Positions 1 through 64,000 of a stretch of 64,000 nucleotides of DNA are shown here, piece by piece (the stretch's first letter is position 1; the number at the start of each line of letters is the position of its first letter). Source of the DNA: a virus. The notes beneath the pieces are model-generated. The model was not told the DNA's origin. It saw only the letters and a program-made list of their open reading frames with translations, and did no database searches. The stretch is taken from positions 1-64,000 of IMG/VR virus record IMGVR_UViG_3300032579_000010. One strand, given 5' to 3'. The translations under genes were made by a program, and so were the position numbers.

Positions 1-1
1 T

Positions 2-148
2 GAGTGGCGTATGTTTGGTGACACTAAGCCCAACGCTTATGTGGACTGTTGGAACCTACGGACGCTCGATACCCTTATGGCGCTTCATAAGCCAGACGAC
101 AATAGTGAGGAACTGTTGCGAGAAATGCTGAGCGCCGAGTTAATCTAG
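2..148 (+). CDS. 3' end of a hypothetical protein (partial)
   Basis: Frame 2 is open from the window edge (EWRMFGDTKPNAYVDCWNL...SAELI*). Its stop overlaps the helicase stop at CTAG 145-148 (convergent). Confidence 0.55.
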   Translation, partial: EWRMFGDTKPNAYVDCWNLRTLDTLMALHKPDDNSEELLREMLSAELI

Positions 149-2607
149 TCAGCGTTGTTCAAGCCACGCTCGGCTAGGGCGACAATCAAGTCACCAACAA
201 TCGAGTTACTTTCCTCGTCGTCTGCGTCTGAACCGTCAATCGCTCGGTCAACGATAGAACGCTTTGCGTCAATCAACGACGCTATGTCCTCGTCAATGGT
301 GTTCGCCGTGAGCATTAACCACGCCGTTACTGAGTCTTTTTGACCAATACGGTGGCAACGGTCTGCGCCTTGCTCCATGTCGCTCGGTGTCCAACCTTGT
401 TCTAGGAATAGAACATCACTTGCTGCGGTCAATGTCAAACCAACACCGGCGGCTTTAATGTTGCAAGCAATAACCTTTTGGTTGTCGTCAGTTTGGAATA
501 AGTCCACGGCTTCTTGTCGCTTCTCTGCGGTAATGCCACCTTGTATTTTGACGTTGTTGCTGAATCGCTCGGCAACTTCGTCTACGACTGAGCGGTGCCA
601 ACCAAAGATAACGAGTTTCTTGTCGTTATCAAGAAAGTCCTTAATCCATTGTTCAGCGACTTTCATCTTGGCTCGTGCGGCGATTTGCTTCAGTGTGCTG
701 ATTGCCACGAGTTGTTCTGCCGCTCGTGCTCGCAGTGCTTTACGCCACGCTTCGTTCTCGGCTTCCTTGCTGGTTGCTCCTGACTCCAATGCCAACTGCA
801 TAGCCAGTTCAGACAGATAACGAACAATGTCGGCTTCTGCCTCTTTGTATTCCTTCATTATCTTGGGGTCGCCTTCGACAATGACTGGTGACCAACGCTT
901 CGGTGGCAGTTCGGTAAGTACGTCAGTCTTGCGACGACGAACGTAACACGAGGCTCGTAGTTTTCTGTTGAGGGCGGCGAGGTTACGGTTGGTTGGGTTG
1001 CCATACGCATTACGGAACTTGGTTGCTCCACCAAAATCCTCAAGGCGTTTAATGACACGCAACTGGGTCATAATCTCGGTTGGGCGATTGACGATTGGTG
1101 TTCCTGATAGGCAGACACGAATACCGCCCTTCACCACTTTGTCGCTCAACTGAATACAGGCTTTGCTTCGTTGCGCCGCACCGTTCTTGATGTAGTGGCT
1201 TTCGTCAAGGACTAATCCTTTGATTGGCGGAAACTTCTCAACCCAGTGAGAAAGAATGTCGTAGTTCACGACGTAGAAATCAGCGTCAGGCATATTGCCA
1301 CTCGTGCCAGTAAGAACAGCAACCTTGACGTTGGGAATCCATTGTTCCGCTTCACGCTTCCAGTTCAGTTTGAGTGAGGCTGGACATACAAGAACAGCAG
1401 GGAACGCTTTAGCGGCGGCGATAGTGCCGAGTCCTTGGCTGGTCTTGCCCAATCCCATTTCGTCGCCAATCAGCACTCCGCCTTCTACGTCACGAGCACG
1501 AACCCACTCGCCGTCTATGTACTCAAAACCCATTGCTTGCATAGCGTAAGCAACGCCAGCACGTTGGAAAGGAAACAGTTTGAACTTGTCGCTACCAAAG
1601 TTAGGTATGGTGATGTTTGCGTCGTGAGCGGCGCTTGCCTCAACAATGTCGCTAACGATAGATGCCCTGTCAAGTAGCAGTTGCGCTTGTGGGGCAATCT
1701 CAGCGTCGTATCTCTGTATAAACTCAATGACTTCAGCAACGGACTCAAGTGGAACAATCCACGCCTTTGACAACGGCTCCCATTGACTGCCGGGGATTTG
1801 TCGAACGGTCTTTAGAAGTTCGTCGTCGTAGTTAAACCGTAGGGCGAAGTTCTCGCCTGACGCACCGACCTTGGGATTAAGTTTGATTTCGTAGTCACGC
1901 AGACGCTTCACGTCATTAGTGAGGAAAATGTTGTACTGAGTGGCGAGTTGCTTAACGAGAGATACCGCTTCTTTAGGAATAATCCACTCACGCCACTCTG
2001 GCTCCCAACGTCGCCCCGGTATTGTGCGAATAGCGTCGAGCAACGCAGGGTTGTAGTCGAACTTAATGTGGATACCGTCTTTTTCCAAAGAGGCAGTGCC
2101 AATGTAATCAGCAGAAGTTGTTGCTGGCGTTGTTGAGAGTAACGCTTGCGCTCGCTCTGATACGCCAATACTGTTGGCTTTTGCCCAACTAAGGACTGAG
2201 CCGTATTTGCTAACGGCTACTTGCCAACCTTTGAGGTCACGGTTCCACGTTGCGCCCAAGGCTTGCTTGGGATAGGCAGTATCGCCGTATGGCAAGAACA
2301 CCATAACCTTGCCGTTGCGAACGTCAATGGCACGAACACCACGGTTCAGTGCTTTTTTGACTTCCTTGGGTTCCTTAATGTCGTCATAGACAATGCCTTG
2401 CATACCAAGTTGTAGTCGGTACTTAAACAGCATTTCCCACGCTTCACGCTGGGTTGCTAAATCCCACGCTTCGGGCGGAATACTTGCGAGTTGTTTGCCA
2501 AACTTGCTGTCGGTGCCATTAAAACCAGCGCCGTCTTGCGTCTGTGCGCCGTCGCACATACCTGCGAGTGTTTGAACGGCTTTGTAGAGCAACGGGTCAG
2601 TAGGCAT
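145..2607 (-). CDS. SNF2-family helicase with N-terminal HARP-like domains (SMARCAL1-like annealing helicase)
   Basis: Motifs GDEMGLGKT, LDESH, LSGTP, GVGLTL and QGADRCHRIGQ. HARP-like repeats FDYNPALLDAIRTIPGRRW and FNYDDELLKTVRQIPGSQW. Confidence 0.9.
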   Translation of the reverse strand: MPTDPLLYKAVQTLAGMCDGAQTQDGAGFNGTDSKFGKQLASIPPEAWDLATQREAWEMLFKYRLQLGMQGIVYDDIKEPKEVKKALNRGVRAIDVRNGKVMVFLPYGDTAYPKQALGATWNRDLKGWQVAVSKYGSVLSWAKANSIGVSERAQALLSTTPATTSADYIGTASLEKDGIHIKFDYNPALLDAIRTIPGRRWEPEWREWIIPKEAVSLVKQLATQYNIFLTNDVKRLRDYEIKLNPKVGASGENFALRFNYDDELLKTVRQIPGSQWEPLSKAWIVPLESVAEVIEFIQRYDAEIAPQAQLLLDRASIVSDIVEASAAHDANITIPNFGSDKFKLFPFQRAGVAYAMQAMGFEYIDGEWVRARDVEGGVLIGDEMGLGKTSQGLGTIAAAKAFPAVLVCPASLKLNWKREAEQWIPNVKVAVLTGTSGNMPDADFYVVNYDILSHWVEKFPPIKGLVLDESHYIKNGAAQRSKACIQLSDKVVKGGIRVCLSGTPIVNRPTEIMTQLRVIKRLEDFGGATKFRNAYGNPTNRNLAALNRKLRASCYVRRRKTDVLTELPPKRWSPVIVEGDPKIMKEYKEAEADIVRYLSELAMQLALESGATSKEAENEAWRKALRARAAEQLVAISTLKQIAARAKMKVAEQWIKDFLDNDKKLVIFGWHRSVVDEVAERFSNNVKIQGGITAEKRQEAVDLFQTDDNQKVIACNIKAAGVGLTLTAASDVLFLEQGWTPSDMEQGADRCHRIGQKDSVTAWLMLTANTIDEDIASLIDAKRSIVDRAIDGSDADDEESNSIVGDLIVALAERGLNNAD

Positions 2608-2650
2608 AACTATACATCAGTATAGTAAGGATAATACCTTGCAACAAGTA

Positions 2651-2914
2651 TTACTTTTCTCGGTTGTGGTGCTTGTACAAGGCTTGGTCAGTCGTCTCTG
2701 CCCACTCCGCAATCTTGCGCCAAGTCACGCCGTGCTGACGAAGGCGAGTCACGGTCTGACGACGCTCCTTGCCTAGTTCTATAACTTCCTGCTCGTGCTT
2801 GCGCATTTGACGGCAGATGTCACGGATGTGTGATAGCAGTGACGCTACTTCTGGTGAAGTGTGCTCGTCGGCAACCTTGCGCTCTGGCAGTGGGGTGATT
2901 GGTTCAATGGACAT
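2651..2914 (-). CDS. Small helix-turn-helix DNA-binding protein
   Basis: C-terminal GVTWRKIAEWAETTDQALYK HTH-like pattern; AGGAG SD upstream. Confidence 0.65.
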   Translation of the reverse strand: MSIEPITPLPERKVADEHTSPEVASLLSHIRDICRQMRKHEQEVIELGKERRQTVTRLRQHGVTWRKIAEWAETTDQALYKHHNREK

Positions 2915-3050
2915 TGTTTTCTCCTAATGGTTCATCAAGTGTAGTGGGGTTAGTGATTAAGTCGCCAGTCGCAGTTTTCACCATACGGTCTTGCGATGAC
3001 GGATGACGACGGGTTGCTTCTAATAGTTCCGAATCGGCATCACGAGTCAT
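2904..3050 (-). CDS. Small hypothetical protein (48 aa, leaderless), not in ORF track
   Basis: MTRDADSELLEATRRHPSSQ...NNVH*. TAGGGT-N6-ATG upstream; the end overlaps the start of the HTH gene. Confidence 0.45.
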   Translation of the reverse strand: MTRDADSELLEATRRHPSSQDRMVKTATGDLITNPTTLDEPLGENNVH

Positions 3051-3108
3051 AGACAAACCCTACTACAAGGTATTGGGGTTGCGTAAGGCTTGTCTAGTGG
3101 TGGAAAGT

Positions 3109-3207
3109 TTAGAAGTGACGCATTAAAACGGCGATAAGTACAGCCGAAATCTGCCCTAAAACAAACAGGACGAGATTGTGGTCTTCAGGGGCAACAGGTG
3201 ACTTCAC
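3109..3207 (-). CDS. Small membrane peptide (32 aa), not in ORF track
   Basis: GTG start 8 nt after AGGAG; MKSPVAPEDHNLVLFVLGQISAVLIAVLMRHF* has one hydrophobic helix. Confidence 0.45.
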   Translation of the reverse strand: MKSPVAPEDHNLVLFVLGQISAVLIAVLMRHF

Positions 3208-3243
3208 GGCGACACTCCTAGTCAGTCTGTAGTTTTCACTACC

Positions 3244-3609
3244 CTACGATTTTATCTCACTAATCGTGATTTCTAGTGCGTCACGTCCGTACTGAGGCGC
3301 AAGGAAAGTTAGTTTCAACACGATTCCAGCATGGTCGTCAATCAAAACGCCAGCATCAACCAAGCCGTCAATGGCTGCTTTGACTTGAGGGAAACACGCA
3401 CCAACATCTTGGCGGTAGCGAGCGTTCATAACGTAGGGCTGAACGACAACTTCGATTTGTTCCATTCGTGGCACCATTGCTTCTTGTGCCAACTCGCAAA
3501 AGGCGGCTCGCCACTCTTTCACCACTTTGGCTCGAACCATGTGATGAACGGTGCGCTCTTTGTTTAGCGTGAAGTCAGGGCGGTGCTCGTAGGTGAGCGT
3601 GTAGGTCAT
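3244..3609 (-). CDS. rusA: RusA-like Holliday junction resolvase
   Basis: RQDVGA..QVKAAIDGLVDAGVLIDD acidic catalytic pattern; size and location in the replication module fit. Confidence 0.8.
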   Translation of the reverse strand: MTYTLTYEHRPDFTLNKERTVHHMVRAKVVKEWRAAFCELAQEAMVPRMEQIEVVVQPYVMNARYRQDVGACFPQVKAAIDGLVDAGVLIDDHAGIVLKLTFLAPQYGRDALEITISEIKS

Positions 3610-4097
3610 AGAGAAAGTATCTTGAATGGTGGTCGTGCCATCAAGCCGTGCGTCGAGGCAGATTTCAGTGCGGTAGTTAATCGTTCTCTTGGCGTAATGG
3701 TCGTGCCTTCGAGGGCAAACAACGCACCAAGGGCAATCGCTTCTCCTGCGCCGACAGAACCATAGTTCTCACGACATTTCACCACGGCAAAGTCATCAGT
3801 GATGTAATAAATGCCGGTTGTATTGACGACGAGTAGTTCTGCGCCCCATTCTTCTGGAACATTGTTTCGGGCTTCCCAAACTGACGAAAGGTGGTCACGG
3901 AGTGCGTAGGGGTCGCCAATGCCACATTCCTTGGCGATTTCACCTTGGCGGAACGAACCAGCGATTCCAACTAAAGAATCTTCTGATTTCCAAACTTTAG
4001 CGTCAGAGGCAATGGTGACAGTATCGGACGAGAAGGCACCTGAGTCGCCCCCAATCCACGCACTTCTCTTGTCGAACCAACCAACTATGACCGTCAT
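3606..4097 (-). CDS. Proteasome-beta/HslV-like Ntn protease
   Basis: After Met removal, Thr1, Asp17 and Lys33 fall at the canonical positions; GIAGS and ALGAL motifs. Confidence 0.8.
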   Translation of the reverse strand: MTVIVGWFDKRSAWIGGDSGAFSSDTVTIASDAKVWKSEDSLVGIAGSFRQGEIAKECGIGDPYALRDHLSSVWEARNNVPEEWGAELLVVNTTGIYYITDDFAVVKCRENYGSVGAGEAIALGALFALEGTTITPRERLTTALKSASTHGLMARPPFKILSL

Positions 4098-4134
4098 AAC
4101 CCCTAGCCTACTAGGGGTATTTCAGTAGCCTGAT

Positions 4135-4329
4135 TTAGTTAGCAGGCGTGTCGTTTGCGCTGGCTTCGATTTGCGCAATCGTTGGTCCGTCGCCCAGCCC
4201 ACCCTTGGCGATGCTGTTGATTGAGCCATCGTTGTTGTGAGTGTGACTCGAATACTCAATGTATAAAAATACAACAGTGGCGAGAATAGCAAGCCACGAG
4301 ACACAGAGGATAATGGCGAAATAGGTCAT
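4135..4329 (-). CDS. Small membrane protein
   Basis: N-terminal hydrophobic helix; TAGTAT-N6-ATG leaderless start. Confidence 0.55.
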   Translation of the reverse strand: MTYFAIILCVSWLAILATVVFLYIEYSSHTHNNDGSINSIAKGGLGDGPTIAQIEASANDTPAN

Positions 4330-4347
4330 AGCGAAATACTACACCCA

Positions 4348-4575
4348 CTATTTCACTGGCTTGTTTTTCTTGATTTCCTCGTGCACTACCGACGGGTACT
4401 TGTAGTCAGGATTTTCCTCGTGGGCAATCATCAGTTCGCCAGCGTACTCTTGGTTTTGACTACGCATCATGTAACCGCAAGGACAGCGAACCTCGAACAT
4501 ATTGCCGAACATTGGAGATTTGTAAGTGACAACCTCGGTGAGGTGTTTGGCTGACGCTGGCTTCTTGGTCGCCAT
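4348..4575 (-). CDS. Hypothetical protein, possible Zn-binding
   Basis: CPCG...H motif; TAATG coupling with the upstream gene. Confidence 0.6.
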   Translation of the reverse strand: MATKKPASAKHLTEVVTYKSPMFGNMFEVRCPCGYMMRSQNQEYAGELMIAHEENPDYKYPSVVHEEIKKNKPVK

Positions 4576-5132
4576 TAGACGGCAAGCCCAAGTTGCTTGG
4601 AGTGCTCAAGGAACAGGTTGGTCGGCGTTACGTCGTAGATACTGCCCCACGACTTCAACATTCCACCAAAGCGCAACGCTTCGCCTGATACGGCACTGCA
4701 CACCCAAGTTAAGTTTCGGCGGAACTCGATGAACCAGTCTGGGGAGAGAATGTCTATGGCAATGCACAGAATACTCAAAATCCCATAAGGGTCGCCTACT
4801 TGCTCTAAGGCAAAGCGAACAATGTCCTCACGTCGCCATGACTCGTGCGCTGGCAAAACGTCAATCAGGTACGCACCAACCATTACGTCGGCAAATGAAC
4901 TCACGATTACACCACGCAACGTTGCCTGAACAACCTTGATGTCGTCGTAAGTGTCACCTGCTTCGATAACAGTGAAGGCGTGGTTGTACTTGCCGTTGCG
5001 CCACTTTAACTTTTCACCAACACGAATCAAAAAGCCCATAAAACCAGTCGTTCGTGCGTAGCCGGTATCGCCAGCCTTTATTTCACTAGGTTGTAGGTTG
5101 ACGACACAAGGTGGTCGGTCTTTCTTTGACAT
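4575..5132 (-). CDS. Permuted papain-like NlpC/P60 (YiiX/YebB-like) enzyme
   Basis: His (YNHAF) precedes G.PY and Cys (WVCSAV), the permuted order. Confidence 0.7.
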   Translation of the reverse strand: MSKKDRPPCVVNLQPSEIKAGDTGYARTTGFMGFLIRVGEKLKWRNGKYNHAFTVIEAGDTYDDIKVVQATLRGVIVSSFADVMVGAYLIDVLPAHESWRREDIVRFALEQVGDPYGILSILCIAIDILSPDWFIEFRRNLTWVCSAVSGEALRFGGMLKSWGSIYDVTPTNLFLEHSKQLGLAV

Positions 5133-5591
5133 TTACGCCTCCCAAGCGTGTTTGGTAAGTCCAAGTTCATGCGCCTTGGTTGGGTTGTCCTCAATCCAAG
5201 AGTTGTGGTGATTACAGGCTAGCAAGATACCACTCATGTCTAGCAAGTTTGCGTCGGTGCGTCCTGCTCGTGCCCGTGACAAGATTTCGTGACCGTTGAC
5301 AGCGCCGAAACAAGTCGTTCCGATTACGTCGCCAATCTGACACTTCCACAGTTCACGCTTGCCAAAGTGAGCAATCATCGCTTCCTTGCGTTGCTTGTTC
5401 ACTTCTTTGCGTTTTTCACTAACTTGCTTCAGTGGCTTGCGCTCTAACGTGCTCTCTCCTTGCTTCAACGGCGTTCGCTTGAGCGTTGATTCGCCCTGCT
5501 TGAGTGGTGTTCGCTTCAGTTGGCTATCGCCACGCTTTAACGGTGTGCGCTTAAGTTGGCTCGTGCCTCGCTTCAGTGGCGTTCTCTTCAC
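5133..5591 (-). CDS. HNH endonuclease-like protein with basic N-terminal repeats
   Basis: CQI...C...HEILSRARAG...LACNHHNSWI; N-terminal (KRTPLKxGxSxL)n. Confidence 0.7.
   Translation of the reverse strand: MKRTPLKRGTSQLKRTPLKRGDSQLKRTPLKQGESTLKRTPLKQGESTLERKPLKQVSEKRKEVNKQRKEAMIAHFGKRELWKCQIGDVIGTTCFGAVNGHEILSRARAGRTDANLLDMSGILLACNHHNSWIEDNPTKAHELGLTKHAWEA
5420..5588 (-). repeat. ~5 x 36-bp (12-aa) coding tandem repeat
   Basis: KRTPLKRGTSQL / KRTPLKRGDSQL / KRTPLKQGESTL / KRTPLKQGESTL / ERKPLKQVS. Confidence 0.85.
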
Positions 5592-5687
5592 TTAATGACC
5601 GCCAAAAAGGAAGTAACCAGTGACAACGGCAACGACGATTCCCACGATGGTGATTACCGTGTCCGAGTTATTTTTGCGATAGAACAT
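5592..5687 (-). CDS. Small membrane peptide (31 aa), not in ORF track
   Basis: MFYRKNNSDTVITIVGIVVAVVTGYFLFGGH*; the stop abuts the HNH start. Confidence 0.5.
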   Translation of the reverse strand: MFYRKNNSDTVITIVGIVVAVVTGYFLFGGH

Positions 5688-5735
5688 TTCGTCGTCATTG
5701 TAGTCAAAGATTCTTATACGCCAACTATACCTCGG

Positions 5736-6266
5736 TTATGTCGTCTCAATGGAGATGGCTTTGTTAACGCCCTCAAGCATTGAGATTACCCTTGCGCTAG
5801 GCATTACGCCTTGTGCCGTAAGGGTTTGACGCTCGGCTCGTGCCCTCATGTTCTCGTAAGCCCGAAAGAACTGACCACGGATTACGTCTGGGTTTTCTGA
5901 CAGGCAGATTGTTACCCAGCCAAACGCATCAACGGTCTTGCGAGTTGCGCCAGTGGTTTCGTCGTCGCTGAACTTAGGCGAACCCATACGACCAACCATT
6001 CGCACTTGGTTTCTGACTTCGCCCCACGCCAAATCAGCGGTGAGTGGTGTTGTGCCAATCAGTTCGCTCGCCATTTTGCGAAGCCCTGCGACAGTCGGTG
6101 GGTATTCCTCGGACGCAATCCACGTCGCTATGGCACCACGCATTATTTCGTAGTCAATGTCCATCAACATAAACGAGTACACCTCAATGGTGTCGGCGGT
6201 GATTTTCCAGTTTGGGTAGGCGTTACCTAGCGCCGAGATTGCTTTGGTTGTTTCCTCAGGTGTCAT
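5736..6266 (-). CDS. Replicative helicase loader/inhibitor (SPP1 G39P-like)
   Basis: AYPNW..LMDIDYE..PPTVAGLR, AWGEV; directly downstream of the initiator with ATGA overlap. Confidence 0.7.
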   Translation of the reverse strand: MTPEETTKAISALGNAYPNWKITADTIEVYSFMLMDIDYEIMRGAIATWIASEEYPPTVAGLRKMASELIGTTPLTADLAWGEVRNQVRMVGRMGSPKFSDDETTGATRKTVDAFGWVTICLSENPDVIRGQFFRAYENMRARAERQTLTAQGVMPSARVISMLEGVNKAISIETT

Positions 6267-7084
6267 AGGACTTCTCCTTCTATGTAGATTTGTCGTGCTT
6301 GGAAGCCAGCAATGGCTCGCTCAACGTTGGACATTGGCGCAACATTTCCGAGAGCGCCGTCGGCGTAATCCTCGTAGCGTTTCTTCGTACCAAAAAAAGT
6401 TGTGGGGTGCAAAGTGAAGGTTTGCTCTTCGCCCTCACGCACCTTGGCGTAGTTGATTGTCGCTTTCAGTAGTTCTTCGAACGACACCCCCTCTTTGCGT
6501 CGTGCTGAGTAGGCACTCAAGGCACCAGCCTTGTTTAGACGACGTGGATAGTGACCCCAGATTTCCTGAAACTCTAAGGAAAACTTGTTTTCCGCAGAAG
6601 AAGTACTCTTATTCTTTGGTACTATTTCTTTTTTAGTTGATTTATTCTTTATTATGTCTACGGGTTTGCCGTCAACGGTTGAGCCGTCAACGGGTAAGCC
6701 GTTAACGGGTTTCCCGTCAACGGTAAATCCGTCACGGTGCTTCTTACTAAGGAACCAAAACCCTTGGTCGCCGTAGCCACCTATAGGCATTTCATAGACC
6801 GTTCGCTCGACTTCACCAAACGAACCAGTCTCTTGGCGTACATACGCCTTGGTGAGGTAACCGTATTCCTCAAGTTCGTCCAAAATGCGCTTGAGTTTGT
6901 CACGCCCAGCGTTGGGCGAAATCGTTGCTAGGTGCTTCATGTTCACTACCCAGTCGTCTTGGAATGAAAGCAAGGTAATCAGCAGACCTCGTGCTTCCCA
7001 CGAAAGTCGGGTGTCATTGACTGTTCGCTTGTCAATGATGTCAAAGTAGTTTCTTGACGATTCGTTAGAGCGCCTAATGCCCAT
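6263..7084 (-). CDS. Phage replication initiator (N-terminal HTH, C-terminal conserved phage domain)
   Basis: DTRLSWEARGLL...ELEEYGYL N-terminal domain; FQEIWGHYPR...HPTTF C-terminal domain; repeats in the linker. Confidence 0.8.
   Translation of the reverse strand: MGIRRSNESSRNYFDIIDKRTVNDTRLSWEARGLLITLLSFQDDWVVNMKHLATISPNAGRDKLKRILDELEEYGYLTKAYVRQETGSFGEVERTVYEMPIGGYGDQGFWFLSKKHRDGFTVDGKPVNGLPVDGSTVDGKPVDIIKNKSTKKEIVPKNKSTSSAENKFSLEFQEIWGHYPRRLNKAGALSAYSARRKEGVSFEELLKATINYAKVREGEEQTFTLHPTTFFGTKKRYEDYADGALGNVAPMSNVERAIAGFQARQIYIEGEVL
6605..6737. repeat. Probable replication origin: iterons CCGTYAACGG at 15-bp period plus adjacent AT-rich tract
   Basis: CCGTCAACGG at 6669, 6684 and 6714; CCGTTAACGG at 6699; degenerate copies at 6654 and 6729; T-rich stretch ~6605-6655. 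Confidence 0.7.
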
Positions 7085-7163
7085 TTTGCTCCTTCACTAG
7101 GTAGAGCACACTACACACTTTTCTCGGCTCAAACAAGCCACCCAAAAAAACTTTGTGTCGTAA

Positions 7164-7193
7164 TGGACACGGGTTGAGTGGTCGTGCTAAAGT
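7164..7193 (+). promoter_or_regulatory. SigA-like promoter for the rightward operon
   Basis: TGGACA-N18-TAAAGT with extended TGn, in the divergent intergenic gap. Confidence 0.5.
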
Positions 7194-7252
7194 CGTCGGT
7201 GACGATAACGGTTCCGATTGCGATAGCAAAGGACAAACAGAAAGGTGAACCA

Positions 7253-8164
7253 ATGAGTTCATTATTTACCAAGGCGACGAAGGCTGAAGCAAAAGCCCGA
7301 ATCGCAGTAACCGGACCTTCGGGTTCAGGCAAGACGTACAGCGCACTGTTGTGGGCTACCGAACTTGCTGACGGCGGAAAGATTGCCGTGATTGACACAG
7401 AGCGTGACAGCGCCAAGTTGTACGCAGACCGCTTTGACTTCGACACTCTCTCAATGAGTGCTCCGTACCACCCAGACCGTCTCGTGGATATCCTCAAGGA
7501 GGCGGAAGACGAAGGCTACGCCGTTGTGGTGATTGACAGCCTTACTCACTTTTGGAATGGTCAGGGCGGAATCCTAGAGATTGTCGAAAACGCTGGCGCT
7601 AAGGGTTCAGGTAACGCCTTCGCAGGTTGGAAGGTAGCAACACCTATCCAGCAACGTATGGTGGACACCATTCTTGCGTTCAACGGACACATCATTACCT
7701 CTATGCGTTCTAAGACTGAGTACTCATTAGAGAAGGGCGATAATGGTCGCCTCTCACCAAAGAAGATTGGTCTTGCACCGCAACAGCGTGACGGTATCGA
7801 ATACGAGTACACGCTTGTACTTGAGATGGACACCGAACACCGCACCATTATTGGCAAGACACGTTGTGAGGCTTTGGCTGACCAAGTGTTCGCACCAAAC
7901 AAGGCGAAGGACGCTGTTGGAACGTTCAAGAACTGGCTCAAGTCAGGCGACCCAATGATTTCTGACACCGAGCGTGACTCTCTTGACGGACGTATTCGTG
8001 CGCTCTCAGCAGAACAGCGCAAGGCTCTCGCTAAGGAGTGGGGCGCAAACGGACTTCCTAAGGTGAATAACCTACCAAAGTCACGCCTCGACGACGCTCT
8101 CGCTCTCGTAGCGGAAATCGCCAACAATGCGGAGCCAAACCTAGACGAGGTTGTACCTTCCTAG
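7253..8164 (+). CDS. Sak4-like AAA ATPase (single-strand annealing recombinase)
   Basis: GPSGSGKT Walker A, IDTE, VVIDSLTHFW; start at ATG 7253 after AAAGGTGA. Confidence 0.8.
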   Translation: MSSLFTKATKAEAKARIAVTGPSGSGKTYSALLWATELADGGKIAVIDTERDSAKLYADRFDFDTLSMSAPYHPDRLVDILKEAEDEGYAVVVIDSLTHFWNGQGGILEIVENAGAKGSGNAFAGWKVATPIQQRMVDTILAFNGHIITSMRSKTEYSLEKGDNGRLSPKKIGLAPQQRDGIEYEYTLVLEMDTEHRTIIGKTRCEALADQVFAPNKAKDAVGTFKNWLKSGDPMISDTERDSLDGRIRALSAEQRKALAKEWGANGLPKVNNLPKSRLDDALALVAEIANNAEPNLDEVVPS

Positions 8165-8203
8165 TTTGACCGCATTGGGGGCTATTTAGCCCATTTGAGC
8201 CTT

Positions 8204-8246
8204 AAAATCCCGTTCTAGTACCGTAACTGGTCTAGGACGGGATTTT
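8204..8246. terminator. Stem-loop terminator after the Sak4-like gene
   Basis: AAAATCCCGTTCTAG(T)ACC-GTAACT-GGTCTAGGACGGGATTTT inverted repeat. Confidence 0.65.
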
Positions 8247-8263
8247 GGCATTTAAGGGGGTGT

Positions 8264-8317
8264 TTGCATTTGTCACACCAACCTGCTAATCTTACTTTAG
8301 TAGGGTTTAGTAACTGA
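8264..8317 (+). promoter_or_regulatory. Promoter TTGCAT-N17-TAATCT with TGTCACACC and TAGTAACTGA boxes
   Basis: Canonical spacing; both boxes recur at 8890-8929. Confidence 0.6.
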
Positions 8318-8330
8318 CAAAGGAGAACAA

Positions 8331-8537
8331 GTGGACATCGAAATCTACGAACTGGTTTCCAAGGCGCTCGGCAACTTGCGCAGTGGCAACCTTGCTGTAT
8401 GCGACGCATTGCTGGTTAATGTAATCAACACGTTTGACGCTCGTATGAGCCACCAGTACGATTTGAGCAACGAAGTGGAAGTATCCGACGACGAAATCAA
8501 CGCAGTATTCGGTAAATCAAAGGTTGAGGCGGACTAA
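8331..8537 (+). CDS. Hypothetical protein
   Basis: AAGGAG SD; TAATG coupling to the next gene. Confidence 0.65.
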   Translation: MDIEIYELVSKALGNLRSGNLAVCDALLVNVINTFDARMSHQYDLSNEVEVSDDEINAVFGKSKVEAD

Positions 8538-8887
8538 TGGGATTGAATGTAAGTTATGACGCTTGGAACGGTTCGTACAGTTCCTTTAACAACTTCCGTA
8601 AGGAGTTGTGTCGTGTTGCTGGTGTTGATTGGGATTCGATTGATGACCGTTACGAGTGGTGTAACTACTTAGGTATGTGGAAAGAAACGCCTAGCGACCC
8701 ACTACTCGTACTGCTCGTTCACTCCGACTGCGACGGATACATTTTCCCTGCGCAGATGGAGCAGTTGGCTAATCGACTTATCGAACTGAAGCCTTTGGTA
8801 GATGAGGATTGGCAAGAGTCCGTACAGGATTTTATTGACGCACTTTGGGCTTCACTCGACGACTCCGTAATAATGACCTTTGGGTGA
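8537..8887 (+). CDS. Hypothetical phage protein
   Basis: Coupled start; acidic ORF with an HSDCDG motif. Confidence 0.7.
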   Translation: MGLNVSYDAWNGSYSSFNNFRKELCRVAGVDWDSIDDRYEWCNYLGMWKETPSDPLLVLLVHSDCDGYIFPAQMEQLANRLIELKPLVDEDWQESVQDFIDALWASLDDSVIMTFG

Positions 8888-8929
8888 CGTGTTACACCCC
8901 TCTTGTAGTTTTTTAAATGTAGTAACTGA
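8884..8929 (+). promoter_or_regulatory. Second copy of the TGTYACACC / TAGTAACTGA promoter
   Basis: TGTTACACC at 8890, -10-like TAGTTT at 8906, TAGTAACTGA at 8920. Confidence 0.5.
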
Positions 8930-8947
8930 TTAGAAAAGGAAGGCAAA

Positions 8948-9541
8948 ATGCCAAACGAAGTAACCACCACAGACCCGTTCGACTTAACGTTAGACGAGTA
9001 CCTTGCCTCACAGGGAACGCCTGAGACGTTCACGACTGAGCAAGAGCGATTCACCATCAACACTGAGGACGAGGCTCTTTGGGCTATGCGTCGTCTCGCC
9101 CAAGCACAGCGTCGTATTGACGAGGTGAAGCGTCTGGCTAAGGTCGAACTTGACCGTATCAACGCTTGGGTGGAAACCAACACCGTGGGCAACAAGCGCA
9201 CTGTTGAGTTCTACGAGACTGCTTTGTCCGACTACTTGGTTGCCGTTCGTGAGAACAGTGCTGATGGTCGCAAGTCGCTCGACTTCCCTGACGGTGTTGT
9301 ATCTAGCCGTATCTCGCCTAGCAAGGTTGAGGTCGCTGACATTGACGCTTTCTTGGCGTGGGCTGAGAGCAACAACCACTCTGATTGGGTTCGTGTCAAG
9401 CGTGAGGCTGACGTATCCACTATCAAGAAGGTCGTGGACTTCGCTGGTGATTCCGTCGTAGACCCGATTACTGGAACCACCGTTGCTGGACTCAATCACG
9501 TTGAGGGTGGTATCTCGGTATCGGTGAAGGTCACTGACTAA
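8948..9541 (+). CDS. Mu Gam-like host-nuclease inhibitor / DNA end-binding protein
   Basis: FTI..EDEALWAMRRL, coiled coil, KSLDFPDGVVSSR pattern. Confidence 0.7.
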   Translation: MPNEVTTTDPFDLTLDEYLASQGTPETFTTEQERFTINTEDEALWAMRRLAQAQRRIDEVKRLAKVELDRINAWVETNTVGNKRTVEFYETALSDYLVAVRENSADGRKSLDFPDGVVSSRISPSKVEVADIDAFLAWAESNNHSDWVRVKREADVSTIKKVVDFAGDSVVDPITGTTVAGLNHVEGGISVSVKVTD

Positions 9542-9553
9542 CCTCACCGAATG

Positions 9554-9600
9554 ACAAAAGCCCCTATGCGAGGAACTAATCCTTACATAGGGGCTTTTGT
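9554..9600. terminator. Bidirectional intrinsic terminator between convergent early and late operons
   Basis: ACAAAAGCCCCTATG...CATAGGGGCTTTTGT perfect 15-bp arms. Confidence 0.85.
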
Positions 9601-9609
9601 TGTTAGAAC

Positions 9610-9813
9610 TTAGAGAGACTTAACTTCAGCCTCAACAGCAGTCTCGGCAACCTTCTCGACCTCTGGTGCGAGTTTGGTTTCCTCTGCCTTTGCGTCGGCT
9701 TCGACGACTGGCTTTTCCTTGGCTACTTCAGACTTAACGTCGGTTTCTGCGACCTTGTCTTCCTTGTGGAAAATGCCTTCGATTGCTTCTTCTGCCTTTT
9801 CAAAAATACCCAT
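9610..9813 (-). CDS. Small acidic Glu/Ala/Lys-rich protein
   Basis: GAAGGTG SD; last gene of the late operon. Confidence 0.6.
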   Translation of the reverse strand: MGIFEKAEEAIEGIFHKEDKVAETDVKSEVAKEKPVVEADAKAEETKLAPEVEKVAETAVEAEVKSL

Positions 9814-9829
9814 TGGGCACCTTCACTTT

Positions 9830-10183
9830 CTATTGATTGTTTTGGTCTCGTTGAATGATTTGTGTTTGGTTTGTGTCCAAACGTTCACCTGCCGACAACG
9901 CTCGTGGCAAGTCTTTTTCGGCTAGGGAGCGGTGCCAACCTAAGTGGCGCTCAACCTTGTCCTCGATGCTGTCAAAACGTAAATCCATACGGGCGAAGTT
10001 TGCGTCAATGCGGTCAAACTTTGCGTCTAGTCGCTCAAAGTGAGCATCCTCTTTACCCTCTACCTGCTTTGCTTCTTTGCGTCCTTGGTGGGCTGAATAC
10101 CACGCTGAGGTAGCGGCGAGTGTTGCAGGCACGGCGGTAATACACGCCGCAATGATGTATGGGTATTGAGTCGCACCTGCCAT
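9830..10183 (-). CDS. Membrane protein with coiled coil, possible lysis/holin accessory
   Basis: N-terminal TM helix, heptad FERLDAKFDRIDANF, ending ..ERHLGWH; leaderless TAAAAT-N6-ATG. Confidence 0.55.
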   Translation of the reverse strand: MAGATQYPYIIAACITAVPATLAATSAWYSAHQGRKEAKQVEGKEDAHFERLDAKFDRIDANFARMDLRFDSIEDKVERHLGWHRSLAEKDLPRALSAGERLDTNQTQIIQRDQNNQ

Positions 10184-10217
10184 ACCCAGATTTTAGACCA
10201 CGGTTGGCGAAATCTTG

Positions 10218-11153
10218 TTACGTCGCAGGACCTTCGTTGTAGACCGTGAGAGTGGTTGGTGTTTTCTTTGACGTAGACGTTTTTGGAAATGGATTAGTCG
10301 GTGCGAACTGAATGTTCCACGTCACATTTTCCGTTGTGTTGCTTGGTGTGTTGTACCCAGTTTCTAAACCGACATACCAAGTGAAGTCAGAGTTAGTAAA
10401 CATCTTCTTCCAATCACCTGCTTGAGCGGTTGGCTCACTAAGCGACCATACGATAGAACCCGATACCGTGTAATACCCCTGTGTAGGAATAGAAATCTGG
10501 CTAACAGGCGTATAGACCGTCTCATTCTGCGTGACTGTGGTTGTTTGTAGCGTGTCAGGTGGGGCAAATACGCCAATAGAAAAGTATCCGTCGCTTGACG
10601 GTGTTCCAGTAACAAGAATCGTCGTGCTGATTTCTATTTTGTAGAACTGGTTGGGCAATACTTCGCACGAGATGTTCATTGACGCACCAGTGCCACTCGT
10701 CGGAACAAGTGGCAAGTCTGAGCGAGAGATAGGCGTGGTGAATAGGTGAGAGTCTTGCCAAACCTTGCGACCTAACAAGTGTGAGTGAGCGCCCTGACCA
10801 CCGTTACCCGTGGTCGTCGTTGTTACGCCATTGTTGGTGATTGTCGAGCCGTTGGTCGCAGGCGTATTTCCAGCGATGGCGCTTTGGACAATAGCGTCAG
10901 TACCCGAAAGGTTCACCCAAACAGTGTCATTGAGTTTTGGCGTGTAACTAGATACATACGCTACGCCGTGCAGTGGTGAATCATCGCCAGACAACTGAAT
11001 ACTCAGTAGCGGACCGCCAGAACCAGAACCTTCGTAGTTTGGGTCAAATCCAATCACCTGCGCCATACGCATTGACTCAGACGGCTGAGGGTCAAACTGA
11101 CCACCGTTAGCAATCGAGTTGGTTAGTTGTACAAAGTCAACGGGCTTAGCCAT
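10218..11153 (-). CDS. Minor tail / tail-tip protein
   Basis: N-terminal OB-like SYTPKLNDTVWV pattern; follows the hub gene. Confidence 0.6.
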   Translation of the reverse strand: MAKPVDFVQLTNSIANGGQFDPQPSESMRMAQVIGFDPNYEGSGSGGPLLSIQLSGDDSPLHGVAYVSSYTPKLNDTVWVNLSGTDAIVQSAIAGNTPATNGSTITNNGVTTTTTGNGGQGAHSHLLGRKVWQDSHLFTTPISRSDLPLVPTSGTGASMNISCEVLPNQFYKIEISTTILVTGTPSSDGYFSIGVFAPPDTLQTTTVTQNETVYTPVSQISIPTQGYYTVSGSIVWSLSEPTAQAGDWKKMFTNSDFTWYVGLETGYNTPSNTTENVTWNIQFAPTNPFPKTSTSKKTPTTLTVYNEGPAT

Positions 11154-12886
11154 TAGACACCGTCGTATGCGGCGCTACGGATAGCGTCTTGCTTGGTTCC
11201 AGTGCGACGTGAGCGAGCCGTGAACTGTTGTGGTGAAGTAATGTCCAACGGCGTAACAATCTTGTCGAGATACACGGGGACAGAACCGTCCGTGGGAATC
11301 GTCGGGTCGAGAAGTGCCGTCCCCTTGCGGTAGTCCAACTTGGGCGTAAATGGCTTGACGTAGATTACAGTATCGCCAACCTTGGCTTGAGCGGTAACAA
11401 TAACTTGGTCTTTGCCAGCGTCAGAGAAAATCACGAGGGCATCGCCAACGTCAGCCACAATCGTTTTTCCAGCAACCGACGTTGTAAGAGGTGCGACCTT
11501 GAGACTTGAGATTGTATTGCGACCCGTGTTGCCGTTCAGCGAGCCAATCACGGCTTGGTTATCAAAAACACCAACACGCTGACGGCGAAGTAACACAACC
11601 ATGTCAGCGTCGAGGGCTGGGTTGGTTACGCCTTCAAACGTTGTTGCGTCGTCGCCACCAACAAACCAGTTGAGGTAGGTGTCGGCGGCGCTTTGTACCA
11701 TTGCCTGCGTCGTCAGTTTCTTGCGACCCGGCTCGTAGCCCACCATACGTCCATACGAACCAAGGTAGTAAGTAGGCGAGTTGGGGTCATCATCAACGGC
11801 AACGGCTCGCAACGGTGTCTTAGAACCAGTGTTTTCACCAGTGGCAATGACGTAGTTGGCAGCCTTTGTATCGCTGAGTTTGCGACTGATTTGCGTCAGA
11901 AGACCACCTTGACCGTCACGAAACTGCCAAACAGGGTTCATGCTGTTGGGGTCAGGAACTTTGCGCAAGGTGAAGCGACCACGCTGGTCAATGTACAACA
12001 TACAGTTCACCGCCGAGGCGAGGGCAGAGATTTGCGTCCAAGGTGATTGCGACTGTGACGACGTAACGTTGGTTGCGCCCATAATGATTGGCGAAGTAAT
12101 CAGTGCGTCCTTTAGACCTTCAGCGAAGTTAAATACTGGTGCACCGAATACGGCGTGACCAACGGGCCAGCGATTGTTGATTAGGTCTTTAATCGCCTCT
12201 TCATACGTCGAGGCAACATAGGTCTGTTCTGCGGTGGTGTCAGACTTTGCCAATGGCACGGTGTATTGGGTTTTCCAAACTGTTACGGGGCTAGTCCAAG
12301 CGTTACGGGCGATGTTCACGGACAGGTCGGCACCAGAGACGGTGATTGAAAACTGCCCGTCTGTTTGCTCGTCAACATCTACTTCGTTGATACGAAAAAC
12401 GCCTAGCGGTACAAGTTCGTAGGGTGGGTTTTCGGCTAGAGCGATTGCCCACGGCGGAACGTCAGGCGAGGACTTTTCAGTAAGGTTGTCAAAGCGAAGC
12501 AAGTAATCGGGGATGTTTGCTTCCGCTTCCCATAGTTGCCGTGGGATTCGGTCAATGTCCCAAATAACACCACGGTAAATAAAGCAGTGCTGACCATAAA
12601 TGTTGAGCGGACCGTAATCGTTCGTAGGTGCCGACGTATCAGAAACGCCGTCAGTGGAGTAGACGATTTCAGTATTGGTTACAAACGAAAACGAACGGCG
12701 GAAGTCAACGGAAGTGTTGTCCACCGTGACGGTGCCAGATGTCACAGGAATGTTGTACGTCACGCCCTTAGGTGTGAGGGTTTTCACTACAACGATTGGG
12801 CGGTGCGAACTTTGTAGCGAAAACGCCATACGCTCGCTAATGCCCAAAGCATCTGCGGAACTTGCGATGGTAGGTGGTAAAGGCAT
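11153..12886 (-). CDS. Tail hub-like minor tail protein (DUF5047-like)
   Basis: GTVTVD...RR, ELVPLGVFRI, AVDDDPNSPTYYLGSYG; position after the Dit-like gene. Confidence 0.65.
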   Translation of the reverse strand: MPLPPTIASSADALGISERMAFSLQSSHRPIVVVKTLTPKGVTYNIPVTSGTVTVDNTSVDFRRSFSFVTNTEIVYSTDGVSDTSAPTNDYGPLNIYGQHCFIYRGVIWDIDRIPRQLWEAEANIPDYLLRFDNLTEKSSPDVPPWAIALAENPPYELVPLGVFRINEVDVDEQTDGQFSITVSGADLSVNIARNAWTSPVTVWKTQYTVPLAKSDTTAEQTYVASTYEEAIKDLINNRWPVGHAVFGAPVFNFAEGLKDALITSPIIMGATNVTSSQSQSPWTQISALASAVNCMLYIDQRGRFTLRKVPDPNSMNPVWQFRDGQGGLLTQISRKLSDTKAANYVIATGENTGSKTPLRAVAVDDDPNSPTYYLGSYGRMVGYEPGRKKLTTQAMVQSAADTYLNWFVGGDDATTFEGVTNPALDADMVVLLRRQRVGVFDNQAVIGSLNGNTGRNTISSLKVAPLTTSVAGKTIVADVGDALVIFSDAGKDQVIVTAQAKVGDTVIYVKPFTPKLDYRKGTALLDPTIPTDGSVPVYLDKIVTPLDITSPQQFTARSRRTGTKQDAIRSAAYDGV

Positions 12887-15800
12887 TACTTCTGACCGTA
12901 CATGAAACCAAAGTTTGGCGGTGCCGCCTCGACGTAGGTGATTGAGAGGGAACGATACGGCTTTCCAGAAGCGGCTTGGTGGGTCGCCGTAATGTCTTGG
13001 CTCACAAAGATGTAGCGACGCTCGGACTCAACGGGGTCAATCAGAACCAGCGTTTCACCAAGGTTGAGCATATCTATGAAGTTCTGCCAGTTGTCCTCGT
13101 CCGTCCAAACAATCGTAATCGTTGCGTCACGCCCCTGAACAACACCAGCAATCGTAAGTGGTCGGCTGGCTCCCATTGGGTAGAACACGCCAACAGGGTG
13201 CTTTTGCGTTTCTTGAATACCGTTTTGTACGAGAACAGGGAATCGCAAGGATTCGTTCGACGTACTTGATAGCCACCACGATTGGTTTTCTACAATAGGT
13301 GCTTGCGCAGGTGGTGAAGTAACGCCATTGACGACAATGCTATTGCTTGAAGCGTCAATGTACGATGAGTTAGCGGTGACACGGTAGAAGGCGACGGTAT
13401 TGGGGATTACGTCATAGTCGGTGATTGAAGCCATACCCGAACTGTCTGGTGTTAGTTGCGAACCGTTCCATACAGGGTTCCACGTCACACCAAAGTCCTC
13501 GCTCTTTTCGAGTGAGTAGTAGTACGAGCGCCCAGAGGTGTTGGTGTAGCCAGCACGGTTCCAGTTAAATACCGCCACTGGTGTTCCCTGCTTCTGAGCG
13601 TAGGCAAATGATTGCGTAATGCTGGTTGTGAAGGCATTAACTTGCGTACCGCTTTGGTAGTTGTATTTCAGTGGCGTTTGCAGAACCACGTTGTTGCTGC
13701 CGTCCCACGACGGGTCAATCAAAACAGTTTCAGTGGTGTCAGTGCCAGTAAAGACTGTGCTCGACTCCTTTTTGAGTTGTGCTGTGGTTAGACCGTTGTA
13801 AGTCTTGGTCTGACTTAGCGATTGCTCCAGTTGTTGCGACGCTTCGTTGATTTCCTGCATTTCACCTGTGTACATAGCCTGTCGTATGTCAAGGTTGGTT
13901 TGTGTTGTTGAAGGCAGGCTGACATAAACGTTCAGTACCAGTTTGCTGTTGATTGACAATCCCTCAACGCTGTCAAGCAACAGTGACGTAGTTCCTGCGC
14001 TTGCTGATGCGCTAAGAACGGTGTCAAGGATTGGGTCGCCACCGCCTTGGTGAAGTTCGTAAGAGCCATTGTCGTTGGTGGGGTCAAACAAGAAAATAGT
14101 TCCAGCGCCCTCAGTTGGCGTAGAGGGTGGCAATACAAACGCACGGTCAGGTGAAGGCGTATTGAGTTCAGGAATAGGCGACTGAAGGGTCGGTAGAGTC
14201 GTGCTCAACACAGTGAAGCCTTCGTACAAGTCTGGGGTTAGTGCTTTCACCATTGGGTTGGAAATACCGTAGACACTGTTAGCGGAAACGCCTTCGAGCA
14301 AGATACGAGGACAAGCGTATGAAGCGCCTAGAGTCATTGTGTCTGCCGTGAGGGTTGGCGTACCACTGGTGATACGCACTGGCACGGTTGTTTCTCCAGC
14401 CTTAACAGGAGCAGTCGTTACGGCGGTAACGCCACTGCCCATTGTGATTTCAGTACCAGCAACCAGCGCAGTTGTGATGCCAGTGCCGAGGGTGTACGCA
14501 GAGCCAGTACTCATAGGAGCGTTGGTGTGGTCGTACAAGAGGTTAGAAACAAGCGTCAGGGTGTTACCGCTAACCGAGGAAACTTGCACCAGTTCCGAAA
14601 CTGGGTACTGGTCAAGTTCAATAAGCGTTCCACTGGTGATTGAAGTAAAGGTGCTTGAGTTAAGTACCAGTTGATTTGAGCCAGAAGAACCCGTGCCCTG
14701 TAGAAGGTTGTTGGTCGTTGTGACGGAGTAGAAGTTGGCACCCGTGGCGACTGTGCTGATAGGCGACTTGGCGACCATAGCAACGGGCTTCCACGATTTA
14801 CTGCCGCCAGCAGAACCAATCACCACGCCGGGGATAGGGTTGTGCCGTGTGGGGTTACTGAGGCTTCGTGTGCCGTCGTCTGTCTGAATCCAGTTACCAA
14901 ACTGGTCGTACCAGTCGAGGAACAACTTGACAGTTGGTGAAGCCGAACCAGCGACAACTGTTGCCCAAGCGGCAAAACCGTAAGTAAGTCCAGCATTGAC
15001 TGGCACGGTGTTCGCCTGAGCGTTCCACGACGAAGTTGAAGAGAACCAGCCGTTATTGGTAATACTGATTTCAGCATTACCGCTTTGAGTGGTCTTCATA
15101 ACTAAGGCGTGTGTTTGCTTGGCTGGTTTGGTTGTCGTTGAGCCAGATAACTCGCCACCAAAGTAAGGCGGATAGAAAACAGAAACCGAGGCGTGACCTA
15201 GCGGATAGTTAGCGTCGGGGATAAACGGAACCACTGGGATTTTGGTTGCGCCAGCCTTGATAATGAGTGACGAGGAAGGAATCAGCGTAAGGGTAAGACC
15301 GCCGTACTGTTGTCCTGAACCCGTGCCGTCGGGGTTTAGACCTTCGTAGGCAGGGGTAATGATGTTGCCGTTGGTCAAGATAACAGTAAAGGTTGTTTGA
15401 CCGTTTGGCAATACTGACGAAGCCGTGTTGGAACTAATGGTTGCGCCCAGAGGAACACCAATGGCATCAACTTGGTAGTTGACGTATTGGTTGGCGGTAA
15501 CCGTTGGGAGATTGGTGCCAGTGATTTGTAGCGCATTGAGGGGAAGGTAAATCAAATCAGCACTTGCGCCCGGTGTCCACGACGTGTTTGAGTTTTGGTT
15601 GCCAATGGCATAAACAGGCGTTGAACCATCGCCTGACGAGAAGGTGATTGGTTGGGCGCTAGCAGGGTCAAAACCAACAACGAAGTCTTGCGTAGCATTG
15701 ACGCTGTTGTACCCGACAATCTCAACCTTTGGCGTGAGGGTGCCTGTCGCAGAGGACGACGATGCGCTGGTGCCAGCAGTGTTGAGTGCGCTAGCGGTGG

Positions 15801-17838
15801 TGCTAGGCGTAGGAGTGGTGGCTGTTGAGGCGGCGGTTGAGGACTTGCCAATGGTTAAGTAGTCGCCACCCTTAATGCTTGTTCCCTTGTAGAAACCGGG
15901 GGAAATGGTGACTTTTGCCAACGATTTTTCTTGCGAAGGGGGCGTCCAAAAGATTTCAGTACCAGCGGGTATTTGAAAGATTTGGTTAGGCAGGTTGAAC
16001 CCACCACCAGACTTGATTGGCTCAATGTGCAAAACGCCCGGACCACCAACAAGGTGTGTTGCGTTATTGGAGTTCCATCCTCCATTGGCAACAGCGGTTT
16101 GAGCGACGGTAACGGCTTGAGCAAGCGTTACTTTCAGACCAGCGCCGTTTTTGGTAATGGCTTGGTGACCGTCCAGTGACAAGGTTGCGCCAGCGGCGAT
16201 GTTGGGAAACAAACAAGCGGTGCCTGAGTTGTTAGCACTGGCAAAGTAGTTGTCAATCGCAGACGTAGAGGTAAAAGTGAAGGGAATAGACGTAACTGGT
16301 GATTGCGTGGAACCACTTACCGTCTTAGACACCCTACCGATAATGATTGGACCAGACGACGTACCGACGTAACTGACGTTGGTGATTGTGACGTTGGTTG
16401 TAATGTCGCCAATACTTTGACCATTGACCTTGATGCCGAGTTGGGTGACAAAACCCTTATCGCCAGCCTTTAGCGAACCCGGATTGGGAACCCATAGGAA
16501 AGTTCCGTTGTGATTGTCTTGGCTAGAAGGGCGAGACAAGAGCGGATAAACACCGTTTGAACTCACCGTGCCTGATGCGCCACCACCAGTTCCACCACGA
16601 CCAACCATAACAGTCTTGGTTTCTGCGACCTTGCTAGACCATGAAATAGTGCCAACACTGCCGACGTAAATGTCGTCTTGAATACCGTAGGTGACTTGTG
16701 CGCCCACTGCGTGTGACGTTGCGGTTGTGCCGTTGTAGCCACGTTGCTCGATGGTGAAAGTGTCAGCGGTCTTTGAAGTTCCGTCAACGTTGTTGCGCAA
16801 AAGGATTTGCTCATTGTCAATCTGCACCCAGAAGGGCGTGTTGCCCGTTGGGAAAGAAAGCGCCGCTACTGCTGTGGACGTTTCACCAGAAACCTTGAAT
16901 GTGCCCGTGCCAGTACCTGAAAGAGCGCCAACCGTTTGAACGTAACCGATTGCGCCAACGGGGATACTCGAAATAGCCGTTGTGGCCGAGAGGTTCTGAC
17001 GCAGAGGGATACTTGTTTGAGCAATGTCCAGTACGGTGTCGGCGGTATCACCACTCGCACCCGGCAGTGTGTTAGTTGTGTTGGCAGACCATCCACCTAC
17101 GCCACTGGTGAAGTCACCGTTGTCGTCAGATAGAAGGTTGTCCGTGCTTTGGATAACAATGTTGTTAAGCGAGTTGTCGTTGTCCGTGTAAATGGACATA
17201 ATGGGCGACTGAGGTTGTTCAATCACCACGACAAACGAAGCCGCTTCCCAGTCTCCCAGCCAGTCTTTTCCTTGAAACTGCTTGGCTACTTGAACGTAAG
17301 CCCAGTACATTTCACCACTGATAAAACCATCGTTGTGAGAAATAGAAACTTGGTTGGTTGTGTCGGCACCCGTTAGTTCGCCTACAAAGAAGGGGTTGGT
17401 GTCGGGGTCAAAGTCGGCAGATTTCACTACAAAGTCAGGGAAAATGCGGATGCGCCAGCCCGTTTGTGGGTCGCCGTCATAGTCGTCAAAGTCCCAAGAA
17501 ATGTAGTTGTCAATAACAATGTCAGGGTCGGCGCTGAAAACCATGTTGTCTGACGGGGCGAAGTTAATGTTCTTGGCGATTGGCGACGATAAAAACTCAA
17601 TGTTGTGACCCATTGTGCTTACGGTGACGTTTTCACCTTGGGCAACTTGACCCGTGACTTCGTGCTTGACGTTGTTAAGGTCTTTGGCTGTCCATTCGTT
17701 GCCGTTTGGTGTTTTGGAGAGTTGGCTTCCCTTAACTACCGTTTTGCCACCGTTGCGCTTCGGCGTGACTTCTTGTGGGGGCGTTTTCTTGCCCGTGGTG
17801 GAATCCTTGATACTGAGGCTGAGTTTGCTGGTGGACAT
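12886..17838 (-). CDS. Expanded distal-tail (Dit-like) protein with FN3/CBM-like and inserted beta domains
   Basis: Start at 17838 (TAATG coupling). C-terminal ~130-aa Dit-like core, FN3-like WDFDDYDGDPQ, CBM-like PVNAGLTY...LDWYD. Confidence 0.6.
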   Translation of the reverse strand: MSTSKLSLSIKDSTTGKKTPPQEVTPKRNGGKTVVKGSQLSKTPNGNEWTAKDLNNVKHEVTGQVAQGENVTVSTMGHNIEFLSSPIAKNINFAPSDNMVFSADPDIVIDNYISWDFDDYDGDPQTGWRIRIFPDFVVKSADFDPDTNPFFVGELTGADTTNQVSISHNDGFISGEMYWAYVQVAKQFQGKDWLGDWEAASFVVVIEQPQSPIMSIYTDNDNSLNNIVIQSTDNLLSDDNGDFTSGVGGWSANTTNTLPGASGDTADTVLDIAQTSIPLRQNLSATTAISSIPVGAIGYVQTVGALSGTGTGTFKVSGETSTAVAALSFPTGNTPFWVQIDNEQILLRNNVDGTSKTADTFTIEQRGYNGTTATSHAVGAQVTYGIQDDIYVGSVGTISWSSKVAETKTVMVGRGGTGGGASGTVSSNGVYPLLSRPSSQDNHNGTFLWVPNPGSLKAGDKGFVTQLGIKVNGQSIGDITTNVTITNVSYVGTSSGPIIIGRVSKTVSGSTQSPVTSIPFTFTSTSAIDNYFASANNSGTACLFPNIAAGATLSLDGHQAITKNGAGLKVTLAQAVTVAQTAVANGGWNSNNATHLVGGPGVLHIEPIKSGGGFNLPNQIFQIPAGTEIFWTPPSQEKSLAKVTISPGFYKGTSIKGGDYLTIGKSSTAASTATTPTPSTTASALNTAGTSASSSSATGTLTPKVEIVGYNSVNATQDFVVGFDPASAQPITFSSGDGSTPVYAIGNQNSNTSWTPGASADLIYLPLNALQITGTNLPTVTANQYVNYQVDAIGVPLGATISSNTASSVLPNGQTTFTVILTNGNIITPAYEGLNPDGTGSGQQYGGLTLTLIPSSSLIIKAGATKIPVVPFIPDANYPLGHASVSVFYPPYFGGELSGSTTTKPAKQTHALVMKTTQSGNAEISITNNGWFSSTSSWNAQANTVPVNAGLTYGFAAWATVVAGSASPTVKLFLDWYDQFGNWIQTDDGTRSLSNPTRHNPIPGVVIGSAGGSKSWKPVAMVAKSPISTVATGANFYSVTTTNNLLQGTGSSGSNQLVLNSSTFTSITSGTLIELDQYPVSELVQVSSVSGNTLTLVSNLLYDHTNAPMSTGSAYTLGTGITTALVAGTEITMGSGVTAVTTAPVKAGETTVPVRITSGTPTLTADTMTLGASYACPRILLEGVSANSVYGISNPMVKALTPDLYEGFTVLSTTLPTLQSPIPELNTPSPDRAFVLPPSTPTEGAGTIFLFDPTNDNGSYELHQGGGDPILDTVLSASASAGTTSLLLDSVEGLSINSKLVLNVYVSLPSTTQTNLDIRQAMYTGEMQEINEASQQLEQSLSQTKTYNGLTTAQLKKESSTVFTGTDTTETVLIDPSWDGSNNVVLQTPLKYNYQSGTQVNAFTTSITQSFAYAQKQGTPVAVFNWNRAGYTNTSGRSYYYSLEKSEDFGVTWNPVWNGSQLTPDSSGMASITDYDVIPNTVAFYRVTANSSYIDASSNSIVVNGVTSPPAQAPIVENQSWWLSSTSNESLRFPVLVQNGIQETQKHPVGVFYPMGASRPLTIAGVVQGRDATITIVWTDEDNWQNFIDMLNLGETLVLIDPVESERRYIFVSQDITATHQAASGKPYRSLSITYVEAAPPNFGFMYGQK

Positions 17839-20800
17839 TACGAAGTGACCTCTACGGAGTATTGAGGCTGGACGCTGTTGATACGGCTTGTCCGCCAAGT
17901 GTTGCCGTCAAACATTTGGAACTTGCCGATTGAAGGGTTAAACGCAATGTCGCCGGGCGCAGGATTGCTTGGCGTTTCGCTGTATGAAACGATTTCACCA
18001 AGTGAGTGAGCGTACTTTGTGGGGCTAAACAGACCAAGAACCCAGTTGCTACCGCTTTGTACTGGTGCGGTTGTGGGGTAAATGGTTTCTTGGGTTGCAC
18101 CTGAGCCAACCGATAGTCCGTAAGGTTTCACAAAAGAAACATTACCTAAGGAAAACGTAGTTGCTGTTGTTGTCGTGTCGAGGGCGTTTGAGGAAAGAAC
18201 AAGTCCACTAACACCGTAAAGGATAAATGTCTGTCCGTTAACGATTGGGAGAAGCGCAGGAGCGTTAGCAAGGAGCGTGGTGCCGTTAATGTCGACTACT
18301 TGTGTCTCGTAAGGGAACGCCGAGATAAAAAGTGTGCTTCCGCTGGTGGAAAATATTGCTTGCTTAGAAAGCGTCAAAGTTGTTCCGACGACATTCTCTA
18401 CTGTTGTGCCAGCAATGATTCCGCTACCCCAAACTTGCATACCCTGAGTTATACCTACCGCCGTAGGAACAACTACCGTCGAGGAAGATGCGGTCAGGCT
18501 TACAGTTGGCATTGCCGAGATAATGTACTGACCAATCCAAGCCGTCGCAGGTGGTGTGGCAATCGTAAGGCTTTGCGAGCCAGCGGCGCTAGATGCCGTG
18601 GTGGAAACTGTTGCTTGTTCGTTGCACACAAAGTCCGTAATGATAGGAGTGCCAGAGAAAAGACTGCCGTTACCGCAGTTGATTGCGTAGCCAGTTGCGT
18701 CGGTGATGTTCAGCAACATAGCGTTGTTCCACGTCAGCCAGTCTGCTGACGAAGCAAAGGAAACGATAGGGCTTCCTTCTTGTACGTTGCCGTTAATGGT
18801 GACCGATACTGCATTGTCGTCAAAGGCGTAAAGGGGCGTAAAGGGCTTGACTGGGATAAAGGTTGAGTGGGTGTCGGTGTGGTTCGCAACCGTGAGGGCT
18901 TGGCTTACGCCGTTTTCACTAACCATAATCACATCGCCAGCCGAAAGGTTTTCGTTCAGACCGACGACACAAACAGTGTTTACTGAGGTGAATACGCCGT
19001 TTGAGCCTTGCGACGCTGGGAAGTTGTAGTGCGCCGAGGTTGGTTGAACAGGAACATTAACGTCGCCGGGCATACAAATGGTCACAACGTCAGTGACAAC
19101 GGTTGAGCCACTGGTGGTGTTTCCTTGAAAGAAAATGCCCTGCGTAAAGTCAGTAATCGTTTGATTCCCCGAAGCAGTGGCGCTTGCGCTCATAACAATC
19201 GAACCCGTCAGCGCATTGACCGAGGCAATCGTGGTACCGAGTGGGATACCGTTGCCCGAAATAGCGTCACTCGCATTGAGGTTGCCCGTAGAGGATACAA
19301 CAAAGTTCTGCTGGTTTCCACCATACATAAGCGTCACGATTGAGCCAGACGGAATAATAGAAGGCAGTGGGGTTGTGTAGAGGTTGCTGACGTACTGACC
19401 AGCAAAAATGTCGCCACTGCCGAACGTTACGGGTGTGGCGGTTGTCGTAGCCGTGGAATAAACAGGATTATTGGTGCTGTCAACGATTGTCACCATACTG
19501 TTGATGCCGTCAACCGCTCCAATGAAGTTTCCACCAATGGTGCTCGGCAAAGCGTAACCAGAGATTGCTTGACCGACAGCGAGAAGCGTGGTCTTTGGTA
19601 CCTTGATGACATTGCTACCAGCGGTGGTCGAGCAGTTGTAAATGATTCCACCAAGGTAGAAGTTTGGAACATCAATCTTGGCGTATGACGTGTTGGTGTC
19701 AAATGAGGCAAGTTGGATTGCCGTCATGTCTGGGTAGGTGTCGTCCGTCGGGCTGGCAAGAATCAGCACGTTGTTACCTGACGAGTCAACCGAGGTTGAG
19801 GAAACAATCACGTTGTCGTCGCACAGTTTGATGGCGAATGGTGCGCTCGTAGGCAAAATGCCTGTCTTGACGTAGGGGATAGTGGTTGTACCTAACAAAA
19901 TGTTGCCCATTACACGACCAAGTTCAGGTGGCAAAATCGAGTTGAACTGGTAAATGGTTGGGAACATGGTCGGGAAACCAGCAGGGCTAGCCACTGCGAT
20001 TTCACTACTGTTGCTCTCAACGCTCGAAGCAACGGATGTATTGACCGTGGGCGAACCGGCTGAGCCGGGGGCGTACCAAGGCAGAGTCATTCCTACTTCA
20101 GCACTGGCGTTTACGGTGTCCGCACCAGTGGCGTTCGAGGCAACAATGGCTGGGTCGTTGATACCCGTGTGGGCACTACCGAGGATTGGGGCACCCTTGG
20201 CGTGTGAGTTGACAAAACCGTTGCCGATAGAGAACTTCACTACTTGGAGTGCTGAAGGTTCGCTGAGGTTGAGGATGACGTTGCCGGGTTGGAAGGCAAC
20301 CGCCTCAATGGTTGAACCTGCAACAATGCCGTTTGCCGTTATTGGGCTTAGCGTCGCACCAACAGGGAAAGCGTCTGAAGCCGTAATGTTGGTCGGCACA
20401 TTGACTGCGTTGTGGTTTAGCACAACCGCAGGGTAGGAAATCAAGGACGTAGCAACGTTTGTGATTGAGAAAGAAGCAGTAGAACTTGGCGTTCCACCAG
20501 TCCAAGAGGCTACCGTCAGGACAGTTGCGGTGTTCGAGACGATAACTGCGGTGCTACTTCCTGCGTTAATAAATGAGCCAGCCCACTGGTTTGTCGTCCA
20601 AGTAGCCGAGGAATCTGTCAGCGTCGTTGTTGAACTTGCCGTGGCAGTGCCTGAGAAGCCGACATTTGTGGTGAAGTTGCTAAGAGTTACAACTTGACCG
20701 TTGATGTTCGTAATATAGACACCAGAAGGCATACCCGTTCCGCTAAGTGAAGAGTTGACATACCAGTCAACTGGGTCGCCAATCAAAAGCGTGGTGGAAG

Positions 20801-23800
20801 ATGAAGTTGCACCGGGCCAGTTGCTTGACAAAGTGAAGTGTGTTGAGTCAGTAATCGAGGCGATTGTCAAAACGTTGTTTGTCGCCGCTGGGGTGAAGGT
20901 GAAAGTAATGCCCGTTCCAGTTCCGCTAGGGATTTGGTTCAGCGTGACCGTTGGTGTTCCCTGTTGGCTAAAGACGTTTGTAACGACGGTTCCAGCAGGA
21001 ATATTGGTTCCTGTGACCACCATTCCAATGGCAATCGCACCGCCCGTGATGTTTGTCAAGGTGTTCAAAGAGGCGTTTGGCGTTCCGTTGTGGGTACTGA
21101 TGTTTCCAGTAGCGGTAACTGTTCCAAGTAGCGCCGAACTAGTGACGGGCATACCTACCGAAAGGTTGGCTGTGGTATTCGACCCCGTACCGCTCAATGT
21201 CACGGTTGTGGAGCCGTTGGTGACTGACGAGCCAGACATAGCGAACTCGCCAGCAGAGATAGCAAGAGCACCGGGCGTGACAATGGCTGGGTTGCTTTGT
21301 CCACCGTGTGCGTTTTCAGTACCACTGGTCAGTGGGATAACGCTTGAGCCGTTCCAACTTTGTGCGACCTGAACGTACTCGCTCAGAAGTCCGTCGCTGA
21401 TGTAAAGGTTGTCACCAATAGAGATTCCAGCAGGGCTAACGACAGAAATCGAAGTAGCGCCAGCGGTAGTGACTTGCGCCAGTACCGTCGGTACGCTCAG
21501 AGAACCAAGTGCGCCCCACGCTTCTGAAGTTGTGAAGATGCCTGCGGTGAGGTTTGGAACGCAAACGGGTTCGCCAGCACTGTGGGAGTAGGTGAAGGTC
21601 TGGTTAGGAGCAAGAGTCCACTTCACGGGAACGGCTGGGTAATAGTTGGGCTTAATACTGGTTGCGCCGTCCACACGCTGAGAAACGCCAGAGAGAAGTA
21701 CGGCTTCTTGTGTGTCGCCACTACCAATAATGACGATTCCACCACTGACTGACAAATCGAGGTTTGCTACGGTCTGCCAAATGTTTCCGCTACTGTCGGT
21801 AACCGTCGAACTTGTTGGAGGCGGATTCACCACAATGGAGTCAGACGTACCAGCAATAACTGGCGTGTTGAGGGTTGTGCCGTACAAAGAGCCGACAACG
21901 GTGGGCGTAACTGATTCAAGGTCGCCTACGTTGGTCGAGCCGAAGTAGCGGTCACCAGACTGGTAACTCGCTACGACTGTGTTGGCGGAGTGGTTGTACA
22001 AGAACGGGTTTGAGCGTGTGATTACACCACTGCCCGAAGTAGTGCCAGCAGTAACATCAACCGCCGACTCGGTGCCAATCGAACCTTCCCAGACATACAC
22101 GCCTGACAATGGGAAGTTGCTGTTTCCACCAACGTAGCCACCGACGGGCTTCTGTAGGGTATTGGTCGCAGTGTTGATAACAACGGTTTCGCCGTCAATG
22201 TCCGAAGGAGAAACCATAAAAATGGTGTTCTGATAAACAAACTGGTTGATTCCCTTGTCCACCAAAAGAGCCATTTTGCTGGTGCTGTCCATTGTGATTT
22301 CTGGTGTTACTTGGCTAGCGAAGGTTTCGGGGATTGCCGAACTTCCGCCAGTGACGCACATACCGTTGCTGACCGTTTGGGTAACGGGCGAACTAAGGGT
22401 CAGGGTGATTGGAACCGACGTGCCGTTGACCGCCACAATGGTGGTGTTGTTGGGGATGCCCGGTCCGACAATGGAGTTATTCGCTACAAATCCGCTAGCA
22501 CTGCTTGAGTCTGAAGGCAAACTATTAGCGGTAATCGTTGCTGAACCTGCGGAGTAACTAGCCGAGAACGAGCCGATTGGGGTTTCACCACCAAGAGCAG
22601 TGTTAGACAAGTAAATGACGTTGTTTACGGTGTCAATGTTGCTGGCGAACGTGTTGAATGTCACAGTGGTGGGCCATAATGAGCCGGGTGAACCCTGAGG
22701 AACAACTACTGGGTTTGTAATGTTGATACCGAAGTTCTGTGACGTTGCCGTCATAGTCAGCGGAACACCATTGAACGAAAGTGTGTCGTTTTGCAAACGA
22801 AGTGTCGTTGATTTCGACAAGGTGATAGTTGTACCCGAAACTGCCGATACAAACGTGCCCGAAAGTACGCCAAGACCAGAAACAGCCATTCCAGTAATAA
22901 TGGACAGGTCGCCGTTGGAATCTACCGCTGGGTTGCTAGCGACGGTAATGGACGTGCCTTGTGAGGTTTGGTTGGCAACCGTGGTGAAAGACTGAGGCGT
23001 TGGCAACTGACCGCTACTGCTCAAGGTAATGAGCGAAGGCTCTACACCCGACGTGTAGGTTGACTCACTGGTTCCACCAGTCACGGATGCGACCACGGCG
23101 GCTGGCGATAGAGGCAAGTAACTACTTGAGTCTGTGACAATCCAACCCGACGAAGGAATGGTGAAGCCCGGACTTACTGGGCTAACAGTGAGGTTAGTTA
23201 GGTTGTGGGTCGCCGCTGAACCTGCTACTGCGTATGAACCCGTGTAGACATACGGCTCAAAGGTGTAGCCACCATTGACGGTTTCACCAAGTGCGTCAAC
23301 AGGGGTTACGTTTTGTGCGAGGTTGTCAAAGAAACCCGGCAAGAAGATGCTTTCACTAGCGTTGATTGGGTTAGTACCGACTGTTGTAGAACCTGACAAA
23401 ATCATTCCGTGAACAAACTGACCGTTACTTAGTTTGAGCCAAGTACCGTAATCACCAGTAATAAATCCTGCACTTCGTGTGCCATCTACTTCCGTGGTGC
23501 TTGCCTTGGCGATGGCGTTTAAGTACACACCACTTTCAGCAGGCAAGCCGTTTATTTCAAATCCTGAATAAGGTGCCAGAACGCCAACAACCTTTGAGCC
23601 GTTCAGCCCCCAGGCGTTGCCGTCGTCTTGGAACGTTACGCCTTGCCACTCTTGTGAACCCTGAGGTGGCAAAAGGATTGAAGCGCCGGGTGCGTGGTAG
23701 TTGAGCAACGGCGTGGTGAAAGTCACATAACACAACTGAATCGCTGGCGAAGGCTGGATAAAAGTAAAGTCCACGCCTGTCGAACTTGCCGTTGCCAACT

Positions 23801-26800
23801 GCGAAAGAGTAACCGTCGTTCCCGAAATGCTGGTGATAGTCGTACCAGAAGGAATGTTGGTGCCAGTAACCGTGTAGCCCACATACACCTTGGTGACTGA
23901 AGCAACAGGCAGGTAGCCCGAACTTCCAGTCGGAGGTGTGGTGAGGGTAATGGTCTTACCGCTGACGTTACCGTGAACGGTAACCTCGTTGGGGTGGAAG
24001 TCACTGACAACGCTTTGTACCGTAACTGATTCGACACCGTTATTCTGAGTCAGCGTCACTGAAGGGTTTTCAGTACTGTCAATCCACGTCGGTGGCGTTG
24101 TACTGCTTCCCTGAATGGTCAGAACGTCGCCGGGCTGGATAAGGGGTCGTCCGTTAATGACGTTGGTGTTTAGCCAGATGCTTTGGTCGCCGGGGCGAGT
24201 AATGCCGTTTGTACCGCCAGCACTAATCTGAAAGCCCGAAGCGTGGTGAAAAACGGGGTAGCCAACATACACGGTTGGGTTGATTGTGTAGGAGGAACCG
24301 CTGAACGAGAAGGACGCTACCGACTTGCTGGTGGACAAGCCTGTAGCCAAAGTCACGCTGAAGGTTGAGCCAGAGGCGCTAAACGAGGAAACCTTGTAAA
24401 CTTCAGGCGTGTTAGGTGCGAGCGTCGTGGGGTTGTAGTCAACAATCACCACATACAAGTCCTCGCCCGATGCTGGGCTAAAGAAGGAAGTGCTTGAACC
24501 GACGTTAAACGTTGTCGTGCCAGAGTTCCACGTTGTCTGACCAGCAGTAGATGGTTGCATTGTCGTGACGTTGCTTTCGCAGACAATAACGTCGCCACCA
24601 GAAGCGCCAGAGAAGATTTCACCAACAACAAAGGTTTCGGCAGAAGAACCAGAACCGACAGTGATGTGCTGACCTACTGAGTAGTAACCGCCAGTTCCTG
24701 CCGTGATTTGGAAAACGTTTGGAAGGGCGAATGGTGTTCCTGTGCCAACAATGTCGTAGAGGCTTTGACCGTCAGGACCGTAGCCATTAGGTAGTGAGAA
24801 CGTCGCCGTTGAACCACTCGCCGTTACGCCAGAGTTGAAAACCCACGGCTTATTCGAGAAATAGCCTGCTGATGAAGTTAGGGATGCGGAAACAGAGTAG
24901 GTCGGCGCTAGGTACGTCTGATTTGAATACTCGATAGCAAGGTTGCCGTAAGTATCTATCTGAGTTCCTGTGTATCCGCCACCAATGGTGACACCAATGC
25001 CAGCATCGCCAACGGCAATAGCGCCTTGAGAGGCGAATGGACTTGACGCTAACTGCGTAACACCGATTTCACCACTAGGAGTAAGGCTTACGTTGCTAAC
25101 AGGCGAGAGTTTGTAGTCCCAGAAAATAACGGGCGCACCAACAATGGAGGTTGAGCCAATGTACGAACTGGTAATCAGCGCAGAGCCGTTAATACCGCCG
25201 TCGATTGGGTAGTTAACAGCGTCCCACTGAGGGTTGTACAACGTAACGGCATAACCGTTTTGAGCACCTTGACCAGTTGAGTAGGACGCAGTAATGCTTT
25301 CGGCAATGTAGCGAGTAACGATAGTAAGTGTGGTGTTGGCAACAGTACCTGTCGCCGCTTGGCTTAAGGTAATAGTCGCACCAGCGCCGTTACCGCTCTT
25401 AGCCGTGACATAAGCGCCAGCACTTACTAGTCCGCCACCACCAGTTGAGTTGGTAACTGCTGATAAACCATTTGCGCTACTTTGAGGTACTACCTCACTA
25501 ACGCTTCCCGAAACGATGTTGGCAACCTTGCTACCCTTGGTGAGGTTTACTACAACGTTTTGAGTGTCGGGAACGGTTGATGCCGTGTCCATTTGGATGT
25601 TGTAAACACCATTGGTAGGACCAGTAATGCTGAGAATCTTTGCACCAGAGCCAATGCCGTTACCAGAAAGAGACGCACCAACGTATGACTGACTTAGCGC
25701 CGTTGAGGTCAAAAGTGTGTAGTTGTCGCTCGTTGCGCCATTGGATGTCGAGTAGACGTTGGCAGTGAAGGTTGAAGTTGTAGTTTGACCCGGTGCGTAT
25801 GTCGGCGTAACCGCCGTGACGATTGCTGTTCCGCCGGGCAAAATCTCACCGCTATAAGTGGCTTGTAAACCACTGCGACTTGTGACACCAGAGATGTAGT
25901 CGCTAACAATGTCACCGACAGAAGGAACAATACCTGAACTGCTACCGAGTCCCATATTCACAACGCTGGTACCAGTTATGTCTAAGTTGGTGTTGGTGAT
26001 TGCGGCGAACCAAGAATGTGCGGCTGTATTTGGCAACATAGGGGCAGTGTTAGCAATAAGCGTCGAGCCACTAACAAAAAGAACCGCTTGAGGAACGTTG
26101 GCGGGCCAGTATGTTCCCGTTGGGTCACTAAACGATTGGCTCGTTGTAATCGAACCGCTGATAATAGTAAGAAGTGGGCTACCGGGTGTAAGCGTTACAA
26201 CGAGTGCAGGTGCAGTTGAGGAAACGCCGTCAGGGGCAACGGTAAGAGAAATGACCGAGGGTATGATTTCACTAGTGGTCGAGATTGCTGGCGAGTTGCC
26301 CACACCAGTCTGCGTCCCCCAGTAGCCAGTGTCAGTGAACTGAACACTCGTGCTTGACAGTGCCGCCGTCAAAGGCTGGTTGAGGGTAATCGTTGTTCCG
26401 CTTACGTTGGTGACGTAGTAGTAGTTAGAGGCACCAAAAGCCGACTCGTTGCTTGTTCCCTGTACAAACATACCCACTTGGATTCCAGTAGCACTGGCTA
26501 CGGTCATCGTCTTTGAGCCGTTTGTTCCCGTAGCGGTAGTGGTGATTTGCCACGTTCCCGAAGGCGCAGGGTTGATTGAGTTGAAAACGCTTCCGTGCAG
26601 GAATGGCTCTTGATTGTAAGTTGCACGGACGTATCCGTAACTAGAGCCACTGCTGATTACGTCAGGCTCAGCGCCGAGAAGCGTTACTGGCGACGAAGCA
26701 CCAAACTGACCTGTGTAGTTGGTGGTTGACAGAATCGGGTTGCCTGAAGCGTCCACCATCGAGATAGTCCCACCAACACCCGAACCCGAAAGGGTAACCG

Positions 26801-29324
26801 AGCCAATGAGTGCGCCCGTAGGAATGTTGGTTCCCTGAAGGGCGTAGCCAATGTATCCGTTGCTTGTGGGAGTTGGTGAAAACGCAGTAATGGACGAAGT
26901 AACGGTAATGACTGCCGAGCCACTCGTTAGGTATCCAGAGAACTCGCTTACCGTGTTGGCTTGACCAGAGTTGGAGAAACTTCCTGTTGCCAGAACTGTG
27001 GCGTAACTGCCGTCTGTGTTTTGGAACCAAGGGGCAGTAATGGTTTCGATTGTCTGCGAGCCTGTCGTTGCTGAATACACGCCAGTGAACTCGTAGGGCG
27101 GATTAACAAAAGCAGGATTGCCGACCAACGTACCTGACGGAACGTAGTTTCCAGTAACCGCCATGCCGGGGACAATGTTTGACGGCAAAGAACCTGCGCC
27201 ACCCGTAACCGAAGGAAGCAGGATTTCACCAGTGATAGCAGGCGACGAGGCTGGGTTGGCTACTTGTGCCTGAACGCTGACGTTAGAAACCGGACCGAAC
27301 AAGGTGGGGTCGTTAGCGTCAACAACAGGCGGATTGGTTAGTCCAGCGATAGACGAGTATTGCGAAGCGTTGATAATGCGAGGGTTGCTTCCAGCACTAG
27401 CAGACGAGCCTGAGGCAACATACCCGTCAGTAACGTAGTTACCAAAGAAGGTGTTGGCGCTAATGCTGGTGACGGTGCCAACAAGTCCAGCCCCAAATCC
27501 AGTAATCACTGAGGGGATTACAAGGAACGTTCCATTGACGGGATTGTTGATGCCGTCGGAGTAAATGTATGGTGAAAGGGGCGTGGTTATGTCAAACGAA
27601 GCGCCAGCCGCTGTGTTGATTTTTGCCGTCTTGCCTGCCACCGTTGTAGCAAAAGCCGTTGCGCTAAGAATCGTGTAGCCGAATGTGAATGTGCCAGTTT
27701 CACCACTCGTAACAGGGTTAGTGAGGTAGACGATTGAGCCGTCGTTAGAAAAAACACTGGTGTAGGTGGTTACTGACTCCGAAGTCAACGCCGAAGTAGT
27801 TGGTTGGCTAATGGTGATTGTCGTACCCGATACAGACGTAATGTACGTTCCTGCTGGGATTCCACCACCGTTTACAAGTTGGTTCTTTGTAACGCCAGTA
27901 CCGCCAGAGTTGACCGTAATGGTCGTGCTTCCTGACGTGGCTGTACCAACAAATGAGAACGACGAAGCCTTACCCGTCGGGCTAGTGAACTTCATACCGC
28001 CCAGAGGGAAACCGGGTGCGTAGGCAGTCGGCTTGAACTCGCTACCAGCACCGATAGTAAATGTGCCAGCCGAGTTTGTTCCTGTTTTTCCAGCAACCGT
28101 GAATGTACCCGTGTAAGGGAACGTCATTGACGTAACGGGGATTTTGTAGTTTTGTGCGCTGGTTGTCTTTAGGTCGGTAACAACAGTGTTACCGCTGGTG
28201 GTGTAGGTGGTTCCGCCAATAACTGCGGAAGAGATGATGTTTCCACCATACCAAGCCATAGGTTGATAGCCATTTGGCGTAGAAATGTAAAAAACCGTTG
28301 ATACGGTCTGTCCGACGTTGAACTGACCGCCGGGTGCCCCTGAACTCAGCGTGATGACGGTTGCGTTTGCGCCCACCGAGATACTAGCGATTTCAGCACC
28401 AGCAATAGTCATTGACGTTGCCGAGCCGTTCAGTGACGAAGGAATCGTCTGCTGACTTAGTGTGATTGAGGAACCCGACGAGTTAATGCTGGCAATGTGC
28501 GTTCCCAGTGGGATTCCAGCACCCGTAATAACCTGACCCACCGTTAACTTGGAAACGTCAGAAACCGCAGTAATGGTTTTGCTAGGGGTTAGACCAACCA
28601 AACCAGTCACGGTAACGGTGGCAAGGTCAGTAAAGATTTCAGTAGCGTTCGAGAGTGACTGCGCATCGCCAGAACAGGCAATGAAGTAAGCATTGGTAGC
28701 GTTGCCAGCACTCAGGTTGGTAGGAGTGGGCGGATTGGCAATGTTCTGGAAAAAGTCAGAACTGTTCGTGCCATTGAAATCGGCGTTTGGTTGCAAAATA
28801 ACCGCTGGGATTCCAGCAGAAGCGTTATTTGTCGGCACCATAACCGCACTCTCGAACAAGGCGGTGTGCAGGTCTACAGAAGCCGTTGGGATTAGCCCAA
28901 TAGCGCCTACAGTGTCAAACTCGCTGACGAACCCGTCGGTTGAGGTAGCGTCCGCAGAATAGGGAACTAGACCGCTCTTGATTCCTTCTAGGACAGCGAG
29001 AGAGTCGCCAGAGGTGAAGTTAGACACGTCATTGACGTAGACGAAGTTGTCGCCATAGACCTGACCAGCGGTGGTGGGGAATCCGTCAGCAGAGGACAGG
29101 ACGGTTCCACCATTAGTGGGGAACGTAGCGTAGGTCTGACCCGTCAAGAAACGGGTAATGTCCTCGGCTTGGGCGAAGTGGATTTGCCCCGTATTGTCGT
29201 TGATTGTTCCAACGGCGAACTTAGTGAGGTCGCTTAACGCTGTAGAAGCGTCACTCGAACCGACTACCTGCCAATAGTCCGTGGTGATGTTGGCTGTGTT
29301 GGCGGTAGCGGTCAAGAGTTTCAT
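17838..29324 (-). CDS. Giant 3828-aa Ser/Thr/Gly-rich repeat virion protein (tail-associated)
   Basis: Immediately after the tape measure; many VxGxxIPxGTxIxSxSGTTxTLS repeats. Confidence 0.75.
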   Translation of the reverse strand: MKLLTATANTANITTDYWQVVGSSDASTALSDLTKFAVGTINDNTGQIHFAQAEDITRFLTGQTYATFPTNGGTVLSSADGFPTTAGQVYGDNFVYVNDVSNFTSGDSLAVLEGIKSGLVPYSADATSTDGFVSEFDTVGAIGLIPTASVDLHTALFESAVMVPTNNASAGIPAVILQPNADFNGTNSSDFFQNIANPPTPTNLSAGNATNAYFIACSGDAQSLSNATEIFTDLATVTVTGLVGLTPSKTITAVSDVSKLTVGQVITGAGIPLGTHIASINSSGSSITLSQQTIPSSLNGSATSMTIAGAEIASISVGANATVITLSSGAPGGQFNVGQTVSTVFYISTPNGYQPMAWYGGNIISSAVIGGTTYTTSGNTVVTDLKTTSAQNYKIPVTSMTFPYTGTFTVAGKTGTNSAGTFTIGAGSEFKPTAYAPGFPLGGMKFTSPTGKASSFSFVGTATSGSTTITVNSGGTGVTKNQLVNGGGIPAGTYITSVSGTTITISQPTTSALTSESVTTYTSVFSNDGSIVYLTNPVTSGETGTFTFGYTILSATAFATTVAGKTAKINTAAGASFDITTPLSPYIYSDGINNPVNGTFLVIPSVITGFGAGLVGTVTSISANTFFGNYVTDGYVASGSSASAGSNPRIINASQYSSIAGLTNPPVVDANDPTLFGPVSNVSVQAQVANPASSPAITGEILLPSVTGGAGSLPSNIVPGMAVTGNYVPSGTLVGNPAFVNPPYEFTGVYSATTGSQTIETITAPWFQNTDGSYATVLATGSFSNSGQANTVSEFSGYLTSGSAVITVTSSITAFSPTPTSNGYIGYALQGTNIPTGALIGSVTLSGSGVGGTISMVDASGNPILSTTNYTGQFGASSPVTLLGAEPDVISSGSSYGYVRATYNQEPFLHGSVFNSINPAPSGTWQITTTATGTNGSKTMTVASATGIQVGMFVQGTSNESAFGASNYYYVTNVSGTTITLNQPLTAALSSTSVQFTDTGYWGTQTGVGNSPAISTTSEIIPSVISLTVAPDGVSSTAPALVVTLTPGSPLLTIISGSITTSQSFSDPTGTYWPANVPQAVLFVSGSTLIANTAPMLPNTAAHSWFAAITNTNLDITGTSVVNMGLGSSSGIVPSVGDIVSDYISGVTSRSGLQATYSGEILPGGTAIVTAVTPTYAPGQTTTSTFTANVYSTSNGATSDNYTLLTSTALSQSYVGASLSGNGIGSGAKILSITGPTNGVYNIQMDTASTVPDTQNVVVNLTKGSKVANIVSGSVSEVVPQSSANGLSAVTNSTGGGGLVSAGAYVTAKSGNGAGATITLSQAATGTVANTTLTIVTRYIAESITASYSTGQGAQNGYAVTLYNPQWDAVNYPIDGGINGSALITSSYIGSTSIVGAPVIFWDYKLSPVSNVSLTPSGEIGVTQLASSPFASQGAIAVGDAGIGVTIGGGYTGTQIDTYGNLAIEYSNQTYLAPTYSVSASLTSSAGYFSNKPWVFNSGVTASGSTATFSLPNGYGPDGQSLYDIVGTGTPFALPNVFQITAGTGGYYSVGQHITVGSGSSAETFVVGEIFSGASGGDVIVCESNVTTMQPSTAGQTTWNSGTTTFNVGSSTSFFSPASGEDLYVVIVDYNPTTLAPNTPEVYKVSSFSASGSTFSVTLATGLSTSKSVASFSFSGSSYTINPTVYVGYPVFHHASGFQISAGGTNGITRPGDQSIWLNTNVINGRPLIQPGDVLTIQGSSTTPPTWIDSTENPSVTLTQNNGVESVTVQSVVSDFHPNEVTVHGNVSGKTITLTTPPTGSSGYLPVASVTKVYVGYTVTGTNIPSGTTITSISGTTVTLSQLATASSTGVDFTFIQPSPAIQLCYVTFTTPLLNYHAPGASILLPPQGSQEWQGVTFQDDGNAWGLNGSKVVGVLAPYSGFEINGLPAESGVYLNAIAKASTTEVDGTRSAGFITGDYGTWLKLSNGQFVHGMILSGSTTVGTNPINASESIFLPGFFDNLAQNVTPVDALGETVNGGYTFEPYVYTGSYAVAGSAATHNLTNLTVSPVSPGFTIPSSGWIVTDSSSYLPLSPAAVVASVTGGTSESTYTSGVEPSLITLSSSGQLPTPQSFTTVANQTSQGTSITVASNPAVDSNGDLSIITGMAVSGLGVLSGTFVSAVSGTTITLSKSTTLRLQNDTLSFNGVPLTMTATSQNFGINITNPVVVPQGSPGSLWPTTVTFNTFASNIDTVNNVIYLSNTALGGETPIGSFSASYSAGSATITANSLPSDSSSASGFVANNSIVGPGIPNNTTIVAVNGTSVPITLTLSSPVTQTVSNGMCVTGGSSAIPETFASQVTPEITMDSTSKMALLVDKGINQFVYQNTIFMVSPSDIDGETVVINTATNTLQKPVGGYVGGNSNFPLSGVYVWEGSIGTESAVDVTAGTTSGSGVITRSNPFLYNHSANTVVASYQSGDRYFGSTNVGDLESVTPTVVGSLYGTTLNTPVIAGTSDSIVVNPPPTSSTVTDSSGNIWQTVANLDLSVSGGIVIIGSGDTQEAVLLSGVSQRVDGATSIKPNYYPAVPVKWTLAPNQTFTYSHSAGEPVCVPNLTAGIFTTSEAWGALGSLSVPTVLAQVTTAGATSISVVSPAGISIGDNLYISDGLLSEYVQVAQSWNGSSVIPLTSGTENAHGGQSNPAIVTPGALAISAGEFAMSGSSVTNGSTTVTLSGTGSNTTANLSVGMPVTSSALLGTVTATGNISTHNGTPNASLNTLTNITGGAIAIGMVVTGTNIPAGTVVTNVFSQQGTPTVTLNQIPSGTGTGITFTFTPAATNNVLTIASITDSTHFTLSSNWPGATSSSTTLLIGDPVDWYVNSSLSGTGMPSGVYITNINGQVVTLSNFTTNVGFSGTATASSTTTLTDSSATWTTNQWAGSFINAGSSTAVIVSNTATVLTVASWTGGTPSSTASFSITNVATSLISYPAVVLNHNAVNVPTNITASDAFPVGATLSPITANGIVAGSTIEAVAFQPGNVILNLSEPSALQVVKFSIGNGFVNSHAKGAPILGSAHTGINDPAIVASNATGADTVNASAEVGMTLPWYAPGSAGSPTVNTSVASSVESNSSEIAVASPAGFPTMFPTIYQFNSILPPELGRVMGNILLGTTTIPYVKTGILPTSAPFAIKLCDDNVIVSSTSVDSSGNNVLILASPTDDTYPDMTAIQLASFDTNTSYAKIDVPNFYLGGIIYNCSTTAGSNVIKVPKTTLLAVGQAISGYALPSTIGGNFIGAVDGINSMVTIVDSTNNPVYSTATTTATPVTFGSGDIFAGQYVSNLYTTPLPSIIPSGSIVTLMYGGNQQNFVVSSTGNLNASDAISGNGIPLGTTIASVNALTGSIVMSASATASGNQTITDFTQGIFFQGNTTSGSTVVTDVVTICMPGDVNVPVQPTSAHYNFPASQGSNGVFTSVNTVCVVGLNENLSAGDVIMVSENGVSQALTVANHTDTHSTFIPVKPFTPLYAFDDNAVSVTINGNVQEGSPIVSFASSADWLTWNNAMLLNITDATGYAINCGNGSLFSGTPIITDFVCNEQATVSTTASSAAGSQSLTIATPPATAWIGQYIISAMPTVSLTASSSTVVVPTAVGITQGMQVWGSGIIAGTTVENVVGTTLTLSKQAIFSTSGSTLFISAFPYETQVVDINGTTLLANAPALLPIVNGQTFILYGVSGLVLSSNALDTTTTATTFSLGNVSFVKPYGLSVGSGATQETIYPTTAPVQSGSNWVLGLFSPTKYAHSLGEIVSYSETPSNPAPGDIAFNPSIGKFQMFDGNTWRTSRINSVQPQYSVEVTS

Positions 29325-29359
29325 GGGCGCACCACTACTTTACCCCTACTTTTCAGTAT

Positions 29360-32179
29360 TTATCGTCCGATAACCTTCAACTGGTACTGAAGGTTGTTAA
29401 ACTGCTCAGCGACGTGGTTCTTTACGTCAGCCATACTTGCCGAGTCAATATTTCCTTGAACATTTAGTACAAAAGCGCCCGGCGCAACCGTCACATTTAC
29501 GTTTCCAGCACCCTCATTTTCAGGGGTAACGCTACGAGTTCCGTTGCGCAGTGCCGCTTGGGCGTTGAGAGCCGTCCAACTGCTGATACCAGCACGGGGG
29601 GCGCTAATGCCAGCAATAAGGTTTTGTGCCTTTTGCGTACTTAGGGTGTGTCCAGCGATATTGACGTTTAGTGCGCCGTCGGTGTAGGTGAACTTGCCGT
29701 TCATTCCTTCAGTTCCCTTGGAACCGCCACCGCTGTGACCGCCAAATAGACCGCCAAAGAAGCCACCAATGCCGTGAAGGATTCCACCAGCCAAGTGTTC
29801 TGCGCCCTTGGCTACATCACTAACTGCGTGAGCGGCTCCGTGAGCCAACTTGTCGCCAAACTTGAGTGCGTCTTTGGCACCGTTTTCGAGGTGATGCGCT
29901 GCTACACCGATTGCGTGGTTAATGGTTTTGTGCCACTTGATGTAAGCCGCCGCTGCGGCCGCTACGGCTACTGAAACGCCCAGCGTCTCTGGTCCGAGGG
30001 CAAGACCACCGCTTAGTACGCCAGCAGTTTCTCCTGCGCCAGCGGCGATTTCACCACCCTCAGCGGCTACACCAGCGACTTCTTCTCCTTCGCCAGCCAG
30101 TTTTCCGAGTTTGCTCAGTTGCTTTGCGTCTTGGTAAAGACCCTTGGCTTTGTTAAAATCGTTCTTTGCGTCAGTAAGTGGGTTTCCATTCCCACCAGTA
30201 CTCATTCCACTAATCTTGGCGGTCAAGTTGTTTAGGGCTTCGACAAGGTTGTTGGTAGCCGAGAGTTGGTCGGTGGCGTGGTCACTCACTTGACCGAGGT
30301 TTGCCGTCTTGCTGAAGTTCTTAAGCCCAGCAATAAGACCCTTAAGCCCACCGCCTTCTTCCTTGTACGACTTGCGGAAAGACTCAAGACCTTGGTACAG
30401 CGACTTGGGGTTTTCAATCTTTGACTCAAGTTCCTTGATTCGTGCTTCGTCCTTAGGGTTGTTCTTATTCCTAAGGCGTTCTAGTTCACGCTCTTCCTCA
30501 AGGGTGCGAGCACTTGCGTAGCCCTTTGAACGACCCATAATGCTCTCGCCAATGCCACGGTGATTAAATGCGTCCTTGACGACACCACCAGTTGACGAGG
30601 CGACACGAGAGAGTTCGCCCATCTTGGTGATTAGCCCACCAATAGCACCGCCAGCCGCCATAATCGGCGTTAGGAATAAGTTGCGTGTAAACCAAACACC
30701 AGCGACAATAGCGAGAACCTTTCCAAGTTCTCCACTGTTTTTCACCACGTCCGCTAAACCTTTAACAACGGGGGCAACAATGCCAGCAACTAGGCGCAAG
30801 CCCGTGGCAAAGACTACGAAGGCACTTGCCATACCCTGAAGCACCTGAACAGCAAGGGGAGTAAGTGCCACAACAAGTTGGGCAAACGCCGTAACGAGTT
30901 CAGGAAGTACGGGAGCAAGGATGGTCAGGCTCTGAGAAAGAGAGTCAAAAATGTTTTGTATAGAACCGTTTTGAACCATTTGGCTAAATGATTCCGCCAG
31001 TTCTGTAGCCGCCTTGGTCAGCGAAGCGTTGAGGACGTTACCCAGTGTCGTAAACAACTTACCCAACGGACCAGTTGTATCAACAAACTTTCCGAACAGT
31101 TCGCTCAACGGTGTAAGAACACTGGAAACCATTTTTGTTAATGGCTCAATGACCAGTTGCAAAGCAGGGAGAAGGTCTTGGGTCAGGAGTGTAAAGAATG
31201 GCTTAAACATGGTAAAGATTTCACCTAATGTCTGTCCGATTGACGAACCCATACTTTGCATACTGATGCTTAGTTGTTCCAAGACTGGCTCAAGAGCCTG
31301 AACCAGTGTTCCAAGAGTTGTTGCCAACGTGTCAAGAATAGGCAGGAACAACTTACCGAAGTCTTGGTACAAGATTTGGAAGTCGTTTTGTAGGCGCTCA
31401 ACTGGCGACATAGCGGCTTGGGCTGCTCCACCAATGTGCTTCTCGATGTCCTTCATAGTCAGTTCACGAGCGGCGTACAAACCGTTCGTCTTTTCCACTG
31501 ACTTAATCTGGTTTTGCTCAGCGTCAGAAAGGGTTACACCAAAGCGTGTCATGGCGCTCAAGTGCTTGGCAGGGTCGGTAAGCAATCGGTTGAGTGCTTT
31601 GGCCGCACCAGCCATACTTCCCGAACCACCGCCACCGCCTTGGCTCATAACGGCTGATAAGTCACCAGCAGTTTGCGTTGCCAATAAAAGGTTGGCGTTC
31701 ATACCCTTAAATGCACCACTTTGTACTTTCGCACCAGTGGTGAACATCTTTGCCATGTCCTGATTGGTCAGGAGCAGGGTTTGTGCCGAGGTGATTTGCT
31801 GGCGGTTAATACCAGTCTGCAACGAGTACATCGTTGCCATACTCGCTAAGGTTGCTGAATAGTTTTCGTGCGTGATTGCGTCACGCTGGATGTCAAGAGA
31901 TTGCAGTACCTTGGCGTTTTTTACTTGGTCGCTAAGGATTGTCGCTTGAACGTTTTGCGCTGAAGCAAGTTTGGAGGCGGAATCAACAGCGCCTTCGATA
32001 GCGCCTACAAAACCAATAAAACCAATGGTTTTGGTAAGAAACGAACCTACGTTTTTGAAGGCACCAAGAACTCTATCGGCGGAGTCGTTGGCGATTTGCT
32101 CAACCTGCGACATGGCACCTTTGAAGTTAGTAACGTCAGCACCGACGATATAACTGATTCTGTTAGTTTCTTCTGCCAT
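29360..32179 (-). CDS. Tape measure protein
   Basis: Follows the chaperone pair; helical Ala/Leu/Gly-rich with 11-residue-like periodicity; ADVTNFKGAM N-terminus. Confidence 0.9.
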   Translation of the reverse strand: MAEETNRISYIVGADVTNFKGAMSQVEQIANDSADRVLGAFKNVGSFLTKTIGFIGFVGAIEGAVDSASKLASAQNVQATILSDQVKNAKVLQSLDIQRDAITHENYSATLASMATMYSLQTGINRQQITSAQTLLLTNQDMAKMFTTGAKVQSGAFKGMNANLLLATQTAGDLSAVMSQGGGGGSGSMAGAAKALNRLLTDPAKHLSAMTRFGVTLSDAEQNQIKSVEKTNGLYAARELTMKDIEKHIGGAAQAAMSPVERLQNDFQILYQDFGKLFLPILDTLATTLGTLVQALEPVLEQLSISMQSMGSSIGQTLGEIFTMFKPFFTLLTQDLLPALQLVIEPLTKMVSSVLTPLSELFGKFVDTTGPLGKLFTTLGNVLNASLTKAATELAESFSQMVQNGSIQNIFDSLSQSLTILAPVLPELVTAFAQLVVALTPLAVQVLQGMASAFVVFATGLRLVAGIVAPVVKGLADVVKNSGELGKVLAIVAGVWFTRNLFLTPIMAAGGAIGGLITKMGELSRVASSTGGVVKDAFNHRGIGESIMGRSKGYASARTLEEERELERLRNKNNPKDEARIKELESKIENPKSLYQGLESFRKSYKEEGGGLKGLIAGLKNFSKTANLGQVSDHATDQLSATNNLVEALNNLTAKISGMSTGGNGNPLTDAKNDFNKAKGLYQDAKQLSKLGKLAGEGEEVAGVAAEGGEIAAGAGETAGVLSGGLALGPETLGVSVAVAAAAAAYIKWHKTINHAIGVAAHHLENGAKDALKFGDKLAHGAAHAVSDVAKGAEHLAGGILHGIGGFFGGLFGGHSGGGSKGTEGMNGKFTYTDGALNVNIAGHTLSTQKAQNLIAGISAPRAGISSWTALNAQAALRNGTRSVTPENEGAGNVNVTVAPGAFVLNVQGNIDSASMADVKNHVAEQFNNLQYQLKVIGR

Positions 32180-32203
32180 TTTTCACCGCCTCTCTCTGTG
32201 TTG

Positions 32204-32736
32204 CTAGTTGCTTCCCTTCATCGCTTGTTCTTGCTCGTATGCCCGTAACTTCCAAACCGCTTGCCACTCGACATACTCGCTAGACGAGAGAGGTCGGTGT
32301 GCTGGGGAGCCTTCTAATAACTCGCCAACCGTGCGCCCCAACTTCTCCGCTAGTTCGTAGATGAATCGTCTGTCTGGGTTGGCGATGAGTCTTTTCCCGC
32401 TGCGTCAACAGCCCCCTCGCTCATACCCGACAGGTCCATAGCAACGTTGGCGATTTGCTCAATAGGAGCCGCCGACTTTGCCATAAGTGCCTCACGGTCA
32501 CTCTCAAGGAAAACACGCTCGCCTGTCTCAGGGTCGTAGGTGCATTGAATCACCAAATCGGGCAACGCTTGGCTTAGGTTTAACTTGCCGTCGTTTTCGA
32601 TTGCGTCAGCAAGCATCTGTGAGCGAGCCTTGGCGGTGAGTGCTTTCACTAGGACTTCAACGCCCCACGCATCTACGGTAATAGTGCGAGTAGCGATGTC
32701 GTCGGTAGCAAAAATCTGCTGTGACAGGTTTGACAT
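32204..32736 (-). CDS. Tail assembly chaperone, -1 frameshift extended form (gpGT-like)
   Basis: G GGA AAA slippery site at 32398-32392; the -1 frame reads RLIANPDRRFIYELAEKLGRTVGELL...SSEYVEWQAVW to TAG at 32204. Confidence 0.85.
32350..32736 (-). CDS. Tail assembly chaperone (gpG-like)
   Basis: Acidic 128 aa between tail tube and tape measure. Confidence 0.85.
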   Translation of the reverse strand: MSNLSQQIFATDDIATRTITVDAWGVEVLVKALTAKARSQMLADAIENDGKLNLSQALPDLVIQCTYDPETGERVFLESDREALMAKSAAPIEQIANVAMDLSGMSEGAVDAAGKDSSPTQTDDSSTN

Positions 32737-32767
32737 TAGGTGTCGGTTCTCCTTAGTTGGTTATTTC

Positions 32768-33457
32768 CTAGAGTGTAGTACGAGTGACGATGCCAGTGAC
32801 TTGGATTTCACCATCGAACGTGATAACGCCATTGACACTGCTCTTGAGGTCATACTTGGTCGAGATACCCTGACCTAAGTACTTGATTGACGGGGTGACA
32901 CCAGCAAAAGCGCCGGGGGTGGCAGGTCCGTAGCAGAACTGAATGAACGCACCAGTGTTTTGGAAGGCGTACAGGTCGTTCATAATCTGGTCAATACCAC
33001 CAGAAGCGCCGTCCGAACCGCCGTAAGCGCTTGGGTCGTACATACCTGAGAACGTTAGGCTGTAGCCCTTCAGACCAACGATGTAGGACTTAACACCAGC
33101 GGCGTTAAACGTCGTGGTTTCCTGAGGCTCAACGTCCTGTGGAAAGCCAATGTCATTGATGTAGGGCGAAATGTTAATCATTGGCAGAACAACCGAACCG
33201 CTAGGTGCCGATGCTGAAACGCCCAGAGTGGTCGTCGTGCTTGGCGCAGAAGCCGAGTAGTTCGGTACGCCGTTGATAAACAGACCGTAGACCGAGCCAC
33301 CAGCAACGATTGGCTCTTCAGTGTTCAGGATTGTGCCTGAACCCAGAGTGATAGAAGCCGAAGTGCCCGACAAAGTAGACGAGAGCGTCGAAGCAGTCGT
33401 TCCAATGTCGTACCCAAGGGCGAGAAATGCGTTCTTACCGTGCTGAAAAGTAGGCAT
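32768..33457 (-). CDS. Major tail (tube) protein, paralog 2
   Basis: F.HGKN, ETTTFNAAGVKSYIVGLK, TKYDLKSSVNGV shared with the adjacent paralog. Confidence 0.8.
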   Translation of the reverse strand: MPTFQHGKNAFLALGYDIGTTASTLSSTLSGTSASITLGSGTILNTEEPIVAGGSVYGLFINGVPNYSASAPSTTTTLGVSASAPSGSVVLPMINISPYINDIGFPQDVEPQETTTFNAAGVKSYIVGLKGYSLTFSGMYDPSAYGGSDGASGGIDQIMNDLYAFQNTGAFIQFCYGPATPGAFAGVTPSIKYLGQGISTKYDLKSSVNGVITFDGEIQVTGIVTRTTL

Positions 33458-33469
33458 GGTTGTTCCTTT

Positions 33470-34201
33470 CTAAAAACGGGCGAACCCGTAATAAATGTTG
33501 GCTGAGGCTCCTGAACCGCTCAAAGTCCAGTTAAGACGTGTGTAGCGGTACAAGGTGGTTGGCAGTGATGCCGTGTTCACGATTTCAGTACCCACTGTGG
33601 TCAGGGCAGACGTGGCATTTACCCAAGTCGAGCCGTCCTGTGAGTGTTGCAATGTGACACTAAACGTTCCCGTCAAAGAGAGAACGCCGATGACGACCAA
33701 CCCACCACGAGTGGTTGAGCCAAAGCCGTCAAGCGAAGTCGTACTTCCGTTGCCAGAAGTGGTGATTACCTGACCACGAGCACTCCAAACGCCATGGTCT
33801 GCCTGAACTTCTGCGTCTACGGCGACTACGCCAGACACAGGTGATTTCAAGTCGTACTTGGTTTGGATTCCCTGAGCGACGTAGCAACGTTCGTTCTGGG
33901 TGTTGCCACCTTGGGGGAATACAAGGATTGCCTCGTCAGCAGTGTTGCCAATGGCAGTGGTCAAGATTGCGTCAACACCGCTTGAGGTGCCGTCGTAGAA
34001 GCCAGACAAGGTGAAGTTGCCGTCACGCAAGCCGGGGATGTAGGACTTAACGCCAGCCTGATTGAAGGTTGTTACTTCCGTCGCCTCAACGTCGTTGGTG
34101 ATTGACACGTCGTTAAAGAAAGGTGAGAGGTCGTAGCAGGCATTTGCCGTGGGGTTAGTAAAGAGGACTTTAGTATTCTTACCATGTACAAAACTAACCA
34201 T
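33470..34201 (-). CDS. Major tail (tube) protein, paralog 1, with C-terminal extra domain
   Basis: F.HGKN, EVTTFNQAGVKSYIPGLR, TKYDLKSPVSGV. Confidence 0.8.
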   Translation of the reverse strand: MVSFVHGKNTKVLFTNPTANACYDLSPFFNDVSITNDVEATEVTTFNQAGVKSYIPGLRDGNFTLSGFYDGTSSGVDAILTTAIGNTADEAILVFPQGGNTQNERCYVAQGIQTKYDLKSPVSGVVAVDAEVQADHGVWSARGQVITTSGNGSTTSLDGFGSTTRGGLVVIGVLSLTGTFSVTLQHSQDGSTWVNATSALTTVGTEIVNTASLPTTLYRYTRLNWTLSGSGASANIYYGFARF

Positions 34202-34431
34202 TAGTTACCCCCGTTAGTTTCGTCAGAGACAGGCTCAGAAGGCGTTTCTGAGGCTTCTGGGGCGTTTTCAGTAGGCGTGTTAGGCGCTGGAGCGATAAAG
34301 CCGTCAGCAAGCAACCAAGTGATTGACTCACCGGGCAAGTCCGTAACAGTTTCACCACGAGCAGCGGTTTTCCCGTTGTAGTGCAAATCTGACTTTTTCG
34401 TGATGATGTACGCCACTTTGGACTTCGCCAT
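34201..34431 (-). CDS. Small virion-associated protein upstream of the tail tube
   Basis: Likely start MAKSK at 34431; GETVTDLP..SITWLLADGFI; TAATG coupling. Confidence 0.6.
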   Translation of the reverse strand: MAKSKVAYIITKKSDLHYNGKTAARGETVTDLPGESITWLLADGFIAPAPNTPTENAPEASETPSEPVSDETNGGN

Positions 34432-34502
34432 TGTCTGCCTTTCGGGAGTCGCCTTACCGCAAAATGCTACCACCGAAAATCAAAATCTCCCTTGGTGGGG
34501 GT

Positions 34503-34793
34503 CTAGTCCTCGTCCTCGTCCTTGGTGCGACGCTTGCGCTTGGTCTTGGGAACAATCTTGGTCACACGGTCAGGGTAAAACGCCCTAAATGTGGTGTTTC
34601 CGTTGGTTCCGCCATAGACAATGACAGCGATTACCTCTTCGTCCTTGACGTGAGTGTGCTTAAACACGAAAGCGCCAAGTTGCCCCTTGACCTTTACTGG
34701 GTCGTCAGGGTTGATTTCGCCCCAAACTTCCTCTTTGTGCCAAGAAGGTGTGTAGTTGGGTTCAATAACCGACGACACATTGCGTCTTGCCAT
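34503..34793 (-). CDS. Hypothetical non-structural protein inserted in the tail operon
   Basis: Own AGGAG SD and -10-like boxes; basic/acidic C-terminal tail. Confidence 0.65.
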   Translation of the reverse strand: MARRNVSSVIEPNYTPSWHKEEVWGEINPDDPVKVKGQLGAFVFKHTHVKDEEVIAVIVYGGTNGNTTFRAFYPDRVTKIVPKTKRKRRTKDEDED

Positions 34794-34862
34794 GTTGTAT
34801 CTCCTAGTCAGTTGGCGCTAAATGGCAGTTTAGCATAAGCCAGTAGCGCAAACAGGGATACA

Positions 34863-35057
34863 TTACTTCGTTATTACAACTCCGCAGTCACAGACAAGCG
34901 AAGTGCCAGTCATTGTCGTTACTTCGACGGTGTTTTCGTGCTTACAAGCATCTGGTGGCGACAGTAGTTTCTCTACTGCGTTCAGCGCCTCAAGAGAAGC
35001 CTCGTTACTGCGCTTGGCTGCTCGTATGCACTCTAAGACAAGTTCTAGTTCGCTCAC
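34863..35057 (-). CDS. Small Cys/His protein
   Basis: CKH...CDCG; GTGA overlap with the terminator gene. Confidence 0.55.
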   Translation of the reverse strand: MSELELVLECIRAAKRSNEASLEALNAVEKLLSPPDACKHENTVEVTTMTGTSLVCDCGVVITK

Positions 35058-35482
35058 TGCTGAACCATAACTCGAAAGTTTGTTACAAAGCGAGGACGGT
35101 TTACTTCGTCATACGCCAAGAGGTTTGGTGTTCCCGTCGGCTCGAAGCGCAGGATGTCAATACCGTCAATCACGGTTTCCTGAGTGATTCCACCAAGTAT
35201 CTGGCGAATCTGCTCGGCTAGGTCGTAAGCGCCGGGGTAGTCCTCAGGGTTGCCACGAACAAGGATTTGGACACGAGGGTGCTCAATCGCACTGACAGCG
35301 GTACCCATTGTGAAAGAAGGCGGTGTTCCCAAGTACTGCTGAACAAGGACAACTTGATTTGGTGCCTCGGCAGGAAGGCGACCAAGAAACAAGTTAACGC
35401 CAAGGGTGAGTTGTTGATTGGACGGCAATGAAGCGGTTTGGGCTGGCAGGTATTGTCCGATTGCGTCAAGAAGTGTTGTCAT
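35054..35482 (-). CDS. Tail terminator / tail completion protein
   Basis: LFLGRLP, PRVQILVRG, DEVNRPRFVTNF; position. Confidence 0.75.
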   Translation of the reverse strand: MTTLLDAIGQYLPAQTASLPSNQQLTLGVNLFLGRLPAEAPNQVVLVQQYLGTPPSFTMGTAVSAIEHPRVQILVRGNPEDYPGAYDLAEQIRQILGGITQETVIDGIDILRFEPTGTPNLLAYDEVNRPRFVTNFRVMVQQ

Positions 35483-35988
35483 TATTCGCCCGTCATTTCA
35501 CTAGAAGTTGTATCCATAAAGTCGTCATTGGGTTCCGTCAGGTCGTTACTAATGCTACCTGAGCCACCTTTGGTGCCAAATCCGTGAGAACTCAGTACTT
35601 GGGCAATACGGGATTTTATTTCAGCAAAGAGGTTGTTTTCATTTTGCGCCATTGGCGTTTCTAGGTATTTTGCCTGAGTTGGAGCGGCGTGAGCGTTCTG
35701 TAGTTCCTCGTGGACATAAACGGCATAATCAACAATGTCATTGCCGTACTGTATAGAAACTTGTTCTTTGTTTTGCCCAGCAACTTCGTTAGTAATCAAC
35801 TGACCAGAATCACGCAAAGCACCAGTTTTCACTGGAACTAACTCTTGGCTTTCCTCAAAAATCTTTGTCATTACCTTCATAGAACCCTGCCTGAACGCCG
35901 AGAGTGCCTCTTTGTGAAGGTTATTTTTGTTGTACTTGAGCGCCTGAACGCTTTTGTCGTCCAGTTTGATGCTTATGTCCTTAGCCAC
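35482..35988 (-). CDS. Neck / tail completion protein (HK97 gp10-like)
   Basis: VPVKTGALRDS, YAVYVHE, AKYLE motifs. Confidence 0.8.
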   Translation of the reverse strand: MAKDISIKLDDKSVQALKYNKNNLHKEALSAFRQGSMKVMTKIFEESQELVPVKTGALRDSGQLITNEVAGQNKEQVSIQYGNDIVDYAVYVHEELQNAHAAPTQAKYLETPMAQNENNLFAEIKSRIAQVLSSHGFGTKGGSGSISNDLTEPNDDFMDTTSSEMTGE

Positions 35989-35998
35989 TTTCCACCAC

Positions 35999-36412
35999 CT
36001 ACTCGAAGTGGAGGACTGTGTTGTATCCCATCAAGCCTGTTTCGTCGTAGTTGTTCTCGACGTACATAAGGATTGGGTTTCGTAGGGCTGGCTGTGTTTG
36101 GCTGGGAACCGTTACTCGTGCTTCAGTGGTGATTTGCGGATAAAACCCGTCAAGATACGCACGTCCGCTACTTACACGGTCACGTCCGTCCACCGTGGCA
36201 AGAACCTTGATTTCGTACTCAAGGCGGCACTTAATAATGTGACTTGAGCCGTATTCCACCAAAGAGTCGCTAGTCCCGTCAGATTCGATGTAGTGACGAC
36301 CATACCCGTCAAGAACCGCAGGGGCACTTTGACCCGTTGCGTTAGGGGTCGCCACGATGATTTCCACCATAATCTCTTGGGTCATCATGGCGAGAAGGTC
36401 TTGGTCAATCAT
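35999..36412 (-). CDS. Head closure (stopper) protein
   Basis: Size, DGYG motif, beta-rich; between adaptor and gp10-like genes. Confidence 0.65.
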   Translation of the reverse strand: MIDQDLLAMMTQEIMVEIIVATPNATGQSAPAVLDGYGRHYIESDGTSDSLVEYGSSHIIKCRLEYEIKVLATVDGRDRVSSGRAYLDGFYPQITTEARVTVPSQTQPALRNPILMYVENNYDETGLMGYNTVLHFE

Positions 36413-36912
36413 TACAGGTCGCTATCTATAGTCATACCGATTCCTTCACCCTCGTATTCGGGGTTGGAACCAGTGCCATACGTCGTTGATACACCCAAAG
36501 CCGAGTCGCTGGGCCATGAGTTCGGCATGAGCCAGTAAGGGTCAAGACCACCAACAACCAGTTCAGCACCAAGAGCGCTAGGATTGGCGTTGGGCATTGG
36601 CGTATTGACACGGCGTGAGCGTTGTAGCAGTTCCATGCTGAGCGCCTTGTAGCGAGAAGCACGGTCACCATAGGACTTGCTCAGGTCAAGACCACCAACC
36701 GTCTTGCTCTCACTCTGGGCAAGACCTACAAAGGTAGCGGCGATGTTGGAGCAGGCGTTGGCGGCGGCTCGATACGGCTCGTTATTCACCTCAGCCAAGC
36801 ACCAAGCGATTTCCTCGTCCTGAAGCAACTGCTCGCCAGCGTTTGTATCGCCAATCAGAAAGCGAACAGCGTCCTTAGGCGAGTTGGTTGGGTCTTCTGA
36901 GTAAGTCCAAGA
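36412..36912 (-). CDS. Head-tail adaptor/connector
   Basis: Likely start MSWTY; DAVRFLIGDT..LLQDEEI, VGGLDLS motifs. Confidence 0.75.
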   Translation of the reverse strand, partial: SWTYSEDPTNSPKDAVRFLIGDTNAGEQLLQDEEIAWCLAEVNNEPYRAAANACSNIAATFVGLAQSESKTVGGLDLSKSYGDRASRYKALSMELLQRSRRVNTPMPNANPSALGAELVVGGLDPYWLMPNSWPSDSALGVSTTYGTGSNPEYEGEGIGMTIDSDL

Positions 36913-36919
36913 CATTTCA

Positions 36920-37246
36920 CTACTCCAATACTGAGGCATCTATGCGCATTGTGCCGGTCATAATGCGTGAGTGCCCCGTGTTGTTCGTTGCTGTTAGTTG
37001 GATGTACCACATACCGGGTGTGAGTACGGCAAGTTCGTTGGGTGCCCATTCGACAAACAAGTTGGGGTTGGTCGAGAGTCCAACGAATCCAGTTGTCTTG
37101 GTTATTTTGGCAAGAGAAGGCGGTTGCCCCACGGTCATCTTGAACGTCCAGCCTTGGCTGAGGTCAATGGTGTTGCCGTTTGTATCAACCCAATGGAACT
37201 GGGCGGCTGGGAGGCTGGCGGCGTTGGTGGGGTAGTGGATTGTCAT
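36920..37246 (-). CDS. Small beta-sandwich adaptor (BppU N-terminal-like)
   Basis: DTNGNTIDLS..W..K...LTPGMWYIQL...G pattern. Confidence 0.55.
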   Translation of the reverse strand: MTIHYPTNAASLPAAQFHWVDTNGNTIDLSQGWTFKMTVGQPPSLAKITKTTGFVGLSTNPNLFVEWAPNELAVLTPGMWYIQLTATNNTGHSRIMTGTMRIDASVLE

Positions 37247-37965
37247 TAGTAACCTTCTTGAGTCTTTCCTGTCTCAAAGTATGCGATTGAACCCTTGTTA
37301 GGCAGGTCTTCTGGGTAAGAAGTTTCGTCGTCATTGAATGAGGCTGTAATACTATCCTCACCGCTGATAGTTAGCGCCTCGCTCAACTGCTCGTAGTCAT
37401 TGAGCGTCGGCAACAACATTATTTCAGCAATGTCGGAACTACGCAGGTAGTTGACTTGCTTTTCATCTTGGGCGTATTGAGTCTCTACCGCCGTGCCGAC
37501 CATTTCACCACGAACAATGTTGGTAAGTCGGTATTCGCTCTGGTTGCTGAGTTTCTCGGTGACAACCTCGAAGGCAAGTAGGTTTGCTCGCTTGGTGACG
37601 GCGGTGACCAGTTTGGCTTTCGCCTCGCTGAACTCCTTGAGGGCAACTTTGCGCACTGATTCTGACGCTAGTTTTCCCCTAAGTTCCGAACCGGCTACGA
37701 ACACGGCTTTCTTGGCGGTTTGAACGCTCTCTCGCTGGGCGTTTTCAGTACGACGCAAGTAGGACAGACGGCGTGAAGTAGAAATGTCCTGCTTCTGGTG
37801 TGACGATGAGCCAGCGAAGTAGGTGTGGTAGGTACGCCCGTAGCCCAAAGCGGAACCGTTAAGGAACGAGTCGCTGATTTGCAATGTGTAACGGTAGGCA
37901 AAACCGTCAAAATAGAAGGTATCCACGCCACCGAAGGGTCGGGTGATTGCGTAGTTTGAAGCCAT
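37246..37965 (-). CDS. Hypothetical, probably structural protein
   Basis: AAGGA SD; coupled to the adaptor gene. Confidence 0.6.
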   Translation of the reverse strand: MASNYAITRPFGGVDTFYFDGFAYRYTLQISDSFLNGSALGYGRTYHTYFAGSSSHQKQDISTSRRLSYLRRTENAQRESVQTAKKAVFVAGSELRGKLASESVRKVALKEFSEAKAKLVTAVTKRANLLAFEVVTEKLSNQSEYRLTNIVRGEMVGTAVETQYAQDEKQVNYLRSSDIAEIMLLPTLNDYEQLSEALTISGEDSITASFNDDETSYPEDLPNKGSIAYFETGKTQEGY

Positions 37966-38036
37966 GTAGCACCGTTCCTTCTAGTGGGGATTTCACCACC
38001 AGTTTAGAACAGGTTTGCTTTTACGCCGTTGTGAGA

Positions 38037-38819
38037 TTATGCCTCTACATCCTCTGGTTTGTTCCTGCCAACGGCTATTTGATGTTCAGGAAACGGGTTT
38101 CCCCAAGCGTCCAAACCACGGAAATAAAGGCGACCTGCTTCGTGGGGTTTTGTTTTGTCTTCGTTGCCACGAAGCCGTGAGAACTCACGAACCGTAGCCG
38201 CCTCGGCGGTGATTTGTTCCTCGCTAAACATTTCGTCGGCATAGACCATTGAGAACTCGTCAGCGAAGTGACGTGGAACCATTACAAAAGCACCGATTGG
38301 CTCACCTTTGCGGAAGTGGATGTCAAGGTTCGGCTCCGTGATTTTGAGGTTGAACGTGAAGTCTCGCCTTAGGTTGTCAGTTTCCACCACCCCCGTCATA
38401 TGGGTAATGCCACGCTTAAAGAAGTTGGGTGGGTTGATAGTCATAATGTTCACGCCAATGGGGGTGCGAATGTGCCAGTTGTTTTGTACCGTAAAAATGC
38501 CAGAACCAAAGTGTCCCTCGTAGTTCTGAATGGGGTTTTCCACCTTTTGCCAGTCAACGGTTACGTCCGTATTTGCGTCGCCCCCGTTCCAACGAACAGT
38601 CAAGTCAGTTTCAGCACGGACGACAAACCCGTACTGGTTGCCAATGGCTAGCGGTAGGCAGTAATAGAAGTGCGAGTTAAACCAATCACGACGACGCTGA
38701 CCAGCCAACGGCTCTAACAACTTGCTGATGCGTTCTTTGCTCTTGCCGTATTCGGGCAAGACGACCATTGTTTTCTCTGGGATTTCAGCACCAGACTCGT
38801 TGATGGCAGTCTCGTTCAT
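38037..38819 (-). CDS. DUF6065-like protein (paralog A)
   Basis: YYCLPLAIGNQYGF, PPNFF, GVVETD, KGEPI. Confidence 0.65.
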   Translation of the reverse strand: MNETAINESGAEIPEKTMVVLPEYGKSKERISKLLEPLAGQRRRDWFNSHFYYCLPLAIGNQYGFVVRAETDLTVRWNGGDANTDVTVDWQKVENPIQNYEGHFGSGIFTVQNNWHIRTPIGVNIMTINPPNFFKRGITHMTGVVETDNLRRDFTFNLKITEPNLDIHFRKGEPIGAFVMVPRHFADEFSMVYADEMFSEEQITAEAATVREFSRLRGNEDKTKPHEAGRLYFRGLDAWGNPFPEHQIAVGRNKPEDVEA

Positions 38820-39574
38820 TTTTTGGGCTTTCTTATGAATACTTGGTGGTCGCTAAAAGGGTTTTCAAATGCGTCAACCCCACGTCGGTAATGGTTTTCA
38901 GGACTACCGGGGATAGAGCGCAGTCTGTCGTGTTCGTCTCCCGATGACAACTCGGTGGCGATTTCATCAGGCGTGTAAAACTCGTCCGCAAAGTGTAGCG
39001 AGAAACTATCTACAAAGTACCTAGGAATCAGTATGAACGAGGCTATCGGCTCACCCTTTTTGAAGTGAATAAGCAAATCTGGCTCGGTGATTTTTAGATT
39101 AAAAATGAAGTTCCGACGCAGATTGTCCGTCTCTATTACCCCAGTCATGTGGTGAACGCCACGCTTGAACCAGTTGGGTGGCTGTACGGTCATAAGGTTC
39201 ACGCCGAGTGGTGTCCGTAGCAACCAGCGATGCTCGATAGTTACTGTAGCCCAGCCAAAATGTGATTTGTATTCTTGTACGTCATTCCACTGTTGGTCAT
39301 GTAACACCTCTACGTCGTCTGGCGTGTTTCCACCATTCCATAGTACGGAGAAGTCGTTTTCCGCCCTTATGACAAAGCCGTATTGGTTGCCAATAAGCAT
39401 TGGAAGGCAACGAAACATAGAGCCTGACATCCAATCACGTTTCTTTTCACCAACCAAAGGCTGTAGAAGTTCCAAACAACGTTGCTTCTCCTCTTCGCCC
39501 GTCAAGTAGGGAATAAGCAACAAAGTATTTTCGGGAATCTCTTTGCCCTCTGAGTTGATAATGGGCTGGCTCAT
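38816..39574 (-). CDS. DUF6065-like protein (paralog B)
   Basis: FRCLPMLIGNQYGF, PPNWF, GVIETD; aligns by eye with paralog A over its whole length. Confidence 0.65.
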   Translation of the reverse strand: MSQPIINSEGKEIPENTLLLIPYLTGEEEKQRCLELLQPLVGEKKRDWMSGSMFRCLPMLIGNQYGFVIRAENDFSVLWNGGNTPDDVEVLHDQQWNDVQEYKSHFGWATVTIEHRWLLRTPLGVNLMTVQPPNWFKRGVHHMTGVIETDNLRRNFIFNLKITEPDLLIHFKKGEPIASFILIPRYFVDSFSLHFADEFYTPDEIATELSSGDEHDRLRSIPGSPENHYRRGVDAFENPFSDHQVFIRKPKK

Positions 39575-40167
39575 TTGGAAAGGGAATCCGCCATTGTTGG
39601 GTCAAAGCACCAGAAACCAGCGCAGGTATAGCGAGTGGCGTTTTTCACCTGACGAACCCCGTGCAACCACTCGGTTGTGCCGGGGAAACTCACCATCATT
39701 CCCGGCTCGCCAATGACTTCCATATCTTGATTGGGGAAGTAAGTTCCACCACCCTCGTAATCGTCGTTCAAATAAATGATTGAGGCGTACCTGCGCCAAG
39801 GGTAGGGGTTTGGTGAACCGTCAGGTTCCTCTGCGTCAGCGTGGGGTGGCTGTTCCGTACCTTCGGGCCAACGAACCAGTTGAAAGGTGTCGGTGTACAA
39901 GGGTAGTGTGAGTTGCCGTGTTACCGTAATGTGGTCACGGATTCGTTTGTGAATGTCAACAAGGGTTTCGTAGACCTTTATTGAACGTTGGTCATTTTTT
40001 ATTTCACCAAAACGACCAATCGTGTTGGCGAACATCGCCCTGCCGTTCCAAAAAGGCTGGTCTGGTGAAGACCAATCCCACTGGTCGTGAGAGTACTCGC
40101 TCTTAGCGTGGTCGAGAAGGATTTTCACCTCGTCCTCGCTAATGAAGTTTGGGTTGACAGAAATCAT
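39571..40167 (-). CDS. Fe(II)/2OG oxygenase, prolyl-4-hydroxylase-like
   Basis: HAD...IIYLNDDYEGG...HGV....RY. Confidence 0.85.
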   Translation of the reverse strand: MISVNPNFISEDEVKILLDHAKSEYSHDQWDWSSPDQPFWNGRAMFANTIGRFGEIKNDQRSIKVYETLVDIHKRIRDHITVTRQLTLPLYTDTFQLVRWPEGTEQPPHADAEEPDGSPNPYPWRRYASIIYLNDDYEGGGTYFPNQDMEVIGEPGMMVSFPGTTEWLHGVRQVKNATRYTCAGFWCFDPTMADSLSK

Positions 40168-40913
40168 TTATTTCCCCTTACTAGGCGGTAAAACTTTTTT
40201 GAATAACTGTTTTTGCGGTAAGTGTTCTTTTGGTTTCGCCACTCTTCGTCGTATCCTTGAGCGTTGGAGTTCATTTCACTATACCCCTCACGAGTAGCCA
40301 GCAAAAGACCGGGGCGATACTCAAGGGAGTAATCCTCTCGCTTGAACGGGATTATTTGTACGAATGGTGTTCCAGCAGGAATAACGCCCTCAAAGTCATT
40401 GCGCAAGTAAAACGCAATCTTGCCCGTTGGCATTTTGTAGTACCCGTCCATTACGGCAGACAGGGTGATAAACGGCACGTCAAACCTGTTGAGGGGCTGT
40501 GTGAACAAGCAACTGTAGCCTTCGGGGATTTCCAGCGAAAGCCTGTTATCCCAAGAGAACGATACGGGGCTGTAACCGTGGGGGGCTGGCATCATTCCTA
40601 CGTCGTTGGCTTGACGCTCACCCATTACCTCAGAGGCGGAACTCATCCGCAACACTCCGTTTTCTTTGGTGACTATGTATTCCTCAGGGGTGAGAAGCAA
40701 ATACCCGATAGTAAGTGCCTCAATAAAGGGTAGGCAGTGTTTGACCGAAGGCATTTCACCACCGTCGACGCTTTTGAAAACAAGGGGGATTTTCTTGTAC
40801 CAGTCAGGAACAAGTTGTGAGGTTGATTCGATTATTGGGTTGTCGCCGCAATGGTCAAGGTCGTAATAAAAAGTGACCTTTTCACCGCTACCAGTACTTG
40901 TCGAAGTTTCCAT
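40164..40913 (-). CDS. DUF6065-related CLP-motif protein
   Basis: PDWYK, KHCLPFIEALTIGY, PLNR, GTPFVQIIPFKRE. Confidence 0.55.
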   Translation of the reverse strand: METSTSTGSGEKVTFYYDLDHCGDNPIIESTSQLVPDWYKKIPLVFKSVDGGEMPSVKHCLPFIEALTIGYLLLTPEEYIVTKENGVLRMSSASEVMGERQANDVGMMPAPHGYSPVSFSWDNRLSLEIPEGYSCLFTQPLNRFDVPFITLSAVMDGYYKMPTGKIAFYLRNDFEGVIPAGTPFVQIIPFKREDYSLEYRPGLLLATREGYSEMNSNAQGYDEEWRNQKNTYRKNSYSKKFYRLVRGNK

Positions 40914-41616
40914 TTAAGTGTGCATCACCAAGATATTTGGGCGTTACGTTACGGCACCAGAAGGCTGTATTAACGTAACGAACTCCATTGGCAATAGGGT
41001 TAATGCCGTGCGGATTCTCCACCGTTCCCTCAAAAATGACTAATAAACCCGGCTTGGGCTTAATCATAAAGTTATTGTGTCGAGGGAAGTAGATTTCACC
41101 ACCATCAAAGTCGCCGCTGAGATACAACATACTGGTGTAGTGCTTTTGAGTGTTGTAAATGCGGTAGATTTCCTCGGCGGCAGGTGGGAACCACATTTCG
41201 TTGTAATCAGCAGGCAGGTCAGTTTCACGGTTGAAGTCAGGATTTATGTAGTCAATGTGTGGTTGTTGCCAGAATGGTTCGTGCCACCGCACGATTTCCC
41301 ACGACTCAAGGAAGATGCTGTCGTGAGTCCTCTCAAAGAAGTTTTCCACCTCAATGCGTGAGCGTTCCTTAACGTCCCAAGCGAGAGAAAGCAGTTCGGG
41401 GCAAAGGCGAAGCGAGGCAATCTGGTGAAGGTCAATAACCCTGTCGTTCCACTGCGTGTTGAACTGAGCACGGTGCTCTTCCTTTATGTCGCTATCTACG
41501 CCAATGTTGGCGATTGACCATAAATCCGATTTCTTGGACTCTTCAATCAGGAACTCACAGTTTTCAGTACTAATGAAGTTCTCAATAATCCTTACTTTGG
41601 GCGATTCGTAGTCCAT
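40888..41616 (-). CDS. Fe(II)/2OG oxygenase, prolyl-4-hydroxylase-like
   Basis: HID...LYLSGDFDGGE...HGI....RY. Confidence 0.85.
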   Translation of the reverse strand: MDYESPKVRIIENFISTENCEFLIEESKKSDLWSIANIGVDSDIKEEHRAQFNTQWNDRVIDLHQIASLRLCPELLSLAWDVKERSRIEVENFFERTHDSIFLESWEIVRWHEPFWQQPHIDYINPDFNRETDLPADYNEMWFPPAAEEIYRIYNTQKHYTSMLYLSGDFDGGEIYFPRHNNFMIKPKPGLLVIFEGTVENPHGINPIANGVRYVNTAFWCRNVTPKYLGDAHLNGNFDKYW

Positions 41617-42179
41617 TGTTCCTCCGTAACTTGACCACGGATTACATCAATGTAATCTGGTCCTTTTGTGTAAAACCAGTGGTCAGGCTCTACAAAATGA
41701 AAAAACACCATGCCAACAATCTGGTTCTCTGGGTCGGGTATTGCCTCACGCCAGTGCTCCTGTTCATTCCCGTAGTAGGCAAGGGCTTGGTTGGGCATAA
41801 GTGTGTAGGACTTGCCTTCGACAAACAAGTCCCAAGGACGGTTTTGATACAGGCACATATCTAGCGTGTAGGTGCAAGCGTTATCGTCTTTGTGGTGGAA
41901 AAGGTTGGGTATTGCGTTGCCATTTTTTTGGTATTGGGCAAAAAAAGCGTAACTGGGCAGTAGGGAGTGACTATTGAATACCCTGCGAGCCTTCCAAACC
42001 GAGCGAGTAAAAGCCTCACGCAATAGTGGGTTTCTCGTGTCGCTTAGGCAGTACCGACCAAATCCCTCGTCGTAAGAGTTCTCCTGAACAATGACGGATT
42101 TCAGTGCCTCAGAAATGTACTCGTAGTAGTGAGGCTCAAATAGATTATCAACGATTACGGGTTCTCTCATTTTACCCAC
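41592..42179 (-). CDS. Fe(II)/2OG oxygenase-like protein
   Basis: HKD..CTYT...HWRE...FFHF. Confidence 0.7.
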   Translation of the reverse strand: MGKMREPVIVDNLFEPHYYEYISEALKSVIVQENSYDEGFGRYCLSDTRNPLLREAFTRSVWKARRVFNSHSLLPSYAFFAQYQKNGNAIPNLFHHKDDNACTYTLDMCLYQNRPWDLFVEGKSYTLMPNQALAYYGNEQEHWREAIPDPENQIVGMVFFHFVEPDHWFYTKGPDYIDVIRGQVTEEQWTTNRPK

Positions 42180-42775
42180 TGCACTATTGCGTATCGGGTG
42201 CCACGCATAACGGGCATCACCTCGTGTGTGTACATAAAGTTTGATGGAAAAATAATCAACTGCTTGGCTTGTGGCTTAATGCTTAATCCAAAGTTGTCAA
42301 ACAGGATTTCACCACCCTCGTAATCATCATTGACGTAGTAGCAAAGCGAGACACGACGAAGGAGCGCACTACCGTCGTCGCAGTGGTCACGGAAACGCTG
42401 TCCAAACCCATATCGAAGGATTGAAAAGTCCTCGTACACATTCTCTAGGTCAACATTGTATTTTTGCTTGTACTGGTCGTAGTAAGGGGCAAAGGCTTCG
42501 TAAAGTTTTTGAGACACAAACACCTTCAACCAATCAGGTGATTCTTTCAGAGGCATTGGCTCGTCTTTGATTGGCTGAGGCGCTGTATAAACAAAGCAGT
42601 TTCGTGATTTCGTATTAACAAAACCTTCACCGTTTTCACCAATGACCATAGACGGTTCCCAAAGGCTCACAAGACCCTGAGATTCCTGCTCAATCAAGTC
42701 AATAATGCTATTGCTTGTTGGAAAGACGTTGTATGCGGTGACAATGCCGGGGGCGATTTCTGTAAACTGTTCCAC
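42167..42775 (-). CDS. Fe(II)/2OG oxygenase, prolyl-4-hydroxylase-like
   Basis: HCD...YVNDDYEGGE...FPSNFMYTHEV....RY. Confidence 0.85.
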   Translation of the reverse strand: MEQFTEIAPGIVTAYNVFPTSNSIIDLIEQESQGLVSLWEPSMVIGENGEGFVNTKSRNCFVYTAPQPIKDEPMPLKESPDWLKVFVSQKLYEAFAPYYDQYKQKYNVDLENVYEDFSILRYGFGQRFRDHCDDGSALLRRVSLCYYVNDDYEGGEILFDNFGLSIKPQAKQLIIFPSNFMYTHEVMPVMRGTRYAIVQWVK

Positions 42776-42803
42776 ATCACCACACTACAGCATAAACCAC
42801 CCT

Positions 42804-43349
42804 CTACGCCGAGGGCATAAAGTCACCAAAAACGACGGCAGCCCTTTGTCTTGTAAGACTTTTCACCTCGTGGTCTACGCCACTGGGCATAAAGAGGATG
42901 TCGCCGGGTTCTAATACAAACTCGTAGTTTTCACCATGACCTTTTCGAGTGTCCCATAGTTGCCACGAGGAACGACCAACGCAGTTCAAGTGGAACATAT
43001 TGCTATGGTCGGCGTGTCTAGTTACGCCCGTTAAGGCATCGCCTTCATTGGACTCGGAAATAAACATATACATAGAAACACCAAAGGTTTCGTCACGGAT
43101 ACTGTCTAGTTCGTTCCAAACAAACCTCAGTCCGTTTAGTTGGTCGAGGTGTTTCTCAAACTCTATACCGTCGAAATACACGGCACAAAATGTTCCTTCG
43201 GGGTAAGCAACTGCCCACGGTGGTGGGTTATCCCGAAGAGGAACAAGTTGCTTCCAATCAGGCATTTCAGTAACTAGACCACGAATAACAACGGGTTTGG
43301 ATAGGTCTAGTGATGAAATGTGCTCGGAAAAGGTAGCCATAGAACCCAC
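42804..43349 (-). CDS. JmjC/cupin-type hydroxylase
   Basis: HAD.......G...W...LEPGDILFMPSGVDHEV. Confidence 0.8.
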   Translation of the reverse strand: MGSMATFSEHISSLDLSKPVVIRGLVTEMPDWKQLVPLRDNPPPWAVAYPEGTFCAVYFDGIEFEKHLDQLNGLRFVWNELDSIRDETFGVSMYMFISESNEGDALTGVTRHADHSNMFHLNCVGRSSWQLWDTRKGHGENYEFVLEPGDILFMPSGVDHEVKSLTRQRAAVVFGDFMPSA

Positions 43350-43355
43350 CCCCGA

Positions 43356-44453
43356 TTATTGCGGAGTGGGTTCTATGTACTGATAGCCCGATGCGACCTT
43401 TATGTTGTGCGTCAAGATTCCAGCACCAAAAAACAGGTCATTTGGACCAACGGTCAGTTTTGACACCAAAACGTTTGCCGAAACAATCTCGACAGAGGTA
43501 ATCGGTATCGCCTGAAGTTCCTCGTTCATCAAGAGGTCGCCAATCTGCATTGACCACGCCCTCATGAACTGCCAAACGCCAGCACGATTCACGAACACAA
43601 AGTGGTCACCCGTCAAACTGATTTGGTCGTTGAAGGTGTAGTAGCCAGAAGCGCCAATGTCGGTGTTTGCCTGAACAATAGTGGTTTCGTAGGTTGTTTG
43701 ACCTATTTGCGAATCCGGTACCGACCAAACCGACGCTGGGTACCAAAGGTTAACTATTTCACCATTTGGATACGTCGGAATAACCGCTGTCTTTAGCACG
43801 TCGCCAACTTGAACGTCCTCAATGTTTTTGAGCGTACCGTCAGCCATGAGAATCGGAGTTCCGTGGATAAAGCATCCACCCCTAGGTGGCGGCACTGGCG
43901 GCGGAACTGGTGGCGGAACGTATGGCGGAACGTATGGCGGCTTTGGTGGCGGAACGTAGGGCGGAACGTAGGGCGCAATGTAGGGTGGCGTATAAGGCGG
44001 CGGAACGGGCGGCGGAACGTAGGGCGGCGGAACGGGTGGCGGAACGTAGGGCGGCGTATAAGGTGGCGGAACGTAGGGCGGCGTATAAGGCGGCGGAACG
44101 TAGTTAGGGACATCTGAACCGCTATACGCAGAATACCCACTGCTTCCAGCATTATTCACGGCCGCTACGGCGTATTCGTATGTGTAGTTAGCAGAAAAAC
44201 CGTAACTAACTAGCGCAGGACTTGAGGTGAAACCTGCCTGATACGAAACAACGGTTCCCGTATTGACGCAGTAAATCGCAACAGTAAATGTCTTTGCTTT
44301 GGAGCCGTTTGGGTTTGGCGTGAAGTAAACATTCACCTGAGTTCCACTTACAACGGACGGTGAGCCAATAGTGGGCGTATTAGGAGGCTTGATTAGAAAG
44401 TCGCCAGAGTCATCTGCCGACATACTCCCTCGTGCGCCAATAATAGGACTCAT
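43356..44453 (-). CDS. FN3 + extensin-like Pro/Tyr repeat + Hint (BIL/Hedgehog-like) domain protein
   Basis: FN3 (PTIG...YEYAVAAVNNAG), (YVPPP)n, GG|CFIHGT, TGDH, ILTHN. Confidence 0.85.
   Translation of the reverse strand: MSPIIGARGSMSADDSGDFLIKPPNTPTIGSPSVVSGTQVNVYFTPNPNGSKAKTFTVAIYCVNTGTVVSYQAGFTSSPALVSYGFSANYTYEYAVAAVNNAGSSGYSAYSGSDVPNYVPPPYTPPYVPPPYTPPYVPPPVPPPYVPPPVPPPYTPPYIAPYVPPYVPPPKPPYVPPYVPPPVPPPVPPPRGGCFIHGTPILMADGTLKNIEDVQVGDVLKTAVIPTYPNGEIVNLWYPASVWSVPDSQIGQTTYETTIVQANTDIGASGYYTFNDQISLTGDHFVFVNRAGVWQFMRAWSMQIGDLLMNEELQAIPITSVEIVSANVLVSKLTVGPNDLFFGAGILTHNIKVASGYQYIEPTPQ
43884..44108 (-). repeat. Coding repeat of PPPYV/PPYT/PPPV units (12-15 bp)
   Basis: GGCGGAACGTAG-type units on the + strand. 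Confidence 0.9.
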
Positions 44454-44467
44454 AACCCTACTTTACA

Positions 44468-47400
44468 CTAAAACTGGGTAAGTGAGGCAAAGATAACATA
44501 CGTTGCGTTTGCTGTCTTGGTAATAGTGAAGTTGTAAGCGTCATACCCGTTGGCGTATCCGTTGGTTGGGTAACCCAGACCACCAGCCCAGTAAATCGAG
44601 GACTGCGAACCGTCAATGTAGACCGTATTACAGTAGTACGAAGCACCAGAACCACCCTGAAGCACCATTACGGCAACCGTCACACTTTGACCAACTGAAA
44701 GAAGGCTGTTGAGTGTTGAGCCACCCGAAGTTCCTGTGAAGTTGAACTGGAAGGTGTTGGTTGCCTGTGAGGTGAACAACACAAGCGAGCCTTGACCCGT
44801 CAAGTAGATGGTTTGTACACCGTTCGGGCTGTTGCTGTTGAGGTACGTCGTTTCGATTGGCGAGGTGAATACCGTGTTAATGGTCGTCGCTGGTGTACCT
44901 TGGTAGCCCTGATTTCCCTGATAACCTTGATTTCCTTGGTATCCTTGCGGTCCTTGAGCACCAGTCGAGCCAGTGATACCTTGGTATCCCTGAACACCCT
45001 GCGCACCAGTTGAACCCTGAGCACCAGTAAATCCTTGGAATCCTTGGTTTCCTTGAGTACCTTGATAGCCCTGCGAACCAGTCGCACCTTGGTAGCCCTG
45101 AGGTCCGGTGGCACCAGTGTTGCCCTGATACCCCTGATACCCCTGCGCACCCTTTTGACCGTCAACATTTACCGTCCAAGTAGAACTTGTGCCTGAGCCA
45201 GTTACCGTGGCGACATTGACCACCAGAGCGCCTGTAGAGGCGTTGTATGAGGCGACCAGACCGACCATTGTTCCAACGGTAGAGACGAGCGATACGCCCT
45301 GTCCTGCCGTGTAAGCCAGACCAGTTCCTACGGTGAGGGTTTGAGAACCAGTACCAATGGTGAGCGAGGTTGTACTTGTCGTGGCGAATGAAGCGCCTTG
45401 GTACCCTTGGTATCCCTGATAGCCCTGAGTACCCTGCGGACCAGTTTGTCCTTGAGCACCCTGAGGACCGTAGCCACCAGTAGAACCTGTTGAACCTTGA
45501 TAACCCTGAGTACCTTGCGTTCCTTGGTAGCCCTGAACACCTTGGCTACCCGTTGCGCCTTGCGCACCCGTGTACCCTTGTAATCCTTGAGCGCCCTGAA
45601 CACCTTGATAACCGATAGCGCCCTGAACACCCTGTGCTCCTTGGTTACCAGTCGCACCAGTAGAACCCTGATAGCCCTGCGCTCCTTGAGCACCTTGCAG
45701 ACCAGTTACACCTTGAACACCCTGCGTACCCTGAGCACCAGTGCTACCTTGGGCACCAGTTAGACCCTGCGTACCTTGCGGACCATAGCCACCAGTAGAA
45801 CCAGTGTTTCCTTGGAAGCCTTGGTTACCCTGACTTCCTTGAAAGCCTTGGAAACCCTGCGCACCAGTCGTACCCTGAGCACCTGTGTATCCCTGATAAC
45901 CCTGTGGTCCTTGTGCTCCCTGAGCACCTGTAGCGCCCGTGGCACCTTGAACACCTTGGTTACCAGTTGCACCCGTGTAGCCTTGCGTACCTTGCGTACC
46001 TTGGGCACCAGTAGCACCCGTCAGACCTTGCGAGCCTTGTGGTCCAATGCCACCAGTGGCACCAACGTTACCTTGGTAGCCTTGATAACCTTGTGCGCCC
46101 TGATACCCTTGAACACCTTGAGCGCCAGTTGAACCTTGCGCACCAGTCGTTCCTTGGTATCCCTGAGCACCCTGAGAACCAGTGGCTCCCGTGGAACCTT
46201 GAACACCCTGAGTACCCTGTGCCCCAGTAAAGCCTTGGTAGCCCTGTGCACCTTGCGTTCCTGTAGCACCAGTAGCACCTTGTACACCTTGAGTACCTTG
46301 CGCACCAGTAAAGCCCTGATAACCCTGACTTCCCTGCGCACCAGTAGACCCTTGGTATCCTTGGTAACCCTGATAACCACGAGTACCTTGGTTACCCTGC
46401 GAACCCTGCGGACCTGTGAAGCCTCGGAATCCTTGGTAACCCTGAACTCCCTGAATACCAGAGAGCGAGAAGTACCAGTTGCTGATTGTGCCAGTGGCAC
46501 CTTCGCCTGAGTAGCCAGTCAGCGAGATGGTGAACTCGAAGCCCGAACCACCAGCATTGACAACGCTGTAGATAAAGCCTGTGTAGAAAACCGCTACACC
46601 GTCAGTGTCGTTTCCAGCAAGCGTTACTGCTTGACCCGTGTAGTACGAGTCGGTAGTTGCGTTGTAGAACACTGCCGTTGAGCCAACATCTGCGCCAGTT
46701 GCGTCAAGGGCAGAAACAGTGGTGATTGCGTAGGCTGGGAAGTCTGCGCCCTGAACACCCTGAACACCTTGGTGTCCTTGCGTACCCTGACTACCCTGAA
46801 CACCTTGGTATCCCTGAAGTCCTTGGTAACCCTGAGCACCTTGGCTACCTGTGTAGCCCTGATACCCTTGAGCACCCTGAACTCCTTGGTAACCAATGGC
46901 TCCTTGGTAGCCTTGAGCACCCTGCGAACCTGTCGCACCTGTGTATCCTTGGCTACCTTGTGCACCAGTCGAGCCTTGGTAACCCTGCGTACCTTGTGCG
47001 CCTTGGTAACCCTGAGCACCGCTGGCACCCTGATTACCTTGCGGACCTTGGACGGTACCAACGCTAATCCACTGGCTTTCAGCAGTAGACCAAACATAAA
47101 CGTCTGGACCAACAATGTACGCCGTGCCCGGTACGTCTGGACCAGTGGGCCAAGCCGCTTCCAGTGCTGATTCGGACGAGTAGGTTCCTTGAATGTTGAA
47201 CGCCGTACCAGCGTTACCTTGGTAGCCTTGCGTACCTTGGTAACCCTGCGGACCGAGAATGTCAGCAACTTCCTGCCACTCGTTTAGTTCAGCGTTCCAC
47301 GCATAGACCTGACCAACAATGACATAGACCTGACCAGTAATGGCTGGACCACTTGGGTGGGCAGAAGTGAGGTCTTCGATAGTGTCGTAGGAACCAGCGA

Positions 47401-50400
47401 TAGTTACGGAGTAACCAGAATCACCTTGGTAACCTTGGGCACCCTGCGGACCAAACTCACGCCACGGCATATCGTCAGTGCCAAGAGCGTTGGTTGACTT
47501 GAATGACGTGACCCAGACGGTTCCACCATTTGTCGTTCCCTTTAGAACCTGAACAATAGAGGCGGCAATCTTGCCTGCCGTGTCAATGTCGTTGTCTCGA
47601 ACTGCCGAGAAACCAGATGAAGAGCCGTCACTAGTGACGACATAGACACCGTTCTGTGAAGCCGTTGTCTGGTCTTTCAGCAAGAAGCGGTCATCCACAC
47701 TCAGGACATAGCCGTCGAGAGACAAGGTGCCTGAGATGTTGAGGTTGATAACGTCAGCCGTTACTGGGTAGTCATTTGACGTGTTGTTGTTGGCGACGTA
47801 GGTAACATCAACGTTTCCTGTAGAAGCAAGTTCTACAGGCTCGTGGACGTTGTACTGAACGTACTGTGGAGGCCCGTTCAGACCCAAGTTGCCGTAAGAC
47901 ATGAGCAACTGCCCAGCCTCACCGTAGCCACCTGCGAAGGTGGGAATGTAGGCAAAGACAATGGGGTCAGAACCGAGCGTTGTGCCAGTCTTGAGTTGGC
48001 ACTGCCACGATGTACCACCGTTTTCAGAACCAGAACTGACCTGAATAATCGAAGCGGCTAGTTTGTCAACGGTATCTACGTCGTTGTCACGAACCGCCTC
48101 AAATGCGCTTTCACCATCGGTTCCGTCAACCAGAACAACATACACACCGTTTTGTGCTGAGTTGGTCTGGTCTTTTAGCAAGAACCTGTCGTTAGAAGCA
48201 AGTTGGTATCCGTCAATGGTGACGGTTCCAACGCCCGTTGCGGTGAAAGTGTCAGCGGCAACGGGCCAGTCGTTGGTCAGGTTTGCGCCGACTGCGTATG
48301 TCCAATCCCAGTTTTCACCAGTCGTAGCAACTACAACAGGCTCGTGGATTTGGTATTGGATGTACTGTGGCGGACCATTGTGACCAATGTTTCCGTAACT
48401 CATCAAGAGTTGTCCAGCGTTACCGTATGAACCAGTGTTTGCGTTCGCAATGAAGGTGATTGGGTCAGTGCCCATTACCGCCAGAGCCGAGGTCGCACAC
48501 TGCCAAGTGGTACCACCGTTTTCAGTACCTTCGGAGACTTGGATAAGTGAAGCCGCAATCTTTTCGATGCGGTCAACGTCGTTGTCACGAATGAGGTGAA
48601 TCTTTCCGTTGTCGTCGTTGAGAGACGATACGACATACACACCATTTTCGGCGGCGTTGGTCTGGTCTTTCACCAAAATACGGTCATCAACCTGAACGGT
48701 GTAGCCGTCAATCCTCCACGTTCCTGAAACAGGAATGTCGAGGGTGTCTACCCAGAGGGGGTGGTCATTGGTGTTATCGCCAGCAGAAGTGTCAGCGTCG
48801 CCAACTGTGTAGGTTCCTGCGAGGTTTTCACCAGTAGTCGCTACACGAACAGGCTCGTGGACACCGTAAGTAATGAACTCCGGCCCGCCGTTGGCAATGT
48901 CGCCATACGACATGAGAAGTTGTCCTGCGTTTCCAGCACTTGACCAAGTAGCAGAGCCGTCTGTGGCACCGAACATAACGCCACCAGAGGTGATGCCGTA
49001 GGCAATCGGTCCTTGTGTACCTTGCTGACCAAAGTACCCCTGATAACCCTGTGTTCCCTGATAACCCTGCGGACCTTGATAGCCCTGATTACCTTGGAAT
49101 CCTTGGAATCCTTGGAAACCTTGTGTGCCTTGAGCACCCGTATCACCTTGGAAGCCCTGATTACCTTGAGCACCAGTTTCTCCTTGGTTACCCTGATAGC
49201 CCTGAAGCCCTTGGTGACCCTGAACACCTTGAGCGCCTGTAGCGCCTTGGTATCCTTGGTTACCCTGAAAGCCTTGACTTCCTTGAGCACCAGTGGCACC
49301 TTGAACGCCTTGTGCGCCCGTAGAGCCTTGGAAGCCTTGATTGCCTTGGAATCCTTGAGAACCCTGAGCGCCAGTCGTGCCTTGGTAGCCTTGGTAGCCT
49401 TGGTTACCTTGGTAACCCTGCGGTCCGGTGAGGTTGCCCGTGCCGTACCACGTTTGCGTATTTGCGCCATACACCCAAGTCGAACCGTCAGTTACCTTGA
49501 GGTACTGGTCGCCGTCCTTAATGCCGGGAATGGTTGAGAGTGGGTTTTCAGTACCCTCGAACCAACCAGTTCCTCGGTTTCCTTGGTATCCCTGATTTCC
49601 TTGGTACCCTTGATTTCCTTGGAAACCTTGATTACCTTGGAAGCCCTGATAACCCTGCGGACCAAAGGCTTGCCAAATAACGGGGTCGGTACCCAGCGTG
49701 TCGGTTGCCTTGAACGTTGTCGTCCAAACAGAACCACCGTAGGTGTCACCCTGCTTGACCTGAACGATAGAAGCCGCCAACTTGTCGGCTGTGTCAATGT
49801 CGTTGTCACGGACTGCGCTAAAGGCGTTTTCAGTACCGTCAGAGGTGCAGACATACACACCGTTCTGGTACGCATCGTCTTGGTGAAGTAGCAAGAAACG
49901 GTCACCCACTTGGACGGTGTATCCGTCGAGTGTTACCGTTCCTGAGCGGTTGCTGGTGATTGTGTCAGCGGCTACTGGGTAGTCGTTCGTGGTATCTCCA
50001 CCGCTGGTGTAGGTAACGTCCAGCGATGTGCCGTCTGACGAGACAGTAACTGGCTCGTGGATGTTGAGCGAGATGTACTGAGGCGAGCCATTGGTACCGA
50101 TTTCACCATAACTCATCAAGAACTGACCAGCAGTACCGTATCCGCCAGCCACCGTTGGGATGTAGGCAAAGACGATTGGTTCGGTTCCTAGGGTTGCGGT
50201 TGAGGAAGTCTGACATTGCCACGACGTTCCACCATTCTGGGTACCTTGAAGCACCTGAATGATAGAGGCTGACAACTTTCCAATGGTATCTACGTCGTTG
50301 TCACGAACGGCTTGGAATACTTCGGTTGAGCCGTCGCTTAGGACTACATACACACCATTTTGGTTTGCGTCCTCTTCGTCCTTGACGAGGAATCGGTCAT

Positions 50401-53400
50401 TGACCTGAAGCGTGTAACCGTCAATGGTGTAAGTACCAAGGTCGGTGGCAGTCAGTGTGTCGGCAGCGTGGGGCCAGTCATTCGTGAGGTTGGAACCGAT
50501 TGCGTATTCCCAGTCGTTGATGCTGTCATCGTCGCCTGTGGTTGCCACAACAACGGGTTCGTGGATTTGGTACTGAATGAACTCAGGCGGACCGTTGTAT
50601 CCAATGTTGCCGTAAGACATCAGCAACTGACCTGCTTCACCGTAACCACCCGTGTTGGCGTTAGCGATAAAGGTAATGTGGTCAGTACCTAGAACTGCAA
50701 GAGACGAAGCGGCACACTGCCAAGTCGTTCCACCATTTTGGATACCGTCAGAAATCTGAACAAGTGAAGCAGCGATTTTCTCAATGCGGTCTGCGTCGTT
50801 GTCACGGCAAAGAATCCAGTTATTGCTTTCGTCGCCTACTTGAATAACAACCCAGATACCGTTTTCAGCAGGATTGGTCTGGTCTTTTAGAAGGAGTCGG
50901 TTGTCAAGGGCGACTGTCCAGCCGTCCATCACCCACGGGCCGGTGTAAGGGAACTCAAGAGTATCAACCCAAAGTGGATAGTCATTGGTGTTGTTTCCTG
51001 CCGAAGTGTCGGCATCGCCAATCGTGTATGTACCGGCAATGTTTTCACCAGTGGTAGCGGCGATTACTGGCTCGTGAACACCGTAAGTAACCCATTCTGG
51101 TCCGCCATTAGTAATGTCGCCGTAAGACATAAGCAGTTGACCAGCGGTGCCTGAGTTGGCAGTCCAAGTAGCAGTTCCGTCGTCAGCACCAAAGAGGACT
51201 GCGCCAGAGGTGATACCAAAGGCGATTGGTCCTTGGTTACCCTGCGTACCGAGTTGTCCTTGGTAGCCCTGATTTCCTTGGTACCCTTGTGCTCCTTGGA
51301 AACCTTGGTACCCCTGCGTTCCTTGCGGACCTTCGAGGCGACCAACATTTTGCCAGACGTTACCCTCATCGTTCCAGACATAGAGGTCACCAGCGACAAT
51401 GTAGGAGTCGCCTTCCTCGTCTGGACCGCTTGGATATGCCGACGTAAGGGCTTCTAAGGTGTCGTATGAGCCGTCAATCATTAAAGGCGTACCAGTGGCA
51501 CCCTGATAACCTTGATAGCCCTGCGGACCGAACTGGCTGAACGGGATTGGGTCGGTACCTAGGGTGTCGGTAGCCTTTGAGCCAGATACCCATACGGTTC
51601 CACCAAGAGTGGCACCTTGTACGACCTGAACGATTGAAGCCGCCAACTTAAAGGCGGTGTCAATGTCATTATCACGGCAAGCAGAGAAGGCGTTAGATGT
51701 ACCGTCTGACAAAACCACATAAACGCCGTTTTCGTAAGCGTTGTTCTGGTGTTTCAGTAGGAAGCGGTCACTGACTTGCAGTGTGTATCCGTCAAGTACA
51801 AGAGTTCCTGACGAGTTGAGTGCGATTACGTCAGCGTTAGTCGGAGCATCGTTCGTGGTGTTTCCACCAACCGTGTAAGTAACGTCAACGTTTTCTGTTG
51901 AGGCAACAACGACGGGTTCGTGAACGTTCAGCGAAATGTACTGAGGTGCACCATTGGTGCCAAGGTTTCCGTAAGACATTAGGAACTGTCCTGCTGTTCC
52001 ATAGCCACCGGCAACTGTAGGAATGTAAGCGAAAATAATGTCGTCGCTACCAAGAGTCATCGTTGAGGTGGCTTGACACTGCCAAGAGGTTCCACCATTA
52101 GTCGTACCCTGAACAACTTGGATAATCGAAGCCGCTAACTTACCAATCGTGTCAATGTCATTGTCTCGGCAGGATTGGAACGGAGTGCTTGAGCCGTCGT
52201 TTAGTACGACATAAACACCGTTTTGGTTGGCATTTTCTTCGTCCTTGACCAAGAAGCGGTCACCAACCTGAAGTTGGTATCCGTCAATAATGTATGTACC
52301 AACCGACACACCAGTCAAGGTGTCTGCGCCTACGGGCCAGTCGTTCGTGGTGTTTCCACCAACTTCGTAGTTCCACTCAATAATGTCGTCATCGCCCGTA
52401 GTAGCAACAACTACTGGCTCGTGAATCTGGTAACTAATGAACTGCGGAGCACCGTTGTAGCCAAGGTTTCCGTAGGACATAAGAAGTTGTCCAGCCTCAC
52501 CGTAGTTAGCGGTGTTGGCGTTTGCGTAGAAAACAATCGGGTGAGTACCCATTGTTGCGAGGGAAGAAGTACCACACTGCCACGTCGTTCCGCCGTTTTC
52601 ATTACCTTCCGATACCTGAATAAGCGACGCACCCAACTTTTGCATGGTGTCAACGTCATTGTCACGTATAAGAAGCCAGTTGTTCTCTGAATCACCAGCG
52701 GTACCGACTACATACACACCGTTTGACGCTGGGTTAGTCTGGTCTTTGAGCAGAAGACGGTCATCTTCACCAACCGTCCAGCCGTCCATTACCCAAGCGC
52801 CCGTGTAGGGGAACTCGATGGTGTCTACCCACAACGGGTAGTCGTTGGTGTTGTCGCCCGATTCCGTTTCGGCGTTTCCGACGGTGTAAGTACCTTCATC
52901 TCCAATGCTTTCACCAGTCGTAGCGGCTCGCACGGGTTCGTGGATTGCGTAGTTGACAAACTCCGGTCCGCCGTTTGCGCCATCACCATAAGACATAAGC
53001 AGGGAGCCAGCCGAGCCAGAACCTGAAGTCCAAGTGGCACTACCGTCTTGCGCACCAAAAAGAACACCAGCAGGAGCAATACCAAAAGCAATCGGCCCTT
53101 GCGAACCCTGAGTACCAAAGTATCCTTGGAAACCTTGCGGACCTTGCGGACCTTGTTCGCCCATAGGAACGAACGTCGCCCAGTAAGTGTTAAGACCAGT
53201 TACAGGGTCAGTGGTTGGTGATTCTGATGCAGGGTTGCCGTTGTAGTTAGCGAGGTACAAGCCACCTTCGTAAAGAACTACGTCAGTCGGGTTGTATGAA
53301 GTGCCAGAAACCCAAGCACCCTTGTATTGGAAGCCTGAACCTTGGTAACCTTGATTTCCCTGAAAGCCTTGGAATCCTTGGTGACCTTGCGCACCTTGAT

Positions 53401-55798
53401 ACCCTTGATTTCCTTGAAGTCCGAAGCGTGTCCAAATCTGGTCGGTTTCACCAAGTGAGTCGGTGGATTTGAAGTTAGTAGTCCAAACGGTTCCACCATA
53501 CGCAGAGCCTTGGAATACTTGAACGATTGAGGCGGCAATCTTGCCTGAAGTGTCTACGTCATTGTCACGAACACCAGAAAAAGCGGTTACTGAACCGTCG
53601 CTAGTGACAACGTAAACACCGTTATAGGCGGCGTTGTCTTGACCAGCGAGAAGGATTCGGTCATCCAACTGAACGCCGTAACCGTCAATAGTGACAGTTC
53701 CTTCAGCGTTGAGAGTAATGGTGTCGGCGGCTACTGGGTAGTCGTTCGTCGTGTCGCCACCGATTGTGTACGTTACGTCAATGTTTTCAGTAGATACAAC
53801 CTGTACGGGTTCGTGAACGTTTAGTTGGATGTACTGCGGAGAACCATTGGAACCAATGTCACCGTAGGACATAAGGAACTGACCGGCTTCACCATAACCA
53901 CCAGCGACGGTGGGGATGTAGGCGAAAATGATTGGGTCAGAACCAAGGTTGGAGGTAGAACTAACCTGACACTGCCAAGAGGTACCGCCGTTAGTTGCAC
54001 CCTGATAGACCTGAACAATAGACGAGGCGAGTTTTCTGATTGTGTCTACGTCATTGTCTCGACAAGCCTGAAATGCGCTGTCTGTTCCGTCGTTGATGAC
54101 GACATACACACCGTTCTGCGCAGGGTCAGTTTGGTCTTTCAGCAGGAAACGGTCATCCATTTGTAGTTGGTAACCGTCAATAACAACGTTGCCAGTAGTG
54201 CTGGCGGTCATTTGGTCTACACCACGGGGCCAGTCATTTGTCGTGTTCGCACCGACGGCAAAAACCCAGTCCCAGTTTTCACCACTCGTGGCGACTTGGA
54301 CGGGTTCGTGAACGTTGTACTGGACGAACTCAGGCGGACCGTTGTAGCCGATGTTTCCATACGACATCAGCAGTTGACCTGCCTCGCCATACCCGCCAGT
54401 GTTAGCGTTGGCAACGAAAACGATTGGGTCGGTGCCAAGTTGAGAGAGTGCTGAAGCGTTGCACTGCCAAGTAGTTCCGCCGTTCTGAACACCGTCAGAG
54501 ATTTGGAACAATGAAGCCGCCAACTTCTGAATCGTGTTTGTGTCATTGTCACGGACGAGGTACCAGTCGTTTCCGGCACTACCAACGGTTGCTACGAGGT
54601 AGACACCGTTCTGCGCCTTTACTGTCTGGTCTTTTACAAGGATGCGGTCATTGGCGTGAACCGTCCAACCGTCTACTACCCAGTCGCCCGTGTAGGCGAA
54701 AGTAAGGGTGTCTGAAGCCACGCCAACGTCATTGGTCGTGTCTGCGCCGACGGTGTAAGTTCCTTCAATGTTTTCACCAGTCGTGGCGGCAGTAATGAAC
54801 TCGTGAATACCGAATGTCGTCCACTCTGGTCCGCCGTTGGCGATTTCTCCGTAGGACATAAGGATTTGTCCTGAGTTTCCAGCATTGGTCGTCCAAGTTG
54901 CCGAACCATCTTCGGCACCAAAAAGAACGCCACCCGAAGTAATACCAAAAGCAACGGGGCCTTGGTTACCTTGCGTACCAAGATTTCCCTGAAATCCCTG
55001 ATGACCTTGTGCACCTTGGGAACCAGTAGAGCCTTGAGCGCCCTGAAATCCTTGGTTTCCTTGGTAGCCCTGAAGTCCAGCGGTTCCCTTTTCACCTTGA
55101 GGTCCGGTAAAGCCCTGCGGACCTTGCGAGCCACTTGCGCCCTGCGGACCTTCAGCACCTTGATAGCCACTTGCGCCGTCCATACCGTTGGCACCTTGGT
55201 ATCCCTGCATACCCATAGCGCCTTGAGCGCCTTGTGGTCCGGCAGAACCCTGCGTACCAGTTAAACCTTGCGCACCCTGAGGGGCAAAAAGTGTCCACGA
55301 GTCTAAACTAACGTCAGGCTGTTGGTCAGTGTTTCCAGAAAGGGCAATGTAAGTGTTGCCACTGTATTCAACGAGGTTGTATGTCTGGTAGTCAATCGAA
55401 GGGTTCCAACCACCAGCGTAGAAAACGCCTTGACCCGGCGCCCCCTGCGGACCGGCTGGACCAGTGGTGTACAAACCAAGGTCAGTGCTGGAAATGGTGC
55501 CAAAGATTTGGGTAATAAAGACCGAGACTGTCTTGCTTCCGTTGTCCTCGTAAGGTAAATCCGTGATTTCAGAAATCACACCAGTCATGTAGTCGGTGTT
55601 GTCTTGGTAAATCAAGACGTTCATGTTGACGGCAAAAGCATCAGCGTTTTGAGCGCCGAAGGGAATGGTCGCACCTTGAGTAACGGTGTCGCTTAGGTTG
55701 TGCCAAATAGGGGTGTAAGTACTAGCGCCTTGGGCACCTTGAGCACCGACAATCGCTGGTACCCATTCTGAGCCGTTCCAATACTTCAACTGTGCCAT
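44468..55798 (-). CDS. Giant 3776-aa collagen-like fibre protein with 12 globular tail-fibre-type repeats
   Basis: Gly-X-Gln runs; 4 modules of 3 repeats carrying [16 protein letters not shown]; fibre C-terminal domain ending TQF. Confidence 0.85.
45395..46459 (-). repeat. Uninterrupted Gly-X-Y run (~118 triplets)
   Basis: 9-bp periodic CC(C/T)TG pattern; translation GXQ/GXT. Confidence 0.9.
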
Positions 55799-55889
55799 TA
55801 AAGACCCTTGCTGCTAGAGGGGCGTAATCCCAACGTTTTCTAGACCAAATCTTACAACGGATTTTGGGAAACCCACGTTTAAGATTTCA

Positions 55890-58800
55890 CTAGTTCACTG
55901 GCACTGCAAAACCAGAAAGCCACGTTGATGACTGGTTTGGCGTTACGTTTCCGCTTGTGTCAATCGTAACGTAGGTCATGTTGGCGGTTCCGTACTGCTG
56001 TGCAACATAAGTCGCTTGGTATGCTGGGCGGTATCCAGAAGGCAGGGTAAAGGCGGTCTGACCGGCTGTTCCACCAGAAATAGCGCCAACCATGTAAACA
56101 ACGTTGTTTATCCGCCTATAGTAAACCGAGTCACCGCTGACCGCCGAGAAGCCATTGCTGAACGAAGTAACCTGAATCCAGCCCGTATCGCCCAAGGAAA
56201 CGCCATTGTGCGTACCAGCGACATTGAGGTTTCCGCTGTCGTCAAGCGAGAAAATGGTGGTGTTGTAGGCGTTATTGACGATTTCCAGCCCACCGTTATT
56301 GTTCATACGGATTGACTTTTGAGGGTTGGAAGCACCTGAGTTTGTGTTCGTCAAGGTCATTAGACCTGCGTAGTTAGAACCACCGTGACCGTTGGATGAC
56401 TGAATCGTCAGTGGGTCGGTATTGGTTGTGGTGGAAATGGCTAGGTCAAGAGGCGCTGTAGGCGTTGCACCTTGGCTTCCTTGCGAACCCTGAAAGCCTT
56501 GGGCACCCTGAGCGCCGATAGTGGCGTAGGTTAAGGCAGTTCCACTTGAGTTGACTACCAGAGCCTGACCTTGCGTACCAAGGGTCGTTAAACCAGTTCC
56601 ACCGTGGGCGATTGGCAACGTGTTCACAAGGTCATCAGCGTCAGCCGACGTAATCATGTACCAGTTTCCACCATTGTAGTTAATGAACTGGTACGCTCCA
56701 TTAACGGGAACTGTGTATGACGTTACGGGCGAAGAAGAGCCAATGTCGTACATAGCATTACTGGTGAATCCAAGATTGACCGTTACGGAGGCACGGTTAA
56801 TAACACGCCACGTTGCGTTTGCTGTGGCTGGTGGCGCAGTAATGGTCTGACCAGAAGTTGAGCCAGTAAAGAGGGTGGCTTCGTTAACATTTGCGGTTGC
56901 TGATGATGAACGTAAGGTTACAACCTGCGAACCAGCATTTCCTTGGTAGCCCTGATACCCCTGATTTCCTTGTGTGCCTTGGCTTCCAGCGACACCTTGG
57001 TGACCCTGTGTTCCTTGGTAACCTTGCGTACCCTGAGCGCCTGTGTAACCTTGCGTTCCGTTAGCACCTTGGTTCCCTTGCGTACCAGTTGAGCCTTGTG
57101 CTCCTACAGAGCCTTGAGCGCCAGTAGCACCCTGCGCACCTTGAGCACCCTGCGCTCCGTCAGCACCGCTAGTGCCTTGGTAGCCCTGTGCTCCTTGAGA
57201 GCCAGTAGCACCCTGCGGACCAGTATCACCACGGAAACCAGTCGTTCCCTGTGCGCCCTGAACACCAGTCGGTCCTTGTGAACCTGTCGTGCCTTGTACG
57301 CCCTGTGAACCTTGTGAGCCTTGTGACCCAGTGATTCCTTGGGTTCCCTGAACCCCCTGCGTTCCTTGTACGCCTTGGGTACCCTGTGAACCTTGGTAAC
57401 CTTGCGTACCTTGTACGCCGGGGATTCCACTTAGGTTGATGTTCCAAGAACTGACGGGGTTGCTGTAGGGCGAAACCTGCGTCGCTTTCAACTCAAGGGT
57501 GCCGTCGCTTGACGTGTAGCCAATGACGGATGCGGTCATAAAGATTGTTGCGTCAGAACTGTCGCAAATGACAACCGATTCGCCGTTTGTGTATGAAAGG
57601 TTTTCACCAACCGTGATTACAAATACGTCATTGAGCGAAATGGTCGAGAGGGTCAGCGTGTTGGTCGAAGTGGTCTGATAAACAGCACCTTGGTAGCCTT
57701 GGACACCTTGTGTTCCCTGAACGCCTTGGTAGCCTTGCGAGCCTTGATACCCCTGCGCACCTTGTACGCCCTGAACTCCTTGTGAGCCTTGGGTTCCGAT
57801 TCCACCTTGGGCACCCTGAGCACCTTGTAGTGCGGTAGCAGGAGTTGTTTCGTCCAGCCAGAGAACTGATGTGTCGCTCGGCGGCACTCCGTCGTCTGAA
57901 TCGTAGATACCACGGTCACCGATTTCACCTTGGTAACCTTGCGTCCCCTGATAACCCTGATAACCCTGAGGTCCAATAATGTTCGCAACGGCGACCCACA
58001 CCATTGTGTTGATTTCCCAGACGTAGAGTTGCCCCTGAACAACGTATGAGTTGCTTTGGTCAACTGGTCCGGTTGGAAAGGCGGCTTCTAGGTCAGCGAG
58101 TGTGTCGTATTCACCTTGAATGTTGGTGGCTTGACCAGCCGTTCCCTGATAACCCTGATTACCTTGGTAACCCTGCGAGCCAGTAGAGCCTTGTGGTCCT
58201 TGATACCCTTGAGCACCAGTCTGACCTTGGTTGCCTTGATAACCTTGATAGCCCTGATTTCCTTGAAATCCCTGAACACCTTGGTTGCCTTGATAACCTT
58301 GATATCCTTGATTTCCTTGAAATCCCTGAACACCTTGAGAACCTTGTACGCCTTGATTTCCCTGCGTACCTTGGAATCCTTGATTACCTTGGCTACCTGT
58401 TGCACCCTGACTTCCTTGTGAACCAGTGGTACCTTGAGCACCTTGGTACCCCTGAGCGCCCTGTGCTCCCGTCGAACCTTGCGAGCCTTGGCTACCAGTA
58501 GAACCTTGGAACCCTTGGTTGCCTTGGAACCCTTGATTTCCTTTCGAGCCTTGTACGCCTTGGCTACCCTGAGAGCCTTGCTGACCCTGATAACCCTGAA
58601 AACCCTGCGGACCAACGGCACCGTCAAGGTTTACCGTCCAAGACGAACCCGATGGTGAACCAATAATGTCGTCAGAGGAGGCGATGTTATAAGTCAGTGA
58701 GCCAGTTGAAGGGTTGTACGAAAGAACGGTGGCGTTGAAGTAGTTGTTTGAGTCAACGGCGACAACAATCGTTTGTGGTGATGAGTAGGCAAGACCAGTG

Positions 58801-60938
58801 CCGACAACGAGTGACGAGTTTCCAACAGTGACACTCGGAATGTTTGTTGTACTTGACGTTGAGTAAACATCACCAGCAATACCTTGATAACCCTGCGTTC
58901 CTTGATAACCCTGATTACCTTGTGGTCCGTAACCACCTGTGGAACCAGTGACACCTTGATACCCTTGGTGACCTTGCGTACCTTGGTTTCCTTGATAGCC
59001 TTGCGGTCCTTGTGAACCTGTAGAACCCTGTGAACCTGTAGAACCCTGCGCACCTGTCGAACCTTGGGTACCTTGATTACCTGTTACACCAATAACACCT
59101 TGGGTACCTTGGTAACCTTGAAAACCTTGGTATCCCTGCGCACCCTGCGAGCCAGTTGCACCAGTTGAGCCTTGTACACCTTGGGTACCTTGTACGCCCT
59201 GTGTTCCTTGATAGCCCTGAAAACCTTGATTTCCTTGCGAACCTGTAGCACCAGTTGTTCCTTGTGCACCTGTTACACCCTGACTACCTTGGTAGCCTTG
59301 AGCACCTTGCGACCCAGTAGCGCCTTGAACGCCTTGCGAACCAGTCGAACCTTGACTTCCCTGTACGCCTGTGGCACCTTGTGAACCCGTGGAACCTTGG
59401 TATCCCTGTACGCCTTGATTCCCCTGAGTGCCTTGTGCGCCAGTTAGACCCTGAACACCTTGATTGCCTTGAACACCTTGTGTGCCTTGGTATCCCTGCG
59501 GCCCGGTAGCACCAGTAGCGCCCTGATTTCCTTGGGTACCTTGGTAACCAGTTGAACCCTGCGGTCCGGTAGCACCTTGGCTACCTTGTGAGCCTTGAAC
59601 ACCAGTTTGTCCTTGCGCACCAGTTTGTCCTTGGTACCCTTGGTTGCCTTGTGCCCCAGTGGAACCCTGAGCGCCTGTTACGCCTTGAGCACCTGTGGCT
59701 CCTTGGACACCCTGATTACCTTGCGGTCCAGTTGAGCCTGTTGTTCCTTGATAGCCTTGTGCGCCCTGCTGTCCGGTGTCACCCTTGACACCTTGATAGC
59801 CCTGAAATCCCTGCGTACCTTGCAGACCAGTTGCACCTTGAACACCCTGCGCACCAGTGACACCGATTACACCTTGAGTACCTTGTGGCCCTTGCGCTCC
59901 TGTAACACCAGTCGCACCTTGGTAACCTTGCGCTCCTGTAACACCAGTTACACCTTGATAGCCTTGGCTACCTTGTACACCTTGTAAGCCTTGAGAACCA
60001 GTTGAACCTTGAGCACCCTGTGGTCCGGTAGCACCCGTTAGACCAGTCGTGCCTTGCGTTCCTTGCGGACCAGTTGCTCCCGTCGAGCCTTGGTAACCCT
60101 GATTTCCTTGGGAACCAGTGGCACCTGTAGAGCCTTGTACGCCCTGCGTACCTTGATACCCTTGGCTTCCCTGAGCGCCTGTACTTCCTTGCGCTCCTGT
60201 ACTTCCCTGAGCACCCGTTACACCTTGGTAACCCTGATGACCCTGCGTTCCTTGCGCACCCGTGCTTCCCGTAGCGCCTTGTGCGCCAGTAACACCTTGC
60301 GGACCTTGTGTGCCCTGCGCACCAGTGGCTCCTGTACTACCTGTAGCGCCTTGCGAACCCTGTTGTCCAGTTGCGCCCGTCGAACCTTGAGTGCCTTGCA
60401 CTCCTTGGCTACCTTGAGCACCTTGAACACCCTGATACCCACGAGCACCTGCGGCACTCCAAGCCAACGAGCCGTCTGACTGTATGGTGAGGACTTCGCC
60501 CTGCGTACCGACACCGAGACGAGATAGTTCGTTTTCACCACTACCGACGAGTAAGTCGCCAGATGCTTGGATTTGTCCAATGGTATTGGCAACCGCTTTG
60601 TTGGCTTCAGCAAAGTCAATGGCAGTCGAAACTGGTGCGACAACGGCGTTGACGGGGTGGGTAAGGGCAAGTGTGCCGTCAGCACCACGTTGAACGCCAG
60701 TGAGGGTAACGGTGAGGGCTGTCCAGTTGTATGAACCAGCCGGTACATAAATCTTTTCCTCGTTTTCAGTACCAATACTGATGTCAAGGAAGAAGCCACC
60801 GCCTACGCCCAGCCCAGCCCAGCCACCAGTGGTGTTGGTGAGGACTACTGTGGTCGAGGTGTTGTCAAGGGCGTCATACAGAAATGCGTTTGGTGCGGCA
60901 CCAACGTAACTATTCTGTGTGTAAGAAGCCCTTGCCAT
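55890..60938 (-). CDS. 1682-aa collagen-like fibre with C-terminal receptor-binding-type head domain
   Basis: N-terminal RGADGT.A..H anchor domain, long GXQ runs, C-terminal DTGW...YRRINNVVY...FTLPSGYRP. Confidence 0.85.
58872..60449 (-). repeat. Uninterrupted Gly-X-Y run (~175 triplets)
   Basis: Translation GARGYQG...GYQGIAG with no break in Gly periodicity. Confidence 0.9.
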
Positions 60939-61013
60939 TATTCCACCACTTCACGACTAGGTTTAGACGATGGCGCTAGTCTGAAGCAATCTTACCCCAG
61001 CCTTTGATTTTCT

Positions 61014-62273
61014 CTAAGCCCCTAACTGACCGCCAAATCGCTCTGAGTCGTCCTTAATGGCAATCAGATTGGCGCAAACATAGGGAATCTGATGGGTCTG
61101 GTGCCAAGGGCTTGGATAGAACGTCATCATACGGCTCTTTTGGAAATCAGTCTTGATTTCGGGAACGTACTTGCGGTAGTTAGCGTCAATCCAGTACCAA
61201 AAACTGTTTTCGTTATAGAAAGCGTTGTGGGTTGGGTCTTGGTAAGCGCCTCGCCCGTCAGTACTAGGGGTGAGTGTGAGCAACATTCCACCTTGAGCCA
61301 AGACTCGGTACATTTCGTTCCACAGGCAAACTTTGTCAGGAATGTGCTCTAGGAAGTCAGCAGCACGGATTACACCAACCGTGCCGTCCTCCATGTCGCC
61401 CAAAACGTTGAAAATGTCGCCAACTAGGTCGGCTGGCTCGTGCATATCCACCGACAAGAAGCCGGGCGCTGGGTTGTGCGCCGCACCGAGGTCAAGTGCT
61501 AGCAAGTTGTTGTCTTTTGCCCATTTCACTGACATTTCCATGATGTTGCGGTCATAGATTTCGACAGTCTTTTGTTGTATTTCGTTGTTTAGTTCCTGCT
61601 GAGCCTGACTCTGCTCGCTGTGGAGGCGCTGTAGGTACAACTTCTTTTGAATGTGGTGAAACTTTGTAACCTTGTAGAAGCGCACCATAATGTCAGCGTC
61701 GTCGCAAATGCGTAGAGACTTGTTGTATCCGCCGATTTTCTTGTACGTTGCAGCACGAAAGGCTCGCAAGTGGTTCGGAGCAAACCAAATGTAGGCGACG
61801 TGGTGGGGGTGTGGTGACTTTCCTTCACAAACGTGGTGTCCGTCCTCGTCGTCGTAGTAAGACCAGCCGTAAGAACGGTCAAACTCACGCTTGCTGGGGT
61901 TGCCTTGCTCGTCTATTTCAGCAAAGTCTGAATAAACAAATCCGACCTCTGCGTCTGCGTCAAATGCCTTTTGCACTTCCTCTAGCGCCGTCGGCATCAA
62001 AAGGTCGTCATGGTCAAGTTCGATAAGGATTTCACCACTACAAAGGGCGACTGCCTCGTTCTTAAGGGTGCCGATAACGGGCTTTGACTTTGTGGTGTGG
62101 ACTTTGACACGCTCGTCGTCTTGGTCGTACCAATCGTTTTCGCCTTCGAGGGCGTTACCGTTCAGTAACACCACCCATTCCCAGTCGGTAACAGTCTGGG
62201 CAACAAGGCTTTCGTAGCAGGTTCGTAACCATTTGGTGTTGTGACTTGGTGTGAAGATAGATAACATTTCCAT
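61014..62273 (-). CDS. GT2-family glycosyltransferase fused to a SAM-methyltransferase-like domain
   Basis: LSIFTPSHN, ELDHDD (DxD), CDDAD; C-terminal LDLGA, DFLEH, DPTH. Confidence 0.8.
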   Translation of the reverse strand: MEMLSIFTPSHNTKWLRTCYESLVAQTVTDWEWVVLLNGNALEGENDWYDQDDERVKVHTTKSKPVIGTLKNEAVALCSGEILIELDHDDLLMPTALEEVQKAFDADAEVGFVYSDFAEIDEQGNPSKREFDRSYGWSYYDDEDGHHVCEGKSPHPHHVAYIWFAPNHLRAFRAATYKKIGGYNKSLRICDDADIMVRFYKVTKFHHIQKKLYLQRLHSEQSQAQQELNNEIQQKTVEIYDRNIMEMSVKWAKDNNLLALDLGAAHNPAPGFLSVDMHEPADLVGDIFNVLGDMEDGTVGVIRAADFLEHIPDKVCLWNEMYRVLAQGGMLLTLTPSTDGRGAYQDPTHNAFYNENSFWYWIDANYRKYVPEIKTDFQKSRMMTFYPSPWHQTHQIPYVCANLIAIKDDSERFGGQLGA

Positions 62274-62306
62274 ACCCTACATCATTTCAGTAACACTCGT
62301 TGGGTT

Positions 62307-63998
62307 TTAGAACTCGATTGAGATTGAGGCGTTGCCACCACCGCCCACTGAACCTAGCCAATAAACGTAACTGTAAGGACCGATTGTTCCCGTGTAGGCA
62401 GGAGGCGTTCCGCCAATGGTGGGTGTTAATGAGTAGGCAGAAGTCAGCCAGTATAGCAATACAACGCCACCAGAGCCAGACCAGCCATAGCCATAAGTTG
62501 AACCGGGGCCACCAGCACCGGTGCCGTTTCCACCAGTCCCATTGGCACCTGAGGTGTTGGAACCCGGCCCGCCTTGTCCGGGATAAAAACCAAGAGAGTT
62601 AAGGGGCGAAGGGAGCCACGCAGTTGCGGACGATGCTGAAGCACCGCCATTACCGGGGACTGTGCTGGTCGTCTGCGGCGTTGAACTTCCGCCAGCACCG
62701 CCTGTTCCACCGCCACCGCCACCGGCGTACTTTGAGCCAGCACCACCGGCGTAACCTTGCGGTGAACCGCTGGCGCCACCTGAACCCTTGTAAGTTCCGA
62801 CTGACCCGCCACCAGCACCGCCGTTACCAGAATGAGCGTTGAACGTACTAGTTCCACCATTACCGCCAGTTGAACTGGTACTTGTAGTTCCAGTTCCGCC
62901 GTTCCCAACCAAACCTGAATAGTTGGTGCCAACTGTTGCGGTCATAGCAGCGTTGACATAGCCACCTGCGCCACCCCCCGTGTAAGCGCCTCCGCCTCCG
63001 CCTCCGCCTTGAACGTAGTAGTTGAGAGTAAAGGTAGAAGGTGGGGGTGGTGGGAGTGGTGGGGGTGGTGGGGGTGGTATGACAGGATTAGGTATTACTG
63101 AACTAGTTGAACTACTAAGCGCAGAGTTTCCAGCGCCGTTAGTTGCATAAACAGAAAAACTGTAAGAGGTTCCCTGAGAAAAGGTTTCAGTAATAGTCAG
63201 GGGACTGCTTGTTCCATTGACTATCGCACCAGTAACGTTGTCATGAACCGTGTAACTTGTCGGCGCTGAATAGTTTGTTACGTCCCCAACAGAGAATGAG
63301 ACTTGGACTTGAGTTGTGCTCACAACTGACGCTGAACCTATTGTGGGTGTCGCTGGCACGGTAAAGAACTGGTAAGTAGTGCTTGAAGCGCTTTGTGACG
63401 CTCCTGAGGCGTTATACGCATCAACTACAAACGAGTAGTACTGGTTTGCTGATGCCGAAAAGGTAAAGGAAGTCGAGTTGCTTCCTCCATAAGCAACTGT
63501 CGCATAGTTGTTGCCCAAAGTGTCCATGACGGAATAACCAGTCGGCGTATTTCCATTGGTGATTGTGCCCGGTGTCCAAGAAATAGCAACCGAAGCCGTA
63601 GCCGTCGAACCAGAAGAGGAAACGTGTGGAGAACTGTTGCCAGATATTGTTTGTGGGGTGAAGGCGGAGATGGTTGGAGACGATGGCGGATTGAAAGGTA
63701 TTACAGAGTTACTCACATTCTGAGCGCCCCAAATAGTTGCGTTTTCACCAGCACTGTTTTGAGAAACAACTGCGTAGTAGTAAGGGACATTTGGGGCGTA
63801 GACGAATGAACCGGGGTAAATAAACGCTGTGTTTGTACCAAACGCAACAGTGGTAACCAAGGAATAACTTGATGAACTCGTTCCACAGTAAACCAAGTAT
63901 TGCGTTGGTTGATTTTTAGACGTGGACGTAGGCGCTGTCCAAGAAACCGCTACTTCAGTAGTTGTAACAACAGAAGCATTTACCCCTGTTGGGTTGTT
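62307..63998 (-). CDS. FN3-repeat + polyproline + glycine-rich domain virion protein (5' partial)
   Basis: The frame stays open to the window edge. At least 3 FN3-like units, PPPPPPPLPPPPP, GGGGGG..GGGAGG glycine-rich tip. Confidence 0.8.
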   Translation of the reverse strand, partial: NNPTGVNASVVTTTEVAVSWTAPTSTSKNQPTQYLVYCGTSSSSYSLVTTVAFGTNTAFIYPGSFVYAPNVPYYYAVVSQNSAGENATIWGAQNVSNSVIPFNPPSSPTISAFTPQTISGNSSPHVSSSGSTATASVAISWTPGTITNGNTPTGYSVMDTLGNNYATVAYGGSNSTSFTFSASANQYYSFVVDAYNASGASQSASSTTYQFFTVPATPTIGSASVVSTTQVQVSFSVGDVTNYSAPTSYTVHDNVTGAIVNGTSSPLTITETFSQGTSYSFSVYATNGAGNSALSSSTSSVIPNPVIPPPPPPPLPPPPPSTFTLNYYVQGGGGGGGAYTGGGAGGYVNAAMTATVGTNYSGLVGNGGTGTTSTSSTGGNGGTSTFNAHSGNGGAGGGSVGTYKGSGGASGSPQGYAGGAGSKYAGGGGGGTGGAGGSSTPQTTSTVPGNGGASASSATAWLPSPLNSLGFYPGQGGPGSNTSGANGTGGNGTGAGGPGSTYGYGWSGSGGVVLLYWLTSAYSLTPTIGGTPPAYTGTIGPYSYVYWLGSVGGGGNASISIEF

Positions 63999-64000
63999 TG

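Follow-up and report, generated by a model that had tools for sequence, protein, structure and literature searches.

The chlorovirus PBCV-1 encodes its own prolyl 4-hydroxylase as well as its own Pro-rich repeat proteins (Eriksson et al., 1999, via PMC3634087), and the Skp1 pathway of Dictyostelium and Toxoplasma comprises the prolyl 4-hydroxylase (P4H) PhyA and the GT60 enzyme Gnt1 (PMC3515798, PMC11570480). Mimivirus modifies collagen by means of its lysyl hydroxylase-glucosyltransferase L230 (PMC5802723, PMC9546862), the animal counterpart considered here being LH3, and the collagen-like, GXT repeat-containing BclA of the Bacillus exosporium is O-glycosylated (reviewed in PMC8968730). Tandem dioxygenase arrays were described in cyanophages such as Syn9 by Iyer, Abhiman, de Souza and Aravind (2010; PMC2938197), who also predicted bacterial hydroxylases that modify co-encoded collagen-like or tail-collar proteins.

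The phage island analysed here resembles PBCV-1 in that a P4H-type Fe/2OG oxygenase and Pro-rich repeats as its likely substrate are both virus-encoded. PBCV-1, however, is a eukaryotic giant virus that has a single enzyme and lacks a DUF6065 partner, a Hint domain and tight gene adjacency, and its P4H is absent from the PDB sequence matches of our PF13640 oxygenases at E <= 1, the kinship being at the family level only. Like the Syn9-type arrays, the island holds several classical 2OG oxygenases and one MINA/No66-type JmjC enzyme, but it goes beyond them with a polyPro-Hint protein as candidate substrate and with DUF6065 proteins tied to the array by synteny. We favor, with a probability of roughly 0.55, a model in which an appendage region would join two substrate-plus-enzyme modules, one for polyproline and one for collagen.

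Layout and genome context of the island

Reading of the window, i.e., the whole 64,000-nt stretch of DNA that was analysed, places all 13 island genes on the minus strand exactly where the original prediction had located them, and seven of these, from 42775 down to 38037, indeed form a chain with overlaps of 4-26 nt. The predicted gene order and orientation held as well, but not the extent of ~26 kb: in addition to the two giant collagens in the window, the 95,015-bp contig contains a third one just beyond the window end, and the island is therefore ~30 kb long, starting shortly after the major capsid gene. Head/neck genes flank it in this contig, with the major capsid gene (70663-71670) on one side and head-tail connector genes on the other, in agreement with the proposed virion context. 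Within the 95-kb genome, polyproline tracts occur in only two real genes, both of which are FN3 proteins of the island. RNA contigs from four lake libraries show 99-100% identity to the collagen (including the 3776-aa protein), Hint, JmjC and first oxygenase genes, although these matches are weak evidence because DNA carry-over is still possible.

Oxygenases and DUF6065 proteins

The enzyme block encodes five oxygenases and three DUF6065-type proteins:

42804-43349, minus strand: JmjC-type cupin oxygenase, 181 aa (HAD...H); Pfam JmjC_2 1.1e-08; weak PDB matches only, to MINA53 and YcfD
42167-42775, minus strand: prolyl-hydroxylase-type Fe/2OG oxygenase, 202 aa (HCD...H...R); PF13640 4.4e-16; PDB matches PiuC, B. 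anthracis P4H, PHD2
41592-42179, minus strand: divergent 2OG-oxygenase-fold protein, 195 aa; invariant H96, D98, H142 and R144 (alignment A4); model pLDDT 86
40888-41616, minus strand: prolyl-hydroxylase-type Fe/2OG oxygenase, 242 aa (HID...H...R); PF13640 3.5e-07; PDB matches P3H1 2.7e-07, B. anthracis P4H 2e-05
40164-40913, minus strand: divergent DUF6065-like protein, 249 aa (CLP motif); phrog_7084 8.1e-28; weak collinear hhalign match to DUF6065 profile A1
39571-40167, minus strand: prolyl-hydroxylase-type Fe/2OG oxygenase, 198 aa; PF13640 4.3e-09; PDB match P3H1 3.5e-07; invariant H109, D111, H169 and R179
38816-39574, minus strand: DUF6065 protein, 252 aa; PF19541 6.3e-38
38037-38819, minus strand: DUF6065 protein with dUTPase-like fold, 260 aa; PF19541 6.3e-41; model pLDDT 79

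The four predicted 2OG oxygenases are accounted for by three PF13640 matches above the gathering cut-off (the 202-, 242- and 198-aa proteins) and by one fold-level assignment. HxD...H and the 2OG-binding Arg are invariant, and among solved structures the PF13640 enzymes are nearest to P3H1, Bacillus anthracis P4H, Chlamydomonas P4H, PHD2 and PiuC, which supports their assignment to the prolyl-hydroxylase type; the P3H1 matches span only the conserved C-terminal half, where 3- and 4-hydroxylation are indistinguishable. LH3 is a marginal PDB match for the 202-aa oxygenase (E 0.04). The 195-aa protein gave no match in a Pfam search, while Foldseek aligned its model with SnoN, PHD2 and AlkB (E ~3e-07); it belongs to a phage-only family whose Atlas clusters are 100% viral.

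The 260-aa DUF6065 protein also matches phrog_7084, and the top 14 structural matches of its model are all dUTPases (Z 9.1-6.8), whereas no sequence-level similarity to dUTPases was found with the A1 profile. The CLP-motif protein DUF6065, with such a fold, is not an oxygenase. In cellular genomes, DUF6065 is fused to cyclophilin, to TPR (three proteins) and to PF13640 (2OG), the latter fusion adjoining a 2264-aa Pro-rich ORF. Judging from their domain composition, these fusions point to prolyl-peptide or protein substrates.

Some 2OG oxygenases, such as AlkB and TET/JBP, modify nucleic acids. DUF6065 and the oxygenases could accordingly be read as a base-hypermodification system acting on nucleotides or DNA, as the dUTPase-like fold is a nucleotide-hydrolase fold, the 195-aa model also matches AlkB, and a DUF1599 gene and a deoxyribosyltransferase-like gene, both with nucleotide-modification-associated domains, lie near the capsid gene, 25 kb from the oxygenase block. 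We consider this highly improbable, since the DUF6065 profile does not resemble dUTPases in sequence, the PF13640 enzymes are most closely related to prolyl hydroxylases of proteins, the fusion partners of DUF6065 are peptide-binding, and the block is placed in the virion module, outside the replication module.

Polyproline-rod proteins and the Hint domain

Two proteins of the island carry polyproline tracts:

62307-64000 (start at 64085, outside the window), minus strand: FN3 (2-3 copies) - polyproline linker - Gly_rich_2 protein, 592 aa; Pfam fn3 3.8e-08, Gly_rich_2 1.2e-07; linker IPPPPPPPLPPPPPS
43356-44453, minus strand: FN3-like domain - (PPYVPP/PPYTPP)n tract - Hint protein, 365 aa, candidate hydroxylase substrate
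43884-44108, minus strand: Pro/Tyr/Val/Thr tract of the 365-aa protein, ~75 aa
43359-43883, minus strand: Hint (bacterial-intein-like) domain of the 365-aa protein; RGG|C junction, TGDH block B, THN followed by Ile, no endonuclease (alignment A2)

The N-terminus of the 365-aa protein and the FN3 region of the 592-aa protein share 39% identity, and homologues of the 365-aa protein are present in the closest relatives (lineages L003, L004 and L005). Among PDB entries, its Hint profile matches the bacterial-intein-like (BIL) domain 2LWY most closely (1.5e-08), besides the toxin-associated Hint 6Y75 and mini-inteins. With BIL/Hedgehog-type Hint domains (2LWY) it shares Cys1 after Gly, the TxxH block and the C-terminal His-Asn, as well as the lack of a homing endonuclease and of a +1 nucleophile. 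These motifs assign the domain to the bacterial-intein-like type, and canonical splicing is impossible, because residue +1 is Ile; by analogy, thioester-based autocleavage is expected. Unlike the members of this comparison set, however, the phage Hint domain caps a polyproline rod and has merely 3-15 non-conserved residues after His-Asn.

Conservation of the oxygenase-DUF6065 pair

We were curious to know which genes accompany the pair elsewhere, and 80 IMG/VR loci were dereplicated to 34 lineages at 85% DUF6065 identity, with a Pro-rich ORF defined as having at least 16 Pro in 40 aa on the same strand. A 2OG oxygenase of the 198-aa type is located immediately upstream of DUF6065 in 32/34 viral lineages. 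Pro-rich ORFs within 5 kb were found upstream in 14/24 lineages, compared with 0/28 downstream (Fisher p = 1e-06), and the proposed clustering of Pro-rich proteins with oxygenases thus extends over many independent lineages. These neighbours bear FN3, PASTA or Hint domains. The module comes after three tail-fibre-like genes in L064 and before the portal gene in L017.

PF11397, the GT60 polypeptide/hydroxyproline GlcNAc-transferase family of the Skp1 type, joins the pair in 19/80 viral loci, which resembles the Skp1 pathway and fits a Pro -> Hyp -> O-GlcNAc sequence. By contrast, two genes that are common beside the pair in relatives, one for GT60 and a small, Cys-rich one for DUF6171, are absent from this phage, the Skp1 pathway has no DUF6065 counterpart, and the proposed phage substrate is a repetitive polyproline rod instead of a single Pro in a regulatory protein.

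The oxygenase array might also be an auxiliary or secondary-metabolite set, or a modifier of host proteins or free amino acids, that lies near the fibre genes only through a shared hypervariable region. For phage tandem arrays that combine classical 2OG with MINA-type JmjC enzymes, Iyer et al. (2010; PMC2938197) proposed metabolite synthesis and named no protein substrate, and the PHROG labels for these families read auxiliary metabolic genes. No Pro-rich ORF was found within 10 kb of the pair in 5 to 7 of the 24 viral lineages, nor was one found nearby in most cellular loci, and other substrates are therefore open to the pair; in gammaproteobacterial MAGs it adjoins a sodium:solute symporter gene. 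Nevertheless, we regard this explanation as unlikely in view of the directional same-strand linkage to Pro-rich ORFs, the GT60 polypeptide transferases that join the cassette, the cyclophilin and TPR fusions of DUF6065, and the absence of NRPS, halogenase and transporter genes from the gene and domain annotation of the island.

Collagen-like fibres and the GT2-methyltransferase-like enzyme

The remaining genes encode collagen-like proteins and a glycosyltransferase:

64058-68230 (95,015-bp contig), minus strand: third giant collagen-like protein, 1390 aa
61014-62273, minus strand: fusion of a GT2 glycosyltransferase and a divergent class I methyltransferase-like domain (GT2-MT), 419 aa; Pfam GT2 1.4e-12, Methyltransf_11 2.6e-04
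55890-60938, minus strand: collagen-like fibre protein, 1682 aa; Pfam Collagen 7.9e-142; 317 GXY triplets, longest run 176; globular C-terminal domain
44468-55798, minus strand: giant collagen-like fibre protein, 3776 aa; Pfam Collagen 8.9e-123; 323 triplets

The 1682- and 1390-aa collagens have a ~160-aa N-terminal domain in common, whose family counts 1099 representatives; in the former this end matches phrog_23837 ("virion structural protein"), and its C-terminus matches minor tail or tail fibre PHROGs. The 3776-aa collagen contains four copies of a globular module of ~510-600 aa, 60-67% identical, with GXQ/GXT collagen runs between them, and the module matches "head decoration", "virion structural" and "tail fiber" PHROGs. 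These labels make the collagens candidate virion fibres of the head or tail.

The closest solved structure to GT2-MT is K4 chondroitin polymerase (4.5e-17), and a DHD motif is found at 87-89. Its Methyltransf_11 match scores 22 bits, where the cut-off is 21.2, and corresponds to a class I methyltransferase's C-terminal half; the proposed methyl-capping is not supported, as it relies on this domain, whose SAM motif (LDLGAA) is degenerate. Among GT2-MT relatives (36-77% identical), a GXQ collagen-like or collagen-N-terminal-domain gene lies within 10 kb in 8/12 lineages, compared with 5/34 lineages for collagen-like ORFs at up to the same distance from the oxygenase/DUF6065 pair (p = 0.0015), and immediately adjoins GT2-MT in L178, L179, L180 and L183.

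The original prediction assumed a single pathway: collagens and Pro-rich proteins alike would be hydroxylated by the oxygenases, and GT2-MT would then glycosylate and methyl-cap the hydroxylated residues to yield a matrix-like coat. This would be consistent with a single co-oriented island, with the collagen-like gene that precedes the Hint gene in L003, L004 and L005, and with the GT2-MT gene inside the enzyme block of L005. The number of oxygenases (five) suggests several substrates, X-position Pro occurs in 52/799 collagen triplets, and P3H1, an X-position prolyl 3-hydroxylase, is the top match among solved structures for two oxygenases, over the C-terminal half only. However, the Y position is occupied by Gln (553/799) and Thr (163/799), with Lys in 4/799 and Pro in 1/799 triplets, and the collagens are thus poor classical hydroxylase substrates. 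Related phages mostly carry the enzyme block without collagen genes, a pattern that had been named as speaking against the prediction, but mostly not without Pro-rich genes, and GT2-MT relatives keep their collagens while mostly lacking oxygenases. A single pathway that hydroxylates the collagens is therefore quite unlikely.

The phage is similar to Mimivirus in combining collagen-like fibres with potential modifying enzymes, but differs from Mimivirus and LH3 in its nearly Lys-free collagens and the absence of an LH-type domain. With BclA, a collagen of the prokaryotic type, the phage collagens share Thr at Y, a C-terminal globular domain and a nearby gene for a dedicated glycosyltransferase; in contrast, the phage collagens have mainly Gln at Y, are 5 to 10 times longer and contain repeated globular modules, and GT2-MT is comparable to the BclA glycosylation enzymes in its proposed role.

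A proposed two-module model

The analysis establishes which genes are present, their conserved synteny, the folds and families of the proteins and the catalytic residues, and from these we infer the chemical steps, enzyme-substrate pairings, thioester fate and virion location. In the two-module model, module 1 would span 38037-44453 and perhaps also 62307-64085, with the 365-aa FN3 - polyproline-rod - Hint protein as substrate, to which the 592-aa FN3 - polyPro - Gly-rich protein can probably be added. The prolyl-hydroxylase-type oxygenases would hydroxylate the rod prolines, and the dUTPase-fold DUF6065 proteins may serve as one partner per core oxygenase, binding or acting on the same Pro-rich peptide; the JmjC-type and 195-aa-type oxygenases would add further hydroxylations. 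Five oxygenases are more than one or two short Pro tracts would require in this model. The Hint domain would self-cleave at the Gly-Gly|Cys junction via a thioester, leaving a rod ending in Gly that is either free or passed to another nucleophile. Module 2 (44468-62273 plus 64058-68230) would consist of three trimeric GXQ/GXT collagen-like fibres decorated by GT2-MT, most likely at the Thr of GXT, cf. BclA.

The island thus looks like two linked modules rather than a single pathway, and its relatives suggest, at the level of gene neighbourhoods, that hydroxylases go with proline rods and the sugar enzyme with collagens. It would be a hypervariable virion-appendage region of an uncultured, siphovirus-like lake phage.

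Genomic context and layout of the island

The window is the first 64 kb of a 95,015-bp contig, whose minus strand shows a siphovirus-like gene order: after the capsid gene come the island, genes for a Neck1-type protein, a head-tail connector and two major tail proteins, then those for a chaperone and the tape measure, and two giant genes (3828 and 1670 aa). The proteins encoded by these two giants, located right after the tape measure gene (window 12886-29324, minus strand), match no Pfam family and almost no PHROG, and presumably are tail-tip or central fibre proteins. The capsid protein reaches no more than 51% identity with those of Arthrobacter phages, and neither the enzyme block (blastn) nor DUF6065 (tblastn) matched any deposited phage, indicating that this phage has no close cultured relative. 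The main features are as follows.

Capsid gene and island genes (minus strand; the island genes within the window in transcription order)
70663-71670, minus: major capsid gene (phrog_1005, 1e-95); a scaffold gene is also present
First, starting 85 nt past the window end: 592-aa protein with an FN3 domain, a polyproline linker and a Gly_rich_2 domain
Second: 419-aa fusion of a GT2 glycosyltransferase and a methyltransferase-like domain (GT2-MT)
Next: collagen-like proteins of 1682 aa and then 3776 aa
Next: 365-aa protein with an FN3-like domain, a (PPYVPP)n tract and a Hint domain
Last: eight enzyme-like genes; all but the first form a chain with overlaps of 4-26 nt
Genome 64058-68230 (L001:2058-6230, L001 being a piece of the same contig), minus, immediately past the window end: gene for a third collagen-like protein, 1390 aa (Pfam Collagen 3.7e-69, 159 GXY triplets)

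All elements listed in the original prediction were found where it had placed them. Its two giant collagens both lie in the window, although the count was incomplete, as the 1390-aa gene sits just outside; with this gene the island spans about 30 kb, and the collagen-like genes take up about 6850 codons. Five oxygenases and three DUF6065-type proteins are thus encoded between the capsid and neck genes, alongside three giant GXQ collagens. Promoter and terminator scans performed no better than shuffled sequences. The gap between capsid gene and island (genome 68989-70298, L001:6989-8298, minus strand) holds three small genes for a DUF1599 protein ("nucleotide modification associated domain 1"), a DUF1003 protein and a nucleoside 2-deoxyribosyltransferase-like PHROG, a trio that gives a hint of DNA base modification.

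At least 18 metagenome runs of lake water or fresh water from 2020-2023 contain the stretch 38037-44453 in full, which marks the virus as a recurrent lake phage. In four lake metatranscriptome libraries, contigs match the 3776-aa, Hint, JmjC and first oxygenase genes at 99-100% identity; these contigs, which give neither strand nor level and might stem from DNA carry-over, are consistent with transcription in nature. They are sparse, in some bins absent, over 36001-41300 (the last four enzyme genes and genes beyond), a gap that is not readable as non-expression given contigs only and low depth. Within the 3776-aa gene (window 44468-55798), some contigs contain joints that leave out 2.9-9.6 kb, most simply explained as assembly collapse across its four 60-67% identical modules.

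Oxygenases and their linkage to polyproline genes

Three of the enzymes belong to PF13640 (37.7, 31.5 and 60.1 bits for the 198-, 242- and 202-aa proteins; gathering cut-off 27). All 16 aligned sequences of the 198-aa type share H109, D111, H169 and R179, and the other two proteins carry HID/HCD...H...R, so that the iron triad and the basic residue binding 2OG are present in each. Their nearest solved structures are prolyl 3-hydroxylase 1, the Bacillus anthracis and Chlamydomonas prolyl 4-hydroxylases, PHD2 and PiuC (E 1e-05 to 3e-07). Together with the synteny described below, these relatives indirectly mark the trio as candidate peptidyl-proline hydroxylases. The JmjC-type protein weakly matches a ribosomal-protein hydroxylase family. 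No Pfam family matches the 195-aa protein, whose model (pLDDT 86) adopts a 2OG-oxygenase fold with invariant H96, D98 and H142 (HxD...H) and retrieves SnoN, PHD2, OkaE and AlkB by Foldseek (E about 3e-07, TM about 0.6); the predicted set of four 2OG oxygenases plus a JmjC protein is thereby borne out.

Two of the three proteins originally described by a "CLP" motif are members of DUF6065 (PF19541; 140.9 and 131 bits, cut-off 26.6), and the third, of 249 aa, is a divergent relative tied to the family solely through phrog_7084. More than 1400 relatives of the 260-aa DUF6065 protein occur in metagenomes. A 15-sequence profile retrieved 338 of them in IMG/VR, and the best 80 of these 338 loci, dereplicated at 85% DUF6065 identity, gave 34 lineages. 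In 32 of the 34, the gene immediately upstream of DUF6065 encodes a PF13640 oxygenase of the 198-aa kind. Complex prediction for the 198-aa oxygenase and DUF6065 scored 0.00, which is evidence neither way.

A Pro-rich ORF was taken to be a same-strand ORF with 16 or more Pro in a stretch of 40 residues. Of the 24 lineages whose upstream sequence reaches 3 kb or more, 14 have one within 5 kb upstream of the pair, compared with 0/28 downstream (Fisher p = 1e-06). Relaxed limits add three lineages, two with the Pro-rich gene slightly more than 5 kb upstream (L003, L004) and one with 15 Pro in 40 (L082), while 5 to 7 lineages have no Pro-rich ORF within 10 kb. The Pro-rich proteins of the relatives are long and modular, with FN3, PASTA or Hint domains and tracts of P(20-30), VPPP, TPPP or PPYV. 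At one locus the cassette follows three tail-fibre-like genes (L064), and at another it precedes the portal gene (L017). Between polyproline gene and oxygenase, 49 of the 80 loci encode a small Cys-rich DUF6171 protein (C..C...C..CGC...CP.GKW; e.g., L036:7601-7828, L017:7073-7318), which neither this genome nor the cellular loci encode.

A collagen-like ORF lies within 10 kb of the pair in only 5/34 lineages, and the number of oxygenases bears no clear relation to the presence of collagen-like ORFs across the loci. PF11397, the GT60 family that includes the Skp1 hydroxyproline GlcNAc-transferase, joins the cassette in 19/80 viral loci; an HMM built from nine viral GT60 proteins found none in the 95-kb genome. 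The proposed co-occurrence across phages therefore finds support for Pro-rich ORFs and little for collagens, with which GT2-MT mostly goes (see below).

Fold and fusions of DUF6065

The model of the 260-aa DUF6065 protein (pLDDT 79) has a dUTPase-like fold. Its best 14 among 48,161 chains are all dUTPases, followed by dCTP deaminases, and the VIA-align superpositions (Z 9.1-6.8, 103-127 aligned residues, rmsd 2.4-4.3) are those of a shared fold; Foldseek gave a weak match (E 4e-03). What suggests a nucleotide-directed role of DUF6065 and its oxygenases is this modelled fold. Searched against PDB sequences at E up to 10, the DUF6065 profile (A1) returned chance matches and no dUTPase, and of the five conserved dUTPase motifs, III and IV are faintly resembled, by eye only, by the segments GVVETD and KGDPIGAF. 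No dUTPase was found in the fetched loci, and the literature searched does not mention DUF6065.

DUF6065 is not confined to viruses: freshwater bacterial genomes and MAGs encode it too, often beside the oxygenase and usually without Pro-rich neighbours. Cellular fusions were found in cyanobacterial, Obscuribacterales, actinobacterial and Hyphomicrobiaceae genomes (L116:7929-10724, L114:7911-10877, L121:811-5468, L085:7932-9725). DUF6065 is joined to a cyclophilin peptidyl-prolyl isomerase in Planktothrix, followed by a PMT_2 glycosyltransferase, to TPR repeats in three proteins, and to a PF13640 domain beside a 2264-aa Pro-rich ORF. By their partner domains, these fusions point to prolyl peptides or proteins, not nucleotides, as the probable substrate.

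The cellular DUF6065 loci that were inspected showed no repeat-peptide gene and just a small membrane ORF. It is conserved, about 79 aa long with its membrane helix at the C-terminus, and immediately precedes DUF6065 in chromosomes of Hyphomonadaceae and Caulobacteraceae (L152:7647-7886; same place in L143, L157, L158 and L140). In one gammaproteobacterial MAG, a sodium:solute symporter family gene directly precedes the oxygenase-DUF6065 pair (L105:5642-7147), and in another an ORF of similar size takes the same position (L093:5538-7082), the family scan having covered the L105 ORF only. The symporter neighbour leaves open a small-molecule substrate in cellular contexts.

An array of this kind might alternatively make metabolites, as proposed for cyanophage Syn9 (Iyer et al., 2010, PMC2938197). 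However, such a role does not account for the directionality of the linkage to Pro-rich ORFs, nor for the GT60 partners or the fusion of DUF6065 to peptide-binding domains.

PolyPro tract and Hint domain

The tract of the 365-aa protein consists of PPYVPPP/PPYTPP units and lacks Ser-Pro4; set against the Ser-Pro(3-5) repeats and YXY cross-link motifs of plant extensins, the likeness originally drawn is one of composition only. The tract ends in Arg-Gly-Gly, directly followed by the first Cys of the Hint domain, which contains a TGDH block and a C-terminal Thr-His-Asn, then Ile and a short non-conserved tail. The alignment of Hint domains (A2) thus displays the intein hallmarks of an N-terminal Cys/Ser, TxxH and C-terminal His-Asn (GG|C, TGDH, THN), while the +1 position is occupied by Ile here, and by Phe, Asn or Ile in the relatives, instead of Cys/Ser/Thr. 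As the +1 nucleophile is missing, it cannot splice canonically, and the domain is a cleaving Hint of the BIL/Hedgehog type rather than a splicing intein. A six-domain profile is closest to the bacterial intein-like domain 2LWY (1.5e-08), a toxin-associated Hint domain and mini-inteins. From these motifs, the expected reaction is N-terminal cleavage via a thioester, and we infer that the activated Gly would be either hydrolysed or transferred. The polyPro-Hint design recurs in separate lineages, degenerate copies included.

Collagen-like proteins and the GT2-MT gene

The collagen-like proteins contain uninterrupted Gly-X-Y runs of up to 176, 119 and 68 triplets (Pfam Collagen E 1e-142, 1e-123 and 4e-69), as in triple-helix repeats of the prokaryotic type. 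Among 799 triplets, counted only in runs of at least five, the Y position is Gln in 553, Thr in 163, Lys in 4 and Pro in 1, and the X position is Pro in 52. Frequent Pro or Lys at Y, as in animal-type collagens that serve as prolyl or lysyl hydroxylase substrates, is thus not seen. Judged by this composition, the island collagens are of the prokaryotic type and would serve neither as X-Pro-Gly substrates of collagen prolyl 4-hydroxylase nor as Lys substrates of lysyl hydroxylase, which leaves the idea that they are the hydroxylase targets without support.

An N-terminal domain of about 160 aa is common to the 1390- and 1682-aa proteins (44% identity) and matches a PHROG labelled virion structural protein. 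Its family has 1099 representatives, in which the domain is almost always N-terminal; a homologue search limited to a near-length band found none. The 3776-aa protein is built from four globular modules of about 510-600 aa, 60-67% identical, with collagen segments between them; the 1390-aa protein contains a further module of this kind. PHROG labels for the various parts point to both head and tail, ranging over head decoration, virion structural, tail fibre and minor tail.

The GT2 domain of the 419-aa protein scores 48.3 bits (cut-off 23.3), carries ELDHDD at 85-90 with a DHD motif of the DxD type expected in GT2 (GT-A fold) enzymes, and is closest in solved structure to chondroitin polymerase (4.5e-17). 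The methyltransferase-like domain matches Methyltransf_11 over its C-terminal half only (22 bits), with LDLGAAHN at the motif I position compared with (D/E)xGxGxG; with the SAM motif so degenerate, methylation, and with it the proposed methyl-capping of the fibres, is doubtful. Relatives of the 419-aa protein (36-77% identity) were collected from 23 viral loci representing 12 lineages. In 8/12, the same strand carries, no more than 10 kb away, either a collagen-like gene of the GXQ type or one encoding the collagen N-terminal domain, compared with 5/34 around DUF6065 (p = 0.0015); in four distant lineages (L178, L179, L180, L183) such a gene directly adjoins GT2-MT. The glycosyltransferase thus travels with Gln/Thr collagens, largely independently of the oxygenase cassette. 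In BclA, the Thr of GXT repeats is glycosylated (review PMC8968730), and by analogy the Thr of the GXT repeats may be the glycosylation site here.

Two proposed modules in the appendage region

Taken together, the best-supported reading is that two substrate-plus-enzyme modules are juxtaposed in the appendage region of this lake phage. In the first, prolyl-hydroxylase-type oxygenases with DUF6065 partners would act on polyPro-rod proteins, and the Hint domain would trim the rod; in the second, the GT2 enzyme would act on GXQ/GXT collagen fibres. The single matrix-like pathway of the original prediction is a less likely alternative; its collagen-hydroxylation step finds no support.

Parts of such chemistry have precedents. 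Prolyl hydroxylation of viral Pro-rich repeats by a virus-encoded enzyme is reported in vitro for chlorovirus PBCV-1 (PMC3634087), and hydroxylation plus glycosylation of collagen for mimivirus (PMC5802723, PMC9546862; stated in the review PMC8968730). The Skp1 Hyp-GlcNAc pathway combines a P4H with a GT60 (PMC3515798, PMC11570480); unlike those relatives with a GT60 beside the hydroxylase, this phage departs from that arrangement. Our literature search turned up no description of such a system in tailed phages, and both the DUF6065 partner and the Hint cap are new.

We further speculate, while considering it unlikely, that DUF6065 represents a new dUTPase-fold class of peptide-modifying enzyme, an obligate second component of prolyl-hydroxylase-type oxygenases on polyPro rods, and that the Hint Gly thioester then joins the modified rod covalently to another virion component, the whole forming a phage system for post-translationally built appendages with no described counterpart. 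DUF6065 might then, for example, modify hydroxyproline from a uridine-nucleotide sugar or present the rod to the oxygenase.

Phage genomes, above all aquatic ones, are rich in 2OG-Fe(II) oxygenase genes, usually labelled auxiliary metabolic genes. The island and its relatives offer these oxygenases a concrete candidate substrate, the polyPro rod of a fibre-region protein, and a fixed partner, DUF6065. To our knowledge, hydroxylation or glycosylation of appendages among viruses has so far been documented only in giant viruses of eukaryotes. If the chemistry holds, tailed phages would hydroxylate their own appendages and, in some lineages, also glycosylate them, which would bear on the protease resistance and host recognition of phage fibres and may provide new enzymes for hydroxylated proline-rich or collagen-like materials made in bacteria.

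Follow-up and report, generated by a model that had tools for sequence, protein, structure and literature searches.

Hint domains splice proteins in inteins, transfer lipids in Hedgehog proteins and, in a small number of proteins of bacteria and ciliates, act in cleavage or conjugation. The window analysed here (the whole stretch of 64,000 nucleotides, positions 1 to 64,000 of the IMG/VR virus record IMGVR_UViG_3300032579_000010) comes from an uncultured phage of aquatic origin and encodes, in its structural region, a protein, P0001, in which such a domain follows a Pro-rich stalk and is itself followed by a short tail that begins with Ile. What could a Hint domain accomplish at the end of a viral stalk protein when its +1 residue is not a nucleophile, and which of the known Hint systems does it resemble?

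Organization of the P0001 gene and protein

43356..44453, minus strand: whole gene P0001 (FN3 / Pro-rich stalk / Hint, 365 aa)
44385..44453, minus strand: N-terminal peptide MSPIIG..., aa 1–23
44115..44384, minus strand: FN3-like beta-sandwich, aa 24–113
43875..44108, minus strand: Pro/Tyr/Val linker, aa 116–190, and Arg-Gly-Gly, aa 191–193
43875–43883, minus strand: Arg-Gly-Gly, end of the N-extein, aa 191–193
43404..43874, minus strand: Hint (type-A-BIL-like), predicted autoprocessing domain, aa 194–350
43872..43874, minus strand: Cys194, Hint residue 1, predicted thioester nucleophile
43722..43781, minus strand: family-specific loop IPTYPNGE...WYPASVWS, aa 225–244
43602..43613, minus strand: block B, Thr281-Gly-Asp-His284
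43404..43409, minus strand: end of block G, His349-Asn350, predicted Asn cyclisation site
43401–43403, minus strand: Ile351 (+1)
43398–43400, minus strand: Lys352 (+2)
43359..43403, minus strand: 15-aa C-terminal tail, Ile351-Lys352-...-Gln365, then the stop codon

The P0001 gene starts 14 nt past the stop codon of a gene for a 3776-aa collagen-like fibre and ends 6 nt short of the next gene, and its place is between the tail genes and this giant fibre gene. That it might be fused to the collagen-like gene upstream, or separated from it by a frameshift, was considered and rejected, because the frames differ, P0001 has its own Met and its N-terminus is kept in relatives. The contexts of close homologues were taken from the metagenome scan. 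The gene order matched in the relatives L014, L015/16 and L017/18; the collagen-like fibre gene was 98% identical to that of L014, whereas the P0001 counterpart was only 60–65% identical. Homologues in Phage NCTB and Flavobacterium, the latter with a DUF5977-Hint gene, were also found to adjoin tail-fibre genes. Five 2OG oxygenases are encoded in the neighbourhood of P0001; pairing with a set of prolyl-hydroxylase-like enzymes is conserved, which suggests that the appendage is chemically tailored.

Inspection of the AF2 full-length model divided the protein into several parts. The N-terminal peptide (pLDDT <50), which reads MPIIG or MPLMG in relatives, may be a docking segment. It is followed by an FN3-like region of nine beta strands (pLDDT 70–84), which could be aligned with the PF00041-bearing homologues P0003, P0009, P0013 and P0014, and which showed 37% identity over 89 aa to the FN3-like repeat of another protein of the window (62310–63896). 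In BFVD it matched best with uncultured-phage proteins labelled 'Fibronectin type III'. The Pro-rich segment that the initial annotation had noted before RGG|Cys194 was borne out: the 75-aa linker contained 44 Pro, 12 Tyr and 12 Val, with low pLDDT and no secondary structure in the model, and YYAP, PPF or GGGG linkers were observed at the corresponding position of homologues. The tail was modelled with low confidence (pLDDT 35–44).

Fold and nearest relatives of the Hint domain

At 43874–43404 the annotation had placed a Hint domain with Cys1, TxxH, a terminal His-Asn, no endonuclease and Ile at +1, and the sequence, coordinates and fold all agreed with this description. The domain has a length of 157 aa without an endonuclease insert, and its AF2 model had a mean pLDDT of 82.9 and a pTM of 0.80. 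By Foldseek, 59 PDB Hint/intein chains were retrieved at E ≤ 1e-3, the best being BIL2 from the BUBL1 (BIL-ubiquitin-like) locus of Tetrahymena thermophila (6Y75, E 3e-11) and the type-A bacterial intein-like (BIL) domain of Clostridium thermocellum (2LWY, E 3.5e-9). By VIA-align, Z values of 14–20 were obtained against at least 80 Hint chains: 20.4 for BIL2 (rmsd 1.6 Å over 139 residues, 26% identity), 18.2 for 2LWY and 17.1 for Hedgehog 1AT0 (rmsd 1.9 Å over 130 residues, 14% identity). These results demonstrated a genuine Hint domain, as opposed to a motif that matched by chance.

The model and the family profile gave the same order of matches, namely Tetrahymena BUBL BIL2, then the C. thermocellum type-A BIL, then mini-inteins. 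Against the PDB, the family profile matched BIL2 with E 3.4e-17 and 2LWY with E 9.2e-10, and the single sequence matched BIL2 with E 1e-4. Hedgehog was absent from the profile matches at E ≤ 1e-3. Since the Z values of 20.4 and 17.1 are insufficient by themselves to separate BIL from Hedgehog domains, the separation rests on the sequence profiles.

Searches of Pfam, NCBIfam and PHROGs with the single protein gave sub-threshold block-A matches and one weak PHROG match. The Pfam matches were below gathering scores and covered block A only; the Hedgehog Hint model PF01079 reached E 0.16 (11.9 bits, below the cutoff of 29.7). The sole PHROG matched was PHROG 38766, labelled 'virion structural protein', with the Hint part included, and PHROGs covered barely any of the Hint family. 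Among 54 family members, 46 matched Pfam Intein_splicing and 19 matched PF07591 (PT-HINT), while PF01079 was touched by only 6 at E ≤ 0.01. A Hog domain consists of Hint plus an SRR/ARR (PMC2362128), and no SRR/ARR was found after the Hint domain, where merely 15 aa follow in P0001 and 1–26 aa in most relatives. The term 'Hedgehog-like' was consequently abandoned: only the fold is held in common with Hedgehog.

Conservation and cargo of the family

The Hint family comprised 374 clusters at E ≤ 1e-30, almost exclusively from uncultured aquatic phages, with 13 close homologues and at least 188 metagenomic relatives of P0001. Among 50,697 GenBank phage records, Phage NCTB was the only relative, and no family carrier was found among cultured phages. 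In a single-sequence pattern scan of IMG/VR most matches were to ordinary inteins and confined to block A, and the scan was set aside. Literature searches turned up no account of the family; those on Hint/intein-like domains in phage fibres gave only true inteins of terminase and RNR genes.

The catalytic residues were conserved to a high degree. Cys1 was present in 199 of 199 full-length family domains and was invariant also in alignments A1 and A2; the terminal Asn was likewise found in 199 of 199, and the penultimate His in 194. The block-B His was observed in 121 of 126 single-Hint family proteins, with Thr or Ser in most. The dN/dS of the Hint domain was ∼0.18–0.28, so that by the sequences compared it is under purifying selection.

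The flanks were much more variable. Gly precedes Cys1 in 52 of 126 proteins, and the triplets before Cys1 in the closest homologues were TGG, GGG, FGG, NTS, NHS and WFG, with CW, CL or CI at the start of the domain. The GG|CF junction emphasized in the annotation is therefore real in P0001 but is not a family feature, and the same holds for RGG, which was considered as a ubiquitin-like recognition signal; it is confined to P0001, and the signal was rejected. At +1, K, I, A, V, R, L and F were observed; Ser occurred in 2 of 113 proteins and 12 of 199 domains, and neither Cys nor Thr was among the eight commonest residues. In most members the tail has 1–26 aa. Its sole conserved feature is a Lys at +1 or +2, found in ∼90% of members and present even when the tail has only 1–2 residues; a description of this family-wide Lys was not found in the literature. 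Beyond this Lys the tails are unrelated across the subfamily, so the idea that a bioactive 15-aa peptide is released was discarded. Within the domain, the loop at aa 225–244 holds 11 of the 31 columns that are invariant in the close subfamily; it contains many aromatic residues and an acidic residue (pLDDT <50 across model residues 42–53).

The N-terminal parts vary as well. FN3, PASTA, BACON, collagen, DUF5977 or unknown parts were observed, and low-complexity linkers join them to the Hint domain. Two ubiquitin-Hint proteins, P0015 and P0039, were also found with the phage query or profile. Because such diverse, display-type parts are set apart from the Hint domain by a linker, be it flexible or rigid, the domain appears to be a portable end module rather than a part of the folded cargo. 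Judged by its residues, the family represents a further Hint clade, recognisable by Cys1 and His-Asn followed by an x-Lys that stands at the C-terminus or close to it.

Predicted self-excision of the Hint domain

On balance, and with slightly better than even confidence, we favour the reading that the domain is a type-A-BIL-like self-excising C-terminal cap, active at both junctions, on a virion-module FN3/Pro-rich stalk protein. Canonical splicing, which the annotation had already excluded, is not possible, since Ile351 at +1 is non-nucleophilic and the class-1 reaction is thereby precluded. The conserved His-Asn implies that the C-terminal junction is active too, because an N-junction-only device of the Hedgehog type would not require it. 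We infer autoprocessing in the phage family from these residues, and the reactions, the sequence in which they occur and what becomes of the thioester are given here as predictions. The Hint domain would first catalyse an N-to-S acyl shift at Gly193|Cys194, giving a Gly thioester. Asn350 would then cyclise with the help of His349 and cut Asn350|Ile351, with net self-removal of the 157-aa domain from the stalk. The stalk end might be hydrolysed to a free Gly193 carboxylate; alternatively, it might be joined to the short Lys-bearing tail, as in the 'splicing without a side-chain nucleophile' of type-A BILs. Biologically, the domain would probably serve the maturation of a surface appendage or the control of its assembly.

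Type-A BIL domains (Amitai 2003 and Dassa 2004, as summarised in PMC4031507 and PMC7765530) have the His-Asn and lack the +1 nucleophile; they yield mostly cleavage products, although aminolysis allows them to splice as well (PMC4031507, PMC7664689). P0001 shares with them the Hint fold, Cys1, block B TxxH, His-Asn, the missing +1 nucleophile and endonuclease, and the location in variable, non-conserved proteins rather than conserved enzymes. The assignment follows the definition in PMC4031507, with closeness to 2LWY (E 9.2e-10), the second-best structure and profile match, taken as a proxy for the motifs of Amitai et al. 2003. P0001 differs from type-A BILs in being phage-encoded and in the extreme C-terminal place of the domain, with a tail of 15 aa here and of 1–26 aa in most of the family; the virion-module proteins that carry the domain have Pro/Tyr or Gly linkers in front of it.

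Other Hint systems were more distant in architecture. A class-1 intein would have Cys, Ser or Thr at +1 for trans-esterification and would interrupt a conserved host protein that splicing restores. Here the +1 residue is Ile351, the domain is terminal, the 15-residue C-extein is not conserved, and the N-exteins of the various family members are unrelated to one another. In the PT-HINT of polymorphic toxins a C-terminal toxin domain follows and is released by the Hint, whereas here only the 15-aa tail follows. A functional analogy can be drawn with the Peptidase S74-type chaperones of tailspikes and fibres, which are also self-removing C-terminal modules of appendages. Their fold is unrelated, however, and they act by Ser-Lys dyad proteolysis instead of the Cys thioester and Asn cyclisation predicted here. 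They also pack on the trimeric fibre, whereas in P0001 a long linker parts the cargo from the Hint domain; this linker disfavours a tailspike-like role as folding chaperone.

Several observations are not accounted for by self-removal. It is puzzling why phages should keep a catalytic domain of this size just to discard it, why the Lys at +1 or +2 is retained even in the shortest tails, and why the aromatic and acidic loop should be the most conserved part in the close subfamily.

Possible alternative fates of the thioester and of the domain

As the annotation proposed, the protein might be a covalent ligation device, with an external nucleophile in place of water resolving the Gly193 thioester. 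The candidates are an amine lipid, a sugar and Lys residues of virion proteins, the collagen-like fibre encoded next to P0001 among them. The FN3-stalk would then be anchored by its C-terminus, by analogy with BUBL BIL2 conjugation or with sortase substrates behind a Pro-rich spacer, and the loop could serve as an acceptor-docking or activating site. We regard this as possible but rather unlikely. BIL2 (6Y75/6TMM), the best match by sequence, Foldseek and VIA-align, forms isopeptides with Lys and, without ATP, attaches its N-terminal flank to other proteins (PMC8616854), and thus provides a precedent for a Lys amine that resolves the thioester; the characterised non-intein Hint systems, Hedgehog and BUBL, give the thioester to a non-water nucleophile (PMC2362128, PMC8616854). 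The retrieval of the ubiquitin-Hint proteins P0015 and P0039 points in the same direction, and a display domain with a linker, in which a small amino acid directly precedes Cys1 (Gly in 52 of 126), would suit a tethered acyl donor. P0001 shares with BIL2 the His-Asn end and, as the only member of the phage family to do so, the RGG|C junction. Nevertheless, it is encoded by a phage and not a ciliate, its N-flank is FN3 with a polyproline stalk and not a ubiquitin-like domain, its C-flank is the 15-aa tail and not a second ubiquitin-like domain, and RGG is not conserved. The sequence identifies no acceptor and no adduct-recognition region follows the Hint domain. Pure N-terminal transfer needs neither the invariant His-Asn nor the +1/+2 Lys, and the type-A BILs tested to date yield mainly cleavage (PMC4031507). 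Moreover, an exposed thioester would be expected to be intercepted, as P0001 has no signal peptide and the cytoplasm is rich in thiols.

The conserved Lys may itself be a built-in acyl acceptor, an idea that we hold as doubtful. The epsilon-amine of Lys352 would attack the Gly193 thioester to give an isopeptide 'branched intermediate', which would be resolved by Asn350 cyclisation; in a variant, the amine would be that of a Lys of a virion protein, and display domains would be stapled to the particle. Such chemistry would be the same as in ubiquitin conjugation and in BUBL BIL2.

It is improbable that the Hint domain stays uncleaved in the virion, where it would form the far end of a whisker-like appendage and serve there in binding or as a latent reactive tip. 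The C-terminal domains of phage fibres are usually distal and receptor-facing, the 'virion structural protein' PHROG 38766 covers the Hint part and the surface loop is conserved, all of which would fit a retained tip. But Cys1, the block-B His and the His-Asn are invariant over hundreds of clusters, which argues for catalysis and not for binding, and a fibre normally varies most at its receptor-binding tip, whereas here the Hint domain is conserved and the N-terminal cargo is variable.

Esterification of the stalk end with a sterol or lipid, as in Hedgehog proteins, is very improbable. The Hedgehog Hint 1AT0 superposes well on the model, the place is C-terminal, a thioester is predicted at the Gly-Cys bond, and the GG|CF junction, in P0001 alone, matches the Hedgehog cleavage site exactly. 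Yet this junction is not conserved, no region for sterol or adduct recognition (SRR/ARR) is present, the relation in sequence is weak (PF01079 E 0.16; no profile match at E ≤ 1e-3; 14% identity to 1AT0 versus 26% to BIL2), and the intein-type His-Asn is unneeded by Hedgehog chemistry. A decaying or selfish mini-intein remnant, functionless for the phage, is scarcely credible: intein-like blocks A, B, F and G are present and mini-inteins are close structurally, but the domain does not lie within a conserved host protein, has neither homing endonuclease nor +1 nucleophile, is under purifying selection, and is the same end-module on hundreds of unrelated N-terminal parts.

Implications for aquatic phages

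This Hint clade is among the commonest end-modules of surface or fibre proteins of uncultured freshwater and marine phages. The chromosomes of Flavobacterium contain relatives of the family, which makes the fate of the thioester testable in culturable hosts. If the thioester is merely hydrolysed, phage appendages would have a maturation step of a new kind. Should it instead be passed to an amine, the result would be an ATP-free, ubiquitin-like ligation that builds virions, as well as a compact natural protein-ligation tag. And if the acceptor is the Lys of the tail, protein splicing would proceed via an isopeptide bond in hundreds of aquatic phage lineages.

Layout of the Hint protein and its gene neighbourhood

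The coordinates and residues of the Hint protein in the initial annotation were all found to match the printed sequence. The gene and its product were laid out as follows.

43356-44453, minus strand: Hint gene ORF, 365 aa
N-terminus: short peptide, MSPIIG...
aa 24-113: beta-sandwich
aa 116-190: linker with 44 Pro, 12 Tyr and 12 Val
Cys194: first residue of the 157-aa Hint domain, preceded by Arg-Gly-Gly
Thr281-Gly-Asp-His284: block B of the Hint domain
Thr-His-Asn350: end of the Hint domain
Ile351-Lys352 onwards: C-terminal tail, 15 aa

The source of the window is a 95-kb IMG/VR virus record, ∼74% complete, whose tail module is of siphovirus type (major tail protein, tape measure, tail protein). 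The Hint gene starts 14 nt past the stop codon of a 3776-aa collagen-like fibre gene, and at most 6 nt separate it from a series of further genes, five for 2OG/cupin-type oxygenases and three of DUF type. The order of giant collagen-like gene, FN3-linker-Hint gene and oxygenase cluster was common to the relatives L014, L015/16 and L017/18. In L019-L021, which are more distant, the Hint gene also has oxygenase or DUF neighbours behind it. Such genes come after the Hint gene in the window and in relatives just 43–65% identical. The oxygenase and DUF-type genes were located at 38037-43349 (minus strand) in the window, at 8515-14327 in L014, at 7334-9191 in L015, and in L019-L021. The Pro/Tyr-rich linker is the obvious candidate for the oxygenases' substrate.

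The collagen-like protein (window 44468-55798, minus strand) was 98% identical over 1599 aa to that of L014 (3-4799), whereas the adjoining Hint gene showed only 60–65% identity, which points to a fast-evolving or exchanged module (strong mosaicism). The dN/dS of the Hint domain was ∼0.18 (window versus L014) and 0.28 (L015 versus L017).

Elsewhere in the window, 62310-63896 (minus strand) encodes a 529-aa protein in which FN3-like repeats are combined with a poly-Pro run and a C-terminal part that is long and Gly-rich; the gene after it (61017-62273) is glycosyltransferase/methyltransferase-like. One FN3-like repeat shared 37% identity over 89 aa with the FN3 of the Hint protein. This is a second display-type protein with another kind of end.

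Fold and nearest relatives

The AlphaFold2 model of the Hint domain (14 aligned sequences) had a mean pLDDT of 82.9 and a pTM of 0.80, with low confidence only in an internal loop (model residues 42-53) and the tail. Foldseek against the PDB returned 59 chains at E ≤ 1e-3, every one a Hint or intein. The top match was BIL2, the bacterial intein-like (BIL) domain of the Tetrahymena BUBL1 locus (6Y75; E 3e-11, TM 0.71/0.81), followed by the C. thermocellum BIL domain (2LWY; 3.5e-9) and mini-inteins. VIA-align to BIL2 gave a Z of 20.4 and an rmsd of 1.6 Å over 139 residues at 26% identity; the Z values were 18.2 for 2LWY, ∼17.7 for DnaB mini-inteins and 17.1 for Hedgehog 1AT0 (14% identity). Because these values are close, the Hint branches could not be separated by fold alone.

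Sequence, unlike fold, does separate them. A profile of 54 family members matched BIL2 at E 3.4e-17 and 2LWY at 9.2e-10, with inteins next and no Hedgehog chain at E ≤ 1e-3. With the single Hint sequence, Pfam matched block A alone, below threshold, and the Hedgehog Hint model PF01079 gave E 0.16; among the 54 members, 46 matched Intein_splicing, 19 PT-HINT and 6 the Hedgehog Hint model. By definition, a Hog domain consists of a Hint and an SRR/ARR (PMC2362128); no SRR/ARR follows the Hint of the window protein. The Hint is genuine, as had been claimed, but its description as Hedgehog-like was not supported as a family feature.

The full-length model showed the N-terminal beta-sandwich (pLDDT 70-84), a linker without structure and the Hint. 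Its best viral matches, annotated only automatically, were 'Fibronectin type III', 'PASTA' and 'Hint domain containing' proteins of uncultured Caudovirales, and Phage NCTB proteins. No stretch is more conserved in the close subfamily than an aromatic/acidic loop at aa 225-244 (IPTYPNGE...WYPASVWS; window 43722-43781, minus strand), which holds 11 of the subfamily's 31 invariant columns yet has a pLDDT below 50. The loop may serve in docking or in activating a nucleophile.

Family size and conserved residues

A word-indexed search yielded 13 close homologues (43–65% identity). All share one layout: an N-terminal part that varies (FN3, PASTA), a linker rich in Pro, Tyr and Ala, a small residue and Cys, then the Hint, Thr-His-Asn and a tail of 2-8 aa. 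A metagenome scan confirmed 188 relatives from lakes and oceans, of which the best 80 were retained. Among 1.84 billion cluster representatives, searched exhaustively with a profile, 374 clusters matched at E ≤ 1e-30 and 4506 at E ≤ 1e-10.

The best 150 representatives contributed 199 full-length Hint domains, in which residues were counted. Cys1 and the terminal Asn were present in all 199, the penultimate His in 194 and the block-B His in 165 (121/126 among single-Hint proteins). The residue before Cys1 was Gly in ∼40%, and otherwise S, A, E, N, T, K or P. The ubiquitin-like RGG remarked on earlier is no family feature, being found before Cys1 in the window gene alone.

The +1 residue was K, I, A, V, R, L or F; Cys or Thr never occurred there in the 113 single-Hint proteins, and Ser occurred twice. 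With the non-nucleophilic Ile351 at +1, canonical splicing is not possible, in line with the initial annotation. Tails were mostly 1-26 aa. Of 108 proteins, 95 had Lys at +1 or +2; among 56 non-redundant metagenome loci, detected with a scan pattern that did not include the Lys, 45 had it at +2. One-residue tails were 'K' in 6/6 and two-residue tails 'xK' in 12/16. Past the Lys the tails were unrelated, so that release of a 15-aa peptide does not hold as a family feature.

In a marine subfamily (L058-L093, e.g. L072 7989-8498 and downstream), HN-x-K after the Hint leads into a conserved C-extein of 25-50 aa that is rich in Cys (6-8 residues); Asn cyclisation would free this extein as a small disulfide-rich peptide. 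Some proteins (P0018, P0025, P0030, P0159, P0037) consist of Hint domains in tandem, as many as 8 within 1285 aa, with connectors of just K, KG, KGG or RS and nearly no extein.

Proposed chemistry

With His-Asn, no +1 nucleophile, no endonuclease and variable host proteins, the domain by definition fits the type-A BIL pattern. Type-A BIL domains cleave at both ends, and inefficient splicing is possible if the amine set free on Asn cyclisation goes on to attack the N-terminal thioester (PMC4031507; PMC7664689; PMC7765530). On this pattern and chemistry, the type-A-BIL-like Hint is most likely a self-excising cap at the end of phage appendage proteins. An N-to-S acyl shift at Gly193|Cys194 and cyclisation of Asn350 would remove the Hint from the protein, and the stalk would then end in a free carboxylate or be ligated to the Lys-bearing tail. 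The invariant His-Asn argues that the C-terminal junction is active.

Ligation to an external acceptor, as put forward in the initial annotation, is judged unlikely. It is chemically credible because BIL2, the nearest solved relative, makes a Lys isopeptide and links the ubiquitin-like flank on its N-terminal side to other proteins in an ATP-independent way (PMC8616854), and because two Ubiquitin-Hint (BUBL-type) proteins, P0015 and P0039, were also retrieved by the phage Hint query or profile, which makes the phage family and protist BUBL BILs close relatives. These two have LRGG|C junctions and MQIF... after HN. However, no acceptor could be named, and type-A BILs tested to date chiefly cleave. 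Since it has no signal peptide, the Hint protein is presumably made in a thiol-rich cytoplasm, which would intercept an exposed thioester. The variant with the tail Lys as acceptor seems slightly less probable still. A Hedgehog-like cutter acting at the N-terminal junction only is disfavoured by the invariant His-Asn together with the missing SRR/ARR. The initial observation was confirmed, and its interpretation was partly supported.

Self-removal of the cap alone does not account for a Lys kept even as the sole C-extein residue, for the invariant columns of the aa 225-244 loop, or for the linker between cargo and Hint.

Distribution

Among 50,697 GenBank phage records, relatives were found only in the metagenome-derived Phage NCTB (LT598654.1), inside its tail-fibre region. 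There (L094 6496-8477), a 507-aa tail protein bears a C-terminal Hint whose 7-aa tail ends in KK. The CDS after it encodes a Hint standing alone, with an N-extein of just 7 residues and an HNKVD end, and another 'large intein domain protein' lies 1.4 kb downstream.

In bacterial genomes, the family occurred in several Flavobacterium chromosomes as DUF5977, a Gly run, the Hint and 'THNYK'. Those in L096, L097, L099 and L100 are ∼290-aa proteins whose Hint begins with Cys1, and the genes adjoin a DUF5977 paralogue, a DUF285 protein and a phage-tail-fibre-repeat protein. These Flavobacterium hosts can be cultured, which makes the family accessible to experiment.
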